Both the position numbers and the translations under genes were made by a program. The notes under the pieces were generated by a model. That model searched no databases. It saw nothing but the letters and a program-made list of their open reading frames with translations, and was not told the DNA's origin. Shown in pieces: positions 1 through 39,424 of a stretch of DNA of 39,424 nt (position 1 is its first letter; every line of letters starts with the position of its first letter). Source of the stretch: a virus (Duplodnaviria; Caudoviricetes); the IMG/VR virus record IMGVR_UViG_3300012933_000132, positions 1 to 39,424 of that record; one strand, 5' to 3'.

Positions 1-20
1 TCGTCAATAAATTGTGCCAT
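1..20 (-). CDS. Start of probable capsid scaffolding protein (partial, runs off window)
   Basis: ATG at 20 (MAQFID...) preceded by GGAG RBS; position downstream of portal, with the capsid C-terminus at the other window end. Confidence 0.45.
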
Positions 21-66
21 ATAGTCTCCGTGCTTAATAGCATTATGGAAAAGTTCTAAGAAACTC

Positions 67-300
67 TTACGAGTTCCGCTTATTCTCTATCGTCATCTTC
101 TCTTTTCTAACAGCTTCCCATTTCCTGTAGGCCCCGGGGAAGTCGCCAGTAAGCCCTTCAAGTTTTACTTGAGGGGTGGAGATTTGTCTCGATGATAGAA
201 GGCCACATTCAGGACAAGTTATTCCCTCTTCCATGCTTGAGGTAAAATGCTCTGTGATGTGACCTGTGGGACAAGCATAATCAAATGCCCTAACTGCCAT
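67..300 (-). CDS. FmdB-like zinc-ribbon protein
   Basis: MAVRAFDYACPTGH...CPECG zinc-ribbon pattern; start re-called at 300, overlapping the upstream stop. Confidence 0.65.
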   Translation of the reverse strand: MAVRAFDYACPTGHITEHFTSSMEEGITCPECGLLSSRQISTPQVKLEGLTGDFPGAYRKWEAVRKEKMTIENKRNS

Positions 301-517
301 ACGTAGCCTCGTAGTGTTGTTCAATAAGAGGTTGGTAGCCGATAAGACGAGTGAGTAGCTCGACTTGTCCCTTTCTTTGCCAGAATTGTTCTGCACTTGG
401 GATGGTGCTTACATCTTGTAGGCCTTTGAGGTTGTCCTCTAGGTCTTCTTGATAAAGCTTCCAGCCATCTGATGCGAACAAGCTGATAAGATGATCGTAA
501 TATTCTCTGTCTGTCAT
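290..517 (-). CDS. Hypothetical protein downstream of portal
   Basis: 75 aa, MTDREYY...; AGGAG RBS and its own promoter upstream. Confidence 0.7.
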   Translation of the reverse strand: MTDREYYDHLISLFASDGWKLYQEDLEDNLKGLQDVSTIPSAEQFWQRKGQVELLTRLIGYQPLIEQHYEATYGS

Positions 518-550
518 AACATTTCTCCTATGTTTGGATGTTATGTGGTT

Positions 551-579
551 ATTATACCACAAAAAGCCTGACATGTCAA
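551..579 (-). promoter_or_regulatory. sigma70 promoter
   Basis: TTGACA-17 bp-TATAAT on the - strand, intergenic after portal. Confidence 0.85.
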
Positions 580-599
580 GCTCTTTGTGTACTTTTTAG

Positions 600-2555
600 T
601 TACATTCCCTGCATTTGCTTGGCTACAATAGCTTCTTTGCTGGTAATCTCACGTTCTTTCAGTACCAGTTCAGCAAGGCGAGCCCTTCTTTCGAACTCTT
701 TATCACCCTTGTCGTCTGGTTGTAGGTTACCTGACACTGCTTTGATACGATCTGTCTCAAGTTGTGTAGGAATTGCCTGTGCTTCTGTCTGATATTTGAT
801 GGCACGGCCTTGGCTCTCAGCTGCCTGAGCCTGCAACAGCTGGACTTGAGCCTGCACTGTAGCCATTTGCTGTTCCATCTGTTGTTGTTGGGCTTGTTTA
901 GCCTCTGGATTAGGCTGGCTGAGCTGTTTAAGCTGAGCAATTAGCTCTTCTCTGTTAGACAATGACATATTATCCACCACAGCTTCCACCAACATGGGGT
1001 ACATTGGGGAGTCTTGGCCCAATGTCTGCAACAATTGTACCAATTGGGTAACTTCATACTCACGAGCAATGACACCCAAGGAGCTACTTGCTACAAACTT
1101 GAAGTCTTGAGCAGGGAAGTTCTCTGGATCATATTGCATGTAGCGATAGGCGCTCTTCTCAATGAGAGGAATGAGAAAGCAGTCTTGGAAGTTGATCAAT
1201 GTACGCTTGTGACGCTTCATGATGGCTCCAAGAGACATGCTCACAGCACCAGCAGCAGCTTCACCGTTAACCATACCAGACATACCACCAGAATCAATAG
1301 CACCTGTAGCCATCTGTACCATCTTCTGGAGCTGTTCAGCCTGAGCAAATGTAATCTGGTCAATGCTACCAAACTTAAAGGGCATCAACACTTCATTTGG
1401 GTTGCCATTGGTAAGAATGTTCTTGCCGGGTCTAACTTCCAGTTTAGAGCCTCTAGGCATACGTGTAGCGTCCATAGCCATCATAGGATGGACAGTCATA
1501 GCCAAGGCATCAATACGAGCACGAAGCTCTGCATCAAGGGCTTTCTGGCTGTTGTAGCCCTTCTCACAAATGCCACGGCCCCAGAAGCGTCCGGGAACCA
1601 CATCCCAAGGGAAGGCAACTACAGGACGGTCTTGCATCATGAATGGGTTGGCTTCAACCTTCAACAACACACCACCGTTAGCAATGATGATGATGGCTTC
1701 TGTATACTCGGGTTCTTTCTCGTCTTCTGCTTCGTCATCAGCTGGCTCAACATAGTCTTCACCAGACATGGCTTCTTTAAACAAGTCGGTAGGAACTAAG
1801 CCAAAATACTTAGTGAGTCTCACCTTATCATCTGTATACATTGTCAGGTCTTGATCAGGCTCTAAGTCTTGATCAGGAGCTGCTTGTTCGATGTCTACAT
1901 CAAAGTAGATGCCCTTCTCAATGTTCTGTTCCACTTGATGCTTAGGGACAAACTCATCAATGGCAACACCTAGAGCTTCTTCAATGGTAGGAGAAGCTGG
2001 ATCAATCAGGAAGTTCTGTGGAAGAATAGGTCTCCACTTAATAACCTTGCGTTGCTTCTGCATAACACCAACAGCCTGCATAGCACCGTCTAGGATGGGT
2101 TGTGTAGCAGGGACAAGCTCTGTCACCTCATCCAACACAACTTCCATACAGCCTGTACCATACACAGCTGCGTTTAACAAGGCTTCAGCAATTTGTCTAC
2201 GGCCCTTGTTAAACTTAAACTCTTCCTCCAAGCCTTGACGCATGTAGGAAATGTCTGAGTTTTCTTTGTCCTTGTGGTCATCCTTAATATCAAACCACTT
2301 GCCACGACCAAACGTAGCTTCTTCCACCTCGGCAACGCTGCTCTCAACAGCTTGCTGCAAGGCAGGAGCAATGAGCTTACTACGCTCGCTGCTGCGTGTC
2401 TTGTCTTGTGCGTCCCATTGACCACGCCATAGACGATAGTATTCCTCATGCTTAGGTGCATAGTTACTGGTGTAATGATCACGCCATTTATCGGCCTTCT
2501 CAATAACCCAAGCAGCAAGTTTGCTATGTTGTTGTGTGTTTTCTTCCATGCTCAT
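600..2555 (-). CDS. Portal (head-tail connector) protein
   Basis: 651 aa directly after terminase; PGRFWGRG motif, coiled-coil Q-rich C-terminus. Confidence 0.85.
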   Translation of the reverse strand: MSMEENTQQHSKLAAWVIEKADKWRDHYTSNYAPKHEEYYRLWRGQWDAQDKTRSSERSKLIAPALQQAVESSVAEVEEATFGRGKWFDIKDDHKDKENSDISYMRQGLEEEFKFNKGRRQIAEALLNAAVYGTGCMEVVLDEVTELVPATQPILDGAMQAVGVMQKQRKVIKWRPILPQNFLIDPASPTIEEALGVAIDEFVPKHQVEQNIEKGIYFDVDIEQAAPDQDLEPDQDLTMYTDDKVRLTKYFGLVPTDLFKEAMSGEDYVEPADDEAEDEKEPEYTEAIIIIANGGVLLKVEANPFMMQDRPVVAFPWDVVPGRFWGRGICEKGYNSQKALDAELRARIDALAMTVHPMMAMDATRMPRGSKLEVRPGKNILTNGNPNEVLMPFKFGSIDQITFAQAEQLQKMVQMATGAIDSGGMSGMVNGEAAAGAVSMSLGAIMKRHKRTLINFQDCFLIPLIEKSAYRYMQYDPENFPAQDFKFVASSSLGVIAREYEVTQLVQLLQTLGQDSPMYPMLVEAVVDNMSLSNREELIAQLKQLSQPNPEAKQAQQQQMEQQMATVQAQVQLLQAQAAESQGRAIKYQTEAQAIPTQLETDRIKAVSGNLQPDDKGDKEFERRARLAELVLKEREITSKEAIVAKQMQGM

Positions 2556-2564
2556 AGGTTTCCT

Positions 2565-3818
2565 TTAATATCCAGCCCAGCTGTCGATTGGTTCATATTC
2601 TTCTTCTTCTTCCCATTCAGACACATAGGCCTGTTTAGAAAGCTGTTCAATGTAGGAGAGGGAGTCGATCAAGTCATCATGCACCATCGCATTAGGGAAT
2701 TGAAACAACTGATCCAAGAAGGTTGCATTCCATTCTCCCTTGTTAAGTTTAATCTGTCCATGTTCAAAGCGGCCCTGTAAGGCCCAGACAATACGATCAC
2801 TCTTCTTCTTATTACCGTGTGTAAGTTCTTCCACTCTAAAGAATGTCTGGTTCTTACGCATAATGTCTGTTAGGTAGGGCATAACGGCTTGCTTAGCAAT
2901 ACCACGCTCAATACCTACAGCCATAGGTTCATACTTCTTAACAGCTTGGAACAGCTTACGTGCTGTCTCTTCCACTGTCCAACGTCCGTGGATAATGTCC
3001 TTCACCCACCAACCGTCTTCATTCGTTTTAACAATGGCAAAGGAGCTATCATCTAGCTTCTTGCTCTTGCTTCCTTTGCTCTCGTCTGCAAAGCCAGCCA
3101 AGTCACAAGCAATGTAGAAGTCACCTTCTTTTGGTTCTTCCTCATCAAACTTAATCCATTCATCCTTAAACAAGTTACCACCCTGTGCTTCAAATGAAGC
3201 CATGAATTCTTGTCTAAACGCAAAGGAGGACATGCTCTTCTTAGCAGCCTCAATCTCATTAGGGTCAAGGATGGGGTTGTCATAGGAGGTGAAGTGCCAT
3301 CCTTTGAAGGTTGGGTCTTCTCCCTTACAGGCTTGTTGGTATAGGTCATAGAAATGATTACGACCCATAGGAGTTCCAATGAACAAAGCACAGCCCTTCT
3401 GGTCAGCCAAGGCAGGACGCAAGATTTGCTCCCACACTTCTGGCTTCATGTCTGCATACTCGTCCATCACCAAATACTTCAGAGACACACCACGCATTGT
3501 CTCTGGTCGGTCAGCACCCTTAAGGCTGATGGTGGCTCCGTTAACAAGCTTTATCTGGAGGTTGTTGATGTGACTGCCGCTGATGACGCTGTGTCCAACT
3601 TCCAGCAATGTTTGCCACATAATGTCTCGGGCTTGTCCCTGTGTAGGAGCAACATAAAACACATGTCCCTTGTTTGCCTGCAACGCATTGAAGATGAGCA
3701 GGTAGGCGGCAAGGCGGCTCTTTCCTGTTCTTCGTCCAGCTGCAACAACCTTGAATCGTACTGGATCATTCCATACCTTCTGCTGCCAAGGGAGGAGCTC
3801 AATGTTTAAATTGCTCAA
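2565..3818 (-). CDS. terL: Terminase large subunit
   Basis: Walker A VAAGRRTGKS, Walker B LVMDEYA, GTPMGRN coupling motif, nuclease IACDLA and HDDLID. Confidence 0.95.
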   Translation of the reverse strand: MSNLNIELLPWQQKVWNDPVRFKVVAAGRRTGKSRLAAYLLIFNALQANKGHVFYVAPTQGQARDIMWQTLLEVGHSVISGSHINNLQIKLVNGATISLKGADRPETMRGVSLKYLVMDEYADMKPEVWEQILRPALADQKGCALFIGTPMGRNHFYDLYQQACKGEDPTFKGWHFTSYDNPILDPNEIEAAKKSMSSFAFRQEFMASFEAQGGNLFKDEWIKFDEEEPKEGDFYIACDLAGFADESKGSKSKKLDDSSFAIVKTNEDGWWVKDIIHGRWTVEETARKLFQAVKKYEPMAVGIERGIAKQAVMPYLTDIMRKNQTFFRVEELTHGNKKKSDRIVWALQGRFEHGQIKLNKGEWNATFLDQLFQFPNAMVHDDLIDSLSYIEQLSKQAYVSEWEEEEEYEPIDSWAGY

Positions 3819-4396
3819 AACAATCCCTTAACAAAAGCCTTGCCTGATTCCAACGGATTAGACCACCAAGGCTGTTCAGGCTGTTGTGGCTGCTGCTCTG
3901 TATATGTCATAGCAGGGCGCATACGCTCACTGACATGGTTGAAATAGTTTAAAGGAGCAACACCGTTAGCATCTCTAATGTCTTCACCAGCTAGGCTTTT
4001 CTTATAGCCCTTCTGTCCCACTAGGTGAATGCTTGCCATATGTCCTGCTGCATCATGTGGTTCCATGTCAGGAGAAACAAGACCACTCTTCAAGGCTCTG
4101 TTGTAATTCTTTTCTAACATCAGCTTAGCTGCTGTATCTTGTACATCTGGATTGCCAATGAAGTTTTTATAATCAGCAACAATCCAATTCTTTCTGTCCA
4201 TCAGGCCTTTGTTAGTTGTACCGGGCTTCACCCAGCCAATGTCAGCCAAAGCCTTAGCTCCCATCTGGTAACGACCAAGGTAGCCCAGCTTGTTACGAGC
4301 AGCATAATCACCCTTGCCTCGGCTCTCCAACTCACTCAGTGTGTCGAAATATTGCTTGGCATCAAAGGGGACATTAGTGTTCTCTAAAACTGACAT
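3815..4396 (-). CDS. Lysozyme-like / lytic transglycosylase-fold protein
   Basis: LES(R)G..DY.A.N..GYLGRYQMG matches the catalytic Glu and GxYQ motif of lysozyme-like muramidases; start re-called at 4396. Confidence 0.7.
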   Translation of the reverse strand: MSVLENTNVPFDAKQYFDTLSELESRGKGDYAARNKLGYLGRYQMGAKALADIGWVKPGTTNKGLMDRKNWIVADYKNFIGNPDVQDTAAKLMLEKNYNRALKSGLVSPDMEPHDAAGHMASIHLVGQKGYKKSLAGEDIRDANGVAPLNYFNHVSERMRPAMTYTEQQPQQPEQPWWSNPLESGKAFVKGLF

Positions 4397-4757
4397 CTTC
4401 AACTTCCTGTTCATCATTGCCAATGATGGTAGTTTCACCACCAACACCAGTGATAGTGATAGACACAGCAGGCCTACCACCACCATCTTTGTCTTTCTCG
4501 AAATGACTGATTGGTAACAACCGTTCCATAAGCAGCTTCCATGCAGCACTCTGGTTCTTATGGTCATCATCCAACGCAGCATCGTAAATCTTCTCTAACA
4601 CCAGCTTGCTCTTAGGGGAGGCTAACATCCTAGCCCTATATTCAGCAATGACAGAGGCTTCCCCTTTAGGTCTACCCAATGTCCCCGGCTTCTTCTTTTC
4701 AACAATCTCACCCTTACGGGGACGGCCTCGGCCTCTTCGTTTAATTTCTTCTGTCAT
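4374..4757 (-). CDS. terS: Probable terminase small subunit with N-terminal AT-hooks
   Basis: 127 aa upstream of terL; RGRGRPRKG and GRPKG motifs; helical core and beta-rich C-terminus. Confidence 0.7.
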   Translation of the reverse strand: MTEEIKRRGRGRPRKGEIVEKKKPGTLGRPKGEASVIAEYRARMLASPKSKLVLEKIYDAALDDDHKNQSAAWKLLMERLLPISHFEKDKDGGGRPAVSITITGVGGETTIIGNDEQEVEDVSFREH

Positions 4758-4812
4758 CTTTATCCTTAGTGGGGAGATGTTTTATAACAATAACATATAA
4801 CATATAGCTATA

Positions 4813-4885
4813 CAGGACAGCTTCTATGTGAACATACATAGACATTCAGGACAGCTTCTAAGGGAGACCAACAGTCCAGCTTCTT
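4813..4885. repeat. 14-bp direct repeat, 2 exact and 1 degenerate copy
   Basis: CAGGACAGCTTCTA at 4813 and 4847; CAGTCCAGCTTCTT at 4872. Confidence 0.8.
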
Positions 4886-4978
4886 AAGTTACTTTAATGT
4901 CTAACATATTTAGTAATAATTATAATATAATACTATCTATGTCTATGTATGTCATCCTTAGTTCCTTACATAGTTTCT

Positions 4979-5007
4979 ATTATAGCATACTTTAATGCAT
5001 TTGTCAA
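4979..5007 (-). promoter_or_regulatory. sigma70 promoter for the packaging operon
   Basis: TTGACA-17 bp-TATAAT with TGn extended -10, pointing at terS. Confidence 0.85.
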
Positions 5008-5040
5008 GCACTATTTAACCTGTCCCCTATTGTTTAACAC

Positions 5041-5081
5041 TTATCCACAGAAATACTAATGTTATCAACAAGTTATCCACA
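5041..5081 (+). promoter_or_regulatory. DnaA box cluster with overlapping IHF consensus
   Basis: TTATCCACA at 5041 and 5073, TTATCAACA at 5062; TATCAACAAGTTA (5063-5075) fits WATCAA-N4-TTR. Confidence 0.65.
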
Positions 5082-5361
5082 GGCAGGGAGTATTTATATT
5101 GCTTTCTTTTTTGGTACTTTTTTGTATCTAAGAGGGTTCCGCTACATCTTGGTAGCATTTTACCCTCCCCCGGGGTACTCATTTAGTACTACCCTTACAT
5201 TGGGAAGTAGTACCTTCGTAGCACTGTATGTGTGTACATGAAAAGTACCCTCAAAGTGTAACCTCAAAGCATTACATTCCCTGCTCAAAGTACTACCAAG
5301 CTACTAAGGGAAAACACCTAAGCCACCACCATGTGAAACCTTACAAGGATGTAAGCAAATC

Positions 5362-5449
5362 TGCACCAAAGTGGTGAATGCGCGAGAAGCAAGCACCAAT
5401 GCTGTGCATAGGGCAAGAAGCGTGCCAATAAATGCACCATAATGGACAC
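5362..5449. promoter_or_regulatory. Three NtrC-like binding sites
   Basis: TGCACCAAAGTGGTGAA (5362), AGCACCAATGCTGTGCA (5392), TGCACCATAATGGACAC (5433) versus consensus TGCACCA-N3-TGGTGCA. Confidence 0.6.
5413..5428 (-). promoter_or_regulatory. sigma54 (-24/-12) promoter motif, leftward
   Basis: TTGGCACGCTTCTTGC on the - strand, matching TGGCACG-N4-TTGC. Confidence 0.65.
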
Positions 5450-5547
5450 CATGCCTTGGAAACAAAAGTACTACAATGTCATATGATGTAACCTAGAAGC
5501 ATTACATGCCAACATAGAATGAAACCTAATGGGTTAATAAAACCAAG

Positions 5548-5564
5548 CTGGCACGCAACATGCT
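5548..5564 (+). promoter_or_regulatory. sigma54 (-24/-12) promoter motif, rightward
   Basis: CTGGCACGCAACATGCT, GG-N10-GC spacing, upstream of first early gene. Confidence 0.6.
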
Positions 5565-5600
5565 ATATATAAGGGAGACGCTAGGAATAATACCCTAGTG

Positions 5601-5613
5601 AATCAAAGGGTTA
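5601..5613 (+). promoter_or_regulatory. IHF consensus site
   Basis: AATCAAAGGGTTA fits WATCAA-N4-TTR. Confidence 0.5.
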
Positions 5614-5627
5614 TAGAATGACGATAG

Positions 5628-5653
5628 TTGACAGATTAAAATCATGCTATAAT
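5628..5653 (+). promoter_or_regulatory. sigma70 early promoter (extended -10)
   Basis: TGCTATAAT extended -10; TTGACA lies only 14 bp upstream. Confidence 0.6.
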
Positions 5654-5675
5654 TCATTCAAGCTAGAAACGCAGG

Positions 5676-5691
5676 GTTACTAGCAAGTTAC
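5676..5691. promoter_or_regulatory. 16-bp dyad, copy 1
   Basis: GTTACT-AGCA-AGTTAC between the promoter and RBS of ORF 5711. Confidence 0.75.
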
Positions 5692-5710
5692 CAAGTAAAG
5701 GAAACGAATC

Positions 5711-6277
5711 ATGACCAAGAAAAAAGAACCAGTTACACCTAGGGCAATCGGAGCTGCATTCGCTAGCGAGCAAGCAGCAATCGGTGCCAAACTGATTGAC
5801 ACTCTCAAGCAAACGATCAGTGCCTACACCGTTGACCAGCCCGCAGAGCTTGCAGAGCTTGTAGAGGGTTACGGGGAGCAAGTCAAAGGCCTTTACAATG
5901 CCAACACTGCCAAGGTCAGAAAGTCAGAATTTAAAAAAGTTGTTGACCATGCTAGCAAGCAAGAGACCCGCCAAGTGTTGTTCAACATCATTGACACCTA
6001 CGAATCGGTTCAAAGCCTAGTCAAAGATTTACGGGCCTTGGAAAGTGGTTCAAAAGTCATTGACGAAGAGGGAAAAATTACAAAAGCCGAAAAGCCAGAG
6101 AGCGAGAAAAGCGAAGACGGAGAGACGGAAACAGTAGTTATCGAATCTGGAATGTCTCAGCCAAGCATGATCGAAGCCCTTGAGCTGATCATGCAAAGTG
6201 CATATGATGCTGGGTATATCAAAGCAGCCGATCTCTTGCAGCAAGCCATGGCAAGCATTGGCAAGGGCGAGAAGTGA
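5711..6277 (+). CDS. Hypothetical early protein
   Basis: 188 aa, AAGGA RBS, first gene of the + arm. Confidence 0.8.
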   Translation: MTKKKEPVTPRAIGAAFASEQAAIGAKLIDTLKQTISAYTVDQPAELAELVEGYGEQVKGLYNANTAKVRKSEFKKVVDHASKQETRQVLFNIIDTYESVQSLVKDLRALESGSKVIDEEGKITKAEKPESEKSEDGETETVVIESGMSQPSMIEALELIMQSAYDAGYIKAADLLQQAMASIGKGEK

Positions 6278-6298
6278 GCAAAGGGAAAAAGGGAGAGG

Positions 6299-6328
6299 TT
6301 GACAGACCTCTCTCCCCTGATGTATACT
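6299..6328 (+). promoter_or_regulatory. sigma70 promoter
   Basis: TTGACA-18 bp-TATACT, intergenic. Confidence 0.6.
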
Positions 6329-6372
6329 GGCTTTACCAGCTGGAAGCGTGTTGTCAAGCACGTTTCTTCGTG

Positions 6373-6388
6373 GTAACTAGCAAGTAAC
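6373..6388. promoter_or_regulatory. 16-bp dyad, copy 2
   Basis: GTAACT-AGCA-AGTAAC just before the RBS of ORF 6407. Confidence 0.75.
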
Positions 6389-6406
6389 TTTTTAAAGGAA
6401 ATTTAA

Positions 6407-6658
6407 ATGTTTGATTTTGTCAAGAGTTTTTTTGTGGCTCGTAAACACACACAAAATACCATCGGTAGGTTTGTGACAGTTTATGCCGCTGGTGTTCCAC
6501 ACAATGGCAAGATTGTTTCAGCTGGGTTTTTTCGTGTAGGGGTAAAGCTTGCACACAGTGGCAACATTGTCCACATCAAGCCCACATTGGTAGCACGTGT
6601 ACATCGTGACAAGAAGCGTTTGGTTACACGTAAGCAACCAGATGCCATTGCAATTTGA
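6407..6658 (+). CDS. Hypothetical basic protein
   Basis: 83 aa, AAGGA RBS. Confidence 0.75.
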   Translation: MFDFVKSFFVARKHTQNTIGRFVTVYAAGVPHNGKIVSAGFFRVGVKLAHSGNIVHIKPTLVARVHRDKKRLVTRKQPDAIAI

Positions 6659-6797
6659 TAGGAAACTATGTAAGCCCATCCATGTGGGCTTACGTGGCCT
6701 GCCTTATGGAGAACTAAATGAATGATAGACAATTTACCCTTTGTTGCCTGCTAGTGATAGCTGGTGTTTTGTTAATGCTGTTTTTGGAGAATACATA

Positions 6798-7430
6798 ATG
6801 CTGTCTCGTACATCTAAGCTAGGCTGTTATAGCTGGAGCTTACAAGCTGTGGATAAGTGTCCTGCGTCACGTGGTGATGACGGTGAGCTTGTTGAGGTTT
6901 GTAAGGGTTGTTATGCCACACAAGGCTTTTATCACATGCCTGATGCCATTTCCTTACGTGAGCGTAATGACAAGGAATGGAGGCAGGACACGTGGGTGTC
7001 AGATATGACACACGCTTTGCGTAAGCAGACCCACTTCAGATGGTTTGATTCTGGGGATATGTACACCGAAGCATTGGCATGGAAAATACATGCTGTTTGT
7101 GAAGCAACGCCATGGTGTAAGCACTGGTTGCCCACACGTATGCACAAGTTCACCAAGTTTTCTAGGGTTATTGATGCCCTGAATGACTTAGACAATGTTG
7201 TTGTTAGGTTTTCTAGTGACAACGTAGGACAACACATTGATGGGCTGTATGTTTCTCTTGTTGTTGACACGTACAAGCATGTAGACAAGACACATGTTTG
7301 TCCCTCTAGTTTGCAGGGAGGCAAATGCCTTACATGCAGGGCTTGTTGGAGCAAGGACACACAGAGCGTGGCCTATGTTGCACATAGCAACAAGATGCAC
7401 AAGATTATTCGTATGAAGGTGGAACAATGA
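6798..7430 (+). CDS. Gp88-like Cys-rich protein
   Basis: SKLGCYSWSL...CP...CKGCYA, RWFDSGD, HWLPTR and terminal C-C-C-CW; GGAG RBS before ATG 6798. Confidence 0.7.
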   Translation: MLSRTSKLGCYSWSLQAVDKCPASRGDDGELVEVCKGCYATQGFYHMPDAISLRERNDKEWRQDTWVSDMTHALRKQTHFRWFDSGDMYTEALAWKIHAVCEATPWCKHWLPTRMHKFTKFSRVIDALNDLDNVVVRFSSDNVGQHIDGLYVSLVVDTYKHVDKTHVCPSSLQGGKCLTCRACWSKDTQSVAYVAHSNKMHKIIRMKVEQ

Positions 7431-7627
7431 AACACGAAGAACAACAAGCTTTTATCGAGACTTACGATTCAAACGTAGGGATGTATTCAAAGATGCAGGT
7501 GGAACGCATTGTTGAGAGTTTTTACAATGGTGAAGATGTGTCATTGCTTGAAGGAGCAGAGCATATCATTGATTGTTTGATGATATGGATGGCTGCTACA
7601 GTTTATCAAATGAAGAAGGATAACTAA
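7427..7627 (+). CDS. Hypothetical protein
   Basis: 66 aa, ATGA-coupled to upstream gene. Confidence 0.7.
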   Translation: MKHEEQQAFIETYDSNVGMYSKMQVERIVESFYNGEDVSLLEGAEHIIDCLMIWMAATVYQMKKDN

Positions 7628-7628
7628 C

Positions 7629-8003
7629 ATGAAAGTGTTTGTATATTTCAACCTACACAAGAAATGTTTTTCTGTTAAGGCCTTGGAGGGTGAGAACAAA
7701 GGCCGTGTCATACAACACACAGACAATATTGTCCTGCTTTTGCCTGAGTTCAAGGTGTCAGAGGCAGGCAGGCAACGTGTCCTACGTGAGAAGCGTAAGA
7801 ACGTACATGCTGGTGTTGCTGGCTGGCTTGATGTTTTTGATTGTCCTATGAACAAAGACTATTACACACAAGTGAGGTATAACCCATACAAATATTCGTC
7901 TTTTGTTACCAATGATGAGACACCTGTGCATAACGGCATGGTTGCCCATTTGACAGTGACAAACAAAACGCCTAAGATTGAGGCTTATTTACAAGGAGAA
8001 TGA
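7629..8003 (+). CDS. Conserved phage hypothetical protein
   Basis: VYFNLHK...VSEAGRQRVLREKRKNVHA signature, recognisable from other phages. Confidence 0.75.
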   Translation: MKVFVYFNLHKKCFSVKALEGENKGRVIQHTDNIVLLLPEFKVSEAGRQRVLREKRKNVHAGVAGWLDVFDCPMNKDYYTQVRYNPYKYSSFVTNDETPVHNGMVAHLTVTNKTPKIEAYLQGE

Positions 8004-8004
8004 C

Positions 8005-8235
8005 ATGCAGACAATTTACAACCCAACCTATGTGTTGGTTTCTTACAACAATATTCCATTCATGGTTGCTGTTGACACAATCACAGTTGACAAGTACAAC
8101 CCATCAACAGGTGGTGAATATGAGGAGGAAGTTCCTTATGTTGAGAGTGTTTTGATGGGTGGACATGAGATGGTTGACCTTCTTCTAGATGAAGTTGTTG
8201 ATGACCTTCTTAAACTAGCGGTTACTAGCGAGTAA
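8005..8235 (+). CDS. Hypothetical protein
   Basis: AAGGAG RBS before ATG 8005. Confidence 0.7.
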   Translation: MQTIYNPTYVLVSYNNIPFMVAVDTITVDKYNPSTGGEYEEEVPYVESVLMGGHEMVDLLLDEVVDDLLKLAVTSE

Positions 8236-8236
8236 C
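8221..8236. promoter_or_regulatory. 16-bp dyad, copy 3
   Basis: GTTACT-AGCG-AGTAAC overlapping a stop codon. Confidence 0.75.
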
Positions 8237-8288
8237 CATGAAGATATTTTTAGCCATCTGTTTATACCTCTTGTTTTATTTCCTCCTG

Positions 8289-8317
8289 TTGACAAGTCAT
8301 TGAAACATGGATATAAT
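8289..8317 (+). promoter_or_regulatory. sigma70 promoter upstream of the replication genes
   Basis: TTGACA-17 bp-TATAAT followed by an AT-rich tract. Confidence 0.85.
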
Positions 8318-8389
8318 AATACATAGATGTATTGATAGTAATTATTAACATAGTATGTAACTTAGTATGTTACTTATAAGGAAGAAGAC

Positions 8390-8581
8390 ATGAGATGTTA
8401 TTGTTGTAATGATGAACTGACTGACTTTGAAGCTACACGTAGAAGCTCCATCACTGGTGGTTTCTTAGATGTTTGTAATGGTTGTTATCATCATATGAAG
8501 GAAGATGTTTGTGCCATTGAACGTACAGACTTGAGACATGAGGATGATGATGTTAATGAGGAACACGATGAAGACATTTGA
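8390..8581 (+). CDS. Small zinc-finger-like protein
   Basis: CYCC...CNGC pairs, acidic tail. Confidence 0.7.
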   Translation: MRCYCCNDELTDFEATRRSSITGGFLDVCNGCYHHMKEDVCAIERTDLRHEDDDVNEEHDEDI

Positions 8582-8759
8582 ACACGAGGCACACATGATG
8601 TTCACCTTGATGGACATACGTGAACTCATTTCACACATAGGGTATGAAGGTTTTCAACAAGCTCTTTCCACTGTGCTTAACGCAAGTAATGAAGCACGAG
8701 AATTTACAGCTGATGAGAAGGCTTTCATGCAAGGTTTGTTAGACAACTGGAAGCACTGA
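8568..8759 (+). CDS. Hypothetical protein
   Basis: GAGG RBS before ATG 8568. Confidence 0.65.
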   Translation: MKTFEHEAHMMFTLMDIRELISHIGYEGFQQALSTVLNASNEAREFTADEKAFMQGLLDNWKH

Positions 8760-9004
8760 TATGACACCGACACCTAGACTACGCTTTGTTGATCGTGGAG
8801 TTCCTGCGCCTGAACATGGTGAAGGCATTTACAAAACTGTTCGCATCCTTCAGCAATGGTTTGTGTATGACATTCAATACCCGCTGACTCGTGGTGAATG
8901 GCGTGATGTTCCTTTGGGGAAAGAAGAATGATTGCTGATCCACTTATGTTTGTTGAATTCTGTATGTGGCTTAGTGGCTGGAGAAAACGTGGTGGAGGTA
9001 GACG

Positions 9005-9364
9005 ATGAGTAAAGAAGCAAACAAAACACAACGTGCTTTGTCGCTGGCGCTTGAGGCGTTGTATTTGGCTGTGCGAATGGAGCCATCGGATTCAATCCAT
9101 GAATGTCCTGAGATGTTTCAAGGGGCTATTACGGCATTAAGAAACGAACTAGCCAAGCAAGAGCAGGGGAGCACTACGTGCGACAAGCCTGTGGCGTGTG
9201 CAAATGGGTGCAGCAAGTTTTTTAGGCATCCGCAACCACAACAACGCACATGGGTTGGGCTGACTGATTTGGAGATGGCAGAGTTTGTAAAAACAATGGA
9301 GCGAGGTAACTTCTTGGTGGCGATATACGACATAGAGAAGAAGCTCAAGGAGAAGAACACATGA
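9005..9364 (+). CDS. Hypothetical protein
   Basis: GGAGG RBS; WVGLTD...IEKKLKEKNT phage-type ending. Confidence 0.7.
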   Translation: MSKEANKTQRALSLALEALYLAVRMEPSDSIHECPEMFQGAITALRNELAKQEQGSTTCDKPVACANGCSKFFRHPQPQQRTWVGLTDLEMAEFVKTMERGNFLVAIYDIEKKLKEKNT

Positions 9365-9525
9365 GTGATGGAGGTAAGGGCAGTGCAAGACGTAAGGAAG
9401 ATGCACAAGCCATATTAAACAATTGGGACAAAATCTTTAATAAGAAACCAGACACACAACAACCAGAGGAAGAACATGGCGTTCGTGAAGACACACCAAC
9501 CATGCCCGAGCTGCGAAAGCAGTGA
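9361..9525 (+). CDS. Small conserved phage protein (not in ORF track)
   Basis: MSDGGKGS...NWDKIF, 54 aa, ATGA-coupled with AGGAG RBS. Confidence 0.6.
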   Translation: MSDGGKGSARRKEDAQAILNNWDKIFNKKPDTQQPEEEHGVREDTPTMPELRKQ

Positions 9526-11083
9526 TGGCCTATCAATTAACGAAGACGGAAGCACCTATTGCTTTGTCTGTAACACACACACTAAGGCTAACAAAATGAT
9601 TGAGGCACCCATGCCATACACCCCGTTGAAAGAGATCAACCAAGAGGCTGTAAATGCCCTTCGTGCGTCCTTTCATAGCCTGCCTACCCCTGCCATTGGT
9701 AGCCGCCGCATTAGCAAGGCAACAGTTGAACGCTATGGTGTTGTTGCTGACACATCACACATCTTGTTTCCTTATTACAAGGAAGACAAACTGTTTGCTG
9801 CAAAGAAACGTACCATTGTAGGCAAAGACTTTCAAACTGTTGGTGAATGGAAAGGCACTGGCTTGTTTGGTCAGCAGTTGTTCACCAAGGGTGGTAAATA
9901 TCTAACCATTGTTGAGGGTGAGTTTGATGCATTGGCTGTGTATCAAATGCTTGGTAGCAAGTGGCCTGTTGTTTCCATTCGTAATGGTGCAGGTGGTGCA
10001 GCTAAGGATTGCAAGGAGCAATACGAGTGGCTGTCTTCCTTTGAGAACATCGTCATTTGTTTTGATGGTGATGAAGCAGGACAGCAGGCAGCTAAGCAGG
10101 TGGCTTCCTTGTTTGCTGGCAAGGCCAAGACATTCAAGCCTGTCGAGGGATATAAGGATGGCTGTGACTTCCTTATTTCTGGCAAAGAGAAGGAGTTCAT
10201 TGACCGCTGGTGGGCAGCTGAGCGTGTTGTACCTGATGGTATTGTCCCTGCCTCCACCCTGTGGGAGAGCGTGTCTAAGCCCTTGGATAAGGCAGAGGTG
10301 TCCTACCCCTATGATGGCCTTAACAAGCTAACCTATGGCATCCGCAAGGGAGAGCTGGTTACAGTGACAGCAGGCTCAGGCTTAGGCAAGAGTCAGTTTC
10401 TACGTGAAGTGATATGGCACATCCTTAGCAAGACACAAGACAACATTGGCTTGATGTTCTTGGAGGAGAGTGTTCGTAAGACAGGCCTATCTTTGATGAG
10501 CTTGGCTGCTAATAAACCTTTGCATCTACCAGACTGTGATGCAACTGAACAGGAAAAACGTGATGCTTTTGACGCAACTCTTGGCAGTGACCGCCTTTAT
10601 ATGTTCGACCATTTTGGTAGTACTAACATTGAGAACATCATCAAGCGAGTCGAAGAATTCTCAGTTGCTTTTGGCTGTGGCTATGTATTTCTTGACCATG
10701 TATCCATTGTTGTAAGTAGCCAAGAGAATGGTGATGAACGTAAAGCATTAGACATGGTGATGACAGAGCTTCGTACCTTGGTGCAGAAGACAGGCATCAG
10801 CCTCATCATTGTGTCCCACCTCAAGCGTCCTTCTGACAAGGGACACGAGGAAGGTGCAGCTACATCACTGGCTCAGCTTCGTGGCTCAGGCTCAATTGCT
10901 CAGCTGTCAGACATGGTGCTTGGCTTGGAGCGTAATGGTCAGGCAGAAGATGAGACAGAACGTAACACCACCAAGGTGAGGGTGTTGAAGAATCGTTTCA
11001 GTGGCATCACTGGCCCAGCATGTAAGCTGTTGTATAATAAACATACAGGAAGGATGACAGAGCGTGACGAAGAAGCCCTTTAA
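9476..11083 (+). CDS. T7 gp4-like primase-helicase
   Basis: CPSC...CFVC zinc domain, TOPRIM EGEFD / FDGDEAG, Walker A AGSGLGKS, LRGSGSIAQLSD, KNRFSG. Confidence 0.95.
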   Translation: MAFVKTHQPCPSCESSDGLSINEDGSTYCFVCNTHTKANKMIEAPMPYTPLKEINQEAVNALRASFHSLPTPAIGSRRISKATVERYGVVADTSHILFPYYKEDKLFAAKKRTIVGKDFQTVGEWKGTGLFGQQLFTKGGKYLTIVEGEFDALAVYQMLGSKWPVVSIRNGAGGAAKDCKEQYEWLSSFENIVICFDGDEAGQQAAKQVASLFAGKAKTFKPVEGYKDGCDFLISGKEKEFIDRWWAAERVVPDGIVPASTLWESVSKPLDKAEVSYPYDGLNKLTYGIRKGELVTVTAGSGLGKSQFLREVIWHILSKTQDNIGLMFLEESVRKTGLSLMSLAANKPLHLPDCDATEQEKRDAFDATLGSDRLYMFDHFGSTNIENIIKRVEEFSVAFGCGYVFLDHVSIVVSSQENGDERKALDMVMTELRTLVQKTGISLIIVSHLKRPSDKGHEEGAATSLAQLRGSGSIAQLSDMVLGLERNGQAEDETERNTTKVRVLKNRFSGITGPACKLLYNKHTGRMTERDEEAL

Positions 11084-11228
11084 AGAAGACACAACATGGC
11101 CCTTCCCTTCCAACCTACCTGCTAAGACAATGCATGGGGTTGAGAGGACAGACAAGGATGGAAACAAATATGTCAAGGTAACTAGCAAGTTACTTGTTCT
11201 TAGGAAGAAGAAGGGAACTACTTCATGA
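11064..11228 (+). CDS. Small hypothetical protein (not in ORF track)
   Basis: 54 aa GTG-start ORF with WPFP; stop is ATGA-coupled to next gene. Confidence 0.5.
   Translation: MTKKPFKEDTTWPFPSNLPAKTMHGVERTDKDGNKYVKVTSKLLVLRKKKGTTS
11178..11193. promoter_or_regulatory. 16-bp dyad, copy 4
   Basis: GTAACT-AGCA-AGTTAC. Confidence 0.75.
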
Positions 11229-11500
11229 AACAAGACATCATTGAGATGGCTAGACAGGCTGGCCTATCGAATCCGCTTTGGATTGAAAACGATTACGCAA
11301 TCATTGAAGCATTTGCCAAACTGGTGGAAGCACACACTCGTGGACAGATATTTAAACCTGATTGGGACAACTATCGCCAAGGCTTGATTGATGGCGCAAC
11401 AGCAGAGCGTGAGGCGTGTATTCAAATTCAAGAAGATTGGCAATATACATACGCTAATGATTTAGTGCAGAAAATCAGAGCAAGAGGGGAGCAGCAATGA
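11225..11500 (+). CDS. Hypothetical protein
   Basis: IIEMARQAG...AEREAC...IRARGE phage-type hypothetical. Confidence 0.7.
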   Translation: MKQDIIEMARQAGLSNPLWIENDYAIIEAFAKLVEAHTRGQIFKPDWDNYRQGLIDGATAEREACIQIQEDWQYTYANDLVQKIRARGEQQ

Positions 11501-11646
11501 TTGAACAAGCTATTGTTGCAGCAACAGGTATTGGATATGCCATCGTAGGTGTGTTACAATGGAGCAAGGGAGAGCTTTCCAATGGTATGATTTGGGTAGG
11601 CTATGCCTTTGCACAGGTTGGTTTGTTTTTAAATTTGAAAGTGTAA
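11497..11646 (+). CDS. Small two-TM membrane protein (not in ORF track)
   Basis: 49 aa hydrophobic, ATGA-coupled, GGAG RBS. Confidence 0.6.
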   Translation: MIEQAIVAATGIGYAIVGVLQWSKGELSNGMIWVGYAFAQVGLFLNLKV

Positions 11647-11647
11647 A

Positions 11648-11833
11648 ATGTATTTTGAACACAACAAAGTGTCTATAACTTTTGAACTTGTAATGCACAA
11701 AACTTCTAGTGATGCACATAGAGCAGCTATAATGAGCCACATTTGTAACAAGCTTCGTCTTATTCTTGATGAAGAAAAACATTTGATTCACACACCACCA
11801 CAGATACACTACCAAAGGGTTGACAATGCGTAA
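11648..11833 (+). CDS. Hypothetical protein
   Basis: Fills the gap between coupled genes. Confidence 0.55.
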   Translation: MYFEHNKVSITFELVMHKTSSDAHRAAIMSHICNKLRLILDEEKHLIHTPPQIHYQRVDNA

Positions 11834-12248
11834 CGTAGAACTATGGCACAAACGTGCAAGACCAGAGCCAACAGATGCTGACATGCAGGTGCAGCTAGGC
11901 TGTCACATCGAAGAGATTGTTGAGATGTTTGATTCTCTTGATCTTCACCACAGCTGGGCTGCATTGGCTGACGAGCTAAGCCTCTTGGCTACACGCTTGA
12001 AACAAGGAGAGACAATTGTTTCTATCAAAGATCGTGAAGCGTTCCTCGACAGCTTGGCTGATCAGGTTGTTACTGCTATTGGCGTTGGGCATTGTGCTAA
12101 GATGCGCACAGCCGAGGCAATTGAAGAGGTAAACCGTAGTAACTGGAGTAAGTTTGACCAAGAGACAGGGCAACCAATCTTCTCTCCCTATGGTAAGATA
12201 ACCAAAGGCCCTAACTATCGTCCACCATCCTTGAAAGAGTTTATCTAA
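11826..12248 (+). CDS. MazG-like / PRA-PH nucleotide pyrophosphohydrolase
   Basis: EEIVE...DSLAD acidic motifs; VNRSNWSK...GKITKGPNY.PP.L. Confidence 0.75.
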   Translation: MRNVELWHKRARPEPTDADMQVQLGCHIEEIVEMFDSLDLHHSWAALADELSLLATRLKQGETIVSIKDREAFLDSLADQVVTAIGVGHCAKMRTAEAIEEVNRSNWSKFDQETGQPIFSPYGKITKGPNYRPPSLKEFI

Positions 12249-12439
12249 TGAAGCAGCTTACAATGACAGTTGTGTTAGAATTTGATGAAGAGATCATGTG
12301 TGATTGGGAAGAAGAAGGACATCGTGATTGGTTCTTTAATGAAGTGCTTAATCCTCAATGGCTTTCTCTTATTTCTGGAAAAATTGGAGATGAAGTTGGT
12401 AGAATAGTTTCTGTTGATATTAAGAAAGACAATCTATGA
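12248..12439 (+). CDS. Hypothetical protein
   Basis: TAATG-coupled 63 aa ORF. Confidence 0.6.
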   Translation: MKQLTMTVVLEFDEEIMCDWEEEGHRDWFFNEVLNPQWLSLISGKIGDEVGRIVSVDIKKDNL

Positions 12440-12867
12440 AGATGAAAGACCACCACACAGATGATTGGGGTGATGCTATCGACACCACTAACAACACGCT
12501 AGGTAAGCTGTTGCGTGAACGTCTAGACAGTGGTATCATTCCTATTCGTTGCACCACTGACGAGCTTAACAAGAAACCTCCTGTAATGATTGGACGAAAG
12601 ATGAACAAAACTATTGATGAAACCCTTGAGCAACGTGGCAACAACTATGGTGACTATCGTGATGTAGCATACGCTGCACAAGAGCTGAAGAAAACCCTGC
12701 GTTATTCAAAGAGCTGGCATAACATGGAACCATACATGCAAGAAAGCCTTGACATGATTTGCAATAAGATGGCACGTATTGTTAATGGCAATCCCTATTA
12801 CGATGATAGCTGGCATGACATCTGTGGTTATGCTACACTCGTGGAGAAACAACTGGAGAAAAAGTGA
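12436..12867 (+). CDS. Conserved phage protein (DUF6378-like C-terminal part)
   Basis: TLEQRG..YGD...KMARI.NG.P...DSWHDI.GYA.L; alternative start near 12601. Confidence 0.65.
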   Translation: MKMKDHHTDDWGDAIDTTNNTLGKLLRERLDSGIIPIRCTTDELNKKPPVMIGRKMNKTIDETLEQRGNNYGDYRDVAYAAQELKKTLRYSKSWHNMEPYMQESLDMICNKMARIVNGNPYYDDSWHDICGYATLVEKQLEKK

Positions 12868-14654
12868 AACTCTATCTAGACATTGAGACAACAACAGATC
12901 ATAAAAAGATTTGGTGTTGCTTCACCTATGATGAAACCAATGGACATGTATGTCACACAAAACCGGATACACTCACACCCTTAATCGCAAGCTCCGAAAC
13001 AGTGATCGCACACAACTTGATAGGCTTCGATGGGCCAGTCCTGAAGAAGTGTTGGGGCGTGACGATACCAGCGAAGAAGGCGAAAGATACCTTGATCTTG
13101 TCTCGTCTATACAATCCCAATATCGAAGGAGGCCACAGCTTGAAAGCATGGGGCGAAAGAGTGGGAGAGAAGAAGATTGATTATGAACAACGATGGAAAG
13201 AGACAGGCTTAGAAGGCAACTGCTATGACAACCCTTCTCTTCCATTGATGTTTGAGTATTGTGAACAAGACGTAGCTGTTCTTATTAAGGTGGAGCAGCT
13301 CATTGATAAGATGCTAGACCAAGACAAGTTCTCTCCTGAGTGTCGTAAGCTTGAGCATGATGTTGCAATCATCATTCAGAAACAACATGAACATGGGTTT
13401 AAACTTGACATTCAGAAAGCTCAGGGCCTATTGGCAACTCTTAGTGGTAAGATGGTGGATATTGAAAATCAATTACAAACTATCTTCCCTCCTGTCATCG
13501 AAGAGATGAAGAAGCCAGCTTACTGGTTACTAGGTAGTTACCAAGCAGAGACAAAGACAGAGCTTAAGCAAGTGCTAAAGGCTGCTGGTCTCAAGCCTTC
13601 TCTTGCTGATGATGCTGTTGCTGGGCCTATGAAAACTAAGAGCATCCCCTTCAACCCCGGCTCTCGACAACAGATTGCTGAACGGTTGCAAGGACTTGGT
13701 GTTAAGTTCTCTAAGACTACAGACAAAGGCTCCATCATTGTGGACGAGAAGGTGCTAGAGAAGATTGATCTGCCAGAAGCTAAGGCTCTGTTGGAATATC
13801 TGATGTTGCAGAAGCGTGTAGCTCAGGTGTCTAGCTGGCTTGAGGAAGTGAAAGAAGATGGTAGGGTACATGGACGAGTGAACACCAATGGTGCTGTCAC
13901 TGGACGTATGACACACAGCTCTCCTAACATGGCTCAAGTTCCTAACAGTGGTAGTGTGTATGGCCCTGAGTGTCGTGAGCTGTGGACTGTGGACAAAGAC
14001 AATGTGTTAGTTGGTGCTGATGCTAGTGGCCTTGAGCTGCGTATGCTGGCACATTACATGAAGGACGAAGGCTATGTCAGAACAGTTTGTGATGGAAGTA
14101 GCAAAGACGGTACGGATGTCCACACAGTTAACCAACGAGCTGCTGGACTTGCTACACGAGATGCAGCAAAGACGTTCATCTATGCCTTCCTCTATGGTGC
14201 AGGAGATGCAAAGATTGGTAGCATCGTTGGAGGTAGCTCAGTGCAGGGTGCAAAACTTAAGGCTAAGTTCCTTGAACAGACACCAGCCCTGAATGTTCTA
14301 ATCAAACGTGTTCATGCAGCTGCTGACCAAGGCTTTGTGCGTGGCTTAGATGGCAGGAAGATATGGGTACGTAGTTCTCATGCTGCCCTTAACAGCCTGC
14401 TTCAAGGAGCTGGTGCAATTGTGATGAAGAAAGCGTTGGTACTTCTTAGCAAACACCTACATAAACAAAAGATTGTGCATGGCTTCTGTGCTAATGTGCA
14501 TGACGAATGGCAGATTGAAACAAAGAAACAATATGCTGATGTTGTAGGAAAACTTGCTGTACAATCCATCGAAGAGGCAGGTAAGGAACTAGGTTTGTTC
14601 TGCCCTGTATCTGGTGAATATAATGTTGGCTCTAACTGGAAGGAAACACATTGA
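12864..14654 (+). CDS. Family A DNA polymerase with 3'-5' exonuclease
   Basis: ExoI LDIET, ExoII HNLIGFD, motif A DASGLELR, motif B RDAAKTFIYAFLYG, motif C VHDE. Confidence 0.95.
   Translation: MKLYLDIETTTDHKKIWCCFTYDETNGHVCHTKPDTLTPLIASSETVIAHNLIGFDGPVLKKCWGVTIPAKKAKDTLILSRLYNPNIEGGHSLKAWGERVGEKKIDYEQRWKETGLEGNCYDNPSLPLMFEYCEQDVAVLIKVEQLIDKMLDQDKFSPECRKLEHDVAIIIQKQHEHGFKLDIQKAQGLLATLSGKMVDIENQLQTIFPPVIEEMKKPAYWLLGSYQAETKTELKQVLKAAGLKPSLADDAVAGPMKTKSIPFNPGSRQQIAERLQGLGVKFSKTTDKGSIIVDEKVLEKIDLPEAKALLEYLMLQKRVAQVSSWLEEVKEDGRVHGRVNTNGAVTGRMTHSSPNMAQVPNSGSVYGPECRELWTVDKDNVLVGADASGLELRMLAHYMKDEGYVRTVCDGSSKDGTDVHTVNQRAAGLATRDAAKTFIYAFLYGAGDAKIGSIVGGSSVQGAKLKAKFLEQTPALNVLIKRVHAAADQGFVRGLDGRKIWVRSSHAALNSLLQGAGAIVMKKALVLLSKHLHKQKIVHGFCANVHDEWQIETKKQYADVVGKLAVQSIEEAGKELGLFCPVSGEYNVGSNWKETH
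13526..13541. promoter_or_regulatory. 16-bp dyad, copy 5 (inside polymerase gene)
   Basis: GTTACT-AGGT-AGTTAC; 19/21 identity with copy 1 including flanks. Confidence 0.7.
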
Positions 14655-14851
14655 CATACGAAGAACAAATTGAAAAGCTTTACAATGAATCAGATTCAAT
14701 GGTTCATATCTTTGTTACTGGCAACCAAATCACATTGGTACACAGTCCCCTAGATAGTGAAGAAGAAGTATTAAACATCCTTAATAGTGCTGCTGCTAAC
14801 ATGGTTATGCGTGGAGCACTTGACAAGGCTAGTGGAAATCGGTTACAATAA
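14651..14851 (+). CDS. Hypothetical protein
   Basis: TTGA-coupled, AAGGA RBS. Confidence 0.6.
   Translation: MTYEEQIEKLYNESDSMVHIFVTGNQITLVHSPLDSEEEVLNILNSAAANMVMRGALDKASGNRLQ
14820..14849 (+). promoter_or_regulatory. sigma70 promoter for the SSB gene
   Basis: TTGACA-18 bp-TACAAT. Confidence 0.55.
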
Positions 14852-14898
14852 TGTATGACAGGGAGGAAAGACTCTCATAAACTAAACAAAGGAAATAT

Positions 14899-15348
14899 AT
14901 GACACAAGTTAAATTGGTTGGCAAACTCTTCTGGGCTAAGCACATGGACACCCCTAACACAGAGTTCAACCCTGCTGAGACTCGTAACGAAATCTGTATT
15001 GGTGGTCTGTCAGACACACTGGTTGCACGTTTGAAGGACGAGCTTAATGTGAAGGTGAAAGAGAAAGCTGATGACAAGTATGGTCGTGGTAAATACATCA
15101 TCGTTAAGACGAAGTATGTTATCAAGGCAGTGGATGAGAATGGTAATGAGGTGGTTCCTTCTGCCATTGGCAATGGTACTGTTGCTGAGCTGACAGTTAG
15201 TAGCTACTCACACAAGATGACAGCAATGCATGGCAATGCGCCTTCGTTGTTGCATAGTGATAAGTACCCAGCCCTCAAGATTAAGGAGCTTGTAGCCCCT
15301 CCTGATGCCTCTGCTGTGCAAGAAGAAGAAGCAGAAGTGGTGCTGTAA
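14899..15348 (+). CDS. Probable single-stranded DNA-binding protein (gp2.5-like)
   Basis: GKLFWAK start, IGNGT motif, acidic C-terminal tail ending hydrophobic; position between polymerase and exonuclease. Confidence 0.65.
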   Translation: MTQVKLVGKLFWAKHMDTPNTEFNPAETRNEICIGGLSDTLVARLKDELNVKVKEKADDKYGRGKYIIVKTKYVIKAVDENGNEVVPSAIGNGTVAELTVSSYSHKMTAMHGNAPSLLHSDKYPALKIKELVAPPDASAVQEEEAEVVL

Positions 15349-16031
15349 TGATTGGCCTTGTAGACGGAGACATGATGTGCTATCGCATCGCCTTTGCCTG
15401 CAAGGATGAGACAGAGAAGGTGGCTATCAAGACGATGGCTACCTTCTTGGAAGAAGTCTTAATGACACAGCTAGACTTGAATGAATGGGAAGTGTTCCTA
15501 ACAGGGAAGACAAACTTTCGTAACGAGATAGCTGTGACTGTTCCTTACAAGGGCAATAGGAAAGATGTTGAGAAACCAGCACACCTAGAAATCTTACGTA
15601 ACTATCTAGTAACCGCATGGGCTGCTACGATTAGTGATAACGAAGAAGCAGATGATGTCATTGCTATTCGTGCAACAGAACTTGGTGATGAATCCATCAT
15701 CATTTCCTTAGACAAAGACTTTGATCAGGTGCAAGGATGGCATTACAATTTTGTGAAACAAAAAAAGTATTATGTATCCGAAGAGGAAGGACTCCGGTTC
15801 TTTTACAAGCAGATACTGATGGGCGACAAGGCAGACAACATTGTGGGCATCAAGGGAGTGGGGCCTGTGAAGGCAGAGAAGATGCTTGCAAAAGCTACAA
15901 CCCCCGAAAGCCTGTATGCAGTGTGCTTGGAGGCTCTGGGCGCAGAACGAACACTTGAGAATGGACAACTACTATGGCTACGAAGAACACCAAACCAAAT
16001 GTGGCTCCCGCCTACAGAACATTTTATCTAG
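15348..16031 (+). CDS. 5'-3' exonuclease (T7 gp6-like)
   Basis: LVDGD, YKGNRK, EADD, DKDFDQ, GDKADNIVGIKGVG. Confidence 0.9.
   Translation: MIGLVDGDMMCYRIAFACKDETEKVAIKTMATFLEEVLMTQLDLNEWEVFLTGKTNFRNEIAVTVPYKGNRKDVEKPAHLEILRNYLVTAWAATISDNEEADDVIAIRATELGDESIIISLDKDFDQVQGWHYNFVKQKKYYVSEEEGLRFFYKQILMGDKADNIVGIKGVGPVKAEKMLAKATTPESLYAVCLEALGAERTLENGQLLWLRRTPNQMWLPPTEHFI
15598..15613. promoter_or_regulatory. 16-bp dyad, copy 6 (inside exonuclease gene)
   Basis: GTAACT-ATCT-AGTAAC. Confidence 0.7.
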
Positions 16032-16288
16032 CAGGTTGTCAGTGGACTGTCTATCTAAGCAAGGACATTACAGAGATGGGGACATGTAACCCCATGACGT
16101 ATGAGATTGTTATCAAAGAGAACATGACACCACAGGCAATCGAAGCCACCTTCTTTCACGAGTTGGTACACGCAATTAAATTTACAATGGGAGAGACCAA
16201 CCACGATGAACGAGAAGTTGAAGCCTTTGGAAACCTACTCCACCAGACGTTTGTACAACTGTGGAGAATGGACACCAGCGAGGTTTAG
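15974..16288 (+). CDS. Small HExxH metallopeptidase-like protein
   Basis: FFHELVHAI...HDERE. Confidence 0.65.
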   Translation: MATKNTKPNVAPAYRTFYLAGCQWTVYLSKDITEMGTCNPMTYEIVIKENMTPQAIEATFFHELVHAIKFTMGETNHDEREVEAFGNLLHQTFVQLWRMDTSEV

Positions 16289-16691
16289 AAGCTTCGTTGT
16301 ATCTGCTCTACGTACAGCAACACGTAGGTGGCCTCCTAAGTACAAGGCTTTGAAAGAAGCGTATGCAGGACGGAAGACCAATAAGAAAACAAATAAGCTG
16401 GCTATGCACTACAAGTGTGCATGTTGCAAGAAAGAGTTTGTAGCAGCTGATGTACAGGTAGATCACATTCTTCCTGTTGTTAACACTAAGACAGGCTTCA
16501 CAACATGGGAAGAATATATTAACAACATGTTCTGCGAGAAGGATAACCTTCAAGTGTTGTGTAAGCCTTGTCATTCAATCAAGACACAAGAAGAGAAAGA
16601 AGAGAGGAAAGAACATGGCAAGACCAAAGGGCAGCAAGAACAAGACAGCCGAGCCAAGCCAAGAGCCACAAGAAAGCGAGCCAAAGCCTGA
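16206..16691 (+). CDS. HNH endonuclease
   Basis: CACC...VQVDHILP...NLQVLCKPCH; start uncertain. Confidence 0.8.
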   Translation: MNEKLKPLETYSTRRLYNCGEWTPARFRSFVVSALRTATRRWPPKYKALKEAYAGRKTNKKTNKLAMHYKCACCKKEFVAADVQVDHILPVVNTKTGFTTWEEYINNMFCEKDNLQVLCKPCHSIKTQEEKEERKEHGKTKGQQEQDSRAKPRATRKRAKA

Positions 16692-16935
16692 ACACATGAC
16701 TCTCTATCTGGTTAACTATTGGGTTCCATTCCCAGCCAGTGAGTATGGTGGGTTGCAGGTAGTGATAGCTCGTGATGATGAAGAATGTTATAAGATCATC
16801 TCTGATGCTGACACTTGGGAGTTTGACTACCACAAGAACTCAGAAGAACTTATTCGTGCTCGCATCAAGAAGGCAACTAGGTTTCAACTTGTTGGTAGCT
16901 ACCTACCAGAAATGGTGAGGAGTTTTAAAACATGA
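16615..16935 (+). CDS. Hypothetical protein with N-terminal AT-hook-like motif
   Basis: MARPKGSKNK start after GAGGA RBS; YWVPFPASEYGG. Confidence 0.65.
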   Translation: MARPKGSKNKTAEPSQEPQESEPKPEHMTLYLVNYWVPFPASEYGGLQVVIARDDEECYKIISDADTWEFDYHKNSEELIRARIKKATRFQLVGSYLPEMVRSFKT

Positions 16936-17174
16936 CAGACAACACTATTAAATTCTGCAAAGACTGTAAACATGGTAAACGTGATTGGCTTTTCGGTTGG
17001 GAGTTTGCTAAATGTAAAGCCTTTCCTATCTCGGATGTAGACTTAGTAACCGGTAAAAAGACAACTGTTTATGAAGAGACATACTGTGAAACTCAACGTA
17101 AAAAATATACGTTTTGCTGTGGGCCTAAAGCCAAATTCTTTGAACCAAAAAAGAAAGTTTGGTGGATGACATGA
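16932..17174 (+). CDS. Cys-rich hypothetical protein
   Basis: CKDCKH...C...C...CG..AKFFE. Confidence 0.65.
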   Translation: MTDNTIKFCKDCKHGKRDWLFGWEFAKCKAFPISDVDLVTGKKTTVYEETYCETQRKKYTFCCGPKAKFFEPKKKVWWMT

Positions 17175-17440
17175 TGTTAAACCTAACCAAAGAGAATGAG
17201 GATGGCAGTGCAGACTTTGATCTGTCTCTCTCCCCGCTAGAAGTACAGGCTCTGGTTAATCTAGGCATAGTCAGTGTGTTGAATAAAGCAATTGAAGAAG
17301 GAAAAGAATATGTCCCAAGTGAGCTTGGTGTGGGTGACACCACAAGCAGAGGAGCTAGTTGCTCGTATGGCCCGTGTGTCAAATCCGGCAAACCAGAACA
17401 ACCCTGCATCTGCTCCGAAACTACTCAAGTACCTTATTAA
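17171..17440 (+). CDS. Hypothetical protein
   Basis: KENEDGSAD motif; tail overlaps thyX. Confidence 0.6.
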   Translation: MMLNLTKENEDGSADFDLSLSPLEVQALVNLGIVSVLNKAIEEGKEYVPSELGVGDTTSRGASCSYGPCVKSGKPEQPCICSETTQVPY

Positions 17441-17939
17441 GAACAAACACTGGTCTCCTTTTGAAATGGTGAATGTTTGTCTTGAGATTGAAACCACACG
17501 TGACATTGCCCGTCAAATCCTGCGTCACCGAAGCTTCTCTTTTCAGGAGTTTAGCCAGCGTTATGCTGTTGCTACAGGCTTTGAACTAAGCGAGGCTCGT
17601 CTACAAGATGATAAGAACCGCCAGAACAGCCTAGAGACAGAAGACCGTCAATTGGCTTATTGGTGGGAAGGCGCTCAAAGACGTGTGTTGACAGAGGCTC
17701 AGTTTATGTATGAAAGTGCTTTGGCTAAAGGCATTGCTAAAGAGCAGGCCCGTAAGCTGCTCCCAGAAGGAATGACACAAAGCCGCATGTACATGAATGG
17801 AACTCTTCGTTCATGGCTTCATTTCATTGAAATCCGTTGTGATAAAGCAACACAAAAGGAACATCGTGAAGTTGCAGAGAAAGTTCGTGGTATAATCTAT
17901 GAACAGTTTCCGGCAATCAAGGAGGTGCTAAGTGACTGA
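17310..17939 (+). CDS. thyX: Flavin-dependent thymidylate synthase
   Basis: HWSPFE, RHRSFSFQEFSQRY (RHR-X7-S), KEQAR, TQKEHR. Confidence 0.95.
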   Translation: MSQVSLVWVTPQAEELVARMARVSNPANQNNPASAPKLLKYLIKNKHWSPFEMVNVCLEIETTRDIARQILRHRSFSFQEFSQRYAVATGFELSEARLQDDKNRQNSLETEDRQLAYWWEGAQRRVLTEAQFMYESALAKGIAKEQARKLLPEGMTQSRMYMNGTLRSWLHFIEIRCDKATQKEHREVAEKVRGIIYEQFPAIKEVLSD

Positions 17940-18219
17940 AGAGCAAATCATTGATGACATCCTAGATGAGTTTGACTTTGGAAAAGTAATGCAAGTGATG
18001 GAGCATCTAGATTGGAAGTGGGGAGGTCTTGATAGTCCCCCTGAAGTTCCCTCTCTAGGACAGCTTCGTAAACGAGCAAGAAGCCTAATGAAATATTGCA
18101 TTGGACACGATGAATTTGTAACGGCAACAGGCGGCTTTCATGTGCGTAAAGAAACATTTGAAGGACAGCCCTATTACCAGCTACAATTTGTAGTGACTGA
18201 ATGGAATAATTACGATTAA
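17932..18219 (+). CDS. Hypothetical protein
   Basis: GGAGG RBS, GTG start; FDF.KV...M..LDWKW...TGGF. Confidence 0.7.
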   Translation: MTEEQIIDDILDEFDFGKVMQVMEHLDWKWGGLDSPPEVPSLGQLRKRARSLMKYCIGHDEFVTATGGFHVRKETFEGQPYYQLQFVVTEWNNYD

Positions 18220-18225
18220 CAATAT

Positions 18226-18302
18226 CTGCCCTTAGCTCAAACGGAGAGAGCAACGCCCTTCTAAGGCGTAGGTTGTTGGTTCAACTCCAACAGGGCAGGC
18301 CA
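18226..18302 (+). tRNA. tRNA-Arg(UCU)
   Basis: Acceptor CTGCCCT/AGGGCAG, D stem GCTC/GAGC, anticodon stem ACGCC/GGCGT with TCT at 18260-18262, T stem GTTGG/CCAAC, encoded CCA. Confidence 0.92.
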
Positions 18303-18315
18303 AACAAAGGAAAAC

Positions 18316-18984
18316 ATGAAAAAGCTTTTACTTTTATTGTCACTAGCAAGCTGCATTATCATCAATGCAGATGCTAAAGGTGGCGGCTCTTCTGGAGGGG
18401 GCGGTCATGGTGGTGGTGGTCACGCTAGTTCAGGTGGTGGACGAAGCATGTCATCATCGTCTGTGTCACGTCCTGCACCTGCACCATCTGTAGCTCCTCG
18501 TCCGTCTACATCTCCTGCTCCAACAGCAGCTCCTAAGACAACTACAACAACTACCACAACAACACGATCTGTGAACACTTCTTCACGCTATGTGTCAGGC
18601 GGTGGTGTTGCTTACGGCGGCATGGGAATGGGTTATGGTTACAGTAATGGCCTATTAACAGGCATGATTATTGGTAATATGATGCACCCACATAACACTG
18701 TGGTGTATGCTGGAGGAGGCGCACACAGTAACAACGCTTTGCTCTATCCTGATGGTCGTGTTGTTAATCAACAAGGGCAGCAAGTTGGTACATACCAGAA
18801 CGGTCAGTTCACTGAGACACCAAACGGTCCTGTAGTTGCACAGCCCGTCCCTCAAGATGCTTTACACCCTCCTGCTGAACGTGAGAAAACAGTGAGTGAA
18901 TGGATGAAAGACATTTTATTATTCACAGCACTAATCTTGGTCATTGTTATTCTAATCATCTTTTTGCGAGGTCTTTTCTTATGA
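18316..18984 (+). CDS. Exported, membrane-anchored Gly/Ser/Thr-rich protein
   Basis: Signal peptide ending ADA, low-complexity segments, C-terminal TM helix. Confidence 0.75.
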   Translation: MKKLLLLLSLASCIIINADAKGGGSSGGGGHGGGGHASSGGGRSMSSSSVSRPAPAPSVAPRPSTSPAPTAAPKTTTTTTTTTRSVNTSSRYVSGGGVAYGGMGMGYGYSNGLLTGMIIGNMMHPHNTVVYAGGGAHSNNALLYPDGRVVNQQGQQVGTYQNGQFTETPNGPVVAQPVPQDALHPPAEREKTVSEWMKDILLFTALILVIVILIIFLRGLFL

Positions 18985-19301
18985 TTAACTTTCTCATTGC
19001 TGTGGCGCTCATCCTATTTGTCATTATTCTTGTCACTTTCTTGGTACGCATTATGAATGAAACTGTTTATTTTGATGGTGGTGTTGAAGAAGAAACTATC
19101 ACCACTACAACCACCACTACAACCACCGTTGTGGAGGAGCCTCCTATTATTACAATTGATCAGTTACCCCCTCTTGAACGTAAGTTTAAAGAGAATGGTC
19201 AACCGTTTTGTATTGATCCAGCAGACAACACTGAATGGCTGTTAAATACATACGATGACATGTATGAAGATGCAAGCGGTAAATGGTGGAAACTTATTTA
19301 A
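18981..19301 (+). CDS. Membrane protein with poly-Thr linker
   Basis: N-terminal TM, TTTTTTTTT, ATGA-coupled. Confidence 0.65.
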   Translation: MINFLIAVALILFVIILVTFLVRIMNETVYFDGGVEEETITTTTTTTTTVVEEPPIITIDQLPPLERKFKENGQPFCIDPADNTEWLLNTYDDMYEDASGKWWKLI

Positions 19302-19310
19302 AGGAAAGAC

Positions 19311-19559
19311 ATGGGAAAGAAAATCTTAACATTGGTAATGAAAGAAGTAGATGACAACTACGAGTCAGTTCAGGACACGCAAGTAGTCACCTATCTGGAC
19401 AGCGATGTTGCATGGGATAAAATGATTCCATTCTTCTTGCACTTCCTTGAAGGTGCTGGTTATATTGGTGTTGTTGAACAGATGTCAAAGCTTTTAGGAG
19501 GTGATGTGTATGACTACGAGACCTATTTCCCTTACCACATTGGAGAATTTGATGAATAA
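19311..19559 (+). CDS. Hypothetical protein
   Basis: AAGGA RBS; F..FL.G.GY motif. Confidence 0.7.
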   Translation: MGKKILTLVMKEVDDNYESVQDTQVVTYLDSDVAWDKMIPFFLHFLEGAGYIGVVEQMSKLLGGDVYDYETYFPYHIGEFDE

Positions 19560-19809
19560 GAAATTCTATTCACGTAAGTGGCTCAATTCAAAAGAAGGTA
19601 CAGCATACATTGAATGTGCTGCTTCTAATGACTTAAGCAGTTATAAAGACTTTGGTTTCAAACTTGCAGACTGTCATAAAACTGTGTCAATTGACCTTAG
19701 CTTTCATAACAATAAAGGGAAAGCTGAACGAGTTAAGAAGCTTGGTCTCATCATTGATGAACTGATTAACTTGAAGCTTGCAATTGAAAAGGTAGAGGTA
19801 AACAAATGA
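19552..19809 (+). CDS. Hypothetical protein
   Basis: GGAG RBS; RKWLN...LADC. Confidence 0.7.
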   Translation: MNKKFYSRKWLNSKEGTAYIECAASNDLSSYKDFGFKLADCHKTVSIDLSFHNNKGKAERVKKLGLIIDELINLKLAIEKVEVNK

Positions 19810-20570
19810 GAATCTTAGTTATTCCAGACACTCAGGTCAAAGAAGGCGTTCCAATGGAGCACCTAACATGGGCTGGTAAAGCAATCTGTGAATACAAGCC
19901 TGATGTTGTTATCCACTTGGGAGACCATGCAGACATGCCTAGTCTCTCAAGCCATGACATTAAGGGCAGTAAGTATTTTGAAGGCTTACGTTACCAGAAA
20001 GACATTGAGGCAGCTAAAGAGGGCATGAGAATGCTCCTAGAACCTCTTAAAACGCTCCAGAAGACCCAGAAAGAGACTAAGCATAAGGTGTATAAGCCCC
20101 GCATGGTTCTCACCCTTGGAAACCACGAGAATCGCATTGACAGGGCTGTGAACAACAACCCAATGCTTGAAGGCCTAATTAAGACGAAAGACTTAGAATA
20201 TGAAAAAGATTGGGAAGTGCATCCTTTCTTACACCCTGTATTTATCAACGGCGTTGGCTTTAGTCATTACTGGCCTGTTGGTGCTATGGGGAGGCCTGCT
20301 GGGACTGCTGGTGCAATTATTAACAAGCTTCATATGTCATGCATTGCTGGGCATCAGCAAGGCAAACAAATCGCTTACGGAAAAAGAGCTGATGGTAAGC
20401 CAATATGTGCTATCATTGCTGGTAGTTACTATCTTCATGATGAGTCTTATATGGACCAACTGAGCAACCGTCATTGGCGAGGCTTGTTGGTGTTAAATGA
20501 GGTGGAAGATGGTCACTTTGACGAAATGTTCTTAAGCATTGAATATTTACAACGAAAGTATTCACAATGA
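19806..20570 (+). CDS. Calcineurin-like metallophosphoesterase
   Basis: PDTQ, LGDHAD, GNHE, FSH and GHQQ motifs. Confidence 0.85.
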   Translation: MRILVIPDTQVKEGVPMEHLTWAGKAICEYKPDVVIHLGDHADMPSLSSHDIKGSKYFEGLRYQKDIEAAKEGMRMLLEPLKTLQKTQKETKHKVYKPRMVLTLGNHENRIDRAVNNNPMLEGLIKTKDLEYEKDWEVHPFLHPVFINGVGFSHYWPVGAMGRPAGTAGAIINKLHMSCIAGHQQGKQIAYGKRADGKPICAIIAGSYYLHDESYMDQLSNRHWRGLLVLNEVEDGHFDEMFLSIEYLQRKYSQ

Positions 20571-20722
20571 GTCTCACTGTAAATGACATTGCAGACTTGC
20601 TAAGACGAGAAGACTGTGTTACAATATTGGAACTACTAGACATTAGTAGTGATGATCTTGTAGACAGGTTCATGGATGTAATTGATGACAAAGCAGAGAA
20701 AATAGAAAAGGAATTAACATGA
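20567..20722 (+). CDS. Small acidic conserved phage protein (not in ORF track)
   Basis: 51 aa, LELLDISSDDLVDRF, ATGA-coupled on both sides. Confidence 0.65.
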   Translation: MSLTVNDIADLLRREDCVTILELLDISSDDLVDRFMDVIDDKAEKIEKELT

Positions 20723-22620
20723 AATATATGGGAAGTTATGAGCAATACATCGCTAAGAGTCGATATGCTCGTTACATGGATAGTGAACAACGCCGTGAGG
20801 ACTGGGAAGAAACCGTTTCACGTTACTTTGACTTCATGTCAGAGCAATTGAAGAAGAACCACGACTACACGCTGAGCGACACAATGCGTGATGAGTTGCA
20901 GAGTGCCGTGATTAACATGGAGGTGATGCCCTCTATGCGTAGTTTGATGACAGCAGGGAAGGCATTGGAGCGTGATAACACAGCTGGTTACAATTGCAGT
21001 TATTTGCCTATTGATGATGTTAAAGCCTTTGACGAGGCTATGTATATTCTTCTGTGCGGTACTGGTGTTGGTTTCTCTGTTGAGCGTCAGAGCATTCAAA
21101 AGCTGCCCGACATTCCAGAAGAGCTGTTTGAAAGCAACACGACTGTTGTAGTGTCAGACAGCAAAGAAGGCTGGGCTAAGAGCTTGCGTCAAATCATTGC
21201 CTTGCTCTATGCAGGCGAAGTCCCAAAATGGGATGTGTCTAAGGTTCGTCCTAAAGGTGCTCGCTTGAAGACCTTCGGTGGTCGTGCTTCTGGTCCCGAG
21301 CCATTGATTGAGTTGTTTCAGTTTGTTTCTGCCATCTTCAAAGGTGCTAAGGGCCGTAAACTGAATAGCCTTGAGTGTCACGACATCATGTGTAAGATTG
21401 GTGAAGTTGTTGTTGTAGGCGGTGTACGCCGCTCAGCCATGATTAGCTTGTCTAACCTGTCTGATGATCGTATGCGTCACGCTAAGAGCGGTGCATGGTG
21501 GGAGAAGAACGGTCAACGTGCCTTGGCTAACAACAGTGCCTGCTATACAGAGCGTCCTGATGTTGGCATCTTCATGCAGGAATGGAACTCTTTGTATGAA
21601 AGCAAGAGTGGTGAGCGTGGTATCTTCAATCGTGAAGCAGCTAAGAAAGTGGTGAAACAAAATGGAAGACGCAATAGTGACTTTGATTTCGGGACTAATC
21701 CCTGTTCTGAAATCATTCTTCGACCATATCAATTCTGTAATCTTTCCGAAATCATTGTTCGTTCTGATGACACAGTGGATAGCTTGAAACGTAAGGCACG
21801 TTTAGCAACCATCTTAGGTACATTCCAGAGCACATTGACCCACTTCCCATATCTACGTAAGGTGTGGCAGAAGAACACTGAGGAAGAGCGTTTGCTGGGT
21901 GTATCAATGACAGGCATTCTTGACAATGCTTTGTTGAACAACCCTGATAGTCCTAAACTGGAAGGCATTCTGAATGAACTTAAAGCTGTATGTGTCGCAA
22001 CTAATGGGATTATGGCTGAGCATCTTGGTATTCCTGCCAGTGCTGCCATTACTTGTGTTAAGCCTAGTGGTACTGTCAGTCAGCTCACTGATAGTGCATC
22101 TGGTATTCATGCCCGTCATGCTGAGTATTATTTTAGACGAGTTCGTGGAGACAAGAAAGACCCATTGACACAACATCTGATTGATGCAGGCGTAACAGCT
22201 GAGCCATGTGTTATGAAGCCAGAGCAAACTGTGGTGTTCACCTTCCCTAAGAAGGCCCCTCAAGGTGCTATGCTTCGTAAAGACCTGACAGCTATGCAAC
22301 ACTTGAAGCTGTGGCTTGCCTATCAACGTCACTGGTGTGAGCATAAGCCTTCTGTTACCATCTCTGTCTCTGAACATGAGTGGCCTGAAGTTGGTGCATG
22401 GGTATGGAAACACTTCGATGAAATGTCTGGTGTCTCCTTCTTGCCTTATGATGGTGGCAGTTATCGACAGGCCCCATACGAAGACTGTACAAAAGAACAG
22501 TATGAAGCCCTGTTAGCTACAACACCATCCACCATTGATTGGAATAGTCTGATTGAAATGGATGATAATGTTGAAGGTGTACAGACCTTGGCTTGTACAG
22601 CAGCAGGTTGTGAAATCTAA
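20719..22620 (+). CDS. nrdJ: Class II (adenosylcobalamin-dependent) ribonucleotide reductase
   Basis: YNCSY, GTNPCSEI, TCVKPSGT, C-terminal CTAAGCEI; no adjacent beta subunit. Confidence 0.9.
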   Translation: MKYMGSYEQYIAKSRYARYMDSEQRREDWEETVSRYFDFMSEQLKKNHDYTLSDTMRDELQSAVINMEVMPSMRSLMTAGKALERDNTAGYNCSYLPIDDVKAFDEAMYILLCGTGVGFSVERQSIQKLPDIPEELFESNTTVVVSDSKEGWAKSLRQIIALLYAGEVPKWDVSKVRPKGARLKTFGGRASGPEPLIELFQFVSAIFKGAKGRKLNSLECHDIMCKIGEVVVVGGVRRSAMISLSNLSDDRMRHAKSGAWWEKNGQRALANNSACYTERPDVGIFMQEWNSLYESKSGERGIFNREAAKKVVKQNGRRNSDFDFGTNPCSEIILRPYQFCNLSEIIVRSDDTVDSLKRKARLATILGTFQSTLTHFPYLRKVWQKNTEEERLLGVSMTGILDNALLNNPDSPKLEGILNELKAVCVATNGIMAEHLGIPASAAITCVKPSGTVSQLTDSASGIHARHAEYYFRRVRGDKKDPLTQHLIDAGVTAEPCVMKPEQTVVFTFPKKAPQGAMLRKDLTAMQHLKLWLAYQRHWCEHKPSVTISVSEHEWPEVGAWVWKHFDEMSGVSFLPYDGGSYRQAPYEDCTKEQYEALLATTPSTIDWNSLIEMDDNVEGVQTLACTAAGCEI

Positions 22621-22831
22621 TAAAAGAAACACACCAGTTCCACCGAAAACAGGATGGCCTCCGGGCCTCTTGCAAGATGACTCTAGTGAGTTATCTAGGT
22701 GGTTTGCTAGTCGTCTTGACGCAAGAGAAACATTAAGGAGATTTATCAGAGATGAAAACAATCGTGTACACGAAAGACAATTGTCCAGCGTGTGTGCAAC
22801 TGAAGACAAAGCTGGTCTTGGAAGGGACTAG
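22610..22831 (+). CDS. Hypothetical protein
   Basis: GWPPGLLQDD...LSRWFAS; fills the gap to glutaredoxin. Confidence 0.5.
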   Translation: MKSNKRNTPVPPKTGWPPGLLQDDSSELSRWFASRLDARETLRRFIRDENNRVHERQLSSVCATEDKAGLGRD

Positions 22832-22934
22832 CTTTGTTGAGGTTCACTTAGGCAGAGACATGACAATCGAAGACTTCAAAGCGAAGTTCCCCACTGTTCG
22901 TTCAGTACCACACATGGAGACTATTGATGACTGA
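22752..22934 (+). CDS. Glutaredoxin
   Basis: VYTKDNCPAC...RSVP; next to RNR. Confidence 0.85.
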   Translation: MKTIVYTKDNCPACVQLKTKLVLEGTSFVEVHLGRDMTIEDFKAKFPTVRSVPHMETIDD

Positions 22935-23142
22935 AAAATATGGCCTATTAAAAGTAATCTGTTTATTGCTTATCACAGCTAAACTGTTTGTTGGTTATGA
23001 CATCACATGGTTTGAGACATTCATTCCAATCTATGTAGCTTTTGGTATGGAAGCTTTAAAGATGTTGACAGAGCAATTAGAAGTGTACTTAGAGAAAATG
23101 AAAGAGACACTGGAAAAGAAAGGTAAACATGATAACAATTAA
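22924..23142 (+). CDS. Small membrane protein
   Basis: Hydrophobic N-terminal half, ITWF..F.P. Confidence 0.6.
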   Translation: MMTEKYGLLKVICLLLITAKLFVGYDITWFETFIPIYVAFGMEALKMLTEQLEVYLEKMKETLEKKGKHDNN

Positions 23143-23305
23143 CCCACGCTTAGGCATTGGCCTTGACATTGAATATAATGATGATGTATGTCACATCGTT
23201 GAGTTTGATAACAGCGACAAGGAGGAAGTGGTTGGCTTTATGGGCATCATCATTAAGCTACCATTCTTCTCAATATACATTGGTGACTTCTTTGAGTTAG
23301 ACTAA
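23129..23305 (+). CDS. Hypothetical protein (not in ORF track)
   Basis: 58 aa, AAGG RBS, ends at the terminator. Confidence 0.55.
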   Translation: MITINPRLGIGLDIEYNDDVCHIVEFDNSDKEEVVGFMGIIIKLPFFSIYIGDFFELD

Positions 23306-23336
23306 AAAGAAAGGGGACTATTAAGTCCCCTTTTTT
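23304..23336. terminator. Bidirectional rho-independent terminator
   Basis: A-tract, AAGGGGACT-atta-AGTCCCCTT stem, T-tract, at the convergence of the two arms. Confidence 0.9.
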
Positions 23337-25290
23337 ATTGCCTGTATCCAATGGCTTCTTGTGCTCCATACTTCTCAAGGTAGGCGTTATACCATTGCCT
23401 TGCAAAGTCTGGGTTGTCTTTGTATAGTTCCATAGTGAGCTGCTTAGTAGCTGCACTACGTGACATACTGACAATCTTCTGTACTGCCACTTCCTTCTGA
23501 TACTTATCTAGCTTCTCAAATTGTGGATTGTTAAACGCTTGACTCAAGCTGTTAGACAACACACCACCAGAGATTTGTTTATATCTAGAATATTGTGTAC
23601 TATCTAGTTCAACACCACCAATCTTCTTGTTAGCACCAACAATCTCTACACCAATCTCTTCAAGCTTTCTCTCAATGGCAGTGGGTGTAGTAACCTTAAT
23701 ACCAAGCAAAGCGTTAGACAAGCTGGCCTGCTCTGGCTCACCTGTCTTGGTGTATTTAACTGGTAGCTCTTCACGCATACCGGGGATACGGCTCTGTGCC
23801 TTCTCAACAAACGTCATAGCTTCACGCTCTGTTGGGTCTAACACCTTGGCTGTAGTGGCTGCAATGGCTGGTACAAGAGCGTTAGCATACTGAGCAAAGA
23901 AGCCACCACCGTGTCTCTCTGGGTCATACATAGCAAACAAGGCCTTGCTCAAGCCTTCCATAAAACTCTTCTCAAGAATGTTGTTCTTAACAGCAGCAGC
24001 ATAGGCCAACAAGAAGTCTTGTGCATTCTTGTCTGGGTTCTTATTCTCTTTATATTCCTTGAGAATAGACGAAGCATCAACAGCCATACCAAACACTGTG
24101 GCTAATGGTTCAATACGTTGATAGCTCACCCATTCATCACCCACCTTCATAGAGAACTTAGGGCGACCATCCTTTGGATCAGAGCCTGTAATGAGTCCTT
24201 GGTTAACAGCAGCATCCAATGCAATGGCAGCACCCATGCCCAGTGCCTGCTTAGCAATGAGCTTGCCACGTTGCTCAGGCATGTTCATAGCAAAGTCAAA
24301 CTTCCCTGTATTACCAATCTCTTTCTTACCTGCCAAGCCAATGCCGGGAATGTAAGACACACCTTCTTTGATGATGTTGTATGGGGTTTTGATAAAGGGT
24401 ACAATGAGGGCAGACAATGGATGCTTGGCTCTGAACTGAGCAGCTGCCTGTGCTACACCTGTAAGCTTCTCTTGGAACACAGCTTCCTTAGCAAAGTTCT
24501 GTACGTTCCACAGGTTGTTACCACCAAGCTTATCTGTCAGCTGTTGTTGCCAGTTATCCACAGTGAGTCTGTCTTTGGTAAGCTTTGTATAAATCTCACC
24601 TGCATCACCACCTGTCTGCTTAGCCATACGTGCAGCTTCTCTGTAAGCAATGGCATTAAACTCCATGCGTCTAAAGACAGCCTTGTTAAACTCGTCAATG
24701 AAGATACCAACACGAGTAGGAGTTCTAACAACTTCACCGAGTGTGCCACCCAATGCTTTGTTATTCACATCATACAAGTCACCCTTCAACATCTCTGCTC
24801 TTTCAGCTGAAATGAAGTTCTCGTTGATAAACTTCTGGAACTTAGCATCTGTCATACCCATAGCTTGAGCAGACATGTTAATATCAAGAGGACGACCAGA
24901 GACAAAGCCTTGCTTAGCAAAAGCCATAGCCTCGCTAAAGCCCTGCATAATACCCCTGAGCATAGCTACCCCTTCACCTGTAGTTTTATCGCTCTTGCTG
25001 AGGCTTCTAGGTAGGGCTGCTTCGATCTCTCTAAGCACTGGCTGCAAGAACATCTGTGTACCGGCAGACAAAGCGTTAACAGCGATAGTGCCGGGGCCTG
25101 ATACATAACTGTTCACTACATATTCAGAGGCAATACGACCAGCAATGTGTGGTTCCTTTGCCATCTTGGTTTGTAGCTCAGCTAACAGGTTGGCTTTCTG
25201 TTGTGGTGTTAAGTCTTCAAACTTATCAATGAGTAATTTCTTGTCTGCTAGTTCTCTGAACCAAACAGCACATGCTTCTGAGTATGCCAT
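23335..25290 (-). CDS. Large internal virion (ejection) protein
   Basis: 651 aa, last gene of structural arm; PFIKTPYN and WVSYQRIEP motifs; AAGGA RBS before ATG 25290. Confidence 0.65.
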   Translation of the reverse strand: MAYSEACAVWFRELADKKLLIDKFEDLTPQQKANLLAELQTKMAKEPHIAGRIASEYVVNSYVSGPGTIAVNALSAGTQMFLQPVLREIEAALPRSLSKSDKTTGEGVAMLRGIMQGFSEAMAFAKQGFVSGRPLDINMSAQAMGMTDAKFQKFINENFISAERAEMLKGDLYDVNNKALGGTLGEVVRTPTRVGIFIDEFNKAVFRRMEFNAIAYREAARMAKQTGGDAGEIYTKLTKDRLTVDNWQQQLTDKLGGNNLWNVQNFAKEAVFQEKLTGVAQAAAQFRAKHPLSALIVPFIKTPYNIIKEGVSYIPGIGLAGKKEIGNTGKFDFAMNMPEQRGKLIAKQALGMGAAIALDAAVNQGLITGSDPKDGRPKFSMKVGDEWVSYQRIEPLATVFGMAVDASSILKEYKENKNPDKNAQDFLLAYAAAVKNNILEKSFMEGLSKALFAMYDPERHGGGFFAQYANALVPAIAATTAKVLDPTEREAMTFVEKAQSRIPGMREELPVKYTKTGEPEQASLSNALLGIKVTTPTAIERKLEEIGVEIVGANKKIGGVELDSTQYSRYKQISGGVLSNSLSQAFNNPQFEKLDKYQKEVAVQKIVSMSRSAATKQLTMELYKDNPDFARQWYNAYLEKYGAQEAIGYRQ

Positions 25291-25298
25291 GTATATCC

Positions 25299-27371
25299 TT
25301 ATAAACAAGTACGACCGGGAGTAGCAAAACCTTTTACTTCTTTCCCTTCGCTTATTCTATTATACGCTAATTTAAAAGCATTCAACTGATCAGATGCTCT
25401 AGTTCTTTGTCCTTGGAAAATGGACATAACACCAAGAGGAACTTGTGAGCGATGCATAATGGTTTGTTCTGCTTCTGGTGTGAGTTGACCAAGGCTTCTT
25501 AGTCTGTTATACTCATCAATCTGAGCACCAAGGAAAGCCTGAGCTTCTTTGTATTGAGGCATGAACGCTGCAATCTCTTCTCTGTTCCAGCTCTTGTCAG
25601 CATTCTGCAAGGCCCAATCAAGAACCCCACCTTCTTCTGCTGTCATACGTGCTGCTTGCTTCTCACCCAATGCAGCTGTAGCTTCTAGGCTACCACCCAT
25701 TCTGCCCCTGCCGCGCAGCTCTCTGCCTGTCCTACCTGTAGCAGCAACAGCCTTCATGTGCATGTCGTTAATAGCCTTATCAACAGACACAGGGTCTGCA
25801 TCAATGCGACCACGGAAGGCAGGGTCAAACACCTTCTCTGGGTTTGTTTCAAAAGGAACATCACCAGCCAGCTTTAGATAGGGGTCAGTACGCATAGAGC
25901 CTACTGAGCCAGCCATGCCAGCCCTGTTCAATGGGTCAGCAGCAACAGGCGCTTTACCCAAAGCAGCATTAGCTTCTTCCATTGTTCTAAAGCCATTACG
26001 CTCTAATGCAGCCTGCACTTCAGGGGTAACCTGTTGCGTAGAAACAACACTTGCTCTAGGAGGAGGAGCCAATGCAGCAGGAGGAACTTGTCCTTCTCTG
26101 GTGATCACTGGCTGCTCAGCAAAGCGAGGAGCTGTCTTTGTTTCCACCTGTACCAGAGGCTCAGGTAACTTGCCAGTAACCTGTCTCAGCTTAATCTCTT
26201 GGTCTTGAGCAAGCTTAGCTTTGAGCATATCAATCTCTGCTTGCTTAGCCTTGAGGTCAGTGTCTAATGAATAGCCTTTGAACAATGAAGCAACTTGTGG
26301 AGCTTCCTTAACATCAACAACCTTCTTTCCTTGGAACAAGGCAGGTGTTTGTTTTGTTGGTTGTGATTTAGTTGGAGACACCAAGCCTGTCATCTTTGAT
26401 GGCAGGTTATCAGCTGTCTGTACTGGAGCCTTAGTCTCACCTTGCAACAAAGAAGCTACTTGTTTCTCTGCTGTTTCTGTTACATCAACTGTTGTTCTTT
26501 CTTCTGACAGCTTTGTAATGTCTCTCTCAAGAGAAGCAACACGTTGGTCAATGAGGGTTTTCTCTAAGACAGACAGTGGTTTATAATCATACTGTGCATC
26601 CTTGAACACACGCTCATTAGTAACTGGCTCATCAATTGCTTTAGCAACATCTGACAACGCTGCGTCTGTAGCCTGCTTGCCTTGAGGAATGTCAGACAGA
26701 GGGACATCAGCCTTCTTTGTTAAGTAATTAACAATAGATTCAGCACCCTTACCAAGCACACCGCCCAGAGCAAAGCCAGCAACAGTGCCTACGCCTGCGC
26801 CTTTAGCACGGTCAGCAGAGAAGAAACCAGTGTCACCACCTTCTTTGAGGACAGGCTCTAAGAAGCCACCAAGAGCGCCTTGTGCAGCACCTTGTCTAGC
26901 CATAGTGCCAACGAGTGTAGCCCCACGTAATGGAGCAACAGCCACAGCAGGCAGGTTAATAGGGTCAGCAATGGCTCCAGCAAACTCAGCTGTACCACCA
27001 ATGTATGGATTGTTAGCAGAAGCAATCTCGGCTGCTTGTCTCTCAGCACGTAGACGTTCTGTGTCAGCTGTACCAGCCATTTGAGCAATGCCCTTGATGC
27101 TGCTACCAGCACTCTCAACAAAGCGTTTAACACCAGCAGAGAAGCCTGTGTTCCCTGTTAGGTGTGCTAAGATTTGTTGATCTGTATATCCTTCAGCTCT
27201 AGCGCCTGCAACATCAAAGCCTTTCTTACTAGCTAAGTAGTCAGCAACTTGTGCAGGAGAATAGCCTTCTTGTAAAGCTCCAGTAAGATCAAAGCCACCA
27301 GTAGGAGCCACATCTGTAGCCCCCACTGATGACATCATTTGCTCTTCTGGACTGAGCATTAGTTCAGCCAT
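25299..27371 (-). CDS. Internal virion protein
   Basis: 690 aa, Ala/Gly-rich N-terminal helices with repeated EGY(S/T)..Q motif. Confidence 0.6.
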   Translation of the reverse strand: MAELMLSPEEQMMSSVGATDVAPTGGFDLTGALQEGYSPAQVADYLASKKGFDVAGARAEGYTDQQILAHLTGNTGFSAGVKRFVESAGSSIKGIAQMAGTADTERLRAERQAAEIASANNPYIGGTAEFAGAIADPINLPAVAVAPLRGATLVGTMARQGAAQGALGGFLEPVLKEGGDTGFFSADRAKGAGVGTVAGFALGGVLGKGAESIVNYLTKKADVPLSDIPQGKQATDAALSDVAKAIDEPVTNERVFKDAQYDYKPLSVLEKTLIDQRVASLERDITKLSEERTTVDVTETAEKQVASLLQGETKAPVQTADNLPSKMTGLVSPTKSQPTKQTPALFQGKKVVDVKEAPQVASLFKGYSLDTDLKAKQAEIDMLKAKLAQDQEIKLRQVTGKLPEPLVQVETKTAPRFAEQPVITREGQVPPAALAPPPRASVVSTQQVTPEVQAALERNGFRTMEEANAALGKAPVAADPLNRAGMAGSVGSMRTDPYLKLAGDVPFETNPEKVFDPAFRGRIDADPVSVDKAINDMHMKAVAATGRTGRELRGRGRMGGSLEATAALGEKQAARMTAEEGGVLDWALQNADKSWNREEIAAFMPQYKEAQAFLGAQIDEYNRLRSLGQLTPEAEQTIMHRSQVPLGVMSIFQGQRTRASDQLNAFKLAYNRISEGKEVKGFATPGRTCL
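26165..26180. promoter_or_regulatory. 16-bp dyad, copy 7 (inside virion gene)
   Basis: Reads GTTACT-GGCA-AGTTAC on the - strand. Confidence 0.7.
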
Positions 27372-28244
27372 TTAACCTCCAAATTCAGAGAGTGGTCTAG
27401 TTGGTTTCTTACCTGCGGGTGGTTTAACAATGACACTATCAGGAATAGCTGAGCCTTGTCCTCTGTTAGTCATGAGTTCATTTACGCTGTTGTACACTAA
27501 GCCATCATTACCCATCACTTGGCCTTGTTTGTTTTGTCTACCAACAATGTCACCACGTGTGCCGGGAACGATGCCGGGAGCATACACTGGAATGGTGTAT
27601 TTCTCGCTCTCTCTAGCAGCACTGGCTCTTTCTACGTTAGCACCAGCATTCATCAATGCAGCCTTAGCTGTAGCTTCTTGTGCTTTAATCTGTGCTTCAA
27701 CCAAAGCAGAAGCTCTCTTCTTAGCTTCAAGCTGACGCTGCAAACCAACAACCTTAGCTTCATTACCAAAGGACATCTCTTGTGCAATTTGCTCTTCAAG
27801 AGTGAGCATGTCTTCTTTAGCTTTCTGTAGCTGAATAGTGGCTGTCTCAATATCAAGACCACCCTTCTTCACTACTTGCTCATCACGCATAGCTGCTCTT
27901 GCTTCTTTGTTAGCCATGAAAGCATCTTGTGTCAAGCCACGAGCACCCAGCTCTTTAGACAAGGCAGCATACATCTCTGCATCAGAGGTGAAACCCATAC
28001 CTTGCACTGTACGCATAGCTTCTTCAATGCCTTTAGCTCTCACCTGCTCTGGTGTACCGCCACCAAATAGACGACCAGCACCATAGCCAATACCTGCACC
28101 AGCGTTAGCTCCCATAGAAACAACTTGCTGCAACAGGCCTTGTTGTCCCATCTGTGCAGGGCTAACCATCTGGCTATCAAGGTAGCGTTGACCCAGCTCT
28201 TGTTGAGTGGGCATATTGAATAGTGTCATAACATCGCTTGCCAT
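27372..28244 (-). CDS. Internal virion protein
   Basis: 290 aa, Gly-rich then coiled-coil; synteny. Confidence 0.6.
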   Translation of the reverse strand: MASDVMTLFNMPTQQELGQRYLDSQMVSPAQMGQQGLLQQVVSMGANAGAGIGYGAGRLFGGGTPEQVRAKGIEEAMRTVQGMGFTSDAEMYAALSKELGARGLTQDAFMANKEARAAMRDEQVVKKGGLDIETATIQLQKAKEDMLTLEEQIAQEMSFGNEAKVVGLQRQLEAKKRASALVEAQIKAQEATAKAALMNAGANVERASAARESEKYTIPVYAPGIVPGTRGDIVGRQNKQGQVMGNDGLVYNSVNELMTNRGQGSAIPDSVIVKPPAGKKPTRPLSEFGG

Positions 28245-28253
28245 ATCTGTTCC

Positions 28254-29153
28254 TTAAGGGGTGTTAAAACCAGAAGTGTTAATATCTGGTTCAAAGGTTC
28301 TATTGCTGTTATTTGCGTTTTGATTCCATGGTGTATACCAAGAATTGTTTGTAGGTGAATTATTCTGTGGAGTAGAGAACATACCAGCAGCTGTTCTACC
28401 TGCCGAGCTAATCATATTAGCCTGAGACAAACCACCTGCTAGGTTGGCATTAGCAGCACCAATACCGCCTTGTAACAAAGCTTGTGCTTGTGTATTACCA
28501 GCGGAAACACCAGCCTTACCAATGTCAGCACCCAGAGTGAGGGGTGTCATACCGAGCTGTTCAATACCAGTACCAGAGGTGAACAAACCAGTGCCACGAG
28601 AGATGAGCTTGTCATACATGTTCTGACCATACTGTGTACCAGCAGCGCCAATCTCAGCATTAGCTCTTTCACGAGCAAGGTTTAAACCAAACTGATCTGG
28701 ATTGATGAGACCTGAGCCTTCACCACCAACATAACCAGAGGACAAACCTAGACCAATACGACCACCACCAAGCATCTTCTGACGCAAGGCCATGTCTTCT
28801 GCTTGTCTTGTAGGAGCAAGCAAACCCATCTGTTGGTCAACATACTTCTGTGCTTCTGCTTGTGGATTTGTACTACCCAGCTCAGCCATTGTTTTCTCAG
28901 CTTGTCCATAGAGCTGATCTCTAAAGGCTGCTAAGCGTGGGTCAATTTCATAACCAGCTGTTTGACCTGTTTCATCAAAGAAGCTCTTACCAAAGCCAGA
29001 CGTAATACTGTATGGTTTAAACTTAGCTGCCTCTGCTGCAATACGTGCAGATTCTAGTTGAGCCTGTGCGCTCTTCTCTGCTGCATCCCCAGCCATCATG
29101 CCACCCAATAGGGTTGCACCTCCTCCAATTACTGCTGCGGTAACTGCTGCCAT
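28254..29153 (-). CDS. Internal virion / DNA-transfer pilot protein
   Basis: Hydrophobic Gly/Ala N-terminus, AEAAKFKPY, Gln/Gly-rich. Confidence 0.6.
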   Translation of the reverse strand: MAAVTAAVIGGGATLLGGMMAGDAAEKSAQAQLESARIAAEAAKFKPYSITSGFGKSFFDETGQTAGYEIDPRLAAFRDQLYGQAEKTMAELGSTNPQAEAQKYVDQQMGLLAPTRQAEDMALRQKMLGGGRIGLGLSSGYVGGEGSGLINPDQFGLNLARERANAEIGAAGTQYGQNMYDKLISRGTGLFTSGTGIEQLGMTPLTLGADIGKAGVSAGNTQAQALLQGGIGAANANLAGGLSQANMISSAGRTAAGMFSTPQNNSPTNNSWYTPWNQNANNSNRTFEPDINTSGFNTP

Positions 29154-29485
29154 TATGCTGCTCCTTTAATCAAAACAGAGTCCACTTTGTGTGGGTCTTT
29201 CTCGTCTGTTGCGTGAATACAAAACCATGTACAATCTGTTAAGGCTGTTACACCATGGCATACGTTTGCTTTAATCTCAATACAAGCAGGGGCTGTAAAT
29301 CTTCTTGTATCACCATCTTCCAAGAGCAGTTCAACTTGGCCTTTAGCTAAAATGGACAGGTGGCTATAGTCATGCAAATGTTTAACGATAGCAGAGCCTG
29401 CTGGGAAGTTCATCTCTTTGGCGTATAAGCCATCAGAGAAGTGATGTGTGACATTATCGTTAATCTCTTTAAGAATGTCTCTCAT
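29153..29485 (-). CDS. Cupin-fold protein
   Basis: HLHDYSH...GQVE...APACIEIKANVCHGV. Confidence 0.7.
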   Translation of the reverse strand: MRDILKEINDNVTHHFSDGLYAKEMNFPAGSAIVKHLHDYSHLSILAKGQVELLLEDGDTRRFTAPACIEIKANVCHGVTALTDCTWFCIHATDEKDPHKVDSVLIKGAA

Positions 29486-29486
29486 C

Positions 29487-30182
29487 TTAAGCTTTCATAA
29501 TAAAGGCCAAAGCAAAATAGGGAGGCAGGTTCTTGTTAGTTCCTGATTCACCTTCTGCTGTAATAGTGTGTGTATGTGGAGCAGACATGTTGACACCGTA
29601 GTTTGTCTGAGGCTCACCACCGTTACCACTGTAACCTGAACCTATGCTGAATACACCTGAGTATCCACCAGTTGTGTTTGCAGCAGTTGGGAACGAACCT
29701 GTCAAGGTAGTAGAACCTGTAACGCCGCTATTGTGGTTGTGAGTTACAACAACAGAATCTTTACTACCGCCTGTTTGTGTGTTGCTTCCTGTTACAGAAG
29801 TCTTAGCAACTGTATCATCAAGATATGCACCAATGATGAACTTGTTACGTAAGTCTGGTGTACCATTACTACCGTTACATAAATTCCAACCAGTGGGAAT
29901 GTTTGAAATAAGACCACTCCACATGGCAATGATGCCAGAAGGGAAGAGGTTATTAACAAAGGCTGTAGTGGCTAGTTGTGTAGTGTTTGTACCAGCTGTA
30001 GCTGTAGGGCCTGTAGGTGTACCTGTAAAGGCAGGAGAAGCACTGTTAGCCTTGGTAGCAATGGCTACAGCGATGGCATCAAATTCATCATCCAGCTCTG
30101 TACCCTTAACACGCTTCAAAGGATCGCCTGTTGACAAGGCATCCTTAGTATCATATGATGTGAGTTTTGTATAGTCAGACAT
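29487..30182 (-). CDS. Short tail fibre / tail-collar-like protein
   Basis: SPAFTGTPT, GIIAMWSG...IPTGWNLCNGSNGTPDLRNKFIIGA, NLPPYFALAFIMK. Confidence 0.8.
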   Translation of the reverse strand: MSDYTKLTSYDTKDALSTGDPLKRVKGTELDDEFDAIAVAIATKANSASPAFTGTPTGPTATAGTNTTQLATTAFVNNLFPSGIIAMWSGLISNIPTGWNLCNGSNGTPDLRNKFIIGAYLDDTVAKTSVTGSNTQTGGSKDSVVVTHNHNSGVTGSTTLTGSFPTAANTTGGYSGVFSIGSGYSGNGGEPQTNYGVNMSAPHTHTITAEGESGTNKNLPPYFALAFIMKA

Positions 30183-30184
30183 GT

Positions 30185-31786
30185 TTAATAGTTCTTTCCT
30201 GTTTTAACGAATACATCAAGCTTCTGAATACTCAAAGGAGCACCATTCACTTCTGCTTCAAATCCAATTTGTATTGTCTTTCCTGAGCCACCTACAGCTG
30301 TCTTAGCATTCTCAATGAAAACACCAGAGCTATATTCAGCAATGTTATATTCAGCTATGTTATACTCTGCATATTGTCCTGAAGAAATAACAATGGGGTA
30401 GGAGCTATATGTGCTAGAGAAGTCAAAGCCTAGCTTAGCCACCATACGTTGACCACCACCACCAATAAGAACAATGCCTAAGTTCTTAGCAATCTTATTA
30501 GTTGTTGGTTGTTCAAAGTTGAAATGGTTGGTATAATATGTGAAGGTGTATTTAACACCGTTGTCTTGATAGCCATAATATTCACCAATACCATTAGGCT
30601 TACCAAAGTATAATGTTCCACTTCTGCATGACAACAAGGCATAAGCCTGATAGCCAAGCCATGATGTTACACGAGCTGCACCATCTTCTAGAGGTTTTCT
30701 TAAGTCAACGCAATAGACAGCAGGTGAAGCTGTGGATGGAAAGCTCAATAGATAGAAGGCATACTTCTCTGAGTAGCAGCTTCTCACCTCATCCATGTTA
30801 GTTGCTTCAATGTAACCAAACACATCATCACGAATGTTTAATGTGAGGTCTCTCATTGGCATACTCTTCTCTTGAACAGTACGACCTAAGCTTCTTACAC
30901 CAGAAGCAGACAAGAACAATACATCATTACCTGTCTTTTGAATGGAGTCTCTAGCAATGCAACCAACACCGGGCAAGACATCTTGCACATACATGGTGGA
31001 AGGGTCAGAGAAGTTATCGTCATTACCACGCAGCATAACAATGTTCTGTTTAAAGAACACAATGATGTAGCCGTTGTGTGCAGCAATGCCTGTCACTTCG
31101 TCTACGTTGTTAGGCAGCTTAGCAGACATGTTAATACTACCTGAGCTTCTGCCTGCACCTGTATTGAATGTAGGGAAATGAGCATCAGCAATGTCTGTTG
31201 ACCAATAGAGAGTGGTCTTATTGTTGTTAGTACCTGCTACCCAGAAACGTCCATATGCAGCTAAGGCACAGTTAGGGCCATTGTCTGTACCTGTACCAAA
31301 CACTGGTGTACTAAAGGAAGCACCACCATGTCCTGTATGGCTAACTAGCTTAGCAACAGACAAGCTTCCTGTCTCTCTTGTAAAGATGATAGGCTCATGG
31401 CTCTTCTGTACAATGAGGCAATGGTCATAAAGAGAAACCATCTGCCAGTTGTTTGCTGTAATTGTGTATGAGGCAGGGGTGATGTCTGTCAATGCACCAG
31501 CAACACCTTCTCTAAACAGCTTGCTATTACCACCACTAATGTAGTCTAATGTACCATCAGCATTAACATATTCAAACAAGCTTTTGATAGGGTTGCCAGC
31601 CAATGGTGTACTACCACCAGTGGTACGCATAGCCCAGCCCTTACGAGCGCCTAAGCGTCCATACTTATCAATGACACAGTTGTTAGCAACAAGAGCAAAT
31701 CCGTCAGACAACAAAGCCCCCGAGCTTTGGGTGTTAAGTCCAAAGAAGCCGGGAGCGCCTACTGATGCAGATTTAAGTTCTTTCAT
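30185..31786 (-). CDS. Tail nozzle / stabilisation protein (tubular B-like)
   Basis: 533 aa beta-rich, APGFFGLNTQ, GVGCIARDSI; follows the adaptor gene. Confidence 0.7.
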   Translation of the reverse strand: MKELKSASVGAPGFFGLNTQSSGALLSDGFALVANNCVIDKYGRLGARKGWAMRTTGGSTPLAGNPIKSLFEYVNADGTLDYISGGNSKLFREGVAGALTDITPASYTITANNWQMVSLYDHCLIVQKSHEPIIFTRETGSLSVAKLVSHTGHGGASFSTPVFGTGTDNGPNCALAAYGRFWVAGTNNNKTTLYWSTDIADAHFPTFNTGAGRSSGSINMSAKLPNNVDEVTGIAAHNGYIIVFFKQNIVMLRGNDDNFSDPSTMYVQDVLPGVGCIARDSIQKTGNDVLFLSASGVRSLGRTVQEKSMPMRDLTLNIRDDVFGYIEATNMDEVRSCYSEKYAFYLLSFPSTASPAVYCVDLRKPLEDGAARVTSWLGYQAYALLSCRSGTLYFGKPNGIGEYYGYQDNGVKYTFTYYTNHFNFEQPTTNKIAKNLGIVLIGGGGQRMVAKLGFDFSSTYSSYPIVISSGQYAEYNIAEYNIAEYSSGVFIENAKTAVGGSGKTIQIGFEAEVNGAPLSIQKLDVFVKTGKNY

Positions 31787-32433
31787 ACTGGATACCAAAT
31801 AGTGTCTTCTGGTCTACGTGCAGCGTCATATGCAATTTCATCAGCCAAGGCTCTCATGCCTGTACCGAAAGCATATTGGCTACTGTTACCACCGTCTTCA
31901 CCACGTTCTTCAATAGCCTTAGCAAAAGCTAACAACACAATGGGACGAGCAGGAACCATGATGTCATCACCGTCAGCCACTAAGTCTGTGTTTCTTACCA
32001 ACACGTTAAAGCGAATGGTGTATACAGAATCAGGGATTGGATAGATGTCAACCTGTGTATCACCATCATTGGAAACACCGTTCCAGTTATAATAGATGGG
32101 AGCACCGGTGGCTGTAGGCTCTTGTGCCAAGAAGAAACCATCAAACTCTTGACCACTCTTGTAGGTCATGAACATATTGGTTGTGTCATTCAACACATCA
32201 ATCACATTGAAGTTGTTCTTGCTGCCATTCAGCTCATAGTTAAACACATTGGCTGATGTGGTTAGTGTAAGGGTGGTACGCAAGGAAGACCAGTTCCAAG
32301 CATTCTCCACCTCATTACGGGCATCGTTAACAAAATCGCCAATGAGTCTACTGTAAGAAGATTCAGAGACAGACTGAACTTCTCTTTCTCTAAGTCTTCT
32401 AAGTACACTATTGACAGCTTCTAGGTATGTCAT
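31783..32433 (-). CDS. Tail adaptor (tubular A-like)
   Basis: MTYLEAVNSVLRRLRE...WNW...YPIPD. Confidence 0.7.
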   Translation of the reverse strand: MTYLEAVNSVLRRLREREVQSVSESSYSRLIGDFVNDARNEVENAWNWSSLRTTLTLTTSANVFNYELNGSKNNFNVIDVLNDTTNMFMTYKSGQEFDGFFLAQEPTATGAPIYYNWNGVSNDGDTQVDIYPIPDSVYTIRFNVLVRNTDLVADGDDIMVPARPIVLLAFAKAIEERGEDGGNSSQYAFGTGMRALADEIAYDAARRPEDTIWYPV

Positions 32434-32504
32434 CTAAGTTCCTTATATGTATTATACATAATAATGTTAATAACTATTACTCTTGTTATGTACTTATAAG
32501 TACT

Positions 32505-32533
32505 ATTATAACAGCTATTGCTTGTTTTGTCAA
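32505..32533 (-). promoter_or_regulatory. sigma70 promoter for the tail genes
   Basis: TTGACA-17 bp-TATAAT with TGn, followed by an AT-rich leader. Confidence 0.85.
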
Positions 32534-32543
32534 GTGTTTTTTA

Positions 32544-32801
32544 TTACCACTTCACCTTATCTGCCCAATATGCTGCACTCATTTTGCCTTTGGCAATGTT
32601 AGAAGCATGTCTAGCTTTGAAGGCTTCGTTCCTTTTGGAACCATCTGGGCTACCTGACACGCCTTGCTGACCAAACCTAATGGTCTTCACTGCGTCACCA
32701 CTCTTGGCTACCACTACGTGGCTCTTTGTTGGGTGGCTAGGGGTAGCCTTTGGCTTGTTATAACCTGACACCCCTGCTCTTGTTAGTCTTGAGTCTTTCA
32801 T
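32544..32801 (-). CDS. Conserved small basic phage protein
   Basis: GYNKPK.TP.HPTKSHVV...IRFGQQG...FKARH...SAAYWADKVKW. Confidence 0.75.
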   Translation of the reverse strand: MKDSRLTRAGVSGYNKPKATPSHPTKSHVVVAKSGDAVKTIRFGQQGVSGSPDGSKRNEAFKARHASNIAKGKMSAAYWADKVKW

Positions 32802-33265
32802 TTGTGCAGACCTTTCAAGTAGACAGTCTTGCCATCTTGCTTAACGGCTGTCAAAGCTTCACACTTCAGGTTGCTTGGGTCATAAGAGACATGCACCCAT
32901 CCACTATCAGGGATGCCGGGGGTATAGAATTCTAAGATGACCTGTGTAAAGGAATAGTTATCCACAATGAATTGAGCCAAGTCACCATTGGGAATACCAG
33001 CAATCTCGATGTCAGCTGCTTGGCCCTTGCAATGGTCAGAAGTACGTGATCCTCTTACAGCAGCATTAACATCAGGAGCACGATAGCCAGAGTTCACAGT
33101 GACAGACTTACCATAGTGTGTACGGATAGGCTGAACAATGTTATCCACAAGCTTCTGCAAAGCTGCAACCACTTCAGGAGTAGGGGTGTTGTCTAATCCA
33201 AAACGAGTAGCTGTATCACTCTTAGTGAATTCTTTTAGTGTAAAGTTGGCTGATAGTTGTGTCAT
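32798..33265 (-). CDS. Peptidase M15-family endolysin
   Basis: LSANFTLKE, SGYR...SDHCKGQAAD, WVHVS zinc ligands. Confidence 0.85.
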   Translation of the reverse strand: MTQLSANFTLKEFTKSDTATRFGLDNTPTPEVVAALQKLVDNIVQPIRTHYGKSVTVNSGYRAPDVNAAVRGSRTSDHCKGQAADIEIAGIPNGDLAQFIVDNYSFTQVILEFYTPGIPDSGWVHVSYDPSNLKCEALTAVKQDGKTVYLKGLHK

Positions 33266-33266
33266 A

Positions 33267-33761
33267 TTATTTACCTTTCTTTAACGCATCGTTCTTGTCT
33301 TTGCTGCCTTGGCTTGAACCAAAGAAATAGCTCAGCACCTGTCCTGCTGCACTAGTAATAAAACCAAGAGCATAGATGATGATGTTCTCTTGACTATCTG
33401 GGATGTTAATAAATAACAATACACCAATCAACAGAAAACAAAGACCAACAGTACCCAAAGCAAGGATAGGCACAACGAGCTTTTCAAGCCAATGTGCGTC
33501 AGGGCTGGTTGCAATAGCCAGATGAGCCTTACGAGCTGAGTCACGATCTTGTACTTCCAATTCAAACTGTTTCAAATCAATCTCCGCAAGCTTCAATGCT
33601 GCTTCTGGGTTGGCTGTTAGGTGAGAAGTTACAGCTTCCACAGTGTCTTCTACTCCCAGCTTCTCAGCAATGGCCTTAACAGCCATGCCACCCAGAGGGC
33701 CAGCTATCACAGTAGCTAGAGCTGGTGCTGCTCCTTTGAGCAGGTTCATTAGTTCATTCAT
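33267..33761 (-). CDS. Putative holin / membrane protein
   Basis: APALAT...GPLGG, DRDSAR, two TM helices, YFFGSS; adjacent to endolysin. Confidence 0.65.
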   Translation of the reverse strand: MNELMNLLKGAAPALATVIAGPLGGMAVKAIAEKLGVEDTVEAVTSHLTANPEAALKLAEIDLKQFELEVQDRDSARKAHLAIATSPDAHWLEKLVVPILALGTVGLCFLLIGVLLFINIPDSQENIIIYALGFITSAAGQVLSYFFGSSQGSKDKNDALKKGK

Positions 33762-33991
33762 TTCATCTCCTGTTTTAAACAAATTTCTGTTGCCTTGTTA
33801 ACCTTGATGTATAGGTATAGTTCAAAAGGCATGACAATAAACCATAGCAACGTCATCAATATAAGGAAGCTTATGTATTTGCTATCACTATCGCTGCCAT
33901 CAGTCCCCATGTTTCTGCCACCACCAGTGCTGCTATTGCCGCTATTGCCATACGTCTGTGACGCTTGGCTGCTCGTTTGTTTCGTAGCCAT
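33758..33991 (-). CDS. Small membrane protein
   Basis: One TM; stop coupled to next gene; start uncertain. Confidence 0.5.
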   Translation of the reverse strand: MATKQTSSQASQTYGNSGNSSTGGGRNMGTDGSDSDSKYISFLILMTLLWFIVMPFELYLYIKVNKATEICLKQEMK

Positions 33992-34587
33992 TGCTCTTCC
34001 TTCTTTTTACGTAAGGCCACCAGCCTAGCTGCTTCTTGTTGTTCTTGAATGATGCCCACTCTCTTAACAACTTTGGTGTATAGGTCTCCTAAATCTCCGC
34101 CTATTTGATACACCATTGTCTCTCTGATTTGCTTCTGAAGCTTAGCCACTTCTGTCATAGCATACTCAATATCCACTGAGCTGCTTAGCAATTCAGCATC
34201 ACTCTTAGCATCAAGACTATGTTCCTCTGCGTCTGCCAGCTTTTGTTTAAGCTGTGACATACATGTGAAGAACACCTTGAGCTGAGCAATGATGTCTAAG
34301 GTTATTGATAGTTCATCTTGAGCTACCGGAGCAGCTTTCTTAACAGCTTTCTTCTCCGGAATAATCTCCTGCTTAATGACATCTGGTGGTTCCTCTCCAA
34401 ACAGCTTACCCTTTAGGAAGCTCCAGAAGCCCTTAGAAGCCCCTGAAACTTCCTTGGCAATACCTACGGCAGTGTCTAAGGTTTTCTTGGCTTCTAGGAC
34501 TGTTCCTTTGTATTCCTTGTAGAGGTCACATCCTTGCTGAATTGCTTTTACAGCTGCATTAGCGGCAGCAAGAATGGCTAAAGGCAT
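33871..34587 (-). CDS. Coiled-coil protein with C-terminal TM
   Basis: 238 aa in the lysis region. Confidence 0.7.
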   Translation of the reverse strand: MPLAILAAANAAVKAIQQGCDLYKEYKGTVLEAKKTLDTAVGIAKEVSGASKGFWSFLKGKLFGEEPPDVIKQEIIPEKKAVKKAAPVAQDELSITLDIIAQLKVFFTCMSQLKQKLADAEEHSLDAKSDAELLSSSVDIEYAMTEVAKLQKQIRETMVYQIGGDLGDLYTKVVKRVGIIQEQQEAARLVALRKKKEEQWLRNKRAAKRHRRMAIAAIAALVVAETWGLMAAIVIANT

Positions 34588-34781
34588 TACTCTTCCTTCT
34601 TAATATCCTTGTAGATTTGAATAAGCTTATGACCAATCATCAAAGCTGTGTATATCAACGTGGCCCACAATACAAGTTCACTCACTTGATAGCCAGCCAC
34701 TGTTGCTAAGCTTATTGTCACTGGAGGTGCTGCCTTAGTTGCCAGAGCTGCCCCTGTTTCTGTTGTTAGATGATTGCTCAA
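34587..34781 (-). CDS. Small holin-like membrane protein
   Basis: 64 aa, hydrophobic core, charged C-terminus. Confidence 0.55.
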
Positions 34782-34939
34782 GGTGTGCCCTCATCTGCTG
34801 GCTCCGGTGTATTACCTTCTTCTAGCCATTTCAAATAGGCTTGGTAGTCTGTGTTGGCGGGGTCAAAAGGGATGAAAGCACCGTCAACCAATCGGATTAC
34901 AAACGATATTTCTATAGCGCTAATAAAAAGTTTATACAT
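34778..34939 (-). CDS. Small tail-fibre-associated protein (not in ORF track)
   Basis: 53 aa, [27 protein letters not shown]. Confidence 0.7.
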
Positions 34940-35967
34940 TACAGCTCCGCAGAAACAGTTGTGTTTGATGTCACGCCAGGTCTAAAGTCTCCTCTAGAAG
35001 AGGCTCCTAATTCAAAAACAAGAACAGAAGCGTCTGTTAGCAAGTTAGAAATTGTAAAACCAGAAGTAATGCTCCCATATGTAACTGTTGGAGACGTTCT
35101 TAACTGTACTGGATACGAAAACGTAGACCTAAAACTTGTAGCTGTTCCAAGGGTTAAGTTAATACCTGTATAAATATAAGGAATTATTTGATAGTACCGC
35201 TGACACAGCTGCAACTCAGTACCATACGGGCGGTAGTCAAACGATGTGGCTGTGCTGCCTTTTTCTAGTTGAACGCCTGTGATGTAGAAGGTGGCTCCGT
35301 TTGTGGCAATCAGGTTTACTGAACCGGTTGGCGCTAAGTACAAGGTTGAACCCCATGAGCCAGCAGTGCCTTTGTATGTAGAACCAGCACCTAAAGAAAA
35401 TACAAGGTTTAAAGCGGTTCCGTTTGTGGTGAGCCAAGTCCCTGTAGTATCTCCAGCGACAGTGATCGTTTTTTGTTCCCAAGTATTTGCAGAAGAAATT
35501 GAAAAGCTAAATGCATAAGCTCTGTCACCAGCGTTATTAAATAATGCGCCGCCAAATAATCCAGTGACAGAAGACTGCACCCAGAAAGAAATTGTTATCG
35601 CTTTAGCGTTAGCAGTTCCCCACCCTAAATCGGCAAAGTTATAACCTTCAATTCGTTGGCGAAATAAATATAATTGTGATGCACCAATGCTTGCGTCAGC
35701 CGTAGTGACTGTAAATTTAAGGCTGTTATTAAAACCTTCAGGAGCAGTTGATACTTGCTGACCGGTAAAAACTCCATCAGCACTTTCTGCATTAGCAAAC
35801 CATCTATCCACAAGAAATGTGTTTGATGCGCTGTTTACCGTAACTGCCGCGCCAGCGTTTCTCTGGTCAATCATCATCGCACCATTGATGATGCGGTTCG
35901 TAGAGCCACTAGAGCCACCTGTGCCGTAACTACCCCCGAGTTCAGCTAATTCTCTTGCGTTGCTCAT
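34939..35967 (-). CDS. Tail fibre / carbohydrate-binding-like virion protein
   Basis: [13 protein letters not shown]...DRW...[14 protein letters not shown]...ELQLCQRYY. Confidence 0.7.
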
Positions 35968-36182
35968 TATGCTAATTCCTGTAAAGGTGTTAAATCTTCC
36001 GTAGTCCAGAAGTCTTTAGCCAACATGATGTTCAGATGCTCTTTGTTACGAGCCACTGTGTCCAGCCAATCTGATTCAGACATGTCTTCAGGCTTTCCAG
36101 CTTGAATCAATGCCACCGAGTCCAACGCGGCAGCATAATGTTTAGCCACTTGCTCTGGCGTTACTGTTTCAATGTTTTCCAT
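35967..36182 (-). CDS. Small tail-associated hypothetical protein
   Basis: RNKEHLNIMLAKDFWT; AAGGAG RBS before ATG 36182. Confidence 0.65.
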   Translation of the reverse strand: MENIETVTPEQVAKHYAAALDSVALIQAGKPEDMSESDWLDTVARNKEHLNIMLAKDFWTTEDLTPLQELA

Positions 36183-36681
36183 GATTCGCATACTCCTTGT
36201 GAAATTTGTTTCTTGCTTCAATAGCCACTAACTCTGCCAACTCAATGTCGTCATAGCTTCCAAAAGATTTTCTTTGCTTATTTATGTGTAAAGCAACCTG
36301 CCACTTTTTAGCAGATTTGCTCCAGCAAACATTCTTACATCCAGATGTGTTGTCCTGCCTAATTTTTGCATTGTGGTTGTTTTGTGCAATAGATGCAGTT
36401 CTTATATTTTCAATCGCATTGTTTTTCCTGTCGCCATCAATATGATCTAAAACTTTAGGAATGTAGCCATTAAACATCAAAAAAATAAGGCGATGGTTTA
36501 GGTGTAGTTTTCCATCTATCTTTGTCTGCCAATAGCCACTTGAATCAATGGAACCAGCCAGTCTGCCATTTAGATATTTTATGCTTCTACCCAATGAATC
36601 AAAAGAACGATTTTTCCAAAACAAAGCGCCATCCCTGTATTCAAACAGTTCTTTCACTTTATCTTGGGTTAGTTCAGTCAT
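36169..36681 (-). CDS. HNH homing endonuclease with AP2-like C-terminal domain
   Basis: HRLIF...LDHIDGDRKNNAIENIR...N..N...NTSGCKNV.W. Confidence 0.85.
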   Translation of the reverse strand: MTELTQDKVKELFEYRDGALFWKNRSFDSLGRSIKYLNGRLAGSIDSSGYWQTKIDGKLHLNHRLIFLMFNGYIPKVLDHIDGDRKNNAIENIRTASIAQNNHNAKIRQDNTSGCKNVCWSKSAKKWQVALHINKQRKSFGSYDDIELAELVAIEARNKFHKEYANHGKH

Positions 36682-36693
36682 GATTAGTTTCCT

Positions 36694-39213
36694 TTAAGGG
36701 TGGGTTGCTTTGTATGCGTCAAAATCTGCTTTGAGTTCTTGGATGGCTTTGATAAGCATTGGAACAAACACGCTGTATTTAACAGATTTAGTTGTTGTAC
36801 CAAGGTCATTACCTTCTTCATCAAAGTCAGAAGATTCATCAACCATGCTTGGAAAAACTGCTTCCAACTCTTGTGCAATTACACCAAGTTGCTTTTGGGT
36901 TTGACCTTCTTTAAAGTTGTAATTAACCACACGCACTTGACACAGTTGCTCCAACTTGGGAGTTGCTTCTGTAATATTCTCTTTTAACTTTACGTCTGAA
37001 ATAGCGCCATACGAGTTATTGGTGTTATAGACGTTTCCGTTTGTAGTTACGTTAAAAGACAATGTTCCGCTTGTAGGGGAGCTTGCGCTATAAACGCCAA
37101 CAAAAAGTGAATTTGAAGTATTTGCGCCGTTAGTGCTTGAAGATTTAACTGGGTCTCCTGATGCCAAGAAAGTCCAAGCTCCAGTGCTAGAGCAAGTTGC
37201 CCGTGGATTCCCATCCCCATCAGACAGCACGATGTAGTTGCTTGCTGTGCGAATGTCTAAGCCGCCTTGGTTGCCTGAGTAGCCGCCAATGATGGTGTTT
37301 TTAGTGCCAGAAGTAACAGCGTTACCAGAAGCAATACCAACAAATGTGTTGTACCCGCCAGTTGTTGAATAGCCAGCTTGGTCGCCAATCATTGTGTTGA
37401 AGTTAGATGTTGTGACCGAGTATCCAGCTTGTCTACCAAAATAAACGCCATTAGCTGCGGTTGTCCCACTATATCCAGCCTGATAACCAACAGCTGTGTT
37501 GTTGTTGGCTGTAGTGTTGGCAATAAGAGCATCAGTACCAACGGCAGTGTTTGAAGACCCTGTCGTGTTAGCTGCTAACGCAGACCGACCAAAGGCAGCA
37601 CTTTGCAAACCAGTAGTGTTAGCTTGCAAAGCATTAGTGCCAAAAGCAGAGTTCTGGTTTGCTGTTGTATTTGCAGCCAATGCGTTACTACCAAAAGCGG
37701 CATTACCGCCACCTGTCGTATTAGCCGCCAAAGCACTAGCACCCACCGCAGTGTTGGTAGCTACTGAGCCAGCACCTTTACCGACTGTCAGACCTTCAAT
37801 CAATGCTTTACTACTGAAGGTTTTAACTCCAGCAATAGTCTGATCGCCAGTGAGCTTTACAGCAAAGGCGTCTATTTGAGACTGCGTGTAAGTATTAGCT
37901 ACATCAAACGTACTAAATGACAAGATATTAAGCTCATCGTTCAAAGAAGCAGCTACACCTAAAACAACACTAGTGCCTGAAGTAGCAGTGTAATCAGCCC
38001 CATTAAGAACAACACCGTTCAAAGTGACAATGATTGAACCTACTGTGTAAGCCAATGTCAAGCTATTAGCGTCAGTTCCTGAGAACGTAGTTTGACCTGC
38101 TGTAGCTACGTATTTGTACTTGGTGAGGATGGCTTGAGAAGCCGCTGATGCTGCAATCCATTGAGAGCCGTCATATACTCGCATCTCAGCGTCAGTACTG
38201 TTGTAGTACAAAGCACCTATAGCTAGAGCATTACCATCGTTATCAACAGTTGGATCTGATGTCTTAGAACCTAAGTAACGATCATCAAAACTATCCAGAG
38301 CAGCAGCAGCTGAGGCAGCGCTAGAGGAAGCTGAGGAGGCACTAGAGGCTGCGCTGGTGGCTGAGGTGCTGGCATTAGAAGCAGACGTACTAGCCGCTGA
38401 TGCGGAAGAAGCTGCGTTACTTGCTTGAGTAGTCGCTGTGCTTGCAGACGTACTAGCTGACGAAGCTGAGGATGAAGCCTCAGAAGCCTTAGTAGTTGCA
38501 GTGGAAGCTGATGTGGATGCACTAGACGCAGAAGATGCTGCATTAGTTTCCGATGTGGCAGCTGCTGAGGCGCTACTAGAAGCGTTAGTTGCTGAGGTAC
38601 TAGCTGAGGATGCGCTTGAGGCGGCATTGGTAGCGCTAGTGGATGCTTCTGAAGCCTTAGTCGTAGCTGTACTTGCCGAAGTAGAAGCATTGCTTGCCTG
38701 TGTAGAGGCTGTAGTGGCACTGGCTGCTGCGTTAGTAGCCTGTGTGCTGGCAGTGGTAGCCGAAGCAGCAGCAGCTGTAGCACTAGAGGCAGCAGCAGTA
38801 GCACTATCAGAAGCATCACCAGCATATGTTAATGCATTAGCCTCTGATGTGTCAGCAGAGCTTGCCGATGCTGCTGCATTGGTAGCTTGTGTAGTTGCAG
38901 TGGTTGCACTAGAAGCAGCAGACGTAGCACTGGAGGCAGCAGCTGTTGCACTTGATGCAGCACTGGTTGCACTGGAAGCAGCGTTGGTTGCAGAGGTAGA
39001 AGCATTAGTAGCAGCTGTCTCTGCGTTTGTTTCTGCTGTCTCAGCATTAGTTTCAGCTGTCTCTGCCGCAGCTTGTGCAGCTTCAGCAGCTGTCTCAGAA
39101 GCAGCAGCAGCCTCAGCTGAAACAGCAGCTTGTGTAGCTAATTGAGTGGTGATGTTAATTGTACTATCACTGGAACTCTCACCTGAGCCCCCTGTTCCAC
39201 GCCATATTGCCAT
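36694..39213 (-). CDS. Long tail fibre with C-terminal intramolecular chaperone (peptidase S74-like)
   Basis: Ala/Ser/Thr-rich coiled coil, FDDRYLG, 14-aa NTAVG..AL..NTTG repeats, SDVKLKENI...GVIAQE...LIKAIQEL. Confidence 0.85.
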   Translation of the reverse strand: MAIWRGTGGSGESSSDSTINITTQLATQAAVSAEAAAASETAAEAAQAAAETAETNAETAETNAETAATNASTSATNAASSATSAASSATAAASSATSAASSATTATTQATNAAASASSADTSEANALTYAGDASDSATAAASSATAAAASATTASTQATNAAASATTASTQASNASTSASTATTKASEASTSATNAASSASSASTSATNASSSASAAATSETNAASSASSASTSASTATTKASEASSSASSASTSASTATTQASNAASSASAASTSASNASTSATSAASSASSASSSAASAAAALDSFDDRYLGSKTSDPTVDNDGNALAIGALYYNSTDAEMRVYDGSQWIAASAASQAILTKYKYVATAGQTTFSGTDANSLTLAYTVGSIIVTLNGVVLNGADYTATSGTSVVLGVAASLNDELNILSFSTFDVANTYTQSQIDAFAVKLTGDQTIAGVKTFSSKALIEGLTVGKGAGSVATNTAVGASALAANTTGGGNAAFGSNALAANTTANQNSAFGTNALQANTTGLQSAAFGRSALAANTTGSSNTAVGTDALIANTTANNNTAVGYQAGYSGTTAANGVYFGRQAGYSVTTSNFNTMIGDQAGYSTTGGYNTFVGIASGNAVTSGTKNTIIGGYSGNQGGLDIRTASNYIVLSDGDGNPRATCSSTGAWTFLASGDPVKSSSTNGANTSNSLFVGVYSASSPTSGTLSFNVTTNGNVYNTNNSYGAISDVKLKENITEATPKLEQLCQVRVVNYNFKEGQTQKQLGVIAQELEAVFPSMVDESSDFDEEGNDLGTTTKSVKYSVFVPMLIKAIQELKADFDAYKATHP

Positions 39214-39263
39214 TATGTCTCCTTGTTATGAAAAGAGCCTGTTGATTAGAACAAGCCCCTTGC

Positions 39264-39295
39264 AAAACAAGAGAAGCCCCTTGTGAGGGCCTCTC
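39264..39295 (-). terminator. Rho-independent terminator after the capsid gene
   Basis: GAGAGGCCCT...GGGGCTTCTC stem followed by TTGTTTT on the - strand. Confidence 0.7.
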
Positions 39296-39302
39296 TGTGT
39301 TA

Positions 39303-39424
39303 TTAAGCGCCTACAGCCAACAACACGCCTGCATCAGCACGGAGCACCTTAGTGCCGTACAACATGTCAGATGTGAACAAGTTAGCCAAGAACTCTTGCT
39401 TGTATTGAGTTTGTGAACGGACAG
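39303..39424 (-). CDS. Major capsid protein, C-terminal end (partial)
   Basis: VRSQTQYKQEFLANLFTSDMLYGTKVLR...; double stop TAATAA and terminator. Confidence 0.8.
   Translation of the reverse strand, partial: VRSQTQYKQEFLANLFTSDMLYGTKVLRADAGVLLAVGA

Follow-up and report, generated by a model that had tools for sequence, protein, structure and literature searches.

A dispersed, exact 16-bp DNA dyad in a phage clade and the orphan early protein that is its candidate binder

We report on the 16-bp dyad GTWACT-N4-AGTWAC, which is dispersed in seven copies along the window (the whole stretch of DNA of an uncultured freshwater phage that was analysed, 39,424 nt, the entire record). From comparisons of sequences it is well supported that the array is real, selected and clade-specific and that it has a candidate binder of no known family, the product of the first early gene, ORF 5711. 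For the role of the sites we favour, with about even confidence, a phage-made, self-limiting repressor of sigma-70 early and middle transcription, with some of the sites acting as roadblocks.

The phage contig and its dyads

The 39.4-kb contig encodes a T7-type primase/helicase, a family A DNA polymerase, an exonuclease, ThyX, a ribonucleotide reductase, a terminase, a portal and tail genes, in a phage gene order of two arms converging on each other, and both arms are served by strong predicted promoters of the sigma-70 type. The nearest cultured polymerases, about 50% identical, are those of the Pelagibacter phages HTVC103P and HTVC104P. Among the 65 ORFs of this incomplete contig, no RNA polymerase, integrase, repressor, ParB, partition (parABS) or major capsid family was detected. 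Since the major capsid family is among those not detected, a segment of the phage genome is probably missing from the contig, and the absence of a visible repressor or integrase, which a previous sequence-only reading of this DNA had pointed out, holds for the sequenced part and for that part only. A close relative of the phage is covered by contigs of 13.5 kb and 23.9 kb in a freshwater metagenome run, from which the genome ends were not obtained. The features referred to below are as follows.

5676..5691, no strand: dyad copy 1, in the ORF 5711 leader, between the extended -10 and the ribosome-binding site
6373..6388, no strand: dyad copy 2, in the ORF 6407 leader, downstream of promoter P2
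8221..8236, no strand: dyad copy 3, overlapping the ORF 7978 stop codon, 53 bp upstream of the P3 -35
11178..11193, no strand: dyad copy 4, within a small 54-codon ORF (11064-11228), after the primase/helicase
13526..13541, no strand: dyad copy 5, where the family A DNA polymerase has a variable insertion and motif-free relatives have other residues
15598..15613, no strand: dyad copy 6, in the exonuclease gene, with the codons at motif positions fixed throughout the clade
26165..26180, no strand: dyad copy 7, in the late-arm ORF 25299-27371, with an identical 16-mer in two close relatives
5290..5304, no strand: decayed eighth copy, intact in L001, L002 and L003
5628..5653, plus strand: predicted early promoter P1 (TTGACA, 14 nt, extended -10)
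6299..6328, plus strand: predicted early promoter P2 (11/12 consensus)
8289..8317, plus strand: predicted promoter P3 (12/12 consensus)
4979..5007, minus strand: predicted late-arm promoter (12/12 consensus), with a dyad in its leader in many relatives and none in the window
5711..6277, plus strand: ORF 5711, first early gene, 188 aa, orphan family, candidate binder
6407..6658, plus strand: ORF 6407, second early gene, 83 aa, no family, a weaker alternative candidate

As had been read from the sequence, copies 1 and 2 lie in the leaders of the first two early genes, downstream of P1 and P2, respectively. P1 is missed by a standard promoter scan because its TTGACA stands just 14 nt before the extended -10. 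ORF 25299-27371, which holds copy 7, may encode an internal virion protein, judging only from its position.

The seven exact copies (at 5676, 6373, 8221, 11178, 13526, 15598 and 26165) have the coordinates, spacers and flanking G first described for them, and the chance expectation of about 0.01 copies given at that time is reproduced by 100 shuffles of the window, which gave a mean of 0.01 dyad copies and a maximum of 1, compared with the 7 observed. No one-mismatch copy occurs in the window. The GTWAC half-sites in the window number 88, each being pseudo-palindromic, and the pairs of them with the two halves 11 bp apart are 7, all being the seven dyads. When scored with a profile from the relatives, the seven copies reach 24.5-29.3 bits and the next-best position 3.4. 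Under synonymous resampling with the proteins fixed (36.9 kb of coding DNA, 2000 runs) at most 2 coding copies arose, so that the 4 observed exceed the maximum of the codon-preserving shuffles that had been suggested as a check. It is noted that the exonuclease copy alone reappears in 109 of the 2000 runs, so the exonuclease peptide partly predisposes to the dyad. The earlier statement that copies are maintained within genes in different reading frames stands in that the intragenic copies occupy three different codon phases, with the qualification that copy 3 lies over a stop codon and copy 4 in a 54-codon ORF. These results indicate that the seven copies are real, and the codon use described below indicates that they are selected at the DNA level.

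Twelve positions of the site are fixed and form a dyad, the inverted arms being invariant and the spacer free. The spacers had been given correctly, but the bias towards AGCA seen in them is really that of a near-palindromic spacer, with the symmetrised consensus AGCT and with GGTWACTAGCTAGTWACC as the ideal site. At the free positions there is a mild strand bias (AA 58 and TT 22 of 147 early-arm sites, counts uncorrected for kinship or strand composition).

It could be argued that the element acts as an RNA or single-stranded DNA hairpin, i.e., as an antitermination or processing signal, because each copy folds into a short stem with a 4-nt loop, two of them well, and because the spacer is somewhat asymmetric along early transcription. 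RNA hairpin signals of the boxB or RNase III type keep their pairing by compensatory change. Here, no compensatory base-pair change was found: the W/W positions are complementary in 105 of the 201 distinct sites, no more than by chance, and the stem letters are invariant rather than covarying. Moreover, the seven copies fold with energies anywhere between -0.4 and -8.4 kcal/mol, 5 of the 7 stems have a mismatch, and copies are present upstream of promoters. The hairpin is thus hardly probable at all. Taken together, the chance-level W/W pairing, the varied folding energies and the copies upstream of promoters point to a double-stranded DNA site for a two-fold symmetric protein, which is consistent with the dimeric protein that the sequence-only reading had in mind.

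Conservation, codon use and inheritance of the sites

The motif is conserved in the relatives, as was found by the scan proposed earlier: among the records that are at least 90% complete, 9 of 10 have 5-10 copies, with the reversed control pattern absent, and one further record has 13 copies in 32 kb. In the phage and its relatives the copies per genome number 5-13, mostly along the early genes and some of them intragenic. G004, a complete genome of a close relative having a different early cassette, has no copy in 41,095 bp. The strict 18-mer has 49 loci in IMG/VR, of which 43 belong to this clade, having homologs of genes in the window, and the other 6 are singletons unrelated to it. Loci that partly overlap and total 427 kb contain 179 exact copies and 5 one-mismatch copies (4.7 of the latter expected by chance), and recognition of the site looks all-or-none. 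Turnover occurs as well: at 5290-5304 the window has lost a copy that is still intact in three close relatives. Apparent dyads in L018 and L020 turned out on inspection to be coding hexapeptide repeats and were rejected as dyads.

Reduced synonymous variation, which had been named as a test of the intragenic copies, is seen in the exonuclease gene, where the codons vary only at free motif positions. Across 31 distinct alleles from motif-positive loci, Arg84, Asn85 and Leu87 use one codon each, Val88 uses only GTA or GTT, corresponding to the free W, and the codon of Tyr86, which is in the spacer, varies, with the neighbouring leucines using 4-5 codons. Among the 50 invariant exonuclease residues with at least 4 codons, the codon is fixed in 5, two of them within the site. 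The motif-free relatives have different residues at both the exonuclease copy and the polymerase copy. Other subclades have their polymerase copy in another loop, where three variants of the peptide occur; 4 motif-positive loci are without it. The polymerase loops alter their amino acids together with the site.

One explanation of the array is that a dimeric regulator or nucleoid factor of the host reads the sites and that the early cassette tracks the host. This would fit with early cassettes probably often following the host and with the tail-fibre tips not being common to the motif-free relative. The sites of host regulons (LexA-, GlnR- or matS-like) occur in many copies clustered in one bacterial lineage. 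The search of GTDB, made with the strict 18-mer only, gave 21 single matches over unrelated bacterial taxa and no cluster, and the restriction of the IMG/VR loci to the clade, apart from the 6 singletons, also speaks against a host factor. Furthermore, the tail genes of the motif-free G004 are 85% identical to those of the window over 2.6 kb, closer than those of most motif-positive relatives. We consider a host reader to be distinctly improbable.

The genes that accompany the sites were compared in 34 distinct contigs, all retrieved by polymerase or primase and all extending from the small terminase to the primase. In this set, 12 contigs have both the motif and ORF 5711, 22 have neither, and none has one without the other (12/0/0/22), whereas ORFs 6407, 6741 and 7629 occur in 1, 2 and 1 motif-free contigs, respectively, and ORFs 6741 and 7629 are absent from the motif-positive L156. 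Moreover, all 32 viral loci bearing ORF 5711 have at least one site, and so do all 38 metagenome loci bearing it, with the site at most 450 bp upstream in 32 of the 33 that have sufficient flank. The most constant dyad belongs to ORF 5711 itself, standing in its leader or close to it. In one subclade a copy is inside the ORF 5711 linker and none is in the next leader, and in others it is the reverse.

A quick polymerase tree and FastTree trees of the primase, exonuclease and terminase (28, 26 and 17 hand-picked rows, respectively) place the motif-free relatives. By polymerase, exonuclease and terminase, G004 and the partial records L009/L024 and L010 group with the window's subclade, whereas by primase they are the sister group of the motif-positive phages, which are monophyletic. 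G004 and L009 have other early cassettes and no ORF 5711. Since they group with the window in most trees and yet are without ORF 5711, the sites follow the early-to-primase module, and since G004 has neither the gene nor the sites, the sites in distal genes follow the early module and not the gene in which they lie. These genome comparisons show that the sites are exact and specific to the clade and that they come and go with the early-to-primase module. Note also that, with the motif-positive phages monophyletic for the primase, the 12/0/0/22 table amounts to about one or two independent events.

That monophyly would also be expected if another product of the early-to-primase module, namely that of ORF 6407 or of an allele of the primase/helicase or ORF 8390, were the reader, and ORF 6407 is indeed present in 12 of 12 motif-positive contigs. 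However, a distant ORF 6407 homolog (31%) is present in the motif-free L074, the sequence of ORF 6407 is kept much less well (to about 35-59% in distant members) than that of the ORF 5711 N-domain, whereas the motif itself does not vary, and T7-type primases read short single-stranded words. We thus regard another reader from the module as improbable. Two further suggestions of the sequence-only reading are not supported: ORF 16615 is rejected as a binder because it is found at 65-67% identity in the motif-free L009 and L012, and a parS-like reading lacks its partner, no ParB-type family being present among the 65 ORFs.

The candidate binder and a proposed role of the sites

The proposal that ORF 5711 is a candidate binder is strengthened by the co-occurrence described above, by the site in its own leader and by a predicted homodimer. 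Its homologs number 176, all with at least 55% identity among the 120 listed, and clustering at 50% gives one full-length representative. Relatives are absent from GTDB genomes, no cultured phage encodes a homolog (best matches at E=0.3), and the searches gave no known family, no DNA-binding family and no HTH or Rep family match. In the ESM Atlas, ORF 5711 leads to unnamed viral clusters only (0.90-0.92), and the leads for ORF 6407 are all below 0.9. The protein is laid out as a helical N-domain with an invariant basic helix, an acidic linker and a C-terminal helical hairpin; in the AlphaFold prediction, six helices and a hairpin (N-domain pLDDT 92.9) are followed by an acidic linker that is disordered and by a tail of two helices. 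The homodimer is predicted with a score of 0.82 versus 0.00 for the best of 3 controls, with pLDDT of at least 81 and at least 87% of contacts shared between runs, the mark for this score being reached by 20 of 30 solved pairs and 1 of 23 single chains. In the predicted interface the invariant G14, A15, F17 and A18 pack against G53 and Y54 of the partner, and the invariant K68, R70, K71, K75 and K76 are on helix 64-81, mostly outside the interface. The N-domain as a whole is net neutral, with 19 basic and 19 acidic residues.

A Foldseek search with the full-length model against PDB and viral libraries gave no match at E<=0.001, which does not by itself make the fold novel. The best VIA match (Z 6.8, rmsd 3.0, 51 aligned) is to the C-terminal hairpin, and that of the N-domain alone (Z 6.1, rmsd 3.2, 78 aligned) is a designed bundle, with no Foldseek match. 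A suspected resemblance to the tyrosine recombinase core-binding domain was dropped, as profile and fold searches gave it no support. On this evidence the product of ORF 5711 is an orphan, helical protein that is predicted to be a homodimer and probably binds DNA.

The positions of the sites are informative about their role. Among 166 distinct sites, 89 are within 130 bp of a consensus sigma-70 promoter, compared with 13% of random positions, and this tilts the reading towards transcription control. The sites are just downstream of P1, about 40-60 bp downstream of P2 and 1-53 bp upstream of P3, and in relatives they also occur next to the convergent terminator and, in many of them, in the late-promoter leader, the remaining sites being intragenic. 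In many relatives two copies flank P1 at about 93-107 bp from each other, a spacing that would be compatible with a repression loop.

Based on our proposal, the dyads would be operators of ORF 5711, an early protein that as a homodimer would damp early and middle transcription by the host polymerase as it accumulates. Each subunit would contact one GTWAC half, one helical turn apart from the other, via the invariant basic helix. Binding in its own leader would give negative feedback; binding next to P2 and P3, and in relatives also at the late promoter and convergent terminator, would lower their output, and the intragenic copies could be elongation roadblocks in the manner of stoperators. The net effect would be a turn-down of early transcription of the type known from Cro and Ner, in a phage in which neither an RNA polymerase nor an integrase is detected.

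The repressor reading is favoured by the strict pairing of motif and ORF 5711 in the 34 contigs, which the neighbouring early ORFs do not have, and by the position of the invariant basic helix mostly outside the predicted dimer interface. Against it, the four window copies at 11178, 13526, 15598 and 26165 (4 of 7) have no strong consensus promoter nearby, only 1 of the 166 sites overlaps a promoter core, and the promoter proximity comes partly from the intergenic location of sites. In addition, the near lack of one-mismatch copies is unlike graded operator sets, ORF 5711 with its net neutral N-domain matches no known DNA-binding family, and ORF 6407 or the primase allele shares the module within a monophyletic motif clade.

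It is also conceivable that ORF 5711 binds the sites in a physical role, i.e., to tether, organise or protect the arm that would enter first or to pace its entry, matS and p6 being examples of systems with such roles; the promoter proximity would then reflect only the free space between genes. The site density drops away from the early promoter with the late arm nearly empty, the sites are in low-constraint places (loops, linkers, gene ends), the linker copy and the next-leader copy alternate between subclades as if coverage mattered, and the promoter cores are almost free of sites, all of which fits this explanation. However, the spacing along the arm is irregular (about 0.1-5.6 kb in complete relatives), the polymerase copy is missing without replacement in several motif-positive phages, and the steadiest site is in or near the ORF 5711 leader. 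We consider a physical role unlikely, though worth weighing.

Other dyads are present in the same fetched set. L054, L056 and L059 have GGTAAC-N2-GTTACC four times in the early region, the first copy being about 40 bp before an unrelated 156-aa first gene, and L208, L209 and L216 have 8-9 copies of GTTTCCA-N-TGGAAAC, those read in L216 being at gene boundaries. The first early proteins of the L059 family (probability 0.5%) and of L216 (0.2%, E 0.27) have, despite a similar layout, no significant match to ORF 5711, and in many lineages of the set, including the nearest motif-free ones, no dyad is above the threshold. A bolder proposal, which seems rather unlikely, is that ORF 5711 is a sequence-specific DNA-binding dimer of a new fold that silences the entire genome (the early promoters, the replication genes through roadblocks and, in relatives, the late promoter too) for dormancy and kin-only immunity. 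A non-integrating phage would then be held dormant in starved freshwater cells, the cell would become immune to kin of the phage only, and swappable pairs of first gene and palindrome, such as the unrelated pair in L054, L056 and L059, would form an immunity code of 'lytic' aquatic phages. Because the genome pays amino-acid changes for sites that would silence it, kin exclusion alone would be insufficient and the benefit of the sites should fall on the carrier.

Comparison with known arrays and repressors

The motif and the protein family are new, and similar dyad arrays have been published, those nearest to it in form being the arrays of Cluster O and EG phages. Our literature search gave no paper on this motif or clade, with subscription papers mostly outside its coverage and supplements excluded (the Microbacterium S10 figure lists further motifs). 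Like those arrays, the present one has invariant inverted arms and a free spacer, with some copies intragenic, in a phage with no detectable repressor or integrase; the consensus differs from GTWACT-N4-AGTWAC in both (PMC4351075, PMC7302621).

Cluster O mycobacteriophages have a 17-bp dyad repeat in 34 copies in an apparently lytic genome, with invariant arms, a variable spacer, a dispersed arrangement, about one third of the copies intragenic and almost no one-mismatch copies, and a dimeric binder was proposed, its function being left untested by the authors (PMC4351075). The sequence is their own, the 34 copies compare with 5-13 here, and the authors judged transcription control unlikely and linked no protein to the repeat (PMC4351075), whereas here half of the sites lie beside promoters and the presence of the motif follows that of one orphan gene. 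In Microbacterium cluster EG, phages with no repressor or integrase have 18-bp inverted repeats; 8-10 of these dyads stand at one end, most often 14-22 bp upstream of a start codon, and copies 1 and 2 here resemble them in this (PMC7302621). The EG dyads are nearly all intergenic and are kept even with differing surrounding genes (PMC7302621), whereas here many copies are intragenic and are lost when the first gene is replaced.

Nearest in the action proposed here are the Cluster A mycobacteriophages, with their operators or stoperators and immunity repressor, in which one phage protein has many sites, some at early promoters and many in other places, and site and protein co-vary between lineages (PMC6550527). 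Many dispersed sites at promoters and inside genes are found here too. By contrast, the Cluster A sites are 13-mers that lack symmetry and are oriented with transcription; each genome has 20-30 of them, and their reader is an HTH repressor of a temperate phage (PMC6550527), whereas here the 12 fixed positions form a dyad with a mild strand bias only, in 5-13 copies, with no recognisable HTH and with no integrase or parABS detected among the 65 ORFs. Because the site is not asymmetric and not oriented with transcription, the present array is no member of the Cluster A stoperators.

The operator OB of KorB in plasmid RK2 acts at variable distance from its target promoters, from a few bp to more than 1 kb, with KorB being a ParB-family CTPase clamp (PMC11790492). 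Here, profile scans of the window ORFs, i.e., of the sequenced part, and of 57 ORF 5711 homologs gave no ParB family. Repression from intragenic sites in a lytic phage has a precedent in D29 Gp36, which favours the repressor reading; Gp36 is MerR-like and binds GC-rich direct repeats at two loci (PMC12266134). C.Kpn2I acts as an elongation roadblock in its own gene, in a restriction-modification system (PMC6237814).

The lytic-phage dyad arrays of Cluster O and EG come without an identified binder or function (PMC4351075, PMC7302621). Here, a single small protein of no known family can be named as the candidate, the site is a strict 12-letter one, and some relatives are natural knock-outs. If ORF 5711 binds the sites, it would provide a DNA-reading domain to which our searches gave no match, together with a compact repressor-operator pair, probably orthogonal to those already known.

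Position of the dyad around ORF 5711 and in the polymerase gene

It is noted that the place taken by the 16-bp dyad GTWACT-N4-AGTWAC around ORF 5711 (5711..6277, plus strand; the first early gene, encoding the 188-aa orphan-family candidate dyad binder) differs among the subclades of relatives. In one subclade, comprising the viral contigs L007 (10389), L157, L253 and their kin, the dyad lies within the codons of the acidic linker of ORF 5711, at about +412, while the next leader (+660) is devoid of it. Other subclades show either the opposite pattern, with the dyad in the next leader and none in the linker, or the dyad at neither place. The fifth of the seven copies in the window (13526..13541) is located in an insertion in the family A DNA polymerase gene (13500-13650) that is missing in most relatives, and in one sequencing run this polymerase stretch is present as a replaced variant.

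Early promoters

At the predicted promoter P1 of ORF 5711 (window 5628-5653), the extended -10 is placed 14 nt after TTGACA. Among relatives, the corresponding distance is 14 nt in several and 19-20 nt in others. A strong inverted repeat (window 6282-6320; -20 kcal/mol) is centred on the -35 box of P2, the predicted promoter of the second early gene, ORF 6407. The arms of this repeat covary among relatives, with TTGACA kept constant. This repeat is possibly the terminator of ORF 5711 merged with the following promoter, or else a processing site.

Contig ends and other genes

None of the 65 ORFs of the window could be assigned to a major capsid or scaffold family. The segment joining the two ends of the contig (1 and 39424) is probably missing from it. 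Note also that two ORFs (window 18316-19301), having Gly/Ser/Thr-rich low-complexity stretches and ends resembling predicted membrane segments, are missing in the close relative L011, and that the more distant, dyad-free relative L190 carries, as judged from sequence, an apparent tyrosine recombinase gene (5570-6652) upstream of the primase gene.

Different dyads in other lineages

A distinct dyad, GGTAAC-N2-GTTACC, is present in four copies in the early region of L059 (1342-1850), L054 (1968-2478) and L056, the first copy being about 40 bp upstream of a 156-aa first gene unrelated to ORF 5711. Profile comparison of the two gene products gave no match; the layout of the 156-aa product nevertheless resembles that of ORF 5711, with a helical part, a basic helix, an acidic linker and a helical tail. 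Several copies of TGTTGT-N6-ACAACA, with an AT-rich spacer, were seen in the early non-coding DNA of L037 (3334-6193) and L058 (690-1332). At the early gene boundaries of L216 (946-2400), L208, L209, L217 and L225, the dyad is GTTTCCA-N-TGGAAAC, which is part of a longer repeat and numbers 8-9 in each of L208, L209 and L216. By eye, L216 has a first gene with a faint likeness to ORF 5711, which is not significant.
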